A DNA stretch of 64,000 bases from Lepidodermella squamata (Eukaryota; Animalia; Gastrotricha): contig JBLDXI010000011.1 in the NCBI GenBank assembly GCA_047495785.1, forward strand, positions 1,302,001 through 1,366,000, read 5' to 3'. Below, one piece after another: positions 1-64,000 of the stretch (positions are counted from its first letter, which is position 1; every line of letters starts with the position of its first letter). The notes below the pieces were generated by a model. That model was given only the letters and a program-made list of their open reading frames with translations. It did not search any database and had not been told where the DNA came from. Both the position numbers and the translations under genes were made by a program.

Positions 1-485
1 ATTAACAAATTATTCATAATGATGAGGTAAATTATCATGTTTTCATGGGGGTTTATATAAAAGTTGCCGCACTCAAGCGTAACGGGTCATGCTTTGATGA
101 CCTTGTAGCGCGAAAGAGTCATTTAATATTGTCATCGTTACTCGTCAGAAATCAACTTTGGGGAACCAGAATAGCGAGACCTAACCCATAGAGGTAATAA
201 TGACCTAATGACTGTCACATTTCAAAATCAAATTTCCCAAATTTTGCCTGTCAATTATATCGCTAATTAATTGAAACATTTAAGCCGCATATATATGGGT
301 GCATAAAATTGATTGATGGGCGAGTCAATGTATCACCAAAGTGCTAACTGGTTGGCCAATCAACCGATTATTAGGTTGAAAAATTAATTTCTAACAAAAA
401 TGTGCAAATTCGAAAAATTAAAAACTCCACCTTAAAAATTAATTCAAAGGAACAGAATTTCGTTTACATTTTGAAAAATCTTACC

Positions 486-1292
486 ATGCGGAATTTTCAG
501 CGAATTTTGATGGCAATCAGCTTATTATCCTGTATTTATTGCTCGAAAATCGAAAAATGCCGAAAATTAGCGAATGTAACACTGAAATCGCCGCATTTAT
601 TGATTTGGTCACCCTATGATTCATGCAGCGGAACGGCCGATATCAAAGATCGAAATCCAAAAAATCAATCCGGCATTTCTTTCGCTGATGGGCCGATTTG
701 CGGCGGGAAGAATCGATCGGTCACGGTTGATCGAACTCGCCAATCGCCGATATCGATTTTCGAAATGAAACATTCAAAAACAAGCGATTTCTCAGCTTTA
801 TTTTATTTTTCGAAATCCTCGAATTCCGATAACGAAACAACAATTTTCCGGTTGATTTCATCCGATAATATCGATTTATTACGATTCGTGGCTAAAATCG
901 AACGGTGATACGATTCGGCGCATTACAGCCTGTTGATTTACGTCGGCTCGTCCCGCATCCCGATTTGGTACTTGCATGACCGTTTCGGTCGAGTGAACAC
1001 GTTCAATTTACACGCTTTCGCTTACGATTCGAAACGCAGCACTCTATCGATTTTCAACGGTGATCGGGCGAATATCGATAAAATCAATTTATACGTCACG
1101 TTTGATCGATTTCGCCTTCGACAAAATTTGAAAAATGCTGGAAAGATGAGGCTGGAAGTAGGAGGACTATTTCATGCTGGGGATAAAATTTCGAATTTTT
1201 TCTTCTTTGAAAAATTCATTGAGATGGCTGAAATTCGTGAAATTCATAATTTCGTCAAAAAGCGGCTGGAATGTGAGTTTAATCTATTTTAA
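486..1292 (+). CDS. Putative secreted concanavalin A-like/LamG (pentraxin-like) protein interrupted by one in-frame TGA at 906-908 (pseudogene, readthrough or micro-intron)
   Basis: ORFs 402..908 and 933..1292 are in the same frame and separated only by the TGA. ATG 486 gives a signal-peptide-like start (MRNFQRILMAISLLSCIYC). LamG-like motifs: LLIWSP, FSALFYF, HAFAYDSK..LSIF, ISNFFFFEKFIEMAEIREIH. Confidence 0.5.
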
Positions 1293-1669
1293 TTAAAAAA
1301 AATCAAAAATATTTTTTAACAGGTTCGAATAATTCAAAGCCCATGAAATTGAATTCGGTAAATGTTAAGAAAGCCAATGGTCCAATGGAAAGACCCAAAA
1401 TCACTGTTAAAAAGTCTATTATTCCCACGTTTACTGCTAATTTCGCAATCGAACCGGACACCCAATGTACGGCAATCGTATTTCTCACAACATTTCAATA
1501 TTTCTTAAAATAAACCACGCTTTAACCTTGAAAAACAGCATTGTTTTCGAAGGTCCCAAAACGTATTTTGCGATTAGCATCAATCTAAAGAGGGCAACGA
1601 GACGAGTCGTTTGATATACGCCTCAAATATTGCATTTTTTGAAGTCCGATTGTCATTTTTTACAGTGTA

Positions 1670-1726
1670 ATGCGCGCACTTGCGCATCGCGCACGCACAT
1701 TTTAAAGTGCGCGCATATATATAAAA
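1670..1726 (+). promoter_or_regulatory. Candidate promoter of the zinc-finger gene (GCGCGCA/TGCGCA NRF1-like cluster plus TATATATAAAA)
   Basis: Several GCGC repeats followed by a TATA-like element about 60-70 nt upstream of ATG 1787. Confidence 0.35.
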
Positions 1727-1786
1727 TAGGTCACACGCAACCGCACTCATGCCACAGACGTTAATCTAATACAAACGGGTCAATTA

Positions 1787-2296
1787 ATGTTAATTAAGCT
1801 GGATTCGATTTCAAGCGTTGATTTTTGGTACACCGCCTATCGCGAACAAGCCGAGCGCGACGAAGCGGAAATGTTGGATTTCGCCGAAAATGTACGCGAT
1901 TCACTCGATTATTTCAAGACTTCATCGACACCACCACCTGCTACAGAGCAACCGATCGCCGTTAAAATCGTCGAAAATTCCAGGCTGAAATGTGTGAAAT
2001 GTGGCGTTGAATTTGAAGCTCGGTGGCAATTGGCCGATCACGTGACCATTTACCACACAGTTGAGCCTAACGTTTGCCCGAAATGTACGGCTGTTTTCGA
2101 GAGTCAGGCGGCGAAATTGGGCCATTTCACCATGGCGCATGTTATCAAGTCGCGCAATCGGCCTGCGTTCAAATACCTACCCAACGTCCAGCCGCAAAAG
2201 ACGGAAATTTCAAAGGAATTAAAGAAATCTAAGGGCAGGAGAGTTTTCAATGTTCCTGCGAAACCAGTAATCAAGCGATTTCGCGGAATAAACTGA
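1787..2296 (+). CDS. Small C2H2 zinc-finger protein (2 fingers, basic C-terminus), single exon
   Basis: CVKCGVEFEARWQLADHVTIYH and CPKCTAVFESQAAKLGHFTMAH; K/R-rich tail; AATAAA near 2369. Confidence 0.8.
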   Translation: MLIKLDSISSVDFWYTAYREQAERDEAEMLDFAENVRDSLDYFKTSSTPPPATEQPIAVKIVENSRLKCVKCGVEFEARWQLADHVTIYHTVEPNVCPKCTAVFESQAAKLGHFTMAHVIKSRNRPAFKYLPNVQPQKTEISKELKKSKGRRVFNVPAKPVIKRFRGIN

Positions 2297-3193
2297 GGAG
2301 AAAAATCCGATGCTGGCTTGTTATGATATTGTTAATTTATGATTATTTTATTCTTGTGATGAATGAAAAATAAAATAATTGATTAAATATTGCGGATTGT
2401 TTTGAAAATCTTTGCTTCCCAACCTAAATTTGCGTTCTCCGTTTTTCAAAAAAAATATTTTTAAAGTAATCATTAGAATAATTTTTCTTATTCTAATTAA
2501 AATACTAATTAAAATAAAATATACCTAATTTTTCATTGAAATTTCCTTAATTTTTCCGTTATTAGGTTTTATAATTTCGTAACATTTTTTAACATAGTCA
2601 TTGCTTTCAGAGGATCCAGATTTTCAATAACTGATTCGATCAACAAATGCAAATCGGGAATTTTATTATTAAAAAATCACTGATTTGTAAATTTATATCG
2701 ATATTATCCGATATTCGAATAACGGACCAGAATTATGCACTTAACACCCTAAAGAAAAGTTCGGATGAAAATAGGACAGTAAGAGTAGGATTTTTTTCGG
2801 GTTGTGTCTTGAAACTAGGACATAAATTTTCCAGCAACGAAATAATCCGAGAAAAAATGAGCAGTCAGAGCCAGCCAAGTTAGAGGTTAAATCCAAAGAA
2901 TTTGTATTCCAAGATTTATCAACACCTCTTGAATATTCATATTTTTATTAATTGGACTAAGAATGTGGTCCCACCGGGTAAAATACCGAAAATTACCAAA
3001 CCAGTTACCATCGGGGTTTTCTCCGGTAAATGGCGGATAAAGATGGAATATTCTCTCGGTGGATGGAATAATTTAAGAAAATTACTTATTAAAAATGGGA
3101 CATTAATACAAAAAACCATTGGCCTAAATACCGGCAAATTTTATTCTGTTGAAAATTCATCAAAAAAACCGAAAAAAATAGATGAAATAATAT

Positions 3194-4933
3194 CTAAAAA
3201 GCCCAAAATTGCTGCATCTCCGGGCAGTTGTGAAGTCGCCTAAGATCGCCCGGCGTCATGTGATGAAAAAGCGACAACCGGCTGGAATTGCCGCAGTCTT
3301 CCACCGTAAACGGCACATCATCATGCTTGTTCGGTTTACTGAACCTAAACGGCACATGTGTTAGGTTTAGATCCTGAGCCAAGATTCCAGTCAGCAGCAG
3401 ATCTTCAATCGGGAAATAGGTCGCATTTCGCTGTTCAACGCGTTGTAGCATCGAATCTAGCAGACCAACTTGGAATATGTAGCCCATCCCAGCGCAGTAG
3501 GCTGGGAACTTTTTCGGCCGAAACAGCTTTTTCGATAGAAAATGCTTCGAGTGAACATTACGAACAGGAAAGCCGTCAGTTACGACGCAGTAGAAATTTC
3601 GGTCGATACCACCTGAACCCTGCGATTTCGACATAATTGGGGATAAATCTCGATAGATTGTCACCAGGTTCAAATAAACATCATCGTCCGTTTTCACGAG
3701 GTAGAATTGCCGAAGGTTCGGAATGGACAAGTTCCGAACCCATTGGAACGTTGCCAACATTTTCGGGGTCAGTAATCGGTAGATATCAATAGCTGGTACC
3801 GTAACGATATCGCCATGTAATTGGGCTTCGATTTCTAATTTTCGCGAACAGTCGGTCGAATTGCTGTCAGCCGGTTGTCCGATGATGAAGTAGGGTCCGT
3901 GAACTTGGGTGCCAAGCTTTTTCACTAAATTGGACCTGTTGCCCCATGTTTCGCGGGTTGCTTGTCGCTTTTCGAATTGGCAACGGGCTGAAATTACGGT
4001 GATGATGAATGGCAAATTGATGGGTTGCTGAGAGGATTCAATCAGCTCGGTGGCGAGACCTACGGCAATGCAGCGAAAATATGTTACGAATTTTATTGGT
4101 TAGGTAATATCAAAAATTCCACAAGAAATCCCGAAAAAAACCGTTCGGTAATTTTCGGTAATATACCTGGTTTTACGGAATTTTTGTTAATTAAAAATTA
4201 GTCATTGTTTAATAAGTTGTTCCTCGAAAACTGGACAAATGAAGAATTGGGAAAAACCGGGTTCGGTAATTTTCGGTATTTAGCCTGGTTTGACGGGATT
4301 TTTCTTAATTTTTGATTGCGTTAGCGTTTTTTCGCAGAACTTCAAAGGTACTTCAAAGCTCAAGTGACTTGAATACAGAATCCCAGCCAGCACTAAAAAG
4401 CTAGCTACGTCAGTGAAAGTCCAGAGAAAATCAACGAAAAATTGTCGGTTTTTTCGGGTTTTTTTGTGAATTTTGATTTTCTCAGGGAAGAGGAAAGGAA
4501 TACGAAATGCTAAAATTGGCTGGAATTTTGGGTATCGAAATATTATTTTAAAGGCTCCTTGACAACCGTTGATATGGTAGAAAAGATCCAACTTGAGCTA
4601 ACCCGTTCATATTGAGTAGTGAGATGATTGAGCATAATATAGGAAAACAATCCAGATCAAAAGCGATAAAAATCCAAATTTTCGGTATTTTTATTGCTGG
4701 AACCCTTATTTTTGGCTTGTTGGATACCCTTAGGCTCTAAATAATGATAAAAATTATTAGATATTTCCCCACCTGTATAAATGATCGTAGATGCTCGGCT
4801 GCACACGTAGATGATTGTAAGCCCTATTTATAATACCAGAATTCGCTGCTATAGGTAAATGAAGCTAGTAAAATTAGTGGAATTCACCTGATAGAAACGC
4901 GCTCAATACAACGACCCATGGCTGGTAATTCAT
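3194..4933 (-). CDS. GT31 beta-1,3-galactosyltransferase / N-acetylglucosaminyltransferase family, type II membrane protein; exons 4933-4888, 4823-4773, 4059-3194 (320 aa)
   Basis: Motifs RETWG, EAQLHGDI, KTDDDVYLN (DxD), FPAYCAGMGY, IEDLLLTG. The spliced N-terminus MNYQPWVVVLSAFLSGLTIIYVC is a TM anchor. GT-AG junctions keep frame. Confidence 0.85.
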
Positions 4934-5609
4934 TATAGGCTGGAAATGCCAATAAAAAAGCGGAACGCAATTATTGTTTTTACGAATGAAAAGTCGCTTG
5001 AATTACTATTAGGCACGTGCCCAACTTCAGAAAAAAAATAGCTCAACACGTGAAAATTTATTTTGTTTTCGAAAAAAAAAATTGAAGCTTGAATTTCTTT
5101 GGGGAAAATGCGACCTACAGTTAAATTATATTGGCTGGTAAAATTGATGGAAAAACCCAGTCGAGACTGGTAAAATACCGAAAATATATTCAATTTTCAC
5201 AAAAAATTATCAAGAAAAAATTTCGAAATGCGGTATCGGTACCCAAAACTGTTAAATATTTCAAATTTCTTGACCATTTCACGGTTCGACAATCATTTAG
5301 TTTCGATTATTTTCATTTTTTTTCCATATTTTTGAGAATTTCAGAAGCACTCAATATGTTCTCAAAATGTTTTCGCGAACCTAATCCGGAGTATTAGATT
5401 TTTTATTGTTTATATTTCTCGGTAATTTGTACAGAAAAAAACAGCGCTTGGAGCAATTTTTTAGATAGTCAATACATTAGCATCGATTTTTGCGCCATGT
5501 CCTAAGTAAAAAAAAATATAATTCTTAACGCAGAGTATTTAGATAGAGAGCTTTAAAACTGTATTAGTCATTTTTCCTAATTCGAAAATCTCCGATTTTA
5601 TTGAATAAA

Positions 5610-8600
5610 ATGCTAGTTGCTAAGAGTCGTCCACCTCAAAGTTCAGCGAAGCGTGAACATACGTTTATGATCGCGGCCATCTACGTTCTGTACACCCTAT
5701 CCGGGCTATCGCTCCTTGTCACCGGTTTCTGGCTACTGAGTGGCAGCGGTGATATTGCCGTGAAAATTTCTCAACTCGCTCGAGCAAGCGCCGTTCCGCC
5801 TCGCTGGTCTTACCCCATCTACCTGGGATATATTTGCATCGCCCTTGGATCGGCGACCATTTTCGCGAATATTATCTGCATTATTGCGAGGCGATATTGT
5901 AGCCGATTTTTCTACCTAGTGGTAAAAAAGTTGAATTTTTTAGAAAAATTCGAAAAGAAATTCACCCGATTGAAATTTTTTTGAAAAATTATGAAAATTG
6001 AAATTTTGAAAAATATCAGAATTTATTTAATTTTTCAGAAAAATATGGCAATTTTCGTAAAATTAAAAAAATTAATTAATAAAAAATCGAAAATTTAATA
6101 TTTCGTATTTTTTCGAATTTTTTGTAATTTAAATTTAAAATTTAAAATGTTGATGTAATTTTAGCATCTATTCCTGTTCATCAACATTTGGGTCGCTTTG
6201 GCTTTCGTCGTCATCAATGCGAAATTCGGGGTCACAGAAGAGGTCTAAAACGCTGAAAAAATTCCTCAAAATTCCTAAATTAAATATTTTTCAAGGATCA
6301 ACTCATTGTATATGCCGAGGCCTTTAAAAAATTCGCAGCCATGCATATCAATACTCCAATCGATGAACTACTCGAATTTCACGTGAGTCTATCATTAACA
6401 AAGTTGATTTTATTTCTGAACGTTGAAAGACAAATTAATTGATGAGCCAATAATTGATATAGGCAAATTGATAGTCAGAGCAGTTTCATTTTGATTAGCT
6501 ACCAGTCGAAGGGGAATCGATATCGATTTGGAACCCGCGTCAACGTTCCAGCTCTCGAGTTTAACCTCGAATTTGTCCGAAACTAGGTCATTGCTGCTAT
6601 TTTTAGACGTTGACAGGTCCAAAATATCGCTGCAGGGTGATTGAATCGGTGCCGAATCCGTGGTCCAATCAAGCGTATCGGAATTCGATAAAATCGCCGA
6701 TAGCCGATGCAAACCGAGGGCGTTTCGCGTGAAAAGTGACCCGTCACAGTTGACTGATTTCGCGGGTTGTAGGTAGAAGGCATCGGTGCGTGACCATTGA
6801 TCACGCGGCACTAGCAATTTATACGCATCAAACATAGCTACAACCTCGGAATTTTCTGGAATTTCGATAATTCGATTTTCGAAATTGATGATCAGCCCAT
6901 TCGATCGATCGAACATTGACCAGGCTAAGCTTCGGTGGTCTTTACCGGTTTTAAGGTGGCAGTGCTTGCCTAGACCTAGAACCAGCCCGTTGATCAGCCG
7001 ATCGGGCGGCCCTTCGATAAAATCGGGTGATTTGATCGATTTTTTCGGAACAGCCAAATTCGGGTCTTCGTTTGTTGACTCGCGAATCGCGGCCTCGAGC
7101 GCGGTTCGAATTGGAGCGAATTCTGGGTCCTTGGTAAAATCGAGCCGGCGATTGTTCGGCGGCTCGTTCAGGCTCATTTGGATCAGGGTGATGAACTGGC
7201 GAAGGGTCTGAGTTTTATACCGACTGCCGTCTGTTTTTCGAATTTCAGCAATGAAAAGCGAAACCTTGAGAAAAAAAATCAGGAAAAATTTGAAAAAATT
7301 TAATTTAAAGAAAACTTCAAATTATTCAATATTTTGAAATTTTTTAAAAATTTCGAACATTTAAAAAAAAAATTTTTTAATTTTTTTAATTTTTAAAATT
7401 TTCTCACCTGTAAATTTAATTGCTCGTTGTTCATGTCCTCAAGTTGAATTTCATCCAAAATTTCGCCGATTTTTTCATTCCTTGATTTTCGCCACTGGTA
7501 GAAAGCCATCGTAGCCCATCGCAGCATTTTAGCCGTATTTCGCGGTTTTCGCTTGGTATTTTTAGAAATGTCCCCAGCCTGTGACTCGGATGAGCAAGTT
7601 TCACGGTCGAACTCATCCGGCGAATTCGTGTCAAAATTGCGCCATAAAACATCGGGAAACGCTTCGGTATAGCTCCGTTTAACACCTAATTGGTCCGACT
7701 CTTCATCCTTGATATCAGTTTTCATTTTAAGAATCTAAATTTAATAAAAAAAATAAAATAAATATTTATATCGGAGCTTGAAAATGGGATAAATTACGGA
7801 TATAAAGGTTTTTAAAAGGTTGTTTCAGAATTTATTGAAAAATATATTAATGACGAGGTGGTTATAATACGAGTCGCCATTTAGGCCAACTTCTTGTGCG
7901 TGTTTGCACGACGCGCCACGTGTCGTAATAACCTCGAACGACGACTGTTCGTGTCCAATTATACGCGAGTAACATTGGACGCCAGACGGCCGCATTGACA
8001 ACAGACGATAAAAAGATGATGAACTTATAATCCGTGGTGCAAAGGTCGTTTTTTTATACCCTGGAAAAATTATACATGATAAGACTGTATTTCGATTTTT
8101 ATTGCTGTCTATCGACCTAATTGTTGTCTGACCTAAATAAACTATATAAGATTTTTTTGGGTCCAAATATTTGCACCACTGAAAACGAGGCGCCCTAAAC
8201 TACGTAGAAAAATAATCGATGTTGGGTTCCGAGACGGTTGATATCGGAAAAATCACTGATTTGTAAAATCGATACTTAGAATCGATATCGGCTCTATAGG
8301 ATGAAGTATAATTCGTAAACTGACCGCTTATAGCGCAAAATATTAAGGTATATTGGTTTGGCATAACAACAAAAAATTTGAGATTCTAGTCAAGACTAGA
8401 AATTCGAAAAACCATATTTAGGGGAAATCTGGTGCTAGAGTCTCAAATTTAGTGCTGGAACCCTAAATTTGGGGTGCCCACTTGGCACAACCGATTTTTT
8501 TATTAATAAAAATAATAAATTAATTGCAAAATTCCTTGTACATTCTCCTTTTTTTTGCATATTCTCCCATGTCAGTTTTTTATCTGTCTTTTATTTAATA

Positions 8601-11600
8601 TTTATTTCCCAATTTTTATTACTACGCACGATAAACGCATTCGACTTTTATTGCTTGCCGTTTGACCCAGCCGCATTTGACCTAGCTATTTGACCCAGGT
8701 CGCCATGTGCGTGATGCGGCTGTTATTGCAGGATAAAAATGGAAAGCACGCGATTTCCTGAAAAAATCCAAACAAAATAATCGAAAAAAGCAATTCCATT
8801 TTATTCTGAAAATCGATCGATTTTTCCGCCAGCAACAATCACGCCTAAAATCGAACAGGTTACAATTAAAACGCGGCTGTTTTGAAATTTGTTCGAAATG
8901 CAAAGCGAAGTTTGCCGTCTTGACTGGCCACTGTCGTCATTCGATGGCGGTGTCAAAATGTCCCCGCCGCCGCCACCCTGAGTCCCACTTTGAGTCGAGC
9001 TTGTCGTTGTACTAATAACTTCTGACGACTGAGTTTGAATTTCAACATTATTGCCGTTATTCCAAGGCCGAGTCGTGTAATTACTATTATCAATTATTCG
9101 CTCTATCGATTTGGCCGTAGTCGAAAATTTCTTATTCTCAATTACCGTGGTAATTTTCGTGTTTTTAACCGATTTTTCAGTCGTAGTAGTCACCCTGGAT
9201 GGTTTTGCAGTTGTCTCGCCCGGATTTGAAGGTTCCTTCCAAACAAAATGCTCAATTTCCAGCTTTTCCTTACAAATTAAATGAATTGATTGATCGAATT
9301 CAGCTTCAGTTATCGGTTCGGCAAAAATCGATAAACAAGCGATCGCTATGTTTTCGGCAGAATTTTGCGGGCCGATTTTCAAATTCAGATTCTCAACTTC
9401 CATTGCCTTGTCGAATACAAATGCAACGAAATACCACGGCTTCATCGAAATTTTGAGTTTAGATGGCATTTTTTCAGAATTTTCGCCGTATTTTTTCGCG
9501 GTGAATTCTTCATTATTTGATTCTATGTAAAGATCGCCGATTTTTAGGAGAGATAGATTTAGCTCGGTTTGACTTGAAGCCATTTTTTCTGGGATGTAAA
9601 GGCCGAATGCGATTGATCGAACGGGTTTCGTCGAGGGCGGGAAGGTGTAAGTTGCTAACCATAAATTGCCACCAGGCGGTTTGAAAAAATGTCTAAAATA
9701 AAAGAGTAGAAATTTTTTTAAATTCTGGAAAAATAATTATGAAAAATGTTGAAAATTTTTTTAAAACATAAAGGTCAACAAAATCAAAAAATATATTGTA
9801 ATTTTCAAAAAAATTCGAAATTCCAATAAATATTTTAAAATTCTCAAAAAAAAATAAATAAATTTTCCAAAGATTATTTTGTGGCTTAGCGAAATTTTTA
9901 AATTTTTTTCCTATTTCGATCAACCCGTAAATCTTGGATTAACCGTGGAGTCTTTTCGATTTTGAATTTTTCATTTCTTATTGTTTTGAATTTCTGAAAT
10001 TTTTGAAAAAACTTGAAAATTTCAAAATGTCCCAAATGTTTGGAAATCAAAAGTTTCTTTAGAATTATTTTAAGCAAAATTTAAATTCTCTTACCTTGAC
10101 GGAGTTGTGCCAGTTTCGAAGAAAATGTCCCTATCGGGCGAAAAATTGGTCTCATCCGGCCGTGTCCCACTATAAATGTCATCCAACTCGTACGGATTGC
10201 GGTGAGCAAGCGGCCAATAGCCAATCAATTTCGCCGCGATATCGCTAAAATTCGCGCCGAAATTCGGCTCAGCCAACTTTTCCACGCCATCAACGCACCG
10301 GCCACGTGACCTACAAACGCACTCCAATTGCTCAATTTCGTCCCGCGACAAAACAGCAGAAAAAAACGCAAAACAGCCCAATTGATCGCCAACGCTCAGT
10401 TGGCCGATATTTAACCCGCGATAAGTTGTATTCGGAGTTGAACTTGAGTATTCAATAGCCTGGCCGCCTTCGAAAATGCGACTGAACGCTTCAACGCCTC
10501 GCTTTCGTAATTTACGCGTGTAATTAACGCGATGCGTGACCGCCATGAAAATCCACTCATTTTCGGGCAAAACCGCGCTGAAATACGGCTTGTAGTCTTT
10601 GTAGAACGAATTCGACCCGGAGATAGTTCGATTTTCGTCTGAATAAATGACGAAATACGACGGCGGAAATGGGCCGATGCTAAAAATTGGCTGCTGATTC
10701 GAATTTTCGGTTGGAGTTGCTTTTTTGAAGTAAAACGCAACCGTGAAATTTGCGTAAAATTGAGATTGATTATTGCCTACTCCAGTCGGGTTTTGAAGTT
10801 CGAAGTCCGGGTATGAAATTAGGTTTTCGATCGGTGTTTCAGATGGCGGGATTTCGTAGGAGCTTGCGAAGTAGCCGAAAGGTCCCGGTTCGCTGCGTAC
10901 GAGTTTTGCGTTTTCGTTGATTTTCGGGGTCAATGACGCGAGACGGGGCGATGAGGCGTAGTCGTTGAGTTGGCTGTAGGCGTTCAGCGGCCAGAAACCG
11001 ACCAAAGCATCCGGCCGCGGGCCTTGATAGGCCAATTTCTCCGAACTGGATGCTAGAATAAATTTTCGAAATATTTTCAAAAATTTTAAAATTGAAATTG
11101 AAATTTTAAAAATTTCAAAAGAATCCCTATTCTGAAGCTATGTGAAGGACCTAATTGGTCAATTTTCCAATAGATCTCCTAAAATTTAGCTTAATTAGCA
11201 TCGAACTTACTTTTGGCCAAAATCGCCAACAAAACTGCTGCTAAAACGGCGCTAAAATACGAGTTTTTCAAAGACATTCTCGAATCAGCTAAAAAATCGC
11301 TAAAAAAACGAGAAGGCTCATTTTCAAAAAATTAAGGTGGATTTTTTTAATTTGAGTTTTGCTAAAATTCACTGCAATTTTATAATTTTTTCTCAATTCG
11401 CATTTATTTACTGTTTTTCAGTCCAATGGAGCGTGTCAAAGCTGGGATTCTGATTTTAATAAGGTATTTGTTATCATTTTTATTTTACTCAATTTTTTAA
11501 CCGAATTTTATTGCAGGTCACAAGCCAATCTGTAGCCACCATGTTGCCACTAGTAACAATTTATTCACCAATTTTTACCGATACGGTCACGGATCAGTGG

Positions 11601-11906
11601 CTGCTAACCTGTAAGCAGTGGCTAATCGAGCAGTTGGACAGCATGCGTTCGGTTGTGTCACTCTCGTGCCTTGTCGCCCTAGCTATGCAATTTGCCGCAT
11701 TTGTAGCCTCGCTCCTCCTCGAACGGGTCGCGAATACTAACCAGCAACAGCACCAGCTTCATGGAGGTCATCATCATCATAATGAGCGAAGAATCAGCAA
11801 CCATCATCCGCGTCTGATGCCTATCAACAGCTACAACAATCGAGTCGGCGCTAAAAACTCGACGGCTATTATCGATGAAATTGCGGATATTTTAGAAACA
11901 TCATGA
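5610..11906 (+). CDS. Divergent tetraspanin-like 4-TM protein; exons 5610-5921, 6165-6242, 6296-6382, 11422-11463, 11517-11906
   Basis: Three N-terminal TMs (TM1 IYVLYTLSGLSLLVTGFWL), a large loop, TCKQWL before TM4 (SLSCLVALAMQFAAFVASLLL). All junctions are GT-AG phase 0. No CCG motif seen. Confidence 0.65.
6410..7725 (-). CDS. DUF3504-type (ZMYM/QRICH1/KIAA1958-like, Crypton-derived) protein, nested antisense in tetraspanin intron 3; exons 7725-7408, 7264-6410 (390 aa)
   Basis: PRNTAKMLRWATMAFYQWRKSRN, LNLQ|VSLFIAEIRKTDGSRYKTQTLRQFITLIQMSL, DPEFAPIRTAL and FYLQP...FTRNALGLHRL match the family pattern. Confidence 0.75.
8161..8492 (+). mobile_element. Long copy of dispersed repeat family A (non-autonomous, MITE-like)
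   Basis: Reverse-complement homologous to 48186-48628 over >300 bp; contains the core GATATCGGAAAAATCACTGATTTGTAAAATCGATAC. Confidence 0.7.
8801..11277 (-). CDS. Cell-surface protein: signal peptide, two LamG/ConA-like domains, Ser/Thr-rich stalk, C-terminal hydrophobic anchor; nested antisense in tetraspanin intron 3; exons 11277-11211, 11052-10095, 9692-8801 (~638 aa)
   Basis: Signal MSLKNSYFSAVLAAVLLAILAK; repeated LVGFWPL/LIGYWPL, FTVAFYFK, EWIFMAVTH/WYFVAFVFD, CFAFFSAVLSRDEIEQL/CLSIFAEPITEAEFDQ; T/S-rich stalk; VLIVTCSILGVIVAGG tail. Junctions keep frame. The 3' end could use an extra exon. Confidence 0.75.
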
Positions 11907-12270
11907 AACCGAGATTTTTGAAAAATTGATGCGGCTGACCTGAGCTTTATTAATTTTAACCCTGTCTGGTCGCATTTGAAACCAATTTATTTTATATGAA
12001 TCATCGGATCCGGTTGGAATTTTCGTAAATTGTTGCAAGACCTTTTTGATTTTGCGTAACATTGCATGGAATAAAACGTGGAAACCTGCAAATTTTAAAC
12101 GGAAATATTCCGCGGCTTTGTTTTGAGAGCACAGGGTGTCCACAACTTTAACGATAAAATGTTTCCTTACAACGTCGGCCAAGAAATATTTTGAAGTTGG
12201 ATCTCATATCAAGCCCTTCGATGACAATTTCACTGATTGGAAATCATAAATTTATCAAAAGGAACCAGGA

Positions 12271-12470
12271 AAAACCCGAATGGTAATTTTTCGGTATTTT
12301 CGGTAATTTTGCGTATTCGACGAATTTATCCACATTTATCAGAATAAGGAACATGTCCCATAATTATTCTAAACTTAAGTAGCAGTTTCCATCTTTAAAA
12401 TCGGAAATTTACAGGAATCTAACCCGGAAAAACCCGAACGGTAATTTTTTGGTAATTTCGGTAATTTCCC
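12271..12470. repeat. Dispersed repeat family B (GAAAAACCCGA..GGTAA../CGGTAATTTTCGGTATTT motif)
   Basis: Related copies at ~2974-3030, 4130-4290, 17661-17730, 39789-39845 and 44040-44095, in both orientations. Confidence 0.6.
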
Positions 12471-12749
12471 CATTTTTACGGATTTTTTAATTCTTTACTT
12501 ATTTTTGTCTTTTTTTAGTTAAATAGTTTAGTGTCAAGCCATTTGCGCAACGCCAAATGAGCAAATAATTTCAACTATTTGCTGTTTTTGTATTTTTGTT
12601 ATATTTAAGAGACAACAATAGAGCTCAAAATTGTTACAACAGTATTGAAAATTGAATAAGGCCCCTCTCTTAATTTCTAGTTTCATTCAAATTTAACATT
12701 TCGGGTAAGTTTGTAGTGTGTAATTTTTCGCGCCTATTATTGCGATTTG

Positions 12750-13090
12750 ATATAATTAGAGGCGCCTCTTCAAAGCGCGCCACCGATTAAAGGCCCGTGA
12801 CTCAGCAATTGTCACCCCGCCAATCATGAGGCCTAATTCCTCGCACCTCCGCCTCGCCGTAATTACGGTCGCCAATATTTTTACGGAATTATTATTCGCG
12901 CGCGGCTTTTGTTATATTATTATTATTACTAGTAGCAACTTCGGGACGCGCAGGGTGGAGATGATAATAATAACGGGCGCCCCGGCCCGGCCTCTTGTCG
13001 AGTCGCGTGGCGCGCGGGTTCCGGCCGGGTTCAAAGGCTCAGACCGCCCGGCGGCGCGCGTCTAGACTCGGCGACAAAAGACGCGCCACA
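12750..13090. promoter_or_regulatory. Candidate Dlx upstream enhancer (GC-rich island with Smad, TCF, AP-1 and homeodomain motifs)
   Basis: GGCGCC 12761 and 12976, TTCAAAG 12769 and 13030, TGACTCA 12798, CCGTAATTACGG 12857-12868, GTCTAGAC 13060-13067, all in AT-rich surroundings. Confidence 0.4.
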
Positions 13091-14417
13091 GATCAACATC
13101 TAATAACAAATCTTTCCCACATATCGTTATTGTTGTTAAAATGTAACAAAATTCTGTTGGGAAGAATAAAGTTAAATTTCAAAATTTAATTACCGGAAAA
13201 ATTGGCAATATACTGCTGCTTCTAAAAAAATTTATAAAAAAATTAAAATAGCATCCAGTGTGAAATTTTCAATATTTATTGCTGAATTGTCGTTTGCTGA
13301 AAACTCGTTCAAATTTTTTGAATTTACGGACAATTTCAAATTTCAAAATTTCAAATTACCGTGGTGAGGCAGAGGGAAAGGGAATTTATCGATTTTTATA
13401 TTTTAAAAAAATCGTAAAATAAAACGTTCGATAGCTAGATTCGAGGCTAGTCCAGGAATTTCAACAATTTTTAAAGAGTATAGATATAAAGCTATTTAGA
13501 ATAAAAAATGTCCTGAATTGGGACGAATTTGCCAAAGTGTCCCAAAATTCCTTGAAAATCAACCGGATTTTCGAATTTTCAAAATTTTCAAATCAGAAGA
13601 CTGCTCTGAAAAGGATATAAATTTCGAAATTCGTCCTTATTTCGCTTGAGTTAATTCCATGATTCAGTGAACCAGAACGGTCTTTTGGCAGCATTTTCAA
13701 TTTGTATTAGGTCATGTCCCAAAAAACTGCGAACGATTGCCGCAATTTTATCCAATAATTCTTAATTTTTCCTGGAATAAAAATAAAACAAAGATCGATT
13801 AATGACATAAAAACATATTCATTTTTAATTTTCTACAAATTTTTCAATTTTGTATACTCACAGCGCGATTTAGTCGCATTATCTCGATAAGCCTGTTTTA
13901 ATGATGGCTATCAGGCGTGAATTATTGACACGGGCCAACTCAATTGAAACAGCAACAGCACCTCGTCTCAATTTGTACTACGTCTTTCACGTCGACTTAA
14001 CTCGACACTACTCGAGCAGTTTTATTGTCGTAGATACAGCACATTGACAGCACGTGTTAGCCATAAGAAGATGTATCTATTCACGTCAATCGCCACTCGA
14101 ACAGCAGCGCAGCTCAATATGTGGGCCCCACTCGATGAATACAAGTCGACAGTCTTAAGACACATTGCACGGCCTCTTGACTCGCCGCGGGTGTGCGCAA
14201 CGGCAGCAGTCGAGCGCGTCCCGAATATAACATATGGCAGGCAGTGGTATAAGGACTTACCTATAGGTCTTACATGATGTACTGCTACTACTACTACCAA
14301 GGGCAGCAGTAGTAACGTTCGACGCGGCTCTATTCACCGGCGCTGCGGGCGAAAGTCTGTCGCCCGCGTGCGCGGCAGGAGCCCGGTGCGGTAAACACGC
14401 GACCTAATTGCGGGTTA

Positions 14418-14469
14418 GTGCGCGCGCACGCTCATTGGCCGGCAATTCGACCAATCAGCGCGCGCGCAC
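14418..14469 (+). promoter_or_regulatory. Dlx proximal promoter: two GCGCGCGCAC (NRF1-like) elements flanking inverted CCAAT boxes
   Basis: GTGCGCGCGCAC 14418-14429, ATTGG 14434-14438, CCAAT 14451-14455, GCGCGCGCGCAC 14458-14469, about 210 nt upstream of the ATG. Confidence 0.5.
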
Positions 14470-14678
14470 ACTTCAATAATAATTTTCGCTCTTAAATCTC
14501 CATACTCACTTCGCGCACTTATTATTATTACTACTACTACTAAGCCAATAAATACTAGTTGTATTGAAAAATATTTATCGAACCTCGCCCTGTATTATTT
14601 TTGCGCGATAATTACTGAGCTTTTTAATTGTTATTATATAGTAGTGATAATTATCGCAATTACCTGTTTAAAATAAAC

Positions 14679-17072
14679 ATGGTGCTTAACAGTAACAACA
14701 ACACGGCATCGCCTGGTGGCAGTAGTGGCAACAACAATAATCCGGGCGATAATTTACCGGCCTATCTCAACTACGCCCAGGTTCAGCCGCAACAACAACA
14801 CCAGAGTCAGTTTCAGTTGATTCAGAATTTGGTTCAGCAGCAACAGCAGCAACAACAGCAGGGTGACTACCAAACGGCCGTTTGGAACGCAGCCGCTGCA
14901 GCTGCTTCGTTCGGCGTTGTCAATTCGCTGACCGATCTCGCTAACCAGCCTTCGTCATGTAAGTCGATTTTCCTTTAATTTTCCAAATTTTTGAAAAATC
15001 CTCCTTAAATTTTTGAAATTCTTTAAAATGTCATTTTTCCTCCGAAATTCCGATTTGATTGATATTTTTGCTAACTTTAAGCCGGATCGGAAGTTTTCAA
15101 TCAGTTTTAAGACTACCAAGTTGAGTATCAGCACGCCTTGTTTCTGCTACATTTCCGGATTTTGTGATATTCAGGCTTTCACTCGCAATTAAAATATTAA
15201 ATTCTTTAAAATTTCTCAATAAATTTGTGTCTTTATTGGAAAGACTTTGATTGGTCCGTACTTGATGAGCTTTCCTTTATCGCCTCAAAATTAGTTGGTT
15301 CGATTTCGATTTTACCTAGAATTTCGTTATCCGTCGACTTCCAGTTTGATATTTTCAAATTTCCAAATTTCCAAAATGGAAAATGTCTACAAAATTGTTT
15401 TCAAATAAGTTCAAACATGGAAATTAGATTGTTAGTAGGCCCGCTGCATACTTGGAGAAAATTGGCTCTAGTCCGCAATCGAAGAACCCTTCTCATTTTT
15501 TCGACTTTTCCTATTTCCTGAATGTTCGGAAATTTTTCGGGAAAATGGCAAGATGCGATTTTTGGAGCGGAGGAATTTTTTCCCGAATTTTTTCGATTAG
15601 TAATTCATTGAAATTTATGATCGAATTCGGCGCCCTTTGCCGTAGTCTCATATCCCCATTCCATAACCTTCCTCATAAATTGTCGCCTTGCCTAGGGACA
15701 ATTTTTCTCTTAGTAGTTTGGTGCCTATTTGCTCAACTATTTTGCCCTATTTCGCAAATAAAAATTATTGCCCTGTGAGATATTTTTCACAAAAATTCTT
15801 AATTCTTGTATTTTGCGGGCACGGCGCTAAAACAGCGAATTTTCCTATTTGCGACATGACAGCAATAACACGACGCATCTCCTACATGGTAATTTTCGCT
15901 GTTTTGTCGCGTTTGCTGTTTTGAGTATTTGCTGTTATGGCTGTCTGCCATTTTGCGCGATTGTCGTTAGCGCGATCGTCTTTTCGAGTTGAACTCAGAT
16001 TTAGGCTGAAATGACGCTTGCGCATTTGTCATTTTAAAATTGTGTATTTCAGCTCAGTTGACGCCTGCGCAAATGTCGTAGCTTAAGTGACCTCCGATTT
16101 GTCTTTATTGAATTTGGGGGCGAAATTTTTATTCCAAATTTTGACGAAATTTCGCTTCCTTTTCATTCTCTGCTCGAATGGTATTTGCGCGATTGTCGCT
16201 TCTATAACTCCTTGACATTTGCGCCAAATTGCACTCTTTTCAAATTTTGCATAATTTATTCGAAACTTCAAAAAAACTGAATAGAGACTTGAAATTATTA
16301 AAATTTGAAATTTTTAATTGAATCCATTTTTTCTTGATTTTTCCCAGGCTTCTCGGCCGCTCAGCAGTCGTACCTGCCGAAAGCCAGCGCCTCGTCATCG
16401 GCCAACTCTTCATCCAACTCGTCAACCTCGCTCGACTCGCCCAGCTCAAACTCAGCGCATCACCAACCCGGCAGCAACAACAACTCATCAAACCCGCAAA
16501 AACAACCAACGAGCGGCCCAGGCGCTCAACGCATGAAAAAAGTTCGAAAACCTCGCACAATCTACACAAACCGACAGCTGGAACTACTGCAGAAGCACTT
16601 TGTCTCATCGCAATACCTGGCGCTACCCGAACGGGCCGAGCTGGCCGCCTCGTTAGGCCTCACGCAGACGCAGGTTAAAATCTGGTTCCAGAACCGGCGA
16701 TCCAAGGAGAAGAAAACGTCGAACGGCGGCGTGGCGGCGTCGTCGTCGGAACACTCGCAAAGTGGGACATTCAGCGACGACGAACCGGACAGCTACGTCG
16801 AGCAGCAGGAAAAGAAATCAACGGCGAAAAAGACTGCCGTGAAATCCGAGGCGAACTTCGAGCAGGCTACGTCGATTTTTCCCAACTACAACTTCAACGC
16901 TGGGTTTTACCCGGGTACCAACGCCGGGGTTGGTACCAGCTCGGTACCAGCTGCGGTAGCTACAGCTGCGTCGGCGGTTCCATCGACTGGCGCCGGGGTG
17001 ACGAGCCCGGCCTCGTTCTGGTACCAGCATTTCAGCCAGCAGTACCTTTCAACGTCTTCGGCTAATCAATGA
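14679..17072 (+). CDS. Dlx: Distal-less homeobox transcription factor; exons 14679-14958, 16348-17072 (334 aa)
   Basis: Homeodomain [58 protein letters not shown] ([21 protein letters not shown] is Dlx-diagnostic). Poly-Q/N/A N-terminus, a C-terminal WY motif, and a phase-1 GT-AG intron that keeps frame. Confidence 0.95.
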
Positions 17073-18449
17073 TTGTGTTTTTTTCTCTTCACAAAAAATT
17101 CTATTGTATAAAGTTTTCTGTGTTGCTGTTGTAAATAGTGTAGTTGTGTATAAAGTTTTGTTGTAGAATTGTGTATACATAAAACATTCGCGGTTTTATT
17201 GTTATAACGGCGGCTTTAGTTGAAAGTGTTTTCCTGATGGACAATTTGCAATTTTTATTAATATGATGGTTTATATAACCTTTTTTAAATGAGGTCAAAT
17301 GAATGAATAAAAAATTGAATAAATGTGAAAATAGCTGCGTTTTATTGCGTCGCGAAAATTGATTGGAAAAATTAGAAAATTACCGAAAAATCCAATGTTC
17401 GAAAATTTACAGGTTTTTTAATTCCGTTGCGCAGAAAAAAATCGAAAAGTAATCTGGTTTTTGGCCCTTTCATATGCCGCTTTGACGGATCAATAAAGAA
17501 TTTAAAAATTCAAATAAATTTATTTTATTAGCAAGCTGTAGTCACAGAACCTACCTGGTCATTTTCCCAATGCCAGAAAATAACCGCAAAAATTTCAGAG
17601 GATTCTGATGGCCTGAAGTAAAGGCAATGCTAATTAATTACCAAACTTCTGAACAGAAAAAATCGGTAATATCGGGTAAAATACCGGTAATTATACCAAC
17701 TAGTTACCATCGGGTTTTTTCGGGTTTTTCGCTGTCAAGTTTAATATTACTGCGCACACATGTTTAAAATGCCGCTTGTCTGAATTTCGGAGACGCATTT
17801 TCCGCGATATCGAAAAATGGGACATCCGTTTTTATCCGATTTCACCGAATTTAAAAAAGGCGAAAAATGAAAAAAAACTCCAAACCAATTCGAGCGAAAC
17901 TTTCCATCTTTATTCAAAGCTTTTGAATTCGAAAAAAATATCGGAGCTATGACAATAAATCCATAGGTAGGTATCATAAAAATATCGATTCGACGGAGAT
18001 CACAACAATATAGCCATAACAGAAAAAATATCGACAAAAAATAGCAACAAATTCCGACAATAAAATCACGCAGAGAAAATATAAAAAAATGCGCAGTATT
18101 TATATTATTTACATTATTTCATGTACAAAAAGAGGTGATATTTATTTTCAATTTGGCTAGCTCACCTTTACAATATTATTCATTTTATTGTTACAAAAAT
18201 GTTGCCGAAAATTGAACCGATTTATGTTTCGAAGAATTGCATTTTTCAATTTTGAAAAATTAAACCCAGGATTCGATAGTAATATTTTCTAATCGAATTT
18301 TTCCCCTCGAATCCAGGGTTTGTAGTAATTATTTGATTTCATGAAATCAATGCATGAAGATTTTCGAAAAAATATAATTGGCAATTTTTTACTGAGATTT
18401 CTATAACAAAAAACACGAAGGTATATATTAATTAATGATATGTATAATA

Positions 18450-21400
18450 TCAGTGGTGTTTATCATCGGGTTGTTTGTGGCCGCCTGAAGTTGTCGCTTT
18501 CACTTTGGCGTGATGCGGCGATTCGCCTTTGCTCGGCTCTGTATGGTGCTGCACCTAGAAAATTAAATAAAAATTTAAATTTAAATTAATTGGATCATTA
18601 ACCCAAATAATTATTTTCAGCGCTTTATTGCACATTTTTCGATGTGATCCTAACTGGTTTCTCGAGTTTAACGAAACTTAGGAATCTCATTTTTTTCTAA
18701 TACTAAGCCCTAAGCCTATATCGATTCCTCAGTCAGCAGAGCCGATAATATCGATTTCAATTATCGATTTTACAAATCGGTGATTTTTCCGATATCAACA
18801 GCCTTGGAAGCCAGCATTGAGAAGTATAGAAAAATCTGAGGGTTCTACATCACTAACCGTGAAAATCCTGGGATATTAAGGTGGGGAACTGCCCATCTAC
18901 AACGGGAAAATTTCTCAAAAATTGCTAACAATCTTTGATTTTTGTCGAGGATCAAAGGGCACAGCTTGCGCTTGAGTGCCCTAACTACACGCAATGTAGT
19001 TTTGGTGAGGATACATACCTTAGACACAAATATAATTCGCAGATGGTTAAATTGTAATAGCAACCGAATTTTGAGGCCCCCATTGAAAGCAATGGTAGAT
19101 TGACGATGCATTTAATTGAGTCATTTGCATCGTAAAAATCACTGATTTGTGAAATCGATACTTGAAATCGATAAATCAAATATTACCAGTGAACGGACTT
19201 CCAAATAGGCAAAATAGGCCCAAATAGTGACTTGAAACATTGCCCCTTATCTCCCATTTCCCCTAATCCCCCTTATTCCTCTTTAAGACTACAGGAAAGC
19301 TAGAAATAGTGATGAAAATTCGAACGATATTTTTCAATGAAATTCGCTCAACGACCATCATTTTCGTTTTATATTGCTCTTCTTCCATTATTTGAAGCCA
19401 TCATTGGTTTCAATGAAGAATCCGCTGAAACATATCCAATCTGCTTTCTCTCTCGATCTTATATAATTTCGATTCACCCGGGCCCACAAGTTCCTGAATT
19501 CCAATAGCAAGTCAACAGGACGGCATTGGATGCTTTCATGATATCCGTAAAATGGATGCCGACTGCCGATCGATCCTGCTTAAAATATCGCCCATTTTCG
19601 TAAAATCATCGCTTTGCCAGGTGCCCGGAATCCAGGAAAATTTTTCTGCGCCAGTCTCGCCAATGTGCATAAGCACTGATTTCACGCCGAAGAAGTTCGA
19701 TGTGTTCAGAAAATCGTGAAAATTGGCGATGAGCATGAATCGAGAAAATCGGTGTAATAGGACACTTTGAGTGTCCGATTTAAAGGGAATTCACTAGCTA
19801 TAAGTCCGATTTTCTATTATCCCAAAGTAAGAACATTTTTTCTGGTTTGGCATCATCGGTTTTAGGCTGAAACAATTTCTTTCCGAGTTCCCGAACTGCT
19901 GATATCGGAAAAATCACTGATTTGTAAAATCGATACTTGGAATCGATATCGGCTCTGTAGGCTCAAGTATAGCTCGTAAATTAACCTCCGATTGCGCAAA
20001 ATACGCGTAATAGAGCGATCTATCAGTTTGGCTTCCCAATGAAAAATTCAGATTACACAAAAAATTGTGAAACTTGAAAAACCATGTTTCAAGAATATCT
20101 AGGGCCGGAACCCTAGACTTAGCGTACGGCGACCTGTCATTTCCCAAAGAAGAGATCTTATTTCTAAAAAATTAAAAAAAATTAAAATTTCTTCCATTTT
20201 CAATTTCAAAATTTCGAATATTCAAATAAATTTCAAATTCTTAAAAAATAAATATTTCGATAAAAATTCCTCCTAAATGATCTTGGACTACGAATGTCCC
20301 AAAAATAGAAATTTAAAAAAAATTCAAATTTTTGTATGAAATGAAAATTTTGTAGAAATTCAAACCTTGGCAACGATCGGTTGAGGAACGGACACGCTGA
20401 AATCCGCGGCACCGCCCGCCTCCGCCTTGGCACCCGCCGGGTCGCCGGGCGGCACGGGCGCCGACGGGGGCGGGGCGTTGGTGAGCGCGTACTCCATGCG
20501 CGTGAGGCGCTGTTTCAGCGTGCGGTCGCTCGAGTTAAAGTCGTTGAGCAGCTGCGCGACCCGCGACTGCAGCTTGTCGAGGTGCGACTCGAGCAGGCCG
20601 AACTTGTGCTCGACCTTCATCTCGGCGGCGACGTGCTTCGCCGCGAGTTCTTCGTCGATCTTGCCCTCCTTGCGCAGCATCTCCGTGCCCTTTTCAATCA
20701 GCTTTTGCATAGCGTCTGGGTACTCGCGTAACGCCGAGTGTAAATCTTCCTTAGACAGCACGAACAAGTCCGAGTAGCCTAATAGCGAGAAAAAAAAAAT
20801 CATTTTAAAAATAACGAAAATTAATGCAAATTCCCGAAAAAATCCGAAAAATAATAAAATTGAACCTCAACATTTTGAGTCATTTTAAAATAAATTCGCA
20901 GAAATTGAAAAGTATTGGAAAAATTGAAAAAAATAGATTTTTTCCATTTTTTTAATTTCTATTGCAAAAAATTGAGAAAAATTTATGTAATTATTGAGAA
21001 ATATTTCCCCCGGTAATAGTGCTTGGATGATTAATAATATAAAAAAATAAAAATAAAAATAAAAAAACGAAAAAATATGTTCCCTGACCGGGAATCGAAC
21101 CCGGGCCGCCGCGGTGAGAACGCGGAATCCTAACCACTAGACCATCAGGGATACACACTCCCTACCGCGAAAAACACGACTTCATTGCTGCACAAACTCA
21201 ATATTATGGGTATTTCATATATTATTCATTAATACATGAATCATTATGGGATCAAGTTTCGATTTTTCTCACAAGCGCGCTTTTAAAGCGAAGAATAAAA
21301 ATATCGATAAAATCAATCAAGCCGGAATCGTCAGGAAATTTGCTGTGCTCGCACTTTTCGATCAAAATTTGATCTTTCCTCAAGTTCGCTCTTAATTAGA

Positions 21401-24400
21401 ATTTAATTAGAGAATTTTCCAATTTTTTTGTAATTTTACGATGATTTCTAAAAAGAATTAAATTTTCAATTTTCAAAAAATTGAAAAAAATTGAAATTTT
21501 ACAGAATTTGAATTTCGAAATTGATTTTGCTTCTAACCTTTGCTGCGGACATTTGCCGTGCGTCGATTGCCTGTTTTGTTGCCGGGTATGCTGATAAGAC
21601 TGATTTCACCGAAAACCGAGCCGTCCGACAGCGTGGCGAACACCTTCTCGCCGTCATCGGCCACCACCTCGAGCTTGCCGCTCTTACATATGTACATCTC
21701 CTTGCCGATATCGCCCTTGCGGCAAATGTAGTCGCCGGGACTGAACACTTGCAGGCGAAGCTTCAACACCAGCTCAACTAGCAGGCCTAATTCGGAATCC
21801 TAAAACAAACAGAAAAAATGACGAAATTCCGATAAAATATTCGAAAAATAGAAAATGATTTTTTCGATAATTTTATAAATTTTCGTAATATATTACGAAT
21901 ATTTTAGATTTATTTGTAGTTTGTAAAAAGGAGTCAGCTGTCGTTGTTGGTGCCTGAACGTCGTAACATGCTTGGGCGGCACCGTAGCGGCCAAAGTGGA
22001 TTGCCAACAGACAACTCATCATCCCCCTTAAGAACCTAAAATTTACCCAATACCCGGCTAATTGGTCGCTATTTCAAGTAAACACACTGTTGGCGACCGG
22101 CCTCATTTGCGTATGCGCAGTTGATAAGGGGAGGAAAAAAATAATATGGCACACTAGTTTATACTGACGCGAGATGAATCATCACTGGTTTTTATGAGAG
22201 AAAAATTAGGAGGACATATTAGGGGTGTGGTGTAAGGAAATTCGAGAGCATTGTTATGTTTTATATCCTTCGCTGTGGTGGGGCCACAATTATAACTTCG
22301 ATCGTTCCGGTTATTTTCCGTGAATAAAAGCAAGCGTTGCCTGTTTTATTGAAATGAAGCGACCCGCCCAAAACGGTTATTTCACAACTAATCATTTTGA
22401 TAACGAGAATTTAAATTTCTATAGATGTAAATTACACGCGGGTTTTAATCATTATTGCGGGCTTCTATAAAATTGCTTTGCACTTGTTCATTAATAATGT
22501 GCAAGAATTTTGACTTTTTGAAGGCGGACTAAACATTCGTCGTTAGCCAACTTAACCATCTGCGAATATAATTTGTGTCTAAGGTATGTATCTTCATCCG
22601 AAATCGAGCATCGGACTCAGAGCGCTAAAGCGAAAGCCGCGCTCTTTATAATAAAATAAAACAATACAAAATATCATAATAATGTCACTTCAGTTATTGT
22701 GATAAATTACATTTTGCACGTGCACAGCACAGCCCAAGGTTAAAAACAGAAACCCAACAGAACGAGAATTTCAATCTTGAATGCCATCAAGTATGAGTTC
22801 AATGATCTCATTTTTGAATCATTATTTCTTTATGAAGGAGAAAAACCTAGAATGACATTTGTGAAAATGGTAAAAATGGCCGAATAAACAACAGCTAATA
22901 GATTTGTTGGTAAATTATAGGCTTGTATGATACATATTCAATCGACTATTCATCTTGCTTTCATGTCTCATGTCCTGAGTGTAATGTTTCAAGCTTGATT
23001 GGTGCGGAGCAAAATTTGGTCGTAGGAAACTTTAACCATCTGCGAATTTGATTTGTGTCTAAGGTATGTATCTTCATCCGAAACCGAGCATCGGTCTCAG
23101 AGCGCTAAAGCGAAAGCCGCGCTCTTTAAAACTAAAACAAATAATGGAAATAGAAATCGCTAATTACCCTGCAACCCTTCAAAATTTTACGCGTGGAAAA
23201 AATGCAGGAAATCGAAAATATATCACACCAAAAAAATAAACAGCCCTCATAATAAAGCTAATTTCGCACCTGAAAGAATAAGATCCGCCTAAGCGTTCAA
23301 ATTTCAAATATATCCACATTTTTCTCAAAATTCTGAAAAATCGGATAAATTAAAACGACGAACTTATAATTGGCTCCTAATTTTTTTAAAACTTTAAAAA
23401 TTCATGTAAAAAAATTTAAAAAAAATTGATTCTCACCTGAAAGAGTTTGACCCGCCGCAGCGTTTCTAAATGAACGTGTATAGCAATTTCGGCGCGCAGT
23501 TTTTCAGGCAGCAGCCGCAGCACCTTGTCCTCGTTGCTCATCTGCTTGTGCATCCATATGTAATCGAACCACTTGAGCACTTTCGCCTGTAAATCAGGCG
23601 TAACCTTGCGAAATTTCATGTACTGCTTCACTGAATCGAGGCGAAATTGAAATTCGTTCTGCGCCGCGTTCATGCTCGTTATCATTGTGCCGACTTTACC
23701 GACCAATGAGGCGAATATGAGCAAACCGATGAGAAAATTAGCCACTTGGATAAACGTTTCAAATTCGGTTTTCGGGTGCGGAATTTCGGCGATATTTGTC
23801 AACACAACGGTCGCCCACCAGTAGCAATACACATACCTAGAAATTAAATAGTTAACGAATAATTGCACCATAATAATGAGAATTAAAAAATTTAGATTTT
23901 CCGCGAATTTGAACTCGATCAATAAGGATATCGGAAAAATCACTGATTTGTAAAATCGATACTTGAAATCGATATCGGCTTTAAATTGAAAATTTCGGTA
24001 TCACATAATCTTCTGAAATTTTTTCAAAAATTCAATTAATAAAATTAATGAATTGCTGAGGCGACAATAATTGCAAATTATCGTTTTCCCTAATTCATTA
24101 AATTTTCAATCAGCTTGTCACAAAAAAATCTAGGACGAGGGCCAAAATATTTGAACACCAGTTTTTCCTTAATTAGCTGTATTTTGTCAATTTTTCGTCA
24201 ATTTTTATGGCGTGACGCGTGTTATTACGCAAAAATCCGATCGGGCTAATTAAACGACTTGGAATGCGCGAAGGAGTTCGAAAAAAAACAACATGACATA
24301 CTTGTCTAAGACCGGATCTGTGTCATTTCCTTGGTAAATCCACGGATCGTCGGTGCCAAGTCCAATATACTCTGATATCGCGTAATAAATGCAGCCGTTC

Positions 24401-26362
24401 CAGTGGATAATCATTAAAATATAAATCAACAAGATTCTGAAACACAAAAGTAACGGAAAAATTTACAAAAAATTGTGAGAATAAATTTCAAATTTTTTTA
24501 AAATTTCACATTTTTAGGCTAAATCAGCCTAATGTCCGTCCCCCTTTGATTTAATTGAAAATTAAAAAAATGTCCCACTTTATATTCCAGATTTTTTATT
24601 TCATCAAAAATTTTAAATTCAAATATTTTCCAAAAATTTCAAATGAATAAAGAAAATCTGATTTTCGGGCAAAAAATTAGAATGGAGGGGTATGTGTAAG
24701 CTTACGCTATTCGGAAGGCGTTGGGTGATGGGACGCGGGCCTCTGTCTTGGTGATGAACTCGGAGATGCGGGCGACGCGCAACAGGCGGTTGATGCGCAC
24801 GATCACGTAAGACGTCGACAAGGCCAGGTAGATGAGGTCGGTCGGCAGTACCGACAGCACGTCGATGACAAACGACGGCGATTTAACGTACGTTTTCGCT
24901 AACAGCTTCAAATCACGTATCAACAGGCCTTGCTCAAGATAGCCTTAAAAAGAAAAATACGATAATAACAAAAATAATAACAACAAAATTTCGAATTTAG
25001 AGAAATTTGAAGGAAATTTTGAACAATTTGAGAAAAAATGGAAATCAAACAAATCCAATAAAATCCAAAACTGGACAATCAACCCAGAAATATTTTGGAA
25101 AATCGAATTTAGGGCGTCTAATTTACGAAAATTCAGGTTCCAGTATGTTGCATGTTTTGCTAATTTAGCCTCCAGAGCGAATATCGATTCAAAGTATCGA
25201 TTTTACAAATCAGTGATTTTTCCGTTATCAGCAGTCTTAGAAGCTAAAATCGATAAATTTTCTAAATACTTTGGGCTTTGGGGTACCAGATGGAGCTAAA
25301 ATGAAAGTTCCATGGTTATAGGATGCGTCAAGAAAGGAAAAGTCGTAATCGGAAAATTGGAACAAGAAAGCTTAGGAAATTGACCAAAATTTTTGAATTT
25401 TAGCTTCTGCTGAGAATTCCGGTGTATCAGTCCCAAATTTGAGCTAAAACCCTAAATTCAAGGCCTAAAAAATTGCAAAAATTCGAACTCCGATGGAAAA
25501 CGTAATTCTTAAACATTCCAAAAATATTCGAACCAGTAAAATTGAGGTTCAAGCGCGAAAATTATGAGTCCTGGCACTGAATTTTCCCGATTTATGGCTA
25601 TTTTGGCCTTAATCGATACTGAAGCCCCTCGTGACCTTGGAATTTTCAATTTCAGCTTCTTGATACCATCAGCAAAGAAGAATTAATCAAACATTGGCTT
25701 CAGAGAATTCTGATATCGGAAAAATCACTGATTTGTTAAATCGATACCAAAAATCGATATCGGCTCTGCAGCGTAAATTGGGACTTCTATCGGTTAGGCA
25801 TGATAACCAAAAGATTCAGATTCTTAGGGAAAACCTGAAACTCGAAAAGCCAGATTTTGGAAACATCTAGTGCCTCAAATTCAGTCCTGGAACCCTAAAA
25901 TTAGGATGCCGTATTTCCACCGAAAAATTCATGAAAAATATGCGAAGCGTTACCTGTTCGAGATTTGACGAACATGTCGAGTAAATAAATAGCATCAGCA
26001 GAATAGTCGAGGCCGAACCACAACTGTTCGTAATCGTGCTGCAACTCGGTAAAAACCGACCGGACAATAATCAACGTCAAGTCATACAACGCCGCCGTAG
26101 CAACAATGCCTATCCACACGTAGTAGGCTGTTGAAGACGTGTCGTAGACGTAGTAGACCAAAAACCAGAAGAACCGCTTCGAAGATTCTGGCAGGTTTCG
26201 AATAGCGGTGATAAACCGCCGAAATTGAGCTGTGACGTAGCGGGACAGCCGGCTTTGCCAGTCGCTAGGCAACGGCGGCTGGTCGACATTGGCCGCCGCC
26301 TCCGGGTCGGTGGTTCCACTCGTCTGGCCGTTGGTTTGAGGCTTCGGTTTTTCGGCCGACAT
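18450..26362 (-). CDS. CNGA: Cyclic nucleotide-gated channel alpha subunit (CNGA/TAX-4-like); exons 26362-25954, 24943-24706, 24436-24302, 23836-23437, 21799-21538, 20778-20366, 18554-18450 (653 aa)
   Basis: [11 protein letters not shown]4 [21 protein letters not shown]-linker [64 protein letters not shown]-terminal leucine zipper. Junction phases sum to an intact frame. The last exon is less certain. Confidence 0.92.
21080..21151 (-). tRNA. tRNA-Glu: tRNA-Glu (anticodon CTC), in a CNG channel intron
   Basis: The reverse complement TCCCTGATGGTCTAGTGGTTAGGATTCCGCGTTCTCACCGCGGCGGCCCGGGTTCGATTCCCGGTCAGGGAA has a canonical cloverleaf, A/B boxes and a downstream oligo-T terminator. Confidence 0.97.
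22552..23127 (+). repeat. Two ~97-bp direct repeats (22552-22647, 23032-23127) of repeat family C; a third, diverged inverted copy at ~18955-19050
   Basis: TTAACCATCTGCGAAT...GTGTCTAAGGTATGTATC...AGAGCGCTAAAGCGAAAGCCGCGCTCTTT occurs twice, nearly identical. Confidence 0.8.
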
Positions 26363-29234
26363 GCCTGAGATGAGACCAAGTTAAGCGGCGAAATTGCTAC
26401 GCTCTAATTGATTTCATAGAGCGCAACAACCCAGGCGAAAATCGAATAAAATGCCAATAAAATTCCTAAAAAAATTAAATTTTTTCAAACATAATATTTT
26501 GATATTATATGAATTTTTCAAGCTGAGAAAATTTGTGACAGAATTTAATTGAATTTTGAGGAATTGTTGGAAAAATTCTCTTAATATTCTAAAAATAAAG
26601 CTTAAAAAGTTTCGAATTTCCATGATCCAAACAAAAAATCATGAAATTCTAAAACTAGAAGATGGGACAAAAAACATCAAAATTTGAGAAAAATTCGAAT
26701 AACCTCAGGATTCCCGAATAATGAGAAATGAGAAAGGGGAATACGAAAAAATTTAATGGAAAAATGAAAGAAAACCCCGAGATAGAATATTTTCTAGAAA
26801 TTGACGCAGTGGGTTTAGAATTTTCAAAATTTCCTAGTAGGAAAATATTTCAACTGAGCAGAGTGGAAAAAAGAGGGCAAGTACAATTGCACGCCAAAAT
26901 AAACATAACTTTTCGGTCTAAATTCTAGAAAAAATAGTTATTTGCCTTTGATATTGCGAAAAATCTCTTGACCGTCCCACAATACTCAATTTCAAACAAA
27001 CAAACAAACAAAATCAGTACAAGGCTCGTAAACTTGTTATTGTGAACGTTAGACAAAACATTACAAAATCAGTTATTTTTATGTCTAGATGGTTCGAAAG
27101 CAATAATTAAATCGCGGCTATTACAAAACAGCGGGTAAATAATTGTGTACTCGACTAGGGTGGCTAAAAAGATGATTACATCGGGCGATTTCGATGTAGC
27201 AAGTGATATTGCAACTTGAATAGCATATGTATTCCTTTTACATTAAATAATATCAGGTAATGATCATCATCTGTGCAACGCCGCTGCTGCCGCGCCGCCG
27301 CCGTCGTCTTAATTTTTATAATTATTGATCAGTGTTTTTCATCGCAAAGAGTTGTAAAAACTTTTGCGATTGCTTTTAGACTAATAGTATTGAAACGAGT
27401 GAAACCGCGCTGTTAAGCCGCAACTCATCGATCCGCGATGCGGCGAGATGCGATACCTTGATCAAGTGCGCCTGTTGCGCGTCATCATCCACCCTTTTTT
27501 CAGCAGCCGCCGCCGTCGCCTAGGCCAATCAAAAACGCTCGCGCTACGAGGAAGCAGTATGTTTGCGATTTCTAAAACAGCGGCTAAGAAGCAACATCGC
27601 CGCCTAGATTTTTTCAAAGCGCTCTAGTGCGCTTCGGGATAACGATTTTGTCCATGATTCACTTTGAAATGTGATACGCGGTGGGGATGGGCAGGTGTAA
27701 AAACACGCCTTGAAGGCGTTTCCGGTAAGCTGAATAGTGAAAAAACGCGTGACTACCTTGGTTGTTTTAATAATACTGTGAGTAAGCTCGCCTCTAGGTT
27801 GCAAAAAATGAAAACATTATTTTCCGCGAATTGCTTTAATGATTCAGCCGTCAGCAATTGCTGGTTAAAGATTAATGAGTATGAAAAGTCAAATTTCAAT
27901 AAACTACAAGCCTTAAGACATTTCGCAATGGAAAATGGAAAGGGATTTTGAACTAATTGCCTGTAAATTTCGATTTGAATGGGAGATTTTTATAAAGTCA
28001 TGAGAAATATCTTCTTCAACCAAATTATGCGTAGTAGTAAGTACAGCAAGAAGATAATGTCGGTGGGGTATCGATGAGCTAACTAGAAGTCGTTGAAAGC
28101 AATGGCCAATTCAATTCAGTTCATACATTAGTGGCCTAAAATATGAGGCTTATGAGGAGCGTAACAGTTCCGCGTGTATGTTTTGTAAGGATTCTTCATG
28201 ATTGCCATGAATTCACCAAACTAGCGGCAGGAAATAAAGATAAACGATGGCATCGCTACACATGATAAATCAAGCAAAATCTTGAATACGTCCATTTAAG
28301 GCAGCATACATACATGGGAAGAGAGTCGCAGCTTATAATAAAATACATTACTAGGGCCTCAGTTTGCCCACATGCAGTTACATCTAGGTACGATTTCTAT
28401 ATTTTAACGGAGCCGTTAAAGATATTAAAATTGGGCTCAGCACTGCCCATAGCCCAAAAAGTTCACTGACGTCGGAAGTGAGAAGCTGGGGAACAAGAAC
28501 GCCACTTATTTAGATCTGTAGGAATTATGGTCATCTGTCTCTTATCTTCTACAGGCAGACTAATTAGGTAAGTTCGACCGAGTTTCCATCGAAAGAAAAG
28601 GACTGACAGAAGAGAGAATCGATGACTTCACTGCGATCAGGTGAGTCTTAGGACGCTAAGGCGAGAGTTACAGAGTAGCGACTAACGGCATTAATTGTCT
28701 TCGGATGCTGAGATAACCCTTTTCTCCACTATAAATAGTTCTTTAGCCACAGTAATAGGATAGTAAGTAGGATTAGTGTTCATGTTAATTTGGACAGTTC
28801 ACCGCATTGCAGAGGAAACCACAGCTCTCCAACGCTCGCGATCTGCGGCTAATTCTTTCAAACGTCTTCAGCGCTATTTAAAGATTGCGGTAGTGAAGGC
28901 AAAACATAGGCCATAGACTGGGTTCTGACCGTATGTGTGGTCATGATTCTACGCCTCAACAGAAAGCACCAAAACAGAACAACAAAACAGCAGAAAGCAC
29001 TGTGCGTTTGGCGTCTTTGGTTACAGATCTTTGAATAGCGCGCTTTTTGAAAATAATTTGTCACCGATGTTTCATTCATACTCGTCAAATTTTGCGTAAT
29101 AATATTTATCTTAGTGTTTTCGAAGTGTAAAATGTTTATTTATATTTTCAAACGGTTTTACGCGGGGTGGGAACATTTTTTTAAGGGACTGTTGGCGGCT
29201 GATTTAAAAGTTTTTTTTGGCTTGGAGCTCGGGT

Positions 29235-29708
29235 TCACAAGTTGCCTGATGCCTGATGCTTGATCTTGCGGTACGTGGTGCGTTCAGAAGCAGCTCGAAA
29301 ATTGCACACGTAGTATTGCGCATGATTTATGCTTTCAGTTAGGGTGTTCCAATAGTCGTTTACACGGAGATCAAATCTGAAACGTGCAGTGGTCAGTGGC
29401 ATGGTAACTGTACTCGTGATCTGTGATAGATCAACCTCCCAAGGATTGTAGCTAGAAAAGGCGTTCATATTGAATAGCTCAACACGCTGGATTTCGGCAC
29501 GGCTTCCGATTCGCTTCAATCCCATCTCGTTTTTGAGCGCAATATAATATTTTCTATCACTTCTAGCTGGTGTGATTTTATTAGCGATCAAAACTGGATG
29601 GTTTGACATGCTCAAGTATGCCCCGGTATTTGAAATCATCTTTTCATTTTCTGTTCTACTTCTCAGTGAATCGTTTGAACTTTGATTCAGAAGTTCAACA
29701 TGATACAA
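29235..29708 (-). mobile_element. Probable decayed non-LTR retrotransposon ORF2 C-terminal remnant
   Basis: ARFRFDLRVNDYWNTLTESINHA..CNFR resembles the F..RVVN.WNSLP...V.A.S...FK end motif of CR1/L2/Jockey-type ORF2. Confidence 0.35.
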
Positions 29709-29910
29709 CTTGAGTAGAGGAGGTTTGCGCTAAGCCTAACTTTATTAAAGCGGACCAAATTGCTTTTCGATTGCGATTAGCATTTAAATACAGTTATATT
29801 GATCTGACCAGGGACATTTTCAGTGGCTTGAATTGCCGTGACTGTTTGAAATATTCAAATTTTTTTCTAGATTTGTTTGCTATACTGAGAGTTTGAAGAA
29901 GATCGGCCAT

Positions 29911-30807
29911 ATGAAGTCATCGGCAGTGAAGCACCTGAGCGCCATTGAAAACCTTCCGGACGAAGTTCTCCTGCAGATACTCAGTTACCTTGATGTCACC
30001 GATATTCACAGCTGTGCACTAGCATGCAAGCGTTTGTCTCGTCTCGCAAAATCTCGATTACTGCTCGAGCCGCTGCTTCGCAAGTGCTTCCAACCCGGCG
30101 TCTTCGACCGCTTTCTCGCCACTGGTTCGGAATCCTTCGGCCAGCTATTCCGCAGTTTAGAGGCTTACTCAATTTTCTCCGTCAATGGTTTGCTGCTTGA
30201 AGACACGGATGAGTTTCGCGTAATGACTGGCACGAGGTACTGCTCAGACCCTATCGCTATTGCAAGGTCCTTGAGATATTCAAGCGACGCTGATTGGCCT
30301 TCCCTTCCATTCCTGTTCCTACGAACATATGAAAAACAAGAAGACGCTTCATGTTGCCTGATTAATCTACCAGAGTTGCTTGACCCTATCTTTGAGGCAA
30401 ATCAGATCCTGCGAATTCCCTTTGTCATCGGCTCGGAGGGAAATCTCGATAAACATAATCCAGTTATCTGCTTCGATTCGGATTTTAATGAAATCCACAA
30501 TTTTTGGCCACACGAGATTATGTCAAGCGCCAAAACTTTCCAATCCTATCCTCCTGAACTGCATTATATATCGCTGAACAATGCCGCTGACGTGCCGATT
30601 CGCTTCATGCTGCCGCCTTTTTTCGATCAGTACTTGAAAGTAAGCCGAGAACACATCCCTGATACGGTCAGTTTTGACCTGGTTAACGGACGCAACGCTG
30701 CACTGTACGGTGACTTTTCGGATTTTCATGATAATTACGAAGCCGACCGCATCAATCGCACTGTGGACCCGGTACCTCATTGGAGGCCACCATACATCAG
30801 AAGATGA
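29911..30807 (+). CDS. F-box protein, most divergent array member (1)
   Basis: IENLPDEVLLQILSYLDVTDIHSCALACKRLSRL. The C-terminal blocks (CLINLPEL, ILRIPFVIG, CFDSDF, YPPELHYI, FMLP) align with the other members. Confidence 0.85.
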   Translation: MKSSAVKHLSAIENLPDEVLLQILSYLDVTDIHSCALACKRLSRLAKSRLLLEPLLRKCFQPGVFDRFLATGSESFGQLFRSLEAYSIFSVNGLLLEDTDEFRVMTGTRYCSDPIAIARSLRYSSDADWPSLPFLFLRTYEKQEDASCCLINLPELLDPIFEANQILRIPFVIGSEGNLDKHNPVICFDSDFNEIHNFWPHEIMSSAKTFQSYPPELHYISLNNAADVPIRFMLPPFFDQYLKVSREHIPDTVSFDLVNGRNAALYGDFSDFHDNYEADRINRTVDPVPHWRPPYIRR

Positions 30808-32100
30808 TTTTATATATTTTCGAAATCCTTTTTTTACGCTGAACGAGTTCGAATACGATTTTTATAAAATTGTCACGACTTTTATGTAACCAGCTTGAGC
30901 GAGCTTGAATTGTCTTCAAATTTGTGGAATGCTATTCTAAAAATGGTTGCAGCATGAGTCGAATCGTAACAGTTGCCGCTTCAATAAATTGCACTTTGTA
31001 TTTTGTTATAATTTTCTCTCAGTATTACGAGTTTTGTACTGTATGATATTGACTGAGCCGATTGTCTTCAAACCTTGTTGCGATTTGAATTTCGAGTAAA
31101 ATATTTACCCGGTTTTGTAATATTTCATGTGTTTATTTTTAGAGTGATTTTCATTATTTATTTATTTCATTTTTCAGCAGAATTCTCTGATTTTCTTTTG
31201 AAGAAACGATCGATTCGATATTTTTGCGATACTTTTCAGATTTCCGTACAATCTTTTTTTAACATCGCTATGTCTTGAAACTTTTCTGGGAGATTTAATA
31301 ATAATTTAGAACTAATTGACAGGTAATTTTAGAGCTAACCTGTTCAAATCCTGCGAATGTCTCTATTTTAAATTAGAAAATTGGAAAATGCCGAGTGGAA
31401 AGTTGACGAAAAGCCGAGTAATTGCGAGGGTTTTAAATTGAGATCTGAATTTTCGGGATGAAGTTTTCGGTTCAAGCGTGCTTATTAAGTGGAAAAAAGA
31501 TTGACTGCCTAAAGGGCCCATTAACTTGAAATTCCAGCAGTGGATTGATTTCCTTACTTTACTCCACATTTTGAATTTTGAAAAGTTCAAATTGAAATTT
31601 TTTATTTTTCGATCGCTTCGTACATTCGAATTTCTGGGCCTGAGAAGGATCTGTTTCAAGCGTAAAGACCTGAAGACCTTGGTTCTCAAGCTCTTTCTTA
31701 CTAGGAAATGCCCTGATTTTAGTGTTCCAGCTATCAATTTGATATGCTATAGCAGCTATATACTTTTCTAAATTTTGCCTATCTCTAAAATCTCAATTTT
31801 TGCCTGGAAAAATTAGAATTAATTAGAACTCATAATTATGCATATTTTATGCTAGCATCGGTGAGTAAAGGACTCGAACTTGAACTTACTGAGCCGATAT
31901 CGATGCCAAATATCGATTTTGCCGATCAGTGAATTTTCAATATCTGAAGTCCTGAAAGCAGCAAAAATTAAAAAAAAAATTAAAAAATTTAAATTTTCCA
32001 AATTTGTACGAATTCGCTGAAATTTTCTTTTTTTTCGACAGTTTCACAAAATTTTTGCTACCTATGCTTCGTTTAGGCTTTATTTAATTGCCTTTATCTA

Positions 32101-32904
32101 ATGGATCGCCTATGCTTGCCATCTCCCAGAATTTCTGTCTCGGATTCGATATCGATCGATGACCTGCCGGATGAGATGCTAATGGCAATTTTCGAGTATT
32201 TACCATTGCCAGAATGGCCGACATGTATGGTGGTTTGCCAAAGATGGCACCGAGTGTTAAATGACGATCTGATGCTGATCAACTTTCTGCAATGCGAATT
32301 TTCCATCAATGCCGTTCCTTGGTTTCTGAAAAGCAGCCGTAAATTGCTGGAAAATTTGAGCACAGCTCTAAAATCAAGCCCATTATTCACCAGAAAAGGG
32401 TTGAGAATCAGTTCTGAAATGTCCCAATTTCCGAAGTTGGATTTAAAGCCAAAAAATATCGGAACTCTTCATGTTTTCGTTCAATCTTTGCGATTTTCCG
32501 ATTCAAAATCATGGAAAAATGAGCCAATTTCGAGTTTTCAAAGCGGCGCCGAACATTTTTTGGTTTTAAATTTGAAAACTTTGATCGAATTATCGGAAAT
32601 TCCGGATTTGATGCAATTATTCGTGCTAATGGTCACAACTGATCGAGGATTTAAAGCCTCGCAGGCCTTGGATGAAACTATTCTTCTCGACGAAGACCTG
32701 GTCCGAGTTGGCCGTCTGAAAAATGTTGGCTCGGCTCTGGTTCTGGAAAATTATTGCCCTGAATTTCATTATTTAGGCATTTTAGGCGATGGTCCTTTCA
32801 CTTTTCAAGCTCTGCTGCCGAGTCAGTTTCGAGAATTCGAAATGAAATTATTGGAAAAGGAGCTTTCCTACCTGGAATTGTTTGATTTTCTGTCCATTAT
32901 ATAA
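32101..32904 (+). CDS. F-box protein, divergent array member (2)
   Basis: SIDDLPDEMLMAIFEYLPLPEWPTCMVVCQRWHRVL; FLVLNLKTLI, LLDEDL, CPEFHYL, LLPSQF blocks. Confidence 0.85.
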   Translation: MDRLCLPSPRISVSDSISIDDLPDEMLMAIFEYLPLPEWPTCMVVCQRWHRVLNDDLMLINFLQCEFSINAVPWFLKSSRKLLENLSTALKSSPLFTRKGLRISSEMSQFPKLDLKPKNIGTLHVFVQSLRFSDSKSWKNEPISSFQSGAEHFLVLNLKTLIELSEIPDLMQLFVLMVTTDRGFKASQALDETILLDEDLVRVGRLKNVGSALVLENYCPEFHYLGILGDGPFTFQALLPSQFREFEMKLLEKELSYLELFDFLSII

Positions 32905-33556
32905 ATTAATATATATATTAAAAAAATGCAAAGATAAACATGTAATTTCAATATTTTTTTGATTTTTCTAAAGCATTTTTTATACCTTGTTGTTTCGATC
33001 GATCCAATATTTTTACCTGTGATCCGTCCGACTTATTTGTGCTCAAAATTTTACTATTTTTGTTAGCGATTTCTTGTTGATAACCTTTTTGTGATAATAA
33101 ACTCGAACGCGAATTTGTTGAAAATGGGCCATATTCATACAATTTTCTGAAAATTTAAATTTAGAAATTTAAAATGACATAAAATGGAAAAAGGAAGTTG
33201 AAGCTTTCAAATATTTAAATCGTTTTCATAGTCGATTTTCGAATATTTTTTGTGTGATGAATTTCAGGGTGTAAATATTTCCAAAATTTCTGAATTTTTT
33301 TCTCGATTATCGGTTTCGGTTTTTTCCTCCTTGATCGATAATGATGCGCCTTACCACCCTGGAATTTTAGGTTTTTGTTGCATGATGCCCTGGGGCATGC
33401 AAAAATTGTCATATTTTGGGAAAATCACTGATTTGTAGAATCGCTACTTAAAATCGATATTGATTCTGTAAGCTGCATCAATTTTGAATATTTTGGGAAA
33501 TTAATGAAAAATTGTTTCGAATTAAATAATTATCTAGGTTTTTAAAGAATCCTTTT

Positions 33557-34206
33557 ATGAAACGATGTTCGCCGGAATCATCGGCAAATTACGCGATCGT
33601 CCGTTGCATCGATTTCGATCAACGATCTGCCGATAGAAATTCTCTTCGACATTTTCCTAAAATTTCTAAAATTTTCCGATTGGAAAAATTGCGTTCTGGT
33701 ATGCCGGAAATGGAACAATATAATCGATTCTGATGAAATGCTCGCAGCTCGTTGGAAACAGGAATTTAGCCTGAATCGCGAGAAACCAATCGATTTTCCC
33801 CGTGATACAAACGTCTTTACAAATTGGCGAAAAATTCAAAAAATTAACGGCAGCTTTTTCTCGAAAAAAAGGAGAAAAAACCCGTGGAAAATTATATGGC
33901 GTGTTTAGACTCGAATTTCGCGCCTGTTCCGACGAAAGCCAAATTTTGTGACGTCGCGTTTGTCATGCCTGAATTGCCTCGAGATGCTCGCTACATCATA
34001 TTCTACTGCAAGGCTGATGATTGCAGGCGGAATAGTGTTTTGCTGCCCTGGCCGATTTGAAAGCGATTTTTTCTGCTGATCGAGAGGAGGAGCGGTGATG
34101 ACGAACAGGAGGAATTGAATAATTATTACCACCTCGGCTATGATAGCGATTCGGAGGGCGACAATCGGTTGCGCTATGATGATGACGATTACGCGATTGA
34201 CATATG
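33557..34206 (+). pseudogene. F-box array pseudogene (3): frameshift and internal deletion
   Basis: ATG AAA CGA start is out of frame with the SINDLPIEILFDIF block. The sequence jumps from FFSK to the CLDSNF block near 33870. An acidic tail remnant remains. Confidence 0.85.
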
Positions 34207-34974
34207 AGGCATTTTTTGCTCTGTAAATTTCAATTTTGAAAACGCTAAAGGAAATACCCCGTTTTGTCGATCTTGAAAAATGTGATATTAACATTTTTAT
34301 TTTCAAAAATACATTTGTAACTATTTTTCGATCCTATTTTCTCGGAAAATGGCACCTTAATTTGCTTGATTTTTTTTTAGATTTCTTAATTTTAAAATTT
34401 TAGAAAATTTTGCTGTCGCTCATCCGAGGCCGAAACCTGTTTCTATCAAAGATTCGCCAGCCGAAATTAAGAGTATTATTTTAATTTTCTGATGCTTGAA
34501 AAATAAGACGGGATTTTTGTACAATTTACATATTCCCTCAGAAAATTCGCCTTTTTCTCGGAACCGTATTTTCTTAATCAGATCGGTCTATATCTCTTTA
34601 GAAGATGTATATTTCAGCTCGACAATCAAAAATTGGTTCAATTTTCGCGATTTCAGACCGATCTAAATAATCCGGCTTTGAGAATCTGGATTTTTAACCT
34701 GTACAATTTCAATTGGAAACATAAACTAGGAACATTTTAAATCATGAATAATTTAACAGTCATATTAACTAGAAGCGACTTATATTTCGGGTCTTTTTAG
34801 ATCCATTTTGCCTTTATACAACGGTTTTTATAAACTGGATTTTTTATAGTTTAATTAGCAGAGGGATTGAACGGCTCTCATCAAATCTATCTTGATAAGG
34901 AATTTAAATTGGCAAAATTTGGTGTGGCATCGATGGCCAAGACAAAATTTGATATTTTTTAGGAGTTTGTAAAA

Positions 34975-35727
34975 ATGAGGCGACGTTCACGCAAATCGGC
35001 CAAATGTAAGAAAACTGCCGTTGAAACTGCTGTTGGTGGAATTTCAATCAACGATCTGCCGAAAGAAATTCTTTTCGAAATTTTCCTAAAATTCCTGAAA
35101 TTTTCTGATTGGAAAAATTGCGTGCTGGTTTGCCGAAAATGGAAGAATTTAATCGACTCGGATGCGATGATCGCAGCTCGTTGGAAGCAAGAATTTAGTC
35201 GCCATCTCAATAAACCATTGGACTCTCCCCACGATTTGAAAGTCTTTACAAATTGGCGAAAAATTCAAAAGAAACGCAGCAGTTTTTTCTCAAAGGATGG
35301 CCTAGTTATAGAGGAATTACACCCGTCCCTAAAACCCATCTATGTGTGGTACGAAGCCGTTAGCGATGAAGATTTTCTACTCTACAACAAATTGTCAAAA
35401 TTTGAAAAAGCCGCGAAATCATTGGCTAGACATCGGAAAAAAATCGTTAATCGAATAAGCTTTTTAGAAACGGACGTGGGCACATTCTGGCTGGTCGACC
35501 TTGAGAAAGTAATCCCCGGTTTCTCATCATTGGCGAATTTGGTGAAAATTCTGAAATTTCCCCTCGTTATCGGACGATTCAGCTACAAAAATGAGAGGAA
35601 ACCCGTTGAAAAATTGCTGGCTTGCCTGGACTCGAATTTCAAATCAATTCCTTTTGAGGCGATTTTTCATGAAATTGCAATTTTCATGTCTGAATTACCC
35701 GAAAATTGCCGTTATATTATGGTATAA
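34975..35727 (+). CDS. F-box array member (4), C-terminally truncated (lacks WLPWPSQ and tail); possible pseudogene
   Basis: Close paralog of 40193..41122, but homology stops at CRYIMV* and the missing part was not found downstream. Confidence 0.75.
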   Translation: MRRRSRKSAKCKKTAVETAVGGISINDLPKEILFEIFLKFLKFSDWKNCVLVCRKWKNLIDSDAMIAARWKQEFSRHLNKPLDSPHDLKVFTNWRKIQKKRSSFFSKDGLVIEELHPSLKPIYVWYEAVSDEDFLLYNKLSKFEKAAKSLARHRKKIVNRISFLETDVGTFWLVDLEKVIPGFSSLANLVKILKFPLVIGRFSYKNERKPVEKLLACLDSNFKSIPFEAIFHEIAIFMSELPENCRYIMV

Positions 35728-37147
35728 TATATCTAACCATTTTTTCCTCCTAATGTCATGACTTATTTCGAATTTATTAATTGAATTTTTTAAACCTGAG
35801 CAACCTTAATGAAAAGAGAGCAAGAATCGCGACAAATTCCACAGGTCCACCACCTCGGGATAAATTGAAAATTGAGGTTCATTTATTTCAATTTTTAATT
35901 TTTCGTACATATTATTTCTGTATAACAAAATCACATTTCGTTCCTATTTTTAATTTAATTCCAGCTGAAAACGTAAAGGAAATTCCAGCGGACTAATTTT
36001 TTGGTTTTTCAAAACAAAAAACGGGATTCCGAAATCTTAGCCAATTTTTCCGCGTGAAATAGGTAGTTATTAGCGAAGGGCCCTAACAACCCTAACAACG
36101 AAATTTGGAAAAACTCCAAAATTGACCTAAACCTAACCGTGAACCCTATAACCAAGCCCTAGCCTTAAACCTGAATCTTTATTTCAACCCCTAACCCCAA
36201 CTCTTAATTTTGCTGAAAAACACAATTTTATGAAAAAAATATGTATGAAAGAACGCTTCGTAAGAATTATCTCCCAAAGTTGGCGATTTTTGCCCTCATC
36301 AATGAACCTTACGACCCTGTGATTTTTGCTTTATAGTTAACTGGAACCTGGAACCCTTTAAGATACCTTTTAATCGCTTGGCGAGGGTTGCAAGACTTAC
36401 TTTTGCCTGAGATAGAATAGAACAGGAATTCGATGGATTGCCCGCGTGTGTGTTAAATTTAGTTCGAACAGCAATCCTTCGTCTAGAGTCTAGAAGCCTG
36501 CAAGTCTACAAGTCTGAACACGAATCTACTCTGTTTAGTATTAATAGGCCGGATCGGCGCTGGCTAGTATTGACGTCACTGCATAGTGTTAGGCAGAACA
36601 ATAGCCACATACGATACCGGCGCTAAAACCTTCATGCCTTTCTCGTGTAATAACGTGCCGTCATGCTTGGACGGTTTGTGTGAATCAAGTGTTTAAGTAG
36701 ATTTTCCGCCTAATATTGTAAATTTTGCTTTCAGGAATGCTGATAGTAGGTATAGGTAGAAATAACTAATTTTCCTATAAAAGCTATACTTGAAATTGAT
36801 ATCGGATATGAAGGAAACTGTTTACTAAAATCGCCTAATTCGCTTTTTAAATCTTTCGGCTAGATAAAATTAGATTAAAGGACACCCAGAAACTCGAACA
36901 ACTTTATTTCTAGAAACTTGATGACTTGGATCGGAACACAGAATTTACGGCTAGCATTTGAGTAATCCTCGGAAGGTCGATATTAAAAATTACCATCAAG
37001 TTGAGCATAATAACCTGGATTAGGTTCGTTCAATTCATTGATTTTAAATTATTTTGGAAAATTATTTGATAATTCTGTGAATATTATCGTCTTGTCCCCA
37101 ATGCCGCATTGACAATTTTTAGAATTTTACTGTAAAAATTCCCTGCT

Positions 37148-37996
37148 ATGGATCGATGCCAGCCAGGCTTGGTGGCGGCATCATTATCCGTTGCTTCAAT
37201 TTCAATCAACGATCTGCCGACGGACATTCTTTTCGATATTTTCCTGAAATTCCTGAAATTTTCAGATTGGAAAAATTGCGTTCTGGTTTGCCGGAAATGG
37301 AACAATATAATCGATTCGGATGCGATGATCGCAGCTCGTTGGAAACAGGAATTTAGTCGTTATCTCAAAATGCGATTCGTTTCTCCCCAGGAGAATCCCC
37401 AAGAGAAATCAGTTGATACAACGTATTTTACAAATTGGCGGAAAATTCAAAAATTCAACGGCAGCTTTTTCTCGAAAAATGGCCTAATTCTAGACCATTT
37501 GGACCCTAACGAGATCGACTTCTCGGGCAATGACGTGATTACAATTGACGCCGCCATAAAATTACTGGGTCAAAATCGCGAAAAGGTCATCCATCCAATC
37601 AGTCTTTTGAGATTCCACACGAACGATTATTGGCTGATCGACCTTGAGAAAGTAATCCCCGGCTTTTCGCTAGCAGATCTGTTAAAAAACCTGGAATTTC
37701 CCCTCGTCTGCAGATATTGCAATTGTAATTATACAATGAGAAAGCCTGTTACAGATTTTCTGGTGTGTTTAGACTCGAATTTCGTGCTCGTTCTCATGTC
37801 CACTTTTTGTGACGGCAGCACTTTTGCCATGCTTGACTTGGATCGAGATTCTCGCTACTTGTTAATACATGATAGCACGTTTTCTAGTTTATGGCTGCCC
37901 TGGCTGAGCCAGTTGGACGAATTTAAAAAGTTTAATAATCTATTAATATGGCCGCGGCATTACAGACACTTATTTTCGAAGCCGTCTTTGCCGTAA
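37148..37996 (+). CDS. F-box array member (5)
   Basis: SINDLPTDILFDIFLKFLKFSDWKNCVLVCRKWN plus the full family C-terminal domain. Confidence 0.9.
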   Translation: MDRCQPGLVAASLSVASISINDLPTDILFDIFLKFLKFSDWKNCVLVCRKWNNIIDSDAMIAARWKQEFSRYLKMRFVSPQENPQEKSVDTTYFTNWRKIQKFNGSFFSKNGLILDHLDPNEIDFSGNDVITIDAAIKLLGQNREKVIHPISLLRFHTNDYWLIDLEKVIPGFSLADLLKNLEFPLVCRYCNCNYTMRKPVTDFLVCLDSNFVLVLMSTFCDGSTFAMLDLDRDSRYLLIHDSTFSSLWLPWLSQLDEFKKFNNLLIWPRHYRHLFSKPSLP

Positions 37997-38095
37997 AATC
38001 GACGTCGAACAAGAGCTGTTAGGGTCAAATCACACGTCTGGGGGCAAAAATATGCCGATACAGCCGACTTTAATATCGGCTCTAGTACATTTCTA

Positions 38096-38537
38096 CAGTG
38101 AAAATCAAAAGTTCCGCACGGTCAGGAATTTGTTGAGTTGAAGCTAAAAATATCTCACACGCGCCCGAACTATTTTTAGCTCCAAGCTTGGGTTAAACTC
38201 AGCTTAAAATAAAAAGTGTAACTCGGACAGACCAAGAAGTTTTAATGGTTATAAAAATATGAATATTCATAATGTGCTAATTAATATTCCGAAGCCCTCA
38301 AAGTGCTCAAATTTTTCTGAAATGTTTGGCACTAACAATGTCCTAGTTTCATGCCATCTCATGAGTATATTAATTTTTTTAAAACTATCCCCTTTCCTTG
38401 GATCTATTTTTGGAGCTCGTGCAAAAGGCGTAATTTTGGTCCGTTTTGCAGGAGATAAACAGCCTCAACTCGCACGTGCGAAAAACTTCAACTAGCGTCG
38501 CCTCAATTCCACAGTGCGGATCTTTTGATTGCCACTG
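38096..38537. mobile_element. Tc1/mariner-type MITE (442 bp)
   Basis: TA flanks at 38094-95 and 38538-39; imperfect TIR CAGTGAAAATCAAAAGTTCCGCAC / GTGCGGATCTTTTGATTGCCACTG. Confidence 0.85.
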
Positions 38538-40192
38538 TATATGTCGTACCGTAAAAGGCGATTTCTCCCAATTGCCAATTGAGGTATCTCAATGAGCAAT
38601 CCGAATCGTTCCCAACGTCATTTTCAGTTATTTTAAGAAGTTTTAAGAATATGGAAACCAAACAACGTTGCAGAATCGCCCTTCGCCTATCCAGCAGATA
38701 CCATTTTCCCTAATAACTTGTATGGTATCTGCGTGTTTTATGAGTTTTTAAAAAGTTGGCGGATTTTCGCTGTAACTGTTATTGGGCCTCCTCGGCCCAT
38801 CTAAACTCTTTAGTAGTCTGTTAGCAGACCAATCGATAGGGCTCTGTGATATGTGCTAGGTTTTTATTCAATAACCTGAAGACTGATGAAAACAAAAGAC
38901 GAAAAGCAATTTTCAGATTGCTCATTGAGATACCTCAATCGGCAATTGGGAGGATTGCCTTTAACGATACGACATATACTTATGCAGGATAAAGACGACT
39001 TTTCACATGTGACTTCTACGTCACATGACTATTCACGAATAAAGTCAGCTTTATGTTCGAAAATCACGTTGTGGATGAAACTAGCTCTAAGTCTATCGTA
39101 TAAACTAGCTGAGATCAGAGAGAATTTTTTTATTCGCAACAAAAAATGGCCGAAAATGAGTGAAAAGTGGGGTTTTGCGAAAATGTAGACATCGCGAAAT
39201 TTTGATGCCGCTTTGAAGGTCAATAAACGAGCAGTCGATCGTCGATAAAAAATAGGTTGATATTCATCAGGGTTACAGAGAAAATGGGCTTCAAAGTTTG
39301 GGAGTGGCAATTCCTAATTTCGAACAATGCGCACTTGAAATATTTGAGTTTTTATTACCAGCATTAGAATTCCCTCACGCGAAAAATTCTGATGTCATTT
39401 TTTTCATGCGCTGTCGACATTTCTTAGGGTAATCTGAGGTGAGGAATCTTGCTATATATTCAAACATTTTGTTAGGATCAAGCTAGTGTGTCTAGGACAA
39501 CCCGAATCAATGACACTTTCCTGGACATCTCTGGAATTTTCCGTATTTTAAGGCGGATCTCAAATTTGAAAATTTAAAATCCTTAAAATTTAAGAGAAAA
39601 ACTGAGCAGAGACATCCAAGAATCGTTCCTCTTCAAGTCAACGCACGTTTTGCCATTTGCTGGAAAATACAGAAAATACGCCAAAGAGAGACAAAGTCAC
39701 GCCCGAAAAATTTTAGAAAAATTCGAAAAGTCACAATAATAGTAATCGAGTATGTGACTTGTTGATGGGATTAAAAAAGGATTTAAAAACCCGGAAAACC
39801 CCGATGGTAACTGGTTCGGTAATATTCGTATTTTTTCCGGTTAGACCAAATGAGGTTCCAGCGCTAAAATTAAGCGACGTGGCACCAATATTCCGATTCT
39901 TCAAGAGTTCGGCTCATTCGCCTATTAATTGATACTGATGCCCTCCCTGAGCCTAGGATTTCAATTTCAGCTACATGATGACCTAAGGTATGTAGAAAAT
40001 TGGCCGTCTTGCCTGTTGGTTTTGCCGGAAATAGTACTTATTTCTTGAAGGATATTTTCAGAATTTGAATTTTGTTATAAAGAAAATCTCGGAACGTTAT
40101 TTCATCGTAGATTTTAGAACGTGCAATTTTTTTTTAATTATTCGAAAAGGAATTTCAATATTTTTGTAGGTTATTAAAAAATAACTCGCATC

Positions 40193-41122
40193 ATGAAGCG
40201 AAGTTTACGCGAATCGTCGGCAAAATTGAGGAAAACTGCCGTTGAAACTGTTGTTGGTAGAATGTCAATCAACGATCTGCCGATTGAAATTCTCTTCGAT
40301 ATTTTCCTGAAATTCTTGAAATTTTCCGATTGGAGAAACTGCGTTCTGGTCTGCCGAAAATGGAACAATATAATCGATTCGGATGCGATGATTACAGCTC
40401 GTTGGAAACAGGAATTTAGTCGTCATCTCAAAAAACCATTAAATTTCCCCCACGATATGAACGTTTTTACAAATTGGCGAAAAATTCAAAAGAAACCGCG
40501 CAGTTTTTTCTCGAACGATGGCCTGGAAATTAGCCCGTCCCTAGAGCCCATCCATTTGTGGTATTATGTCGATAGCGATGAAGATTTTCTACTCGACCAG
40601 AAATTGTCTAAAATTGGAGAAGCCGTGAAATCAATCGTTAAAAATCGCGAAAAAATCGTCGACCGAATCAGCCATTTAGAGGTGGACGAGGGGAAATTCT
40701 GGCTGATCGACTTAGAGAAAGTGATCCCCGGCTATTCACTGGCGAATTTGGTGAAAATTCTGAAATTTCCCCTCGTTATCGGACGTTTCAGTTACAAAAA
40801 TGAGAAAAAACCCGCCGAAAAATTGCTGGCTTGCCTTGACTCGAATTTCAAATCAATTCATTTCGAGGCGATTTTTCACGAAATCGCATTTTTCATGTCT
40901 GAATTACCCAAAAATTGCCGTTATATTTTGGTCCATTGCAAATTGGACTATTTTGGACATACCAGTTTGTGGCTGCCCTGGCCGAGCCAGTTGGACGGCT
41001 TGAAATCGTTATTTTCCCGCGAGCGAGGGTGGGAGGAGAGTGATGAAGAGGAAATGAAGCAATATGGCGAGTTCCCTTACGAGGATTATTCATTCGGATT
41101 CAGCTTGGCATATGGAAGTTGA
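40193..41122 (+). CDS. F-box array member (6)
   Basis: F-box, family domain and acidic tail; 309-aa intact ORF. Confidence 0.92.
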   Translation: MKRSLRESSAKLRKTAVETVVGRMSINDLPIEILFDIFLKFLKFSDWRNCVLVCRKWNNIIDSDAMITARWKQEFSRHLKKPLNFPHDMNVFTNWRKIQKKPRSFFSNDGLEISPSLEPIHLWYYVDSDEDFLLDQKLSKIGEAVKSIVKNREKIVDRISHLEVDEGKFWLIDLEKVIPGYSLANLVKILKFPLVIGRFSYKNEKKPAEKLLACLDSNFKSIHFEAIFHEIAFFMSELPKNCRYILVHCKLDYFGHTSLWLPWPSQLDGLKSLFSRERGWEESDEEEMKQYGEFPYEDYSFGFSLAYGS

Positions 41123-41307
41123 AGTGGAAAAAAATGCAAAATTTCAAACTCACAAATGTGATATGTAATATTTTTTTTAACATTTTTGTAACTTTTCGCT
41201 CCTATTTTCATGTAAAATTGAAGTCGAATGCGATCTGGTTTTAATTTTTTGAAAATTTTCTGAATTTTGAATTTTTAGAAATTCGGAAATGAATTTTAAT
41301 TTTCAAA

Positions 41308-42255
41308 ATGAAGCGAGCAACACCGAATTTTAGGGATGAACCGCGAAAATTTGCAGTCGCTTATCGAAGGCCGAGACGTTCTCCAATCAACGATTTACCA
41401 CCCGAAATTTTGAGCGAAATATTTTTGAAACTGAAAAAATTGAGCCACTGGCTATCTTGCATGTTGGTCTGCCGAAAATGGTACCAAGTTATCGATTCCG
41501 ACCAAATGATAGCAGCTCGATGGCACAAAGAATTTCCGAATTTTTTGAACGCGAAAAATTTTGGCGATTGGAGACATTTTCAAAAATCGAATCCCGACTA
41601 TTTCCAAACTTGTGGCCTAACTTTGGACAGATCGAAATTTCACGAAATTTCATTTTCAAACCCAGGTTTCCCAGCTAACGTGCATCCATACGAATTTCCT
41701 CCTCATGCAAATGTGAAAAATCTTCAGAGGCGAATTAAAAACGGTGAAAATCGATCGATTATCGATTTAAATTCGATCAATCACATAAAAATGTATGGCA
41801 ATTATTATTGGCTGATCGATTTCGAAAAAGTTGCGCCGAATTTTTCTCTCGCGAATTTGCTATCGAATTTGAAATTTCCGTTAGCAATCGGCCTCTTCGA
41901 TTATGAAACATCGCCGGGCGATCTTCGAAGGTTCTTTTCATTTTTGAACTCGAATTTTGAAGAATTACAGTTTGAAATGGAATTTTTTGAAACGGCCTGG
42001 ATTTTGCATGATTTTCCGGCTACTTGCCGTTATGTGATGTTCTACGAAAATATGTTGCATTCCACTCATATCTGGCTTGCTTGGCCCAGTCAGCTGGATG
42101 ATTTACGAGAGATGTTCCTTTGTGTAAGGGACGAGCTGCAAAGAATGGCAGACGAAGAGGACAAAATTCTAGAAGAGGAAGAACGCAGTGAAGATGAAGA
42201 ATTGCTTCGACCTTTCTACGATGAGGAATTGGATGAAAACGTCAAGAAGATATGA
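41308..42255 (+). CDS. F-box array member (7), moderately divergent
   Basis: INDLPPEILSEIFLKLKKLSHWLSCMLVCRKWY; YWLIDFE, FSLANLL, WLAWPSQL; acidic tail. Confidence 0.9.
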   Translation: MKRATPNFRDEPRKFAVAYRRPRRSPINDLPPEILSEIFLKLKKLSHWLSCMLVCRKWYQVIDSDQMIAARWHKEFPNFLNAKNFGDWRHFQKSNPDYFQTCGLTLDRSKFHEISFSNPGFPANVHPYEFPPHANVKNLQRRIKNGENRSIIDLNSINHIKMYGNYYWLIDFEKVAPNFSLANLLSNLKFPLAIGLFDYETSPGDLRRFFSFLNSNFEELQFEMEFFETAWILHDFPATCRYVMFYENMLHSTHIWLAWPSQLDDLREMFLCVRDELQRMADEEDKILEEEERSEDEELLRPFYDEELDENVKKI

Positions 42256-42691
42256 ACCGACAGGGTCGGGCTATTCGAAATACGCTTCAAAAAATTGAAA
42301 AACCGAAACTGTATCATTTGGACCTGTCAAAATAATACCCTAAAACTGACGTTTTTTGAAAATAAAATCTTTTACCGAAATATTGAAAAAAATTGAAAAA
42401 ATATGAAATCTGAAAAATCAAGTTGAGAATAATATGTTACTGGAGAAAAATCGATAATTTTTAAAGACTTTAAGAGGGAAAAGTTTCTTTCAGCGAAACA
42501 GCGTCTGAGCCAAATTTCAAAACTTGGCTTGGCACTCAGTAATATTGAACAATTAAAAAAAATATTTGTAAAATTAGGATGAAAAATTATCTAATTTTAT
42601 ATTGCAAAATGAAATTTTTTAAATATGTAAATTTCTAAAATAATTCCCTGAAAAATTGAATTTAGGCTTCGTGTTGAAATTAACTGATTCA

Positions 42692-43606
42692 ATGAAGCGG
42701 AACCTGTCGCAATCTAGCGATTCTCCTGCGAAATTAGCTAAACCCGCCGATGAAAATGTGCCTATTCCGACCAAAGACCTACCAGCCGAAATTTTGTTCG
42801 ACATTTTTTTGAAATTTCTGGACCTTTCCGATTGGAAGAATTGCGTCAGGGTCTGCCGGAAATGGAACAATTTAATCGACTCGGATGCGATGATCGCAGC
42901 TCGTTGGAAACAGGAATTCTGCCTTAATCGAAAGAAACCAGTCGAATTACCGCAAGATTCGACAGTTTTCTCGCAGTGGCGAAAAATTCAAAAAATTAGC
43001 AAAACATTTTTCGATAAATCTGGCCTTGAGCTGGACAAATATAGCTTTCTACCAAAGAATAAAATGGTCGAATTGTCGCTTTTCGGCTTCGCATCTCGGC
43101 AACAAATAAAAAATGTCGCAAGATCGCTTTGGCGAAACCGCGAAAAAATCGTCGGTCCAATCAGCCATTTGGAACTCCACGCGGAACATTTTTGGTTAAT
43201 CGACCTTGAGAACGTAATTCCCGGCTTTTCACTTGCGAATTTGGTGAAAAATCTGAAATTTCCGCTCGTTATCGGATGCTACGATTGCCGCATTGAGGAA
43301 GAACCTATGAATAGTTTCCTGGCCTGCTTGGACTCGGATTTCGATCGGGTACCTGCGAAGGCGTTATTCCGCGACGTTGCTTTTGTCATTCCCGAATTGT
43401 CTGAAAATTGCCGTTATATCCTGTTTTCTTCCGATACATGGGAGGCTGCTTACTTGTGGCTGCCCTGGCCGAGCCAGATGCCCGATTTGATGTCACGTTT
43501 CGAGGATGAGCGCGACGAACAGAAGGAACTTGAAGGTTCGGATAAAAGTGACGTGGATTCGGAATCTTATGACGATTTTTACGATGAATATTTGACGGTT
43601 TTATAA
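42692..43606 (+). CDS. F-box array member (8)
   Basis: MKR start at 42692 by comparison with paralogs; intact; ends YDEYLTVL. Confidence 0.92.
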   Translation: MKRNLSQSSDSPAKLAKPADENVPIPTKDLPAEILFDIFLKFLDLSDWKNCVRVCRKWNNLIDSDAMIAARWKQEFCLNRKKPVELPQDSTVFSQWRKIQKISKTFFDKSGLELDKYSFLPKNKMVELSLFGFASRQQIKNVARSLWRNREKIVGPISHLELHAEHFWLIDLENVIPGFSLANLVKNLKFPLVIGCYDCRIEEEPMNSFLACLDSDFDRVPAKALFRDVAFVIPELSENCRYILFSSDTWEAAYLWLPWPSQMPDLMSRFEDERDEQKELEGSDKSDVDSESYDDFYDEYLTVL

Positions 43607-44446
43607 CGCTGTCTTGCCTGTCTTGCTGCTGGAAAAATTAGTTCGTAACGAAATAAAAAATGTTCGTGATTATTGATGAAAATTCCACTTCACCGCGAAA
43701 TGCGGCGATTTTTTTAGTTTATAATCTCGCTTTTTTTCGTTATTCTCGTACTTGGTGAAAAATATTGGAAGAAATAATGAAATTCGAAAATATTTCGCCA
43801 GATGATCATTTGTTCTAATTTCTAATCAATCATTAATAAATCGAACAATCACCTCGAACAACATATTTGAGGTGGTCTAAAATCGAATTATGGCCACTAA
43901 ATCGTCCATGATATTCGGTTGATACGGCGTGTCCTAGAAATTGCGCAGCTATTTTCGGCAATTTAAACTTAATATTTAAAATTAAACCTACCGAGAGAAT
44001 ATCTATCCACGATTTGACCGAAGAGATACAAAATTTACCGGAGGAAACCCAGTGGTAAAACTGGTTCGGTAATTTTTCGGTATTTTACCCGGTTGGACCT
44101 AATTTTCCCGGGACTTTTTAATCCCATTAACAAGTGTCATACATGATTACTATGTTATCGGGATTTTTTTGCGATTTTTCCAAATTTTTCTGGCCGTGAG
44201 GTTTTATCGAGTTTTTCGGGTGAATTTTCTTTGCTTGCGTAACTTATGGGACACGCTGTAATAATGAACATTGCCTGAGTGGTGCGTCAAATTAAGTAAA
44301 TAAAAATTGTGTTACTTGATGGATTGTTTAATAAAATTGCTTACACCTTTGTTTCAAGTTTAAACTTCTAGCCTAGTACAATTTTATTAATTGAGTGATT
44401 AAATGTAAATTCGATTTTTAGGGTGATCAAAAATTAAATTCGATTA

Positions 44447-45367
44447 ATGAAGCGGAGCCTGGCTGAATCGAGCGAATCTTTGGCGAAGTTAGCTAAAACC
44501 GCCGATGAAAATCCCCCCATTTCGACCAAGGAACTGCCAGCCGAAATTTTGTTCGACATTTTTTTGAAATTTCTGGACCTTTCCGATTGGAAAATTTGCG
44601 TCAGGGTCTGCCGGAAATGGAACAAATTAATCGACTCGGATGAAATGATCGCAGCTCGTTGGAAACAGGAATTCTGCCTTAATCGAAAGAAACCAGTCGA
44701 TTTACCGCAAGATTTAGCTCTTTTCTCGCAGTGGCGACAGATTCAAAAAATCAGCAACACGTTTTTCAGCGATGTTGGCCTTGATTTGGACGAAAGTAAC
44801 TTTCTGCCGAATAAATTGATCAAACTACCGGGTGTTTCCGAGAAATTTCACCAACAAATGATAAATGTCGCAAAATCACTTGCCAAAAAACGCAAAATAA
44901 TTGTCGATCCAATCAGCTATATCGAATTTGACTTGGAAAATTATTGGTTAATCGACCTTGAGACCGTAATTCCCGGCTTTTCTCTTGCGAATTTAGTGAA
45001 AAATCTAAAATTTCCTCTCGTTATCGGACGTTACAATTACCACACTGAGGAAGCCCATGTCAGCGATTACCTGGCGTGTTTGGACTCGAATTTCAAGCGG
45101 GTATCCGCGAAGGCGTTTTTTCGCGACATTGCGTTTGTCATGCCTGAATTTTCTGAAAATTGCCGCTATATCTTGATTTGTTCCGATGCGGGGGAGACTG
45201 GTGCTGGTTGTTTGTGGCTGCCCTGGCCGAGCCAGATGGCCGATTTGATGTCAAGTTTCGCCGATGAGCGCGACGAACAGGAGGAGCTTGAAAGTTCGGA
45301 GGACGAGAGTGAAACGGACCCGAAATCTTACGACGATTATTACCAGGAATATTTGACGGTTTTGTAA
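44447..45367 (+). CDS. F-box array member (9)
   Basis: Intact 306 aa; close paralog of member 8; ends YQEYLTVL. Confidence 0.92.
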   Translation: MKRSLAESSESLAKLAKTADENPPISTKELPAEILFDIFLKFLDLSDWKICVRVCRKWNKLIDSDEMIAARWKQEFCLNRKKPVDLPQDLALFSQWRQIQKISNTFFSDVGLDLDESNFLPNKLIKLPGVSEKFHQQMINVAKSLAKKRKIIVDPISYIEFDLENYWLIDLETVIPGFSLANLVKNLKFPLVIGRYNYHTEEAHVSDYLACLDSNFKRVSAKAFFRDIAFVMPEFSENCRYILICSDAGETGAGCLWLPWPSQMADLMSSFADERDEQEELESSEDESETDPKSYDDYYQEYLTVL

Positions 45368-46256
45368 TGCGGTTTGATTTGTTCGGATTTTGCATGTCTT
45401 GCTTTCGTATCGAAATCGAATTTTTTTCGTGGTTTTTAATAAAAATTCTACTTCATTCCGAATTATTCAATATCAATCGAAAATTCGGCGATTTTTTTTT
45501 AAATTTACGATCTCACTTTTTCTCGTTATGGTTTTTCAATACCAAGTCAGTAAAAAAATATTGGAAAAAATAATGAAATTCGAAAATATAACGATTATAT
45601 TATCCGATCTGATTTTACATTTCTTGCTGCTGAAAAAATATTTCGAATTTTTTCCCAAAGTTATGAAATTCCGAATTATTCTTTATTCTTTATCAATCGA
45701 ATTTTGGCGATTTTTTAAATCTTTACTATCGCTCTTTTCTCATTGTGTTCTTTTAATATTCATTGTTAAAATTCGAAAAAATATATCGCCGGGTGATAAT
45801 TTGTCAAATCTCCTAGCCCAATCACCACAAATTGTACGTCCTAACTGTTTAGGTGGATTTCTCTAGTCACAAGTTAAAGCATGTCCAGTAAAATGCCCTC
45901 ATTCGGGACAATCAAAATTGCAAGTCACGGAAAGCCAAACAATTTGTGGAATAAGTCACCCAGTGAAAAATCGTCCGTAAACTGCATTCGAGTGATATAG
46001 TCGAGATATTCGAGTGATAAGTAATGAATATTGCTCGATCGGTGTGGAAAATCAGAATTTTTCTACTGAATGCATGATCATTTAATAATTGAAATAAAAT
46101 AATCTGTATACCACTATCTTACACCTTTTTTTAACATTTTTCAAATTTAAACTTCTAGTCTTGTTGAATTTTCCAAAAAATGGTTAATTGATTAATAAAC
46201 GCAATTAAAAATGTTAATTCGATTTGTAGTGAAGTCAAAATTTAAATATTGATTTT

Positions 46257-47108
46257 ATGAAGCGGAAGCGGCCTCGATCGAGAAAATCTTCGGCAAAAGT
46301 ACAAAAAATCGCCGATAATAATGCGCCTTCGATTTCTATCAACGATCTACCAGTCGAAATACTTTTCGATATTTTTCTGAAATATTTGAACATTTCACAT
46401 TGGCAAAATTGCGTTCTGGTCTGCCGAAAATGGAAGAATTTAATCGACTCGGATGCGATGATTGCCGCTCGCTGGAAGCAGGAATTTCGCTTTAAACGCA
46501 AGAAAGCAGTCGATTTACCGACAGATTTGACAGTTTTCTCGCAGTGGCGAAAAATTCAAAAAATTAGCGGCAGTTTCTTCTCGAAGAATGGCCTAGTTTT
46601 GGACAAAAAAGAAATAGCGCGGAACAAATTTACCAAATTGTCGGTTGACAGCGAGAAATGGGGGCCTAAATTTGCGAACGTTGTGAAAGCATTGGGTCGA
46701 AATCGCGAACAAATTGTCGACCCGATCAGCTATCTAAAAGCAGACTCATGCTCCTATTGGCTGATCGACCTTGAGACAATAATTCCTGGATTTTCACTCG
46801 CGAATTTGGTGAAAAATCTGAAATATCCCCTCGTTATCGGACGTTTCATGTTCATATCATTTGGGGATAATCTTGTTAAAGAACGCATGGCTTGTTTGGA
46901 CTCGAATTTCCAGCCAATTCCCGCTAAAACTATTTTGTGCGGCGTGGCTTTTGCCCTGGCGAAATTGCCTGAAAACTGTCGTTATATTATGATCTTTCGC
47001 AATTCATCACCGGCTCAGCTGTGGCTGCCCTGGCCGAGTCAGTTTGCGGCTTTGAAATCGCGTTTTTCTAAAGAGCTTCGACAAATATACAAAGACTTTT
47101 TTGAATGA
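46257..47108 (+). CDS. F-box array member (10)
   Basis: Intact 283 aa; basic N-terminus MKRKRPRSRK; no acidic tail. Confidence 0.92.
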   Translation: MKRKRPRSRKSSAKVQKIADNNAPSISINDLPVEILFDIFLKYLNISHWQNCVLVCRKWKNLIDSDAMIAARWKQEFRFKRKKAVDLPTDLTVFSQWRKIQKISGSFFSKNGLVLDKKEIARNKFTKLSVDSEKWGPKFANVVKALGRNREQIVDPISYLKADSCSYWLIDLETIIPGFSLANLVKNLKYPLVIGRFMFISFGDNLVKERMACLDSNFQPIPAKTILCGVAFALAKLPENCRYIMIFRNSSPAQLWLPWPSQFAALKSRFSKELRQIYKDFFE

Positions 47109-47212
47109 TTATGAAGATTCAAAATTGAAAAGAATCGAGGCTGTAAAAGTTTCAATGTGAAATGATCGATAGTTTGGGAGTAATTATTTTAACAAATTTG
47201 AAATATCATAGC

Positions 47213-48140
47213 TAGAGATGCCGCGGTTAAAAAAATAACCGCAAAACCGCGGTTAACCGACGGTTCGGTTCGGTTCGGTTCGGTTCGGTTCATCGGACGC
47301 CGTAACCGCGGTTTTAACCGAAATAACCGCCCTATAGACCGGATATAGACCCACAATTGCAAAACTTCGGAAAATTGAGCATATTATTACATGTTATTAC
47401 CTTTTCCATTCTTTTACGCTGGTTCGCAAGTGTTTTTCACATGTCAATTAGCCGATTAGGAAAATCAATCAATTAGCCGATCACCGATCACTGATAATCG
47501 ATAATCGATCACCGGTACGTGATAATGGATGTTGCCAATGAATTCAGGGGCAAATTTTACCCTAGACCCCAAATTTTCAGGTCGTAATTCATGATAATAT
47601 AAAATATATCGCAAAATCAATTTCGCTTCCGGTTAATGATCAACCTTTTAATTTGGCGGTTTTAATCCTCTGAAGTTTTCAAGATTTAATAAATCGGGTA
47701 AACCGCCTTCTTTGTGGCTGAAACCCCCCTTAGAAACGCCGGAGGGGTAACTTTTCACGCCGGATCAGAATCCGTTGACAGAATTTCGATTGCCATCATA
47801 CCTCCGGAGATGATTGCCTTTTTTAAATTATTTTATTGCTTTATTGCACCCGTTTAATTTTTTTCCCCGGATGAGTTTCATAGTCGAGTAATACATGAAA
47901 CTATGCAGTTTTTTATGTAGAATCACGTGGCGTAGCCCAAATTGTAACTAGAGCTATGGTTAAGGGGCTATTGCTGTGCAAAAACGTTCAATTTTAACAT
48001 TCAATGGAATGAATGCAATGCCAGGGATTAACCGTGTTTAACCCGGTTAAAACCGCGGTTAACCCGGTTCGGTTACCGATTTTCGATTAACCGAACCGTA
48101 ACCGAACCGGCGCCTTGAAACTTTAACCGCGGCATCTCTA
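47213..48140. mobile_element. Non-autonomous hAT (Ac/Ds-like) element, 928 bp
   Basis: TIR TAGAGATGCCGCGGTTAAA / TTTAACCGCGGCATCTCTA; perfect 8-bp TSD ATCATAGC (47205-47212, 48141-48148); subterminal CGGTT/AACCG repeats. Confidence 0.93.
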
Positions 48141-48185
48141 ATCATAGCCTTGACCAATTATTTTGATCTTTTGTATTTTGCATTG

Positions 48186-48628
48186 GGTGTGGCAACTGCG
48201 CACCCTGAATTTAGGGTTCCAGCACTAATTTTGAGGCTCCAGCACTAGATTTCCCCTAAATATGGTTTTTCGCGTTTTTAGTCTTTACTAGAATCTCCAT
48301 TTTTTATGCCTAACCGATAGATCTTCATATAACGCGTATTTCGCGCCATAAGCGGTCAGTTTACTAATTATTATAATTCATCCTTTAGAGCCAATATCGA
48401 TTCCAATTATCGATTTTACAAATCAGTGATTTTTCCGATATCAGTCATCGTAGAACCCAACGTCGATAATTTTTCTACGTACCGTTGGGCGCCAGGTAGC
48501 TAGAATATAAAATCTTAGGTTCAGGGAGCGCATCAGTATTTATCAAAAAACGAAAACACCGAAATCGCAAAGAATATGAAAAATTTAGTGCTGGAACCTT
48601 ATTTTTAGGGGTGCAAATATTTGGACAG
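48186..48628 (-). mobile_element. Longest copy of dispersed repeat family A
   Basis: Inverted homolog of 8161-8492. The core is also at ~2671, 18751, 19131, 19901, 23928, 25181, 25712, 31893 and 33418. Confidence 0.7.
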
Positions 48629-48873
48629 TTTTGCATTACATATTTCTGCATTTTTGTATTATTTGTACACAACATTATTTTGAAAGTGCGAGCTATTTTT
48701 TTATAAAATTGAAAATGAGCAATTTAATGTTATGAAACATTGAACAAATCGAATTTAATGATGCGTAACTCGAGCAAATCTTACACAGCTTTTTCCAGAG
48801 CGCATCAGACAAACAAGTTTTCATTGTAAATCAATGTTGATTTTTAGGGTTTTCGTAAAGTTGATGACATTCT

Positions 48874-50244
48874 ATGAAGAGAAGCCTTTCACAATCGAGC
48901 GAATCTTCCGTAAAATTACAAAAATTCGCCGATGAAAATGCGTATTCGATTTCAATCAACGATCTGCCAGCCGAAATTTTTCTGAAATTTCTGGAGCTTT
49001 CCGATTGGAAAAATTGCGTCATGGTGTGTCGTAAATGGAACAATATACCGTATTTTACGAATTATAAGACCCTGCCCTGTATTTTTTTCAAACGAGGTTC
49101 AAGTCCTGCCCTGTATTTAGAGTCTGCCCTTTAATTCGGCTCTGCCCTATGATTTTTTCGAACCTAATCAGTCACCTGAAGTGTACCTAGATCAGCAGTT
49201 AAAACCGCCGAATAACCACTATAGCTACTGCCTTCCACCTGTGACTACACTACAAGTGTGTGCTCAAATGGATTTGGGTGGATAAAGGACGATTAGTGCA
49301 CTTACTGACGAGAAATCGCAACCTATCCAACTTTAACCACTTATACCCAGCATGCGCCCATGTAAGCCACTTCATACAAGGCCCTGCCTATTATTAAGGT
49401 TCTGCCCTTTATTATTTCAAATGACCATTACCCTCTGCCCTTTATTCCGGTTCTGCCCTATAATTGGGTCCTGCCTAATAATTCGTAAAATACGGTAATC
49501 GACTCTGATGCGATGATCGCAGCTCGTTGGAAACAAGAATTTAGCTTGCATCGAAAGAAACCAGTCGATTTCCCAAAAGATTCGACGGTTTTCTCACAAT
49601 GGCGAAAAATTCAAAAAATTGGCAGTTCCTTTTTCTCACGTTACGGCCTCGTCCTGGACCATCAATATGAATTTCTGCTGGATAAATTGATCAAATTGCC
49701 GCTTGATGGCGATAAATAGCCGCTAGCAATTGATGCTGTCGTTGAATCGCTGGAACAAAATCGCGAAAAAATCGTCGAACCAATCAGCTATTTAGAAATT
49801 GACTGGGCAGAATATTGGTTAATCGACCTTGAGAACGTAATGCCCGGTTTCTCTCTACCGAAATTGGTGAAGAATCTCAAATTCCCCCTTGTTATCGGAC
49901 GTTACAATTACCACACTGAGGAAGAACCGGTTGATAATTACCTGGCCTGTTTGGACTCGAATTTCAAGCCGGTACCCGCAAAAGCTCGTTTTCGAGAAAT
50001 TTCATTCGTCATGTCTGAATTGTCTGAAAATTGCCGATATATCTTGATGTATTACGATTTATCGCCCACCAGTTTGTGGCTGCCCTGGCCGAGCCAGATG
50101 GCCGATTTGTTGTCACGTTTCGAGGATGAGCGGCGAGATCAGGAGCGTGAAGATGGAGTTGAGAGTGGAATCGAAGACCCCGAGGCTTACTTTGGCGCCG
50201 AATGGTCTGATGACGGCAGTTATGACGGTGAATATCCGTTCTGA
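48874..50244 (+). pseudogene. F-box array pseudogene (11): MITE insertion, in-frame TAG at 49717-49719, 12-nt deletion in the F-box
   Basis: ORF pieces 48874, 49513 and 49840 rejoin into one family member once 49048-49497 is removed. Confidence 0.9.
49048..49495. mobile_element. pogo/Tc2-like MITE (448 bp) inserted in an F-box CDS
   Basis: TIR CCGTATTTTACGAATTAT / ATAATTCGTAAAATACGG; TA duplicated (49046-47, 49496-97). Paralogs show the empty site AACAATATAATCGA. CTGCCCT direct repeats lie near both ends. Confidence 0.93.
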
Positions 50245-50868
50245 TTTCTTCCGTCTTGTTTAAAAATAGAAATGACCGTGAGGAAAAAATTATTCCTATA
50301 TAAATTAAAAAATAATTCTGGGAACTGAAATGCAAATTTCAGAGCTTTTCCCTTATTGTGCATAATTTGAAAATTTTTACACATAATCTCGTTAATTTTC
50401 TACTAATTTTTATGTCGATATCAAGCTGTCCAGTGGCGAAATTTGAATAATATATGTATGTTAAATACTGATTATTATCTCCAGGTGATAATTTCTGAAA
50501 TCGTCGGATGAATCATCAATGACCAAGCCAAAAATTCTACCCCTTGATTTTTCGATACCATGTATCGTGTTTCGCGTCCAAAATTCACCTGGTTTTGATT
50601 TTCAGTGAATTAAAGTGTTGATTGTCTGAAATTAGGCCACGCGCCACGCTGTGATTTCTGACCAGGTTCGATTTCAACCATTAAAATTGAGGATTCATAA
50701 GACGGTTTTACTTCGAGCTCGTTTATTCCTTTGTTTCAATTTCAACAAAATTTCTATTCTTGTACAATTTTTCCAGCGAAAAATCGCTTAATAAATCAAT
50801 ATTTCGCTCTCTTTAAAAAATGTAAATTCGATTTTTAGGGTAATTTGCATGAAGCTTACTTTTCTTTA

Positions 50869-51738
50869 ATGAAGCGGAGCCTGGCTGAATCGAGCGACTC
50901 CTCGGCAAAAGTTGCAAAATCCGCCGATGAAAATGCATCTGCGATTTCAATCAACGATCTGCCAATCGAAATTCAATCCGAAATTTTCCTGAAACTGCGC
51001 AAACTTTCCGATTGGCAAAATTGCGTTATGGTTTGTCGAAAATGGAATAATGTAATCGACTCGGATGCGATGATCGCAGCTCGTTGGAAACAGGAATTCC
51101 TCCTTAATCGAAAGAACCCGGTTGATTTACCAAAAGATGTGACAGTTTTCTCGCAGTGGCGAAAAATTCAAAAGATTAGCGACAGTTTCTTTTCAACAAA
51201 TGGCCTAGTTTTGGACAAAGCCGGACCCCCACTGGATAAATTGATCAAATTGCCGCTCGATGGAGTTGAAAATCTGCGGAATATAGTAAACGTCGCAAAA
51301 TCGCTGGGTCGAAATCGCGAAAAAATTGTTGAGCCAATCAGTTATCTCCGACTGGACTCAGAGCGTTATTGCCTTGTTGACCTTGAAAATGTGATTCCCG
51401 GATTTTCTCTAGCGAATTTAGTGAAAAATCTCAAATTTCTCCTCGTTTTCGGCCGTTTCGACCTTAGTTATCAAAACGCGATTGAACCTATCGGTAAATG
51501 CCTGGCCTGTCTGGACTCGAATTTCACGCCAGTTCGCGCAAAAGCTACGAGTTCATACGACGTTGTTGTTGTCATGGATTTGCCTCTTGATTGCCGGTAT
51601 ATTTTGATTAATTCCGGGTCAGCAAAGACGAATTTGTGGCTGCCATGGCCGAGCCAGTTGACCGACTTGAAGTCGCGTCTCATCCAGGCTGATGATTACA
51701 ATCACGACAGTTATTATAATGCTTTTTATCAGCATTGA
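50869..51738 (+). CDS. F-box array member (12)
   Basis: MKR start at 50869; intact family domain; short Y/D tail. Confidence 0.9.
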   Translation: MKRSLAESSDSSAKVAKSADENASAISINDLPIEIQSEIFLKLRKLSDWQNCVMVCRKWNNVIDSDAMIAARWKQEFLLNRKNPVDLPKDVTVFSQWRKIQKISDSFFSTNGLVLDKAGPPLDKLIKLPLDGVENLRNIVNVAKSLGRNREKIVEPISYLRLDSERYCLVDLENVIPGFSLANLVKNLKFLLVFGRFDLSYQNAIEPIGKCLACLDSNFTPVRAKATSSYDVVVVMDLPLDCRYILINSGSAKTNLWLPWPSQLTDLKSRLIQADDYNHDSYYNAFYQH

Positions 51739-52047
51739 CCAGTTCCGATTGTGTTCGTCTTGATAGAATTTCGGAAAGTAAAATTTTCTATAATATTTCA
51801 TAAATTTCTGCCGGCTTTTTTTCATGGCTCTTAAATCTTCAAAAGGCGAAAGAAGAACTTCAGATTTGATTTTACAGATTGAATCGCGCTTTTGCATTCT
51901 GATTTGATTCATCCATGAAATGAAGTATAAAAACTCAGTAGAGTCACTGTAGTATAAAACAATTGCTTCATAGCAAATATAAAACTCACAACAAGTGCGA
52001 GGTTCCATTTTTAGAAACATTTGAAAGTAAAATTGATTTAATTAATA

Positions 52048-53019
52048 ATGAAGCGGAACCTGGATGAATCGAGTGAATCCTCGGCGAAGGTAGCAAAATC
52101 CGCCGATGAAAATGCATCTGCGATTTCAATCAACGATCTGCCAATCGAAATTCTATCCGAAATTTTCCTGAAACTAGCTAAACTTTCCGATTGGCAAAAC
52201 TGCGTTCTGGTCTGTCGGAAATGGAACAGCGTAATCGACTCGGATGCGACGGTCGCGGCTCGGTGGAAGCAAGAATTCGCCTTGATTCGAAAGAAATCGG
52301 TCGATTTACCAAAAGATTTGACAGTTTTCTCGCAGTGGCGAAAAATTCAAAAAACTAGCTCGAGTTTCTTTTCGAAAAATGGCCTAAATCTAGACAAAAT
52401 CGAAGCGGTGCCGATCAAGTTGTCGCTGAAGGGCAAACGGCAGATACAAGATACGTTAACGAATGTCGCGAAAGCTCTTAGCCAAAATCGCCGGAATATT
52501 GTTGATTCAGTCAGTTGTGTAACGTTTGAATTCAGTAACTATTGGTTGATTGATCTTGAAAAAGTTATTCCTTGCGTTTCGTTGGCGAATTTGTTGGCAA
52601 TTTTGCAATTTCCCATCGTGATCGGGCGTTACAGCTATCAACTCGAGGATGAACCCTTCGGTGACTATGTAGCTTGTTTGGACTCGAATTTCGCGTCGCT
52701 TCCCGCGAAAGCTAGATTCTGCGACGCTGCTTTTCTCATGCCGGAATTGCCCGAGCTTTGCCGTTATATTTTGATCGATTGCGAGTCTTATTATGATGAT
52801 AACAGTCACCCTAAGAATATGTGGCTGCCCTGGCCGAGCCAGTTGGCCGATTTGAAATCGCGTTTTTGTGACGAGCGTGAGGAAGAGCAGGAGCGTGACC
52901 GTGAAACTTGGAGGTTAGAGAATCGAGAGGCCGCCGATTATTTCGACGATGACGACGATGATGAGGATGACGATGGTTTTCCTTACTTCTCCGGATTTTG
53001 TTCGTCTTGTGATTGCTGA
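52048..53019 (+). CDS. F-box array member (13)
   Basis: Intact 323 aa; poly-D tail ending GFCSSCDC. Confidence 0.92.
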   Translation: MKRNLDESSESSAKVAKSADENASAISINDLPIEILSEIFLKLAKLSDWQNCVLVCRKWNSVIDSDATVAARWKQEFALIRKKSVDLPKDLTVFSQWRKIQKTSSSFFSKNGLNLDKIEAVPIKLSLKGKRQIQDTLTNVAKALSQNRRNIVDSVSCVTFEFSNYWLIDLEKVIPCVSLANLLAILQFPIVIGRYSYQLEDEPFGDYVACLDSNFASLPAKARFCDAAFLMPELPELCRYILIDCESYYDDNSHPKNMWLPWPSQLADLKSRFCDEREEEQERDRETWRLENREAADYFDDDDDDEDDDGFPYFSGFCSSCDC

Positions 53020-53822
53020 GATGGAGAGACTTGAAAAAAAGAAAATTAGTGTTGAAATGATGTTTGAAAAATCTACCTTAAATTGGGGTGACTTGGGCAT
53101 ATCGAAAATCGAAGGTGGTAATAAGGTAAAGATCGCATGAGGGAGGTACCGTTAGATAGTCTGAAAGATGAAATCTCCTAAGATGGCGTATGGTTTCAAT
53201 TTAGATGAGACGGATTCGGTTGACCAGCCACGGAAGTTTTACCGAAATTTAACAATTTCGAAAAGTTTAAAGTTTACCATAACTTGACCTATAATTTCAT
53301 TTCCCGAAATAGGTTGTATTGTACACTGGCCTTTTCTTGGGCTATCCAATGGTACCCCACTCATGGGGCCTCTACCTTGTCACCCCCTTCACCCCATAAT
53401 TTACGGTACCTGTTTAGTTTTGTTGTTAATTTTCCAACTAATATTTTTTACTTGTTACGTTTTTCAAAAATGATGGGCTGATCAGTGGTCTGCTTAGTCA
53501 TGATGTAAAAATTTCACGATTCAGAAATATGAGTAAAATGAAAAGATACATGTCTCAAATCATTCATTAATCATTAATTGCCTTTCTATTTTGATCGACA
53601 TTAATCACGGTATTCAATTTTTGATTCAGTGAATCTTACACATTCGTTCAAACAATCGTTCGCTATCATCTTTTTTTAATTTTCGAGCTAGCTTGAACGA
53701 CAAATGAACCTAAAAGTGACAGGCTATACTGCGAACTAACTTTGATTTATTAATTCATATTTTACGGTCTCTGATGAAGATATTTTGAATATTATATCGA
53801 TTTATTTCGATACATTGAGGCT

Positions 53823-54665
53823 ATGAAGCGACACATTTCCCAATCTGGCGAAGCAACGGCTAAATTGATTAAAACGTCCGATAATACTACGATTTCTATC
53901 AACAATCTACCCGTCGAAGTTTTGTTCGATATTATTCTGAAATATTTGAAAATTTCTCATTGGAAATCCTGCGCTCTGGTCTGCCGGAAATGGAATGCTA
54001 TAATCGACTGTGATGAGATGATCGCAGCTCGTTGGAAACAGGAATTTCGCTCTAATCAAACGAAACCGAAAGAGTTACCGAAAGATTTCACTGTTTTATT
54101 CTCGGAGTGGCGAAAAATTCAAAAAATTAGCGGCAGTTTCTTCTCGAAGAGTGGCCTAGTTTTGAACAAAGAAGAAGCGCGGAACAAATGTATTAAATTG
54201 TCAGTTGATGCCGATTATCTTTGTCCTAAAATTGCGGAGGTTGTTGAAGCGTTGGGTCGAAATCGCGAACAAATTGTCAACCCTATCAGCTATCTAAAGG
54301 CAGATTTGATATCTCATTGGCTGATCGACCTTGAGAACGTAATTCCTGGCTTTTCACTTGCGAATTTGGTGAAAAGTCTGAAGTTTACTCTCGTTATCGG
54401 CCGTTTCAAGTTTATAACATGGCGCTGTGATCGTGTTAGACATCGCATGGCTTGTTTGGACTCGAATTTTCAGCCAGTTCCCGCTAAAACTATTTTGTGC
54501 GGCGTGGCGTTTGCCCTGGCAGAATTGCCTGAAAACTGCCAATATATTTTAATCGGGGGCGATTCATCACAGGCTCATCTGTGGCTACTTTGGCCTAGTC
54601 AGTTTGCGGCTTTGAAATCGCGCTTTTCTAAAGAGCTTCGACAAATATACCAATCAGGGGCGTAG
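53823..54665 (+). CDS. F-box array member (14)
   Basis: Intact 280 aa; close paralog of member 10. Confidence 0.92.
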   Translation: MKRHISQSGEATAKLIKTSDNTTISINNLPVEVLFDIILKYLKISHWKSCALVCRKWNAIIDCDEMIAARWKQEFRSNQTKPKELPKDFTVLFSEWRKIQKISGSFFSKSGLVLNKEEARNKCIKLSVDADYLCPKIAEVVEALGRNREQIVNPISYLKADLISHWLIDLENVIPGFSLANLVKSLKFTLVIGRFKFITWRCDRVRHRMACLDSNFQPVPAKTILCGVAFALAELPENCQYILIGGDSSQAHLWLLWPSQFAALKSRFSKELRQIYQSGA

Positions 54666-54832
54666 AATCTGCATGATTGTCAAGATACAGACGAATTTCG
54701 GTTTTGATCTCTCTCGTTCACGTAGCAACTGGTGGGAAGGAGAAACTTGCTACAAAAATGGCTATCGAAACAAAAATGTCTTTAAGAACTTGAATTTAAA
54801 TTTTGATTTTTAGGGTGTTGATCATTTTCACA

Positions 54833-55665
54833 ATGAAGCGAAACTTTTCCTACACTAGCAAATCGCCGGCAAAATTTGCAAAAACCGCCGTTGAAAAAGC
54901 TTCGATTTCGATCAAAGATCCGCCAATCGAAATTCCATCCGAAATTTTCCTGAAACTGCGGAGACTTTCTTATTGGAAAAATTGCGCTCTGGTTTGCCGG
55001 AAATGGAACGCTTTAATCGACTCGGATGCGATGAATGCGGCTCTTTGGAATAAAGAGTTTCGCCTCGACCGAAAGAAACCGGTCGATTTACCAAAAGATT
55101 CGACTGCTTACTCGCAGTGGCGAAAAATACAAAAAATCGGCGGCAGTTTTTTCTCGAAAAATGGTCTTATTCTGGATGAAGATGACTTTCTGCCCAATAA
55201 ATTGATAAAACTGTCGCATGATGGCGAGGAAGATCCTCGAAAAATAACTGATTTTGTCAAATCTCTGGGGCGAAATCGCGAAAATATCGTCGATCCAATC
55301 AGCTATCTAGAATTTGATTTGCAACGATTTTGGTTAATCGACTTCGAAAACGTAATTCCTGGCTTTTCGTTGGCGAATGTGTTGAAAAATCTCAACTTTC
55401 CACTTGTTATCGGACGCTACAGACACCACTATGAAGAAGAACCTGTCAGTGATTACTGGGCATGTTTGGACTCGAATTTCGCGCCAGTACCTGCAAGAGG
55501 TTGCTATCTCGACGTTGCCTTTTACATTGAATTGCCTGAAAATTGCCGCTATGTGTTGGTGTGTTGCGAGCCAGCAAAGACGAATTTGTGGCTGCCATAG
55601 CCGAGCCAGTAGGCCAATTGAAGTTGCGTCTCATCACGGGTTACATCAGCATTATTTATTACTTT
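54833..55665 (+). pseudogene. F-box array member (15) with premature stops in the WLPWPSQL motif
   Basis: TGG CTG CCA TAG CCG AGC CAG TAG versus paralog TGG CTG CCC TGG CCG AGC CAG TTG; F-box also eroded (IKDPPIEIPSEI). Confidence 0.75.
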
Positions 55666-55956
55666 CCGACTTCGAAAATGAGGTTTTTCCGTATTGACCC
55701 TTGGCGGATAGTTGGTGGATTGTACATTGTGTTCGTCTCGCTCAATGAGGGATTTGGCTGCTATAAAATTGTCGTATTTTCAATGAAAATGACTCGATCT
55801 TTCTGAATTTCAGAATTACTTTAACTTGAATTTAACTATGTAAGCAAATTTGTAATTGCAATTTTTCTACATGGACATTTCCTTCTTTCAAATAAAATCC
55901 CTTATTTTGCTATTTTTTGATGATTTTATTTTAGGGTATTCGTGAAATAAAGTTTT

Positions 55957-56913
55957 ATGAAGCGAAACCTATTCCAATCGAGCGAATCGCCGGCGAAATT
56001 CGCCAAACCCATCGATGAAAATGTGTCGATTTCGATCAACGATCTGCCAATCGAGATTCTATCCGACATTTTCCTGAAACTGCCGAAACTTTCACATTGG
56101 AAAAGTTGCGCCCTAGTCTGCCGGAAATGGAACACTTTAATCGACTCGGATGCGATGATCGCAGCTCGCTGGAAACAAGAATTCAGCTTGAATCAAAAGA
56201 AACCGGTCGAGTTGCCTCATAATTTGAGCATTTTTTCCGAGTTGCGGAGAATCCAGAAAACCAGAGAGAGTTTCTTCTCGAAAAGTGGCCTAGTTCTGGA
56301 CGAAGAAAAAATGGTCCCAAAACTGACCAAGCTCTCGCTTCGTGGCGAGCATGATGAATTTGACATTGAAAACTTGGTGAAATCACTAGATCAAAATCGC
56401 AAACAAATTGTTGATCCTATCAGCTATCTACAACTGGATTCGGAGCGTTATTGGCTTGTTGATCTTCAGGCCATAATTTCTGGCTTTTCGTTGGCGAGTT
56501 TGGTGAAAAATCTGAAATTTTCTCTTGTTATCGGTTATTACAGTTACAAAATTGAGGGAGAACCTGAGGAAAAATACCTAGCTTGTTTGGACTCGAATTT
56601 CAAATCAGTCCCATTTGATGCCAGTTTTTGTGACTCTGCTTTTGTCATGTCTGAATTGCCTGAAAATTGCCGCTACATTGTGATCTATTGCAATTCTGAA
56701 TGTTACGACCAGACGCACGTGTGGCTGCCCTGGCCGAGCCAGTTGGCTGTTATGAAGTCGCGTTTGTACAGAGAGCGGCAGGAAGAGGAGCGTGAAGACG
56801 AACAGGAGCGTCTGGAAGATTACGCTGATCATTACTACGATGGCGATGATTACGACGGTTATGACGATGGTTATGATACATTCGGATTTTGCTCGTCTTG
56901 CTGCGACTGCTGA
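55957..56913 (+). CDS. F-box array member (16)
   Basis: Intact 318 aa; D/Y/G-rich tail ending GFCSSCCDC. Confidence 0.92.
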   Translation: MKRNLFQSSESPAKFAKPIDENVSISINDLPIEILSDIFLKLPKLSHWKSCALVCRKWNTLIDSDAMIAARWKQEFSLNQKKPVELPHNLSIFSELRRIQKTRESFFSKSGLVLDEEKMVPKLTKLSLRGEHDEFDIENLVKSLDQNRKQIVDPISYLQLDSERYWLVDLQAIISGFSLASLVKNLKFSLVIGYYSYKIEGEPEEKYLACLDSNFKSVPFDASFCDSAFVMSELPENCRYIVIYCNSECYDQTHVWLPWPSQLAVMKSRLYRERQEEEREDEQERLEDYADHYYDGDDYDGYDDGYDTFGFCSSCCDC

Positions 56914-57409
56914 AAAAATGGAAGTCGAACGATCTTGGCAACGATCTTCGAAAGTTTTGTTTGACGGTTCCTGTTCCTTGTTAATCAAGCTAATAGTGTA
57001 CAGTTTGTTTTTTTTTACCTAAAAAGCGCTATTTTCTCGTTCTGAAGAGTCAAAACCAGTCAGCTTACACACATTTCTAAGTTGTATTACCATGTCATGA
57101 TCCTATAAACTTTGCGAATAAAATGACACCAGATGTATCCTGGTGAAATTAATTTTTTATTTTGTTCGGTTGTGGAAATAAAACGGGATCAGTGACTTTG
57201 ATAAGCCGAAATAAGCCGGGTTACTTAGGCATAGCAAATCTTGAAGGAGGCTTGGCAAACAGCCCATGGGTGGGGTATGGGGTAGCCTGTACAAACGGTT
57301 ACCTGAGAATGAATAAGTTTTCCCATCTGGATCACACTGCATCATACTGTTCAACATGACACGCGCAACGTAATTTTCCTGGAATTGATTGTCTATCATT
57401 AGCTAGCAG

Positions 57410-57890
57410 ATTTTTCGCTGGTGAATATTCGGTGATTTCTATCAATGATTTCCCGATTTCGACTGAGGCTTCTGAAATCTGAAATAATACTTATTGATTA
57501 AAGCTGGCTTTAAAGTATTATTGGCTTATGGATCTCCAGAGCGTAAATCTGGGTTTTTTCACGCGCGAATTCGGTAAAAATTCTGAATTTTACCTTTTGC
57601 AGCTTTAACCGTAGGTAATGGCTTGATGGCGTGTTTGGACTCGAACGCGTCGAACTCGAAGCCAATCCTTACATTTGTGACGCGGGTGGAGTGGCGCCAG
57701 TCATGATAAATTGCCTAAAAGTCTGTTGCAAGTCTCTGTGCGCGCATGCTAAAAGTGGGATCGCGTTTTTCTGAAGAGCAAGCGGAGGAGTGGGATACGC
57801 CATTGAAAGACGAGAGCGCGGGGGTTTCTGCGATGATGATTATGACCAAGACTATACGATGGTGATGATTTTAATTACAACTGCGATTTT
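57410..57890 (+). pseudogene. Highly decayed F-box array relic (17)
   Basis: Fragments in correct order: ATTTCTATCAATGATTTCCCGATT (ISINDFPI), TATTGGCTTATGGATCTC (YWLMDL), GCGTGTTTGGACTCGAA (ACLDSN), acidic tail remnant. Confidence 0.75.
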
Positions 57891-58068
57891 CCTTTCGATC
57901 GCAGTTGGAGATTTTTCAGCAAGACGAGAAGAAAAAGAAGCGAGAGGAACATGCAAGAACATCACTGAACATAAATATGCTGTTTTCACTTTATTAGCTC
58001 CTCTTGGAGCAGTGAGGTGATATTTATCGGTCTGATCATACTTTCAAGTAAGTATATAGTCAATATAC

Positions 58069-60535
58069 TCAAACATGCATTCTGGACAACGAAATTGTAA
58101 CAGTGGAATGACGATCGACAAATGTAGCTCCAATTGCGACTGTGCTAACTCGCCGCGGCTCATGAGCGGTTCTTATTAACATCGGATAGGCAAGAAAAAA
58201 GCTTGTCGGAATCGAGATGAGTAACGCAGCCAACGATAGCACAACATTAGGCAACCACGACGCGAACTTTTTCGAAGTTGCAATGATCACTAGGATAAGG
58301 ACAGTCGCAAGAAACGTGACTGAAATGTTTAGAATCGCTATTTGCACCGACTTTGCGAGTCGATAAACATTTCCGGATGACAAAACAATGTGTCGGATGC
58401 GGTATGCGAGAAAACAGCTGGCCAAGAGACTGCAAGCGTGGAGAGCTAGCAGAGACCCTAGCCAATAGATCAAATGAGTCGAATTACAAGTAAAAGAGAC
58501 GTTGGCGATGTAGCTATCGGATGTATCGTCAAAGCTTATGTCTGAGACTTTTCTCTCAACAGCTAAAGGATCAACAATTCCCAGCCATGTAATGAGAATC
58601 AATGATGACAAAAATAATTCAACAATTGTAATTATTTTAGAATTATTTGGTTGCATGTAAGTAGCTTGTTCCATACCGGAGCTTCGAATGCTAGATTTTG
58701 AGCCTATTGTATTCGCTCGAGGCTCGGAGTTACGAGTGCTGATTCTTGAGCCTAAGCCCGCTCCAAGCGCGACGTCACTTGACCTTTTGTTTAAGCCCTT
58801 CAGAAAGCAGAAGGCCTGAGACAAGAGACCAGAACCTACCAAAGTGAATCCCAACGTGATAAGAATGAGCTTCAAATGGCAGCCAATTGTTGGTGGGATG
58901 AAGCTGTCAAGAACCAGGGTAATAGAAGCTACATCTAGGACTAGGCATCCTAGGAACGTGGCGATTTTCGAGAAATCCCCCAAGTCTCTGAAAAGTATCA
59001 TCAACATTTCAGAAACCTGAAGGATTATGCAAGAAGAGGCGATTACAACCAAAGTTATGTAAGCAGCTGTAGGACAGAGCTCATCGTAGTAGGTAACTTG
59101 AGACAGATCTTTCGGAGGAAGGCCGCTCCTAGTCGTCCATTTTGGCTTCATGAGCTCAATCATTTCGAATGAAGAAGTTAAAAGTGGGGAAACGCCATCT
59201 TTCAACCGAAATTCGTAGAGTAAGTCGACTGAACCACTGGTAGCATTCCATTGTCCTAGGAGCAGCCGATCGTTCGATAGTTCAAGCATTGACGTCCATT
59301 TGATTCGCCCAATTCGAAAGCCGATAACGTCAAGCTCAGCCGAGGTTTGGTTGACAATTCGCGAAATTAGAGCTGGCTGGTTAGGAAATTCCTTCAACGA
59401 GATGTTGTAGTCTTTCTTAAGAATCGCCTCTGATTTGTTTAGCACAATCACAGCGCTCATAGCTAAGTCGTGACAAATAGGTCGGTTATCATCGTCGGAA
59501 GCTTTCACGCCCTGTAATGCCTGGTCTACCTGTATAAATCGGGAATCCGCCTTAAAAAATTCACTAATTTCAATTTTAACTTACTTTTTCGGTGAACCAT
59601 TGTGCGTCGTACCCCAAACTTGTATTCATCGAAGTTTGAATAGTCCCGCGATACAAGCCGTACCAAAGTGTTACTCTTAACTGCACAGTCAGCATGTCTC
59701 TATTGCATCCCTTCGGCAGATTAAGGCTAGGACTATTCGGTGTATAAAAGCAGCTGAAACCCATTATGAAGACGTACTGTGGAGCTCCTAACCCATACTT
59801 GTAAGTCTGACATAGGAAATTGATGCAGGTTTGAATGTAGGATGTAACTAGAATCACAACCCGGGCTTGGCTCTTTTGCAAACCCACCATCACTTCATCA
59901 GTTACCGTGCTGTCATCCATGCCAAAAAACACGGTATCAATCCTATTCTCCGATGCTATTCGCTGTATTGATTGGGCATTTAAGAAGTCATTTGTATTGA
60001 TGTTGTTGGTCAGGATTCCCATCTGCCGCCATCCACCAACTTTCATCTGGAACAACACAGCTGTAGCTTTATTCCATTCAGATGGCGAGACGAATCTGTA
60101 AAGATTTGTAAAGAGGCTTTTCCTTGCCACCAGATAGGGCCCGTTGCATTGCTGAGAATATTCCGTGAAATGGTTCATTTTCAACGAGTGGGTAACACTT
60201 TGGCAAGCAACTGTAGGTCCGAGAACGATCGGAGATATGATAGACGATGAATTCGAATTCAAGTCTTCGAACTTGCGCAGAAATGGGAAGAAAGATCTTG
60301 AAGCTAGCACAGCTCCTGGACCTTCGTCGACAGCTTGGATTTGAATGAAATAATCGGGAAGTGTGTCGTTTCTTGAATTGACGTAGTCCGCCACAACTTG
60401 CATCGCTGCGAGACAGGCGGGGAAGTTGACAGTTCCTTGAGTCATTGGCAGGAAAGCTGGAATGACAAGTTTGGCTTGATTAGAAGCATCGCCAGCTGAA
60501 GCAAGGGAAAACGCGAACGTAGCGAGGAACAACAT
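58069..60535 (-). CDS. Class C GPCR, GABA-B-receptor-like orphan (Venus flytrap + 7TM, no Cys-rich domain); exons 60535-59585, 59529-58069 (803 aa)
   Basis: Signal peptide; YVNSRNDTLPDY, IVLGP, NLYRF, LQKSQARVVIL, FLCQTYKYGL..PQYVFI; W...GLPPKD linker; 7 hydrophobic helices with LGFTL..GL and WLGIVDPL; 55-nt GT-AG intron. Confidence 0.88.
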
Positions 60536-61099
60536 TACTTTCGAACTAATAAATCTTATTCACGATGACTTTTTTTCGGATTATTAGGAGATATACTAGA
60601 TGAAAGCCCTCCGGCTGTTACTGCCGTAATAGCTAATTTATACGCTTATTTGAAGATATTTGTAGCTTCAAGGCTAGTGAAATTTGATATGCCTAATCGG
60701 GTGATTTTATTTGGCACTACGAAAAACGTACCTAGGAGGCAGGAGGCAGATGATAAAGGGTAAACATAGCTGATACGTGGGTAACATTAGATTAGTTAAA
60801 TCTCCGCGTTCGATAAGGCAAGAAGACACCCACATTATAACCATGCAAATCATTCGAAATTAATAACATTTTCTCTATTGGGTAATGTCTGAAAATTCAT
60901 GAGACGTATAGCTTTGTCTCATGTGAAAATTGGGGCTGAAAACTGCGAAATGCGATAATATGCGATAAGCCTTGGGGCACTCCGCTTCACCGAGCTCCTT
61001 GCCGACTGAGAGCTTGAAGCAGCGGTCTCGCTGAGAGCTTGAATTCGGCTACCTAGCCAATTATCGGCTCAGGGTACCAGCTTCGATTAGCGGTTAACT

Positions 61100-61730
61100 A
61101 TTAGAAGTCTATAGTGTCAAATGATGTCAAATATGCTCTCTCAAAGTCCACGGCAGCTGTAGCTAACTTCCTGTTCGCAGCTTTGATTATCAGCGCTATG
61201 GCAACGTCGTTGACAAGCCGAGATTTCTCAGCGTCCTGATTCGCGTGGCAGGTGACCCGAACTCCATAGGTAATAATAGGTGTATTTGATTTTGAAGTTA
61301 AACATCTGTCTTCTGAGCTCCTCCTCAAGATAACCGGAATCGTATTTTTCGTTGTCAAAGCAGTCTATGGCACGGTCAGTTTCTCCCAGATGGTCCTCGC
61401 GTCGACATATCTTTCCGGGTTTCGGCGATAGCAGAGAGCGCCTTGCTTGCTATGTAGTGGGGCTGGTGGGGTTGGTGGTTGTGAATTTTTTACACCATAT
61501 TAATCAATTGAAAGCGCCATTGATGCTATCATATCGACTATCGACCATCAAAGCAACAAGTAGTTGGACTTTGACTCTGAAAATCCGGCCTAACATGCCT
61601 ATATTGATAATCTCCTAAATGATCTAAATAATCAGTATTCAGCTTACACATTGAATATCGCCTTTTAATGAGATCATGAATTTCTAAAAGCATATTGCCA
61701 ATTATGACTCGTGCGGGGAACATCGACTTC
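61100..61730 (-). mobile_element. Probable decayed non-LTR reverse transcriptase fragment between the GPCR paralogs
   Basis: LVNDVAIAL...TAAVDFERAYLTSFDTIDF resembles the RT motif (D.SKAFD.V.H region); upstream EIHDLIKRR resembles the LINE ORF2 linker; many stops. Confidence 0.35.
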
Positions 61731-62153
61731 TTCAGGGCTAATTGGTGGAATTTCCTGAGAATAGATATTTACCACTTCTAGCAGTCTACGTGGTGGCATG
61801 TCGTTACACAATCATGGAGTACTAAAACCCGGTTTTACAGTACTTATATAAATAATAGACCGTAGCTGGTTCATTCACACTCTGTTCTCTATGGTTGATT
61901 CATGCCGTCTAAAACTCATGAATATCATACCTTTTGTATCGTATCGTTTCCTCTGACGCTATGGAGCCGCTTCGAATTGTACTAGAAATTACTCGATGAT
62001 AGCAACAGCTGCAGTGTGTAATGACATCTCGTGTCACCGGATGGAAGAGGCGCGACATTCTGCTAGTAGACTTCAAAAGCGTCTCCCTGAACTGATTCTC
62101 AAAACATTGTGGCATTACTTATAGTTTCTGTATTAGCAGCCTTCTCGAAAGCA

Positions 62154-64000
62154 ATGTTTTCCACCGCCGTCCTCTTAATCCCCAATAGTCCAGGAGCTGT
62201 GCTAGCTTCAAGATCTTTCTTCCCATTTCTGCGTAAGTTCGATGACTCGAGTTCGAGTTTATCATCACTCGTATCCCCGATCGTTCTCGGACCTACAGTT
62301 GCCTGCCAAAGTGTGACTCATTCGTTGAAAATGAACTATTTCACGGAATATACGCAGCAATGCAACGGGCCCTATCTGTTGGCGCGAAAAAGTATTTTCA
62401 CAAATCTGTACAGATTCGTCTCGCCATCTGAATGGAACAAAGCTACGGCAATTTTGTTCCAGATGAAAGTAGGAGGCTGGAAGCAAACAGGAATCCTAAC
62501 CAACAACATCAACGCAAATGACTTCTTAAACGCCCTATCAATTCAGCGAATAGCAGCAGAGAATGGGATTGATACCGTGTTTTTCGGTATGGACGATAGC
62601 ACGGTAACTGATGAAGTGATGGCAGGTCTGCAAAAGAGCCAAGCTCGGGTTGTGATTCTAGTCACATCCTACATTCAAACATGCATCAATTTCCTATGCC
62701 AGACCTACAAGTATGGCTTAGGAGCTCCTCAGTACGTCTTCATAATGGGCTTCAGCTGCTTTTATACACCGAATAGTCCTAGCCTTAATCTGCCGAAAGG
62801 ATGCACTAGAGACATGCTGACTGAGCAGTTGAGAGTAACTCTTTGGTATGGGTTGTATCGTGGAACTATTCAAACTTCGATGAATACAAGTTTGGGCTAC
62901 GATGCACGCTGGTTCACCGAAAAGGTAGACCAGGCATTACAAGGCGTGAAAGCTTCGGACGATGATAACCGCCCTATTTGTCACGATTTAGCTATGAGTG
63001 CTGTGATTGTTCTGAACAAATCAGAGGCGATTCTTAAGAAAGACTACAACACCTCGTTGAAGGAATTTCCTAACCAGCCAGCTCTAATTTCGCGAATAGT
63101 CAACCAAACCTCGGCTGAACTTGACGTTATCGGCTTTCGAATAGGACGAATCAAATGGACGTCGACCCTTGAATTATCGAACGATCGACTGCTCCTTGGA
63201 CAATGGAATGCTGCAACTGGTTCAGTCGACCTACTCTACGAATTTCGGTTGAAAGATGGAGTGTCCCCGCTTTTGACTTCTTCCTTTGAAATGATTGAGC
63301 TCAAGAAGCCAAAGTGGACGACTAGGAATGGACTCCCTCCAAAAGATCTGTCTCAAGTTACCTACTACGATGAACTGTGTCCCGCAGCTGCCTACATAAC
63401 TTTGGTTGTAATCGCCTGTTTCAGCGCATTTCTTCAGATTTTTGAAATTTCGACGATTCTTCTCAAAGGCGTCCGAGATTTCTCGAAAATCGCGACGTTC
63501 TTAGGATGTTTGATACTAGATGTTTCTTCAATTACTCTGGTTCTTGACAGCTTCATTCCGCTTATAATTGGCTGCCATTTGAAGTTCATCCTTATCACGT
63601 TAGGATTCACGTTGGTAGGCTCGGGTCTCCTATCTCAGGCCTTTTGTTTTCGGAAAGGTTTGAAAAGTAGGACACGTAACTTTCGGCCTCGAGCGGACAC
63701 AATAGGCTCAAAATCTAGCATTCGTAGCTCTGGGATGGAACAAGTTACTTTCAAGTTACCGAAAAATTCTAAACTTTTCACAATTATCGAATTATTGTTG
63801 TCATCGTTGATTTTGATCACTTGGCTAGGAATCGCCGATCCCTTATCTGTTGAGAGAAAAGTTTCCGACATTAGCTATGACGAAACATCCGATAGCTATA
63901 TCGCAAATGTCGCTTTTTCTTGTAATTCGAATCATTTGATCTACTGGCTAGGGTCGCTGCTAGCTCTCCACGCTTGCAGTCTCTTGGCGAGCTGTTTTCT
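62154..64000 (+). CDS. Second GABA-B-like class C GPCR paralog, inverted; intronless in the visible part, N-terminus 60 aa shorter, runs off the window
   Basis: Open frame from ATG 62154 (MFSTAVLLIPNSPGAVLASR...) to the window end; highly similar to 58069..60535 from 62188 onward. It is absent from the ORF track because it has no stop in the window. Confidence 0.8.
   Translation, partial: MFSTAVLLIPNSPGAVLASRSFFPFLRKFDDSSSSLSSLVSPIVLGPTVACQSVTHSLKMNYFTEYTQQCNGPYLLARKSIFTNLYRFVSPSEWNKATAILFQMKVGGWKQTGILTNNINANDFLNALSIQRIAAENGIDTVFFGMDDSTVTDEVMAGLQKSQARVVILVTSYIQTCINFLCQTYKYGLGAPQYVFIMGFSCFYTPNSPSLNLPKGCTRDMLTEQLRVTLWYGLYRGTIQTSMNTSLGYDARWFTEKVDQALQGVKASDDDNRPICHDLAMSAVIVLNKSEAILKKDYNTSLKEFPNQPALISRIVNQTSAELDVIGFRIGRIKWTSTLELSNDRLLLGQWNAATGSVDLLYEFRLKDGVSPLLTSSFEMIELKKPKWTTRNGLPPKDLSQVTYYDELCPAAAYITLVVIACFSAFLQIFEISTILLKGVRDFSKIATFLGCLILDVSSITLVLDSFIPLIIGCHLKFILITLGFTLVGSGLLSQAFCFRKGLKSRTRNFRPRADTIGSKSSIRSSGMEQVTFKLPKNSKLFTIIELLLSSLILITWLGIADPLSVERKVSDISYDETSDSYIANVAFSCNSNHLIYWLGSLLALHACSLLASCF

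Follow-up and report, generated by a model that had tools for sequence, protein, structure and literature searches.

A tandem F-box gene array in Lepidodermella squamata with a loop-variable, probably FBA-derived substrate domain

Organization of the array

The window analyzed here is a 64,000-nt stretch of DNA from the gastrotrich Lepidodermella squamata. ORF lists, tblastn, hmmsearch and nhmmer place 17 F-box copies in it, all on the plus strand, from 29911 to ~57870. Twelve copies (A, B, E, F, G, H, I, J, L, M, N and P) are intact single-ORF genes of 267–323 aa, one (D) is truncated, and four (C, K, O and Q) are broken. The tblastn, hmmsearch and nhmmer searches thus return exactly the count of the initial annotation (17 same-strand copies; 12 intact, one truncated and four pseudogenes or relics). 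Its description of the coding sequences as intronless is also borne out: the 12 intact copies are single ORFs, and the acceptor-like motif described below lies 5′ of the ATG.

29911–30807, plus: copy A, intact, 298 aa; divergent outlier with the motif nearest to that of FBXO44
32101–32904, plus: copy B, intact, 267 aa; divergent outlier
33557–34160, plus: copy C, pseudogene; ~87 codons lost internally near 33867, plus a frameshift
34975–35727, plus: copy D, 250 aa, truncated after the RYI strand and so without a final strand or tail; its sister is F
37148–37996, plus: copy E, intact, 282 aa
40193–41122, plus: copy F, intact, 309 aa; acidic tail
41308–42255, plus: copy G, intact, 315 aa; long branch
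42692–43606, plus: copy H, intact, 304 aa; sister of I
44447–45367, plus: copy I, intact, 306 aa
46257–47108, plus: copy J, intact, 283 aa; most basic N-terminus; sister of N
48874–50244, plus: copy K, pseudogene, interrupted by the element listed next and by an in-frame stop near 49717
49048–49495, no strand assigned: 448-bp MITE-like element in copy K with a TA target-site duplication and 18-nt terminal inverted repeats, all visible in the sequence itself
50869–51738, plus: copy L, intact, 289 aa
52048–53019, plus: copy M, intact, 323 aa; acidic tail with a Cys-rich motif at its end
53823–54665, plus: copy N, intact, 280 aa
54833–55600, plus: copy O, probable pseudogene; a stop within LWLPW and a damaged F-box (two leucines changed to prolines)
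55957–56913, plus: copy P, intact, 318 aa; the copy chosen for modelling
57429–57870, plus: copy Q, decayed relic (nhmmer E 3e-18 for 57499–57720)

The ends of the element in copy K resemble those of Tc2/pogo-type elements. Copies M and P are not sisters in the tree, yet one Cys-rich motif closes the acidic tail of both, a hint of gene conversion or of an ancestral tail that is gone from the other copies.

Spacers between some intact genes measure 167–185 bp, so operon-like transcription is possible. A splice-acceptor-like motif of the TTTAG type stands 15–45 nt upstream of the ATG in 12 of 16 copies, against 5% of spacer windows (e.g., at ~55930, ~44420 and ~50840), and the surrounding spacers are otherwise diverged. 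No conserved splice donor partnering this motif was found; it may mark a 5′UTR intron or a trans-splice site. Its conservation and the purifying selection described below are indirect signs of function. No ankyrin exons were found downstream of the copies, where spacers go down to 167 bp and neither of two spacer ORFs matches a Pfam domain. The spacers also contain small dispersed repeats (38537–38979 and 48182–48493): an inverted pair separated by ~300 bp, and a 310-bp element that is 81% identical to 8189–8495.

Within the window, the array is flanked by an unrelated ORF on one side and a class C GPCR gene on the other. The flanking genes are those of an animal, as the homeobox, GPCR and galactosyltransferase genes show. 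The following features lie outside the array.

3194–4015, minus: galactosyltransferase (PF01762)
6410–7177, minus: ORF with DUF3504 (E 3e-9), a domain linked to Crypton-type tyrosine-recombinase elements
16338–17069, plus: divergent Dlx-like homeobox gene
~20300–26400, minus: spliced cyclic-nucleotide-gated channel gene, recognized by eye
58069–60535, minus: class C (GABA-B-like) GPCR gene with an ANF_receptor domain, broken near 59578, probably by an intron
62091–64000, plus: near-identical GPCR gene in divergent orientation, with an ANF_receptor domain and a weak 7tm_3 match; it reads through at the position of the break

Relationships among the copies and searches for homologs

Twelve copies form a close group with 38–58% identity to copy P, and copies A and B are outliers at ~20% identity that can still be aligned along the whole domain. 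The motif blocks that the initial annotation described as shared are present in the 12 close copies. The copies are not assembly duplicates, because the closest pair shares just 85% DNA identity. The same DNA also stands in a public run (X1), and on both grounds an assembly artefact was rejected, although X1 is possibly what the assembly was built from. This run, whose type is unrecorded and which includes spacer DNA, contains the array down to the letters of the deletion junction in copy C. Some of its contigs are 92–93% identical to parts of M (52241–52581) and P (56026–56318) and equal to no copy in the window, where the nearest paralogs at those stretches reach 70–78%. In the M-like variant the listed differences alter at least eight residues within aa 103–138. 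These variants are divergent alleles or further paralogs.

Every one of the seven copies scanned matches the Pfam F-box-like domain PF12937 at 38–48 bits (cut-off 24.3), and in the same seven copies no other Pfam domain scores above cut-off. The F-box sits near the N-terminus, as in F-box proteins that act as SCF adaptors, and is predicted to bind Skp1 and assemble with Cul1; its dN/dS of about 0.25 marks purifying selection and is an indirect sign of this. An MKR-type, NLS-like N-terminus had also been proposed. A strong basic cluster occurs in J and D only, and MKR is missing from A, B and E; nuclear action is therefore not established.

Searches with domain and full-length profiles found no homologs in a 5.8-billion-sequence set; none were found among 1.84 billion representatives, or in viral and metagenome contigs. 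ESM Atlas matches to DUF8381 and nematode F-box clusters (0.79–0.82) and to generic F-box proteins (0.86), with TM ≤0.41, fall within the chance range. Sub-threshold Pfam rows such as GEP5 and zf-WIZ were disregarded.

Fold and ancestry of the substrate domain

Modelling of copy P indicates an F-box (aa 26–64), a two-helix linker (65–103), a jelly-roll β-sandwich that best matches FBA domains (104–260), and a helix with an acidic tail (260–318). F-box, helical linker and substrate domain follow one another in a single collinear chain, as in the FBA family: model residues 23–260 align with FBG3 residues 2–253 from the F-box through the last strand, with FBG3 domain boundaries as published (PMC4603797). 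When the F-box is removed, structure comparison still ranks the FBA domain of FBXO2/6/44 first. Sequence searches point to the same family. The full profile against the PDB returns FBXO44 and FBXO6 at the top, with a gap-free F-box and a second aligned stretch inside the FBA domain. An F-box-free profile of residues 205–262, a segment picked after the full-profile result was seen, places FBXO44 first of 177,635 sequences at E 0.054; like all FBA sequence scores obtained here, this falls short of the formal threshold. Pfam FBA (PF04300) matches no member at E up to 5–10. The motif FQSYPPELHYI in copy A can be set against FSNYPPGVRYI in FBXO44, and the near-invariant Arg of the CRY motif occupies the position of FBG3 Arg221, a residue that helps orient the FBA domain (PMC4603797).

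Since four partly independent lines converge on one small family, we conclude that the domain very probably descends from FBA. The initial annotation had recognized no FBA signature and proposed a different recognition fold; the first statement was wrong and the second is unsupported, given that FBA leads the F-box-free rankings by both structure and sequence.

An unrelated or new β-rich fold, or one derived in part from the RecA2 domain of a DEAD-box helicase, is very unlikely. The F-box-free rankings oppose it, as do the collinearity of the match and a pattern of loop conservation that suits FBA topology (see below). A match to the SUB2 helicase (E 0.03) was dropped: it arose with a single profile, disappeared with others, and demands helices where both models show strands.

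FBXO44 (FBG3; PDB 3wso) is the top match by both sequence and structure, and the resemblance extends to the order of F-box, linker helices and 10-stranded-type β-sandwich, the xYPPxxRYI-type motif and the Arg221 equivalent. Identity, however, is only ~10–18%, and the array proteins gain a helix in the β2–β3 region, a C-terminal helix and an acidic tail. They are also encoded by 17 tandem copies.

Absence of the canonical sugar pocket

The FBA domain is known chiefly from vertebrates, as a lectin for N-glycans, and FBXO2, FBXO6 and FBXO27 bind exposed N-glycans. Fbs1 (FBXO2) contacts chitobiose through Phe177 in the β3–β4 loop and Tyr279/Trp280 in the β9–β10 loop; FBXO44 retains these residues yet does not bind sugar (PMC4603797, PMC6389600). 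The array has no conserved aromatic at the β3–β4 tip. The LWLPW block can be placed in two registers. In the HMMER register it sits on FBXO44 YWAGW, with L, V, M or I at the Tyr279 position, and the Trp280 equivalent would remain. In both models it instead forms the last strand, which VIA aligns to the end of the Fbs1/FBG3 chains, and the YW loop is deleted, a loss of ~8–14 residues relative to the FBXO44 C-terminus. Copies A and B lack Trp at LWLPW, which favors the second register. In either register the models and alignments point to the same outcome: neither Phe177 nor the Tyr279–Trp280 pair of the Fbs lectins is conserved, and the canonical pocket is absent. This, together with its hypervariable substrate-side loops, separates the array from Fbs1/FBXO2 and Fbs2/FBXO6. 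FBXO44 also differs in keeping the residues that are replaced or deleted here, although a working N-glycan pocket is expected in neither.

By analogy with the Fbs proteins, the remodelled loops might still bind non-standard glycans, for instance on damaged lysosomes or engulfed microbes. FBA ancestry, a weak likeness of the modelled fold to F-type lectins and the Trp280 equivalent kept in the HMMER register are compatible with such an activity; the aliphatic Tyr279 position, the bare β3–β4 tip, the last-strand placement of LWL in both models and the missing Trp in A and B argue against it. We regard continued lectin function as unlikely.

Selection on the substrate-facing loops

We computed dN/dS for partitions taken mechanically from the model strands, using columns agreed by four alignments; the most variable loop columns were excluded as unalignable. 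The F-box plus linker gives 0.24, the proximal turns 0.27 and the distal loops 0.99 (about 0.8–1.2). Distal and proximal values differ (p 2e-24), and the distal value does not differ from 1 (p 0.92). Conservation flips from turn to turn along the sandwich, the pattern to be expected of connections that point alternately towards Skp1 and towards the substrate. The Skp1-side turns are conserved, while the five loops on the substrate side have become shorter or been rebuilt; the variable connections correspond to those forming the binding end of Fbs1/FBG3 (PMC4603797). Constraint in the distal loops is certainly relaxed. Positive selection on the substrate domain is unproven and borderline at best: in site models fitted with in-house GY94 code, M8 is preferred over M7 (p 5e-4; M8 class ω 1.33), but the stricter comparisons fail (M8a versus M8, p 0.057; M1a versus M2a, p 0.2). 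Pooled dS is ~1 and that of the closest pairs 0.3–0.4, from which we take the array to be old, with losses continuing.

Distal loops evolving at a rate close to neutral might simply drift, in proteins that have no specific target and serve as decoys for Skp1 or titrate dosage, or that bind through their acidic tails, which range widely among copies from 1 to 23 D/E. Such a role seems highly improbable. Purifying selection on the sandwich core of 12 copies (ω ~0.27) exceeds what a decoy would need, and loop lengths are held to narrow ranges.

The same measurements bear on the proposal that the array is a surveillance system, in which the proteins would recognize viral, parasite or transposon proteins and send them for degradation, by analogy with the Caenorhabditis FTH/FBA2 families. 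The concentration of variation in the substrate-side loops, the M7/M8 result, the five of 17 copies that are dead or truncated, and the variants of M and P in the public run that match no window copy all accord with an arms race. There are precedents for such F-box clusters (PMC8665587, PMC4063957), and FBXO44 silences repeats (PMC7921849). Against this stand the failed stricter tests, a distal ω of 0.99 rather than above 1, and the age of the duplications, the closest copies having diverged to 85% DNA identity. We consider surveillance a doubtful reading. The Caenorhabditis F-box–FTH and F-box–FBA2 clusters resemble the array as lineage-specific tandem birth-and-death clusters in which the F-box is conserved and the substrate end varies (PMC8665587). 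The array, however, is far smaller and has a different substrate domain, with no Pfam match to FTH or FBA_2 in its copies, and positive selection is not established in it. The initial suggestion of a lineage-specific expansion accordingly stands as regards a birth-and-death F-box array with a variable substrate-facing surface and no homologs detectable by sequence, but not as regards a separate fold.

Proposed function and implications

We lean, with modest confidence, towards the view that the array encodes SCF adaptors of FBXO2/6/44-type origin that dock Skp1 and use their distal loops to take varied, mainly host, protein substrates. The ancestral gene would have been of the FBXO2/6/44 type, with an F-box and an FBA domain, and would have expanded by ancient local duplication followed by birth-and-death turnover. 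The F-box of each copy would dock the Skp1 of an SCF (Skp1–Cul1) complex, and the distal loops would capture different non-glycan (protein) substrates in a copy-specific manner. Captured proteins would be presented for ubiquitination, as with the sugar-blind FBXO44, and would most likely be, for the most part, intracellular proteins of the animal itself or damaged ones. Computation shows the domain architecture and how selection is distributed over it; Skp1 binding and substrate capture are what we infer.

As it stands, the array is one more lineage-specific F-box cluster with what is very probably a known fold: a pocket-less, loop-variable and ankyrin-free FBA-type F-box family, very probably not a new fold and not a demonstrated immune system. 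It indicates that an FBA domain can lose its pocket and amplify into a loop-variable family, here in a little-studied phylum. It is tempting to speculate, although we would not bet on it, that the lectin scaffold has become an antibody-like repertoire, with a fixed Skp1-docking frame and five hypervariable loops, that ubiquitinates foreign intracellular proteins. If so, it would represent SCF-based immunity arising independently of nematodes and plants. The loop map offers an experimental handle for deciding if large F-box expansions serve as immune repertoires or are drifting by-products of tandem duplication.

Follow-up and report, generated by a model that had tools for sequence, protein, structure and literature searches.

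A tandem F-box gene family in Lepidodermella squamata with conserved scaffold blocks and five variable patches in a probably FBA-like domain

We analyzed a window of 64,000 nucleotides from the gastrotrich Lepidodermella squamata (contig JBLDXI010000011.1, positions 1,302,001 to 1,366,000) and found that the region from 33.6 to 56.9 kb consists of one F-box gene repeated in tandem, head to tail, as 12 ORF-bearing and 2 broken copies. We consider the array, with a probability of roughly 0.6, to be a lineage-restricted expansion of FBA-like F-box proteins acting as substrate adaptors of SCF ubiquitin ligases, with apex loops that evolve nearly neutrally and show no demonstrable diversifying selection. 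Each protein would carry an N-terminal F-box docking on SKP1, then a helical linker and a 10-stranded beta-sandwich, most likely an FBA domain that has diverged strongly, and would end with a long helix and acidic tail.

A tandem array with conserved blocks and variable patches

The array, all of whose members described here lie on the forward strand, reaches past the region first annotated (34975-56913), with a deleted copy at 33582-34126 and two distant family members further upstream. The distant members, at 29911-30807 and 32101-32904, have Pfam F-box-like matches (E 1.3e-12 and 8.5e-12, respectively). The former aligns along the whole family scaffold with 19% identity to copy 55957 (copies are named by their start positions), and the latter was placed by profile matches and the family alignment. 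Seven further members were found on the same contig, approximately 170-210 kb downstream of the array, and the family comprises at least 21 members in the genome.

Intact copies were found at 40193-41122, 42692-43606, 44447-45367, 46257-47108, 50869-51738, 52048-53019, 53823-54665, and 55957-56913. Copy 52048 ends in an acidic tail with a Cys-rich C-terminus, and the last copy (318 aa) served as the structural reference. Two more copies are divergent: 37148-37996, with an open frame, and 41308-42255, the most divergent of the array (36-40% identity), whose synonymous sites are saturated. Copy 34975-35727 has a TAA directly after CRYIMV and copy 54833-55600 a TAG after LWLP. The first may be a pseudogene because the last strand and the start of the WLPWPSQ helix are missing, and the second because it ends early. 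Of the two broken copies, 33582-34126 lacks profile positions ~112-198 and contains one in-frame TGA, the adjacent pieces matching positions 16-111 and 199-282. The other, 48874-50244, has an N-terminal piece followed by ~470 bp of unrelated sequence (49045-49512) and then two more pieces with stops. Three young pairs were identified: 34975 with 40193 (dS 0.40), 42692 with 44447 (dS 0.34), and 46257 with 53823 (dS 0.36). The family probably grew by tandem duplication with some copies lost, a birth-and-death process.

Membership in the F-box family was clear in all six proteins scanned, which scored 38-48 bits against curated cut-offs of 24.3 and 20.5 (Pfam PF00646/PF12937), with E values of 1e-9 to 1e-12. 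In the reference copy, the F-box and following helices (56035-56187, residues 27-77; Pfam E 1.4e-9) form the putative SKP1-binding part. The predicted complex of this F-box with the genome's own SKP1 scored 0.77, compared with 0.02 for the best control, passing a mark that 51 of 78 solved complexes and 2 of 108 mismatched pairs also attain. Agreement in contacts between runs was at least 79%, and partner pLDDT was at least 65. The pass may reflect likeness, because similar complexes have already been solved.

Variability is strongly clustered. Amino-acid identity is 13-36% in five patches and 52-85% in the scaffold blocks, and the lag-1 autocorrelation of column entropy (0.50) was matched by none of 5000 permutations, placing the pattern far from chance. 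In the reference copy, V1 lies at 56302-56364 (residues 116-136, in the region connecting beta1 to beta3; entropy 2.0-2.4 bits), V2 at 56431-56448 (residues 159-164, the beta3-beta4 hairpin turn), V3 at 56536-56580 (residues 194-208, the beta5-beta6 loop), V4 at 56602-56655 (residues 216-233, the beta7-beta8 hairpin), and V5 at 56689-56709 (residues 245-251, the beta9-beta10 loop). V3 is the segment between LVIG(R) and CLDS from which the first-pass annotation had quoted nine peptides. All nine were recovered, in the ORFs at 34975, 42656, 44447, 46257, 50845, 52048, 53823, 54803, and 55957, as were the other patches it had described after GL.LD, ISYL, DSNF, and CRYIL, with their indels and charge swings. 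By our own count, the net charge of V3 ranges from about -4 to +4 across copies.

The flanks of these patches had been described as near-identical at the DNA level. The blocks instead show a mean pairwise nucleotide identity of 67-84% and a synonymous difference proportion of 0.45-0.64, and invariance at synonymous sites is confined to short islands, such as the 12 nt of DSNF and most of the WLPWPSQ stretch. With about half of their synonymous sites differing between copies, the blocks are preserved by purifying selection at the protein level (dN/dS 0.16-0.31 at dS 0.7-1.4) and not by recent homogenization. This bears on a further explanation, in which gene conversion keeps the scaffold blocks alike while the patches escape it. 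The synonymous-invariant islands would fit such a mosaic, as would the somewhat lower pS of the blocks (0.45-0.56, with one block at 0.64, compared with 0.55-0.79 in the patches). So would the only strong candidate conversion tract, a near-identical stretch of ~60-85 nt shared by the 5' ends of genes 50869 and 52048. However, no long shared tracts were found among the copies in the C-terminal domain, and separate trees for the N-terminal and C-terminal halves recovered the same well-supported clades but for one. Together with the synonymous divergence of the blocks, this makes a conversion mosaic very improbable.

Selection on the patches

We found no sound evidence of diversifying selection on the patches. 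Their dN/dS was 0.50-0.79 over all pairs (0.79 in V1); restricted to the three youngest pairs, the range was 0.46-0.81. The segments had been proposed to be diversifying, and dN/dS at or below 1, the result named in advance as contradicting that proposal, is what they show. In the F-box and sandwich core, dN/dS was 0.16-0.25, and purifying selection was detected at 76 of 270 individual codons.

Standard codeml-type site models, among them the M7/M8 comparison suggested by the first-pass annotation, gave a different impression at first sight. Without a term for among-site rate variation, M1a against M2a yielded 2dlnL of 14.6 (7% of sites, omega 2.35; 13.07 on the intact copies alone) and M7 against M8 yielded 30.05 (18% of sites, omega 1.66), with P from 7e-4 to 3e-7, and the sites with high posterior were concentrated in V1, V2, V3, and V5. 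Once a gamma rate term was added, the statistic fell to 0.0 (M2a), -0.09 (M8), and 0.43 (intact copies). M1a+G was better than M1a by 34 lnL units, and no class with omega >1 remained. Simulations without selection but with the observed rate variation produced M1a/M2a statistics of 22-90, above the observed value in 8 of 8 replicates, which shows that the nominal significance is an artifact of among-site rate variation. The gamma-aware test had power, detecting simulated selection in 7 of 8 cases (4 of 4 with 12% of sites at omega 3, and 3 of 4 with 10% at omega 2.35). A comparison of M7 with M8 taken alone would have "confirmed" positive selection, which is a methodological warning.

Tests of single sites agreed. 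A FEL-like test gave p <0.1 at 18 of 270 sites with a minimum of 0.009, and a MEME-like test of the 23 best sites, a check that had also been proposed, gave a minimum of 0.034; no site survived correction in either. V3 of the young pair 46257/53823 has 12 replacement and 2 silent differences (pN/pS 1.47), yet patch pN/pS overall was at most 0.81 in every young pair. Old patch divergences are near saturation (V5 has 43% nucleotide identity) and leave any dN/dS test with reduced sensitivity, and the informative young pairs number only three.

These observations have to be weighed against true diversifying selection on the apex loops, whether in an arms race or for a repertoire, of the sort suggested for the F-box families of nematodes. 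Saturation, multi-nucleotide replacements that also alter synonymous positions, and the small number of young pairs could hide such selection. The nominal likelihood ratios, the excess of replacements in V3 of one pair, and the charge reversals and indels at a probable binding surface are in keeping with it, but the loss of signal under a gamma-aware test of good power and the larger statistics in selection-free simulations lead us to regard it as the less probable explanation.

A second alternative is that most copies are redundant or decaying, so that the patches mark the onset of pseudogenization and not functional specialization. The two clearly broken and two truncated copies among the 14 agree with this, as do the whole-gene dN/dS of 0.3-0.5 and the 54% of codons in the omega = 1 class. 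However, open frames of 280-323 aa are retained by 8-10 array copies at dS 0.7-1.4, the F-box and core are constrained, and the neutral sites are limited to particular loops and not scattered along the genes. We consider general decay improbable. In the reading we favor, purifying selection acts on the F-box, on the core of the sandwich, and on the loops predicted to face the linker. The five loops at the predicted far end evolve near the neutral rate and accept indels freely; a relaxation of constraint explains their divergence, and any selection on them is weak or episodic at most.

The C-terminal domain and its putative binding surface

The C-terminal domain had no Pfam match, including to FTH or FBA_2. 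The Pfam FBA model (PF04300) gave no match at E <=1 in the protein scan, nor at E <=10 for any of 19 C-terminal domains, and the same model does detect four canonical FBA genes elsewhere in the genome, three tandem copies and one further gene. No relatives of the domain were found among 1.84 billion proteins, where the sole match was bacterial, a protein containing four F5/8 type C domains.

The AF2 model of the reference copy (pLDDT 83.4, pTM 0.78) confidently predicts the C-terminal domain as a 10-stranded beta-sandwich (pLDDT 88.2) that follows the F-box and a linker helix. The FBA fold is likewise a 10-stranded beta-sandwich with bottom and top loops (PMC4603797), and in the AF2 models the 10 antiparallel strands are ordered as in FBA, and the beta2-3 and beta4-5 connections contain helices. 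The best Foldseek matches, though weak, were Skp1-FBG3 (E 3.5e-5), Fbs2, and Fbs1. With VIA the best matches were Fbs2 (Z 6.7, rmsd 9.2, 176 aligned) and the Fbs1 SBD (Z 5.7, rmsd 3.3, 106 aligned); with the C-terminal domain alone these two had Z of 5.2 and 5.1, and all these Z scores lie in the tool's middling range. Comparison by hhalign with the genome's bona fide FBA proteins, F-box included, gave 94.7% probability (E 5.7e-8, 203 columns). With the C-terminal domain only it gave 46.9% (P 2e-4) and 73.6% (P 2.9e-5), at 12-17% identity over the aligned columns. ESM Atlas scores for the domain were 0.75-0.82, which are leads only. As the best fold and profile matches are to the sugar-binding FBA domain of FBXO2/6/44, the domain probably represents an FBA domain that has diverged very far, a homology that at this level of similarity is not secure.

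Aligned to the genome's FBA proteins (hhalign) and from these to FBXO2 (phmmer), V1-V5 map to the beta2-3, beta3-4, beta5-6, beta7-8, and beta9-10 loops. In Fbs1/FBG3 the pocket for the substrate is formed or shaped by these loops and faces away from SKP1 (PMC4603797). Across the nine strand connections, conserved (<=1.0 bit) and variable (>=1.85 bits) loops alternate strictly, in agreement with the bottom and top loops of the FBA sandwich in PMC4603797. This supports a clustering of the five patches at one apex face opposite SKP1, placed by the alignment chain to Fbs1 and by strand order and not by coordinates. The five variable loops are probably the target-binding end. The proposal that they form one diversifying substrate-binding surface would thus hold, by homology to the Fbs1 loops, for the single surface, and is not supported for its diversifying character (dN/dS <=1).

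The Fbs1 glycan-contact positions Phe177 (aligned with V2) and Tyr279 and Trp280 (V5) fall in the most variable columns in these chained alignments. Their lack of conservation makes N-glycan binding unlikely. FBG3 does not bind sugars (PMC4603797), and the array family resembles it in that the contact positions are likewise not conserved. Since the apex loops are close to neutral, tolerant of indels, and located at Fbs1 pocket positions, the copies most probably differ in the targets they bind. Should substrates be found, the array would offer 14 natural variants of the loops on a shared scaffold, with which changes of FBA-type specificity could usefully be studied.

A bolder and doubtful extension is that this orphan FBA-derived family, observed to date in this animal alone, supplies a recognition repertoire encoded in the germline. 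The five apex loops would have been diversified among paralogues to reach a wide range of targets, such as intracellular pathogens or selfish elements, in line with the nematode proposal, with adaptive change masked by saturation and co-varying synonymous rates. If true, an "E3-adaptor immune repertoire" would have arisen independently in a further phylum, with a lectin-type domain as its scaffold.

Comparison with known systems

The closest known proteins are FBXO2/Fbs1, FBXO6/Fbs2, and FBXO44/FBG3 (PF04300), which provided the best fold matches and the only meaningful profile match; by alignment, the variable patches lie at the apex loops from which the Fbs1 pocket is built or shaped. The array family differs from FBA-type proteins in its added long C-terminal helix, acidic tail, and, in some copies, Cys-rich end, in a scaffold so far diverged that the family models miss it, and in its at least 21 tandem members, compared with three tandem copies and one further canonical FBA gene in the same genome. 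The resemblance to galactose-binding-domain-like sandwiches is at best at the superfamily level: the bacterial four-F5/8 type C protein matched around the YWLIDL-type strand (~9 bits per repeat, hhalign probability 32%), and F-type lectin and F5/8 C domains rank after FBA in the Foldseek list.

In the expanded F-box families of nematodes and plants, the F-box is under purifying selection and the substrate-recognition domain evolves fast (Thomas 2006, as cited in PMC8120010). The array is like these expansions in being tandem and lineage-specific, with intermixed pseudogenes and a conserved F-box next to a far more variable C-terminal domain. It differs from them in the C-terminal domain itself, in its much smaller size, and in showing no demonstrable positive selection under models that include rate variation. 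It is thus a compact, well-delimited addition to a known pattern, in which lineage-specific F-box expansions combine a constant SKP1-binding end with a variable target-binding end. The pattern had also been called antibody-like, which is apt as a loose structural analogy, in that a conserved beta-sandwich bears hypervariable loops at one end, and goes no further: the array proteins lack the immunoglobulin fold, are putative cytosolic E3 adaptors, and vary through near-neutral divergence of germline paralogues.

Array of F-box genes

We found 12 ORFs of a single F-box family, encoding 250-323 aa, on the + strand at 33.6-56.9 kb of the window, which belongs to contig C11 in a eukaryotic genome of 121 Mb. 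Copies are named here by their start coordinate. Stops cut the ORFs at 34975 and 54833 (+ strand) short, and two copies are broken: 33582-34126 (+) carries an internal deletion and a TGA, and 48874-50244 (+) contains stops and about 470 bp of unrelated DNA (49045-49512) between the F-box and the remainder of the gene. Distant members start at 29911 and 32101, and seven further members lie 170-210 kb downstream of the window array on the same contig. Amid this distal cluster is a 443-aa, multi-pass membrane-like ORF (locus L002, 3753-5084). A profile search of the genome beyond the C11 region returned three weak F-box-only matches (contigs C18, C24 and C7) and nothing else.

The genes are spaced as closely as 168-186 bp. 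In 8 of the 12 copies (34956-34962, 37116-37122, 41272-41278, 44415-44421, 50832-50838, 52008-52014, 54807-54813 and 55928-55934), the motif TTTTAG ends 12-33 nt before the start codon, compared with a chance expectation of about 0.4 genes, and TTTGTAG or ATTTAG takes the same position in three further copies. The motif resembles a conserved 3' splice acceptor, so the seemingly single-exon genes probably each have a 5'-UTR intron or a spliced leader.

Four members end in a Cys-rich C-terminus (CSSCDC, CSSCCDC, CCGGC or CCSGC) after a long acidic tail, two in the window (52990-53016 and 56881-56910) and two in locus L001 of the genome (3630-3662 and 5970-6001). This suggests that a subset of members may be lipid-modified and membrane-anchored; FBXL2 is a prenylated F-box protein. 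Other ORFs of the window are found on the - strand and match Galactosyl_T (3194-4015, E 1.6e-28), DUF3504 (6410-7177, E 3e-9) and an ANF receptor ligand-binding region (59576-60535, E 2.1e-9). A 479-aa ORF at 58069-59508 had no match in a Pfam search.

Conserved blocks and variable patches

The first-pass annotation had described hypervariable segments set between invariant scaffold blocks in the C-terminal domain. All nine peptides that it cited were found, and an alignment of 12 copies confirmed the pattern. The conserved blocks are the F-box, WRKIQK...FFSK.GL, NREKIVDPISYL, YWLIDLE.VIPGFSLANLVKNLKFPLVIG, ACLDSNF, ELPENCRYIL and LWLPWPSQL, with identities of 52-85% (protein) and 67-84% (DNA), compared with 13-36% and 43-58% in the five patches, V1-V5. 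Column entropy had a lag-1 autocorrelation of 0.50, a value reached in none of 5000 permutations.

The flanking DNA had also been taken to be near-identical, which proved wrong: synonymous differences in the blocks reach 45-64%, and silent-site invariance is limited to short islands within them. The codons GAC TCG AAT TTC (DSNF) are unchanged in 10-11 of 11 copies, silent positions included, and the WLPWPSQ codons (for example 56720-56742) form a GC-rich 23-mer shared across 9 copies in surroundings of 38% GC. The invariance of these two islands extends to 4- and 6-fold degenerate codons; codon preference, micro-conversion and RNA-level constraint are possible explanations.

Gene conversion could in principle have made the blocks. 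The neighbours 50869 and 52048 carry the sole convincing shared tract at their 5' ends (50914-50996 and 52093-52175), where about 60-85 nt match with one mismatch, while the two copies are about 75% identical outside it. This tract is probably a short gene conversion. Separate trees for the N-terminal and C-terminal halves gave the same well-supported clades except for this pair, and the synonymous divergence of the blocks is high, so gene conversion was rejected as their main cause.

Kinship of the C-terminal domain

Each family protein scanned had one Pfam match, an F-box at about residues 27-65, and the C-terminal domain had no Pfam match even at E 10. A word-index protein search with copy 52048 and one canonical protein of the genome carrying FBA (the sugar-binding domain of FBXO2/Fbs1, FBXO6/Fbs2 and FBXO44/FBG3) found no match, a metagenome contig scan gave 600 pattern matches of which none was confirmed, and a profile of the domain against PDB sequences gave a single chance-level match. 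Against 1.84 billion representative proteins, the domain-only profile matched one bacterial protein with four F5/8 type C domains. This match lies around the YWLIDL strand; with some 9 bits per repeat and an hhalign probability of 32%, kinship to F5/8 type C domains was dropped beyond a superfamily hint. The nearest ESM Atlas clusters were nematode F-box-associated families, which at 0.75-0.82, under the tool's own chance level, serve only as a lead.

By structure, the best matches to the model were FBA-type F-box proteins. AlphaFold, given just 19 family sequences, produced confident models of the whole protein (pLDDT 83.4, pTM 0.78) and of the domain (88.2 and 0.87). In the prediction, the helices of the F-box lead through a helical linker into a sandwich of 10 strands, whose second and fourth connections contain helices; a long C-terminal helix follows. 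Foldseek ranked Skp1-FBG3 first (E 3.5e-5), followed by Fbs2 and Fbs1. VIA-align matched the whole protein to Fbs2 (Z 6.7, rmsd 9.2, 176 aligned) and to the Fbs1 sugar-binding domain (Z 5.7, rmsd 3.3, 106 aligned) and ranked the same two structures first and second for the domain alone (Z 5.2 and 5.1), all values in the "middling" range of the tool's own scale.

The genome has three tandem canonical F-box plus FBA genes at C74:298564-302528 (L003-L005; single open frames, 291-297 aa) and a fourth, spliced one on contig C9 (L008). In profile-profile comparison, the family matched these canonical proteins with a probability of 94.7% (E 5.7e-8); the 203 aligned columns span both F-box and sandwich. 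The domain alone matched canonical FBA at P 2e-4 and a four-gene FBA-domain alignment, in which the spliced C9 gene is present exon by exon in separate rows, at P 2.9e-5. We consider it fairly likely, with a probability of roughly 0.7, that the C-terminal domain is a very divergent FBA domain.

The position of the patches was read from a chained alignment (hhalign from the family to canonical FBA, phmmer from canonical FBA to FBXO2), in whose phmmer step Phe177, Tyr279, Trp280 and Lys281 fall on F, Y, W and K. V1 falls in the beta1 to beta3 connection region, V2 on the beta3-beta4 loop (home of Phe177), V3 on the beta5-beta6 loop, V4 on the beta7-beta8 hairpin and V5 on the beta9-beta10 loop (home of Tyr279 and Trp280). 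The nine sandwich connections strictly alternate between conserved (≤1.0 bit) and variable (≥1.85 bits); in an antiparallel sandwich, this would place the variable loops at one end of the model. In Fbs1, the beta3-4 and beta9-10 loops build a pocket facing away from the Skp1-binding site, the beta2-3, beta5-6, beta7-8 and beta9-10 loops shape it, and FBG3 given these four loops bound RNase B (glycan binding; PMC4603797). Homology thus supports the earlier proposal of a single substrate-binding surface made up of about five loops, since V1-V5 map to the Fbs1 pocket loops and the alternation agrees. The sugar-contact residues of Fbs1 are not conserved in the family, so N-glycan binding is unlikely.

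Tests of selection on the patches and proposed working

Whole-gene dN/dS between copies was 0.27-0.51 at dS 0.34-1.4, leaving out the saturated copy 41308. Regional dN/dS was 0.16-0.31 in blocks and 0.50-0.79 in patches, where old divergences are near saturation and the informative young pairs number three (34975/40193, 42692/44447 and 46257/53823; dS 0.34-0.40). The pooled patches of the young pairs gave pN/pS of 0.81, 0.79 and 0.46, and no single patch was significantly above 1.

We fitted maximum-likelihood codon site models (M0, M1a, M2a, M7, M8 and M8a, with or without gamma) and FEL-like and MEME-like tests in our own Python code. The standard tests, on 11 copies and 270 codons, were significant: M1a vs M2a (2dlnL 14.6, P 7e-4; 7% of sites at omega 2.35), the suggested check of M7 vs M8 (2dlnL 30.05, P 3e-7; 18% of sites at omega 1.66) and M8a vs M8 (2dlnL 15.5, P 8e-5; the same class as in M8). 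Sites of high posterior fell mainly in V1, V2, V3 and V5. The signal vanished with a gamma term, a single parameter for among-site rate variation that scales silent and replacement rates together. The term raised M1a by 34 lnL units, M2a+G equalled M1a+G and M8+G equalled M8a+G; for the C-terminal domain alone in eight intact copies, the value fell from 13.07 to 0.43.

Eight data sets simulated on the fitted tree with rate variation but zero positive selection all returned M1a/M2a statistics between 22 and 90. When selection was simulated, the gamma-aware test picked it up in all 4 replicates with 12% of sites at omega 3, and in 3 of 4 with 10% at omega 2.35. After these models and simulations, the standard M1a/M2a and M7/M8 comparisons were discarded as selection evidence. 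The FEL-like test, which allows site-specific silent rates, detected 76 purifying codons; beta exceeded alpha at p<0.1 in 18 of 270 codons (minimum p 0.009), not clearly above chance, and none of the 270 passed correction. The lowest p of the MEME-like test, applied to the 23 best candidate sites only, was 0.034. In V2, several M8 "hits" had very high silent rates in both fits. The first-pass annotation had called the loops diversifying, a view that by its own account required dN/dS above 1; because patch dN/dS is ≤1 and the site-model signal fails with gamma, this view is not supported. Weak or episodic selection may act on the patches.

In the proposed working, the F-box would dock on SKP1. 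A complex model of a family protein with the genome's own single-exon SKP1 scored 0.77, compared with 0.02 for the best control, with at least 79% contact agreement and partner pLDDT of at least 65 across runs; of 78 solved complexes 51 reach the scoring mark, and of 108 mismatched pairs 2 do. Since similar complexes have already been solved, this pass indicates likeness rather than proof. The conserved bottom loops (IPGFSLANLVKNLKF, DSNF and ELPENC) are probably packed against the linker and the variable apex probably presents substrate to E2; each paralogue would then prefer targets of its own. Evolution of the family most likely proceeds through tandem birth and death, in which the scaffold stays constrained and the apex loops change at close to the neutral rate.

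The family shares its architecture with FBXO2/6/44. Pfam FBA recognised the canonical FBA genes of the genome but missed the family's C-terminal domain. Lineage-specific F-box expansions in which the F-box is conserved and the substrate domain evolves fast are described in nematodes and plants (Thomas 2006, as relayed in PMC8120010), and the family follows the same concept. The novelty lies in the family, which Pfam FBA misses and which is without relatives in the libraries searched, in its extra C-terminal elements and in variability that appears to fall neatly on five apex loops.
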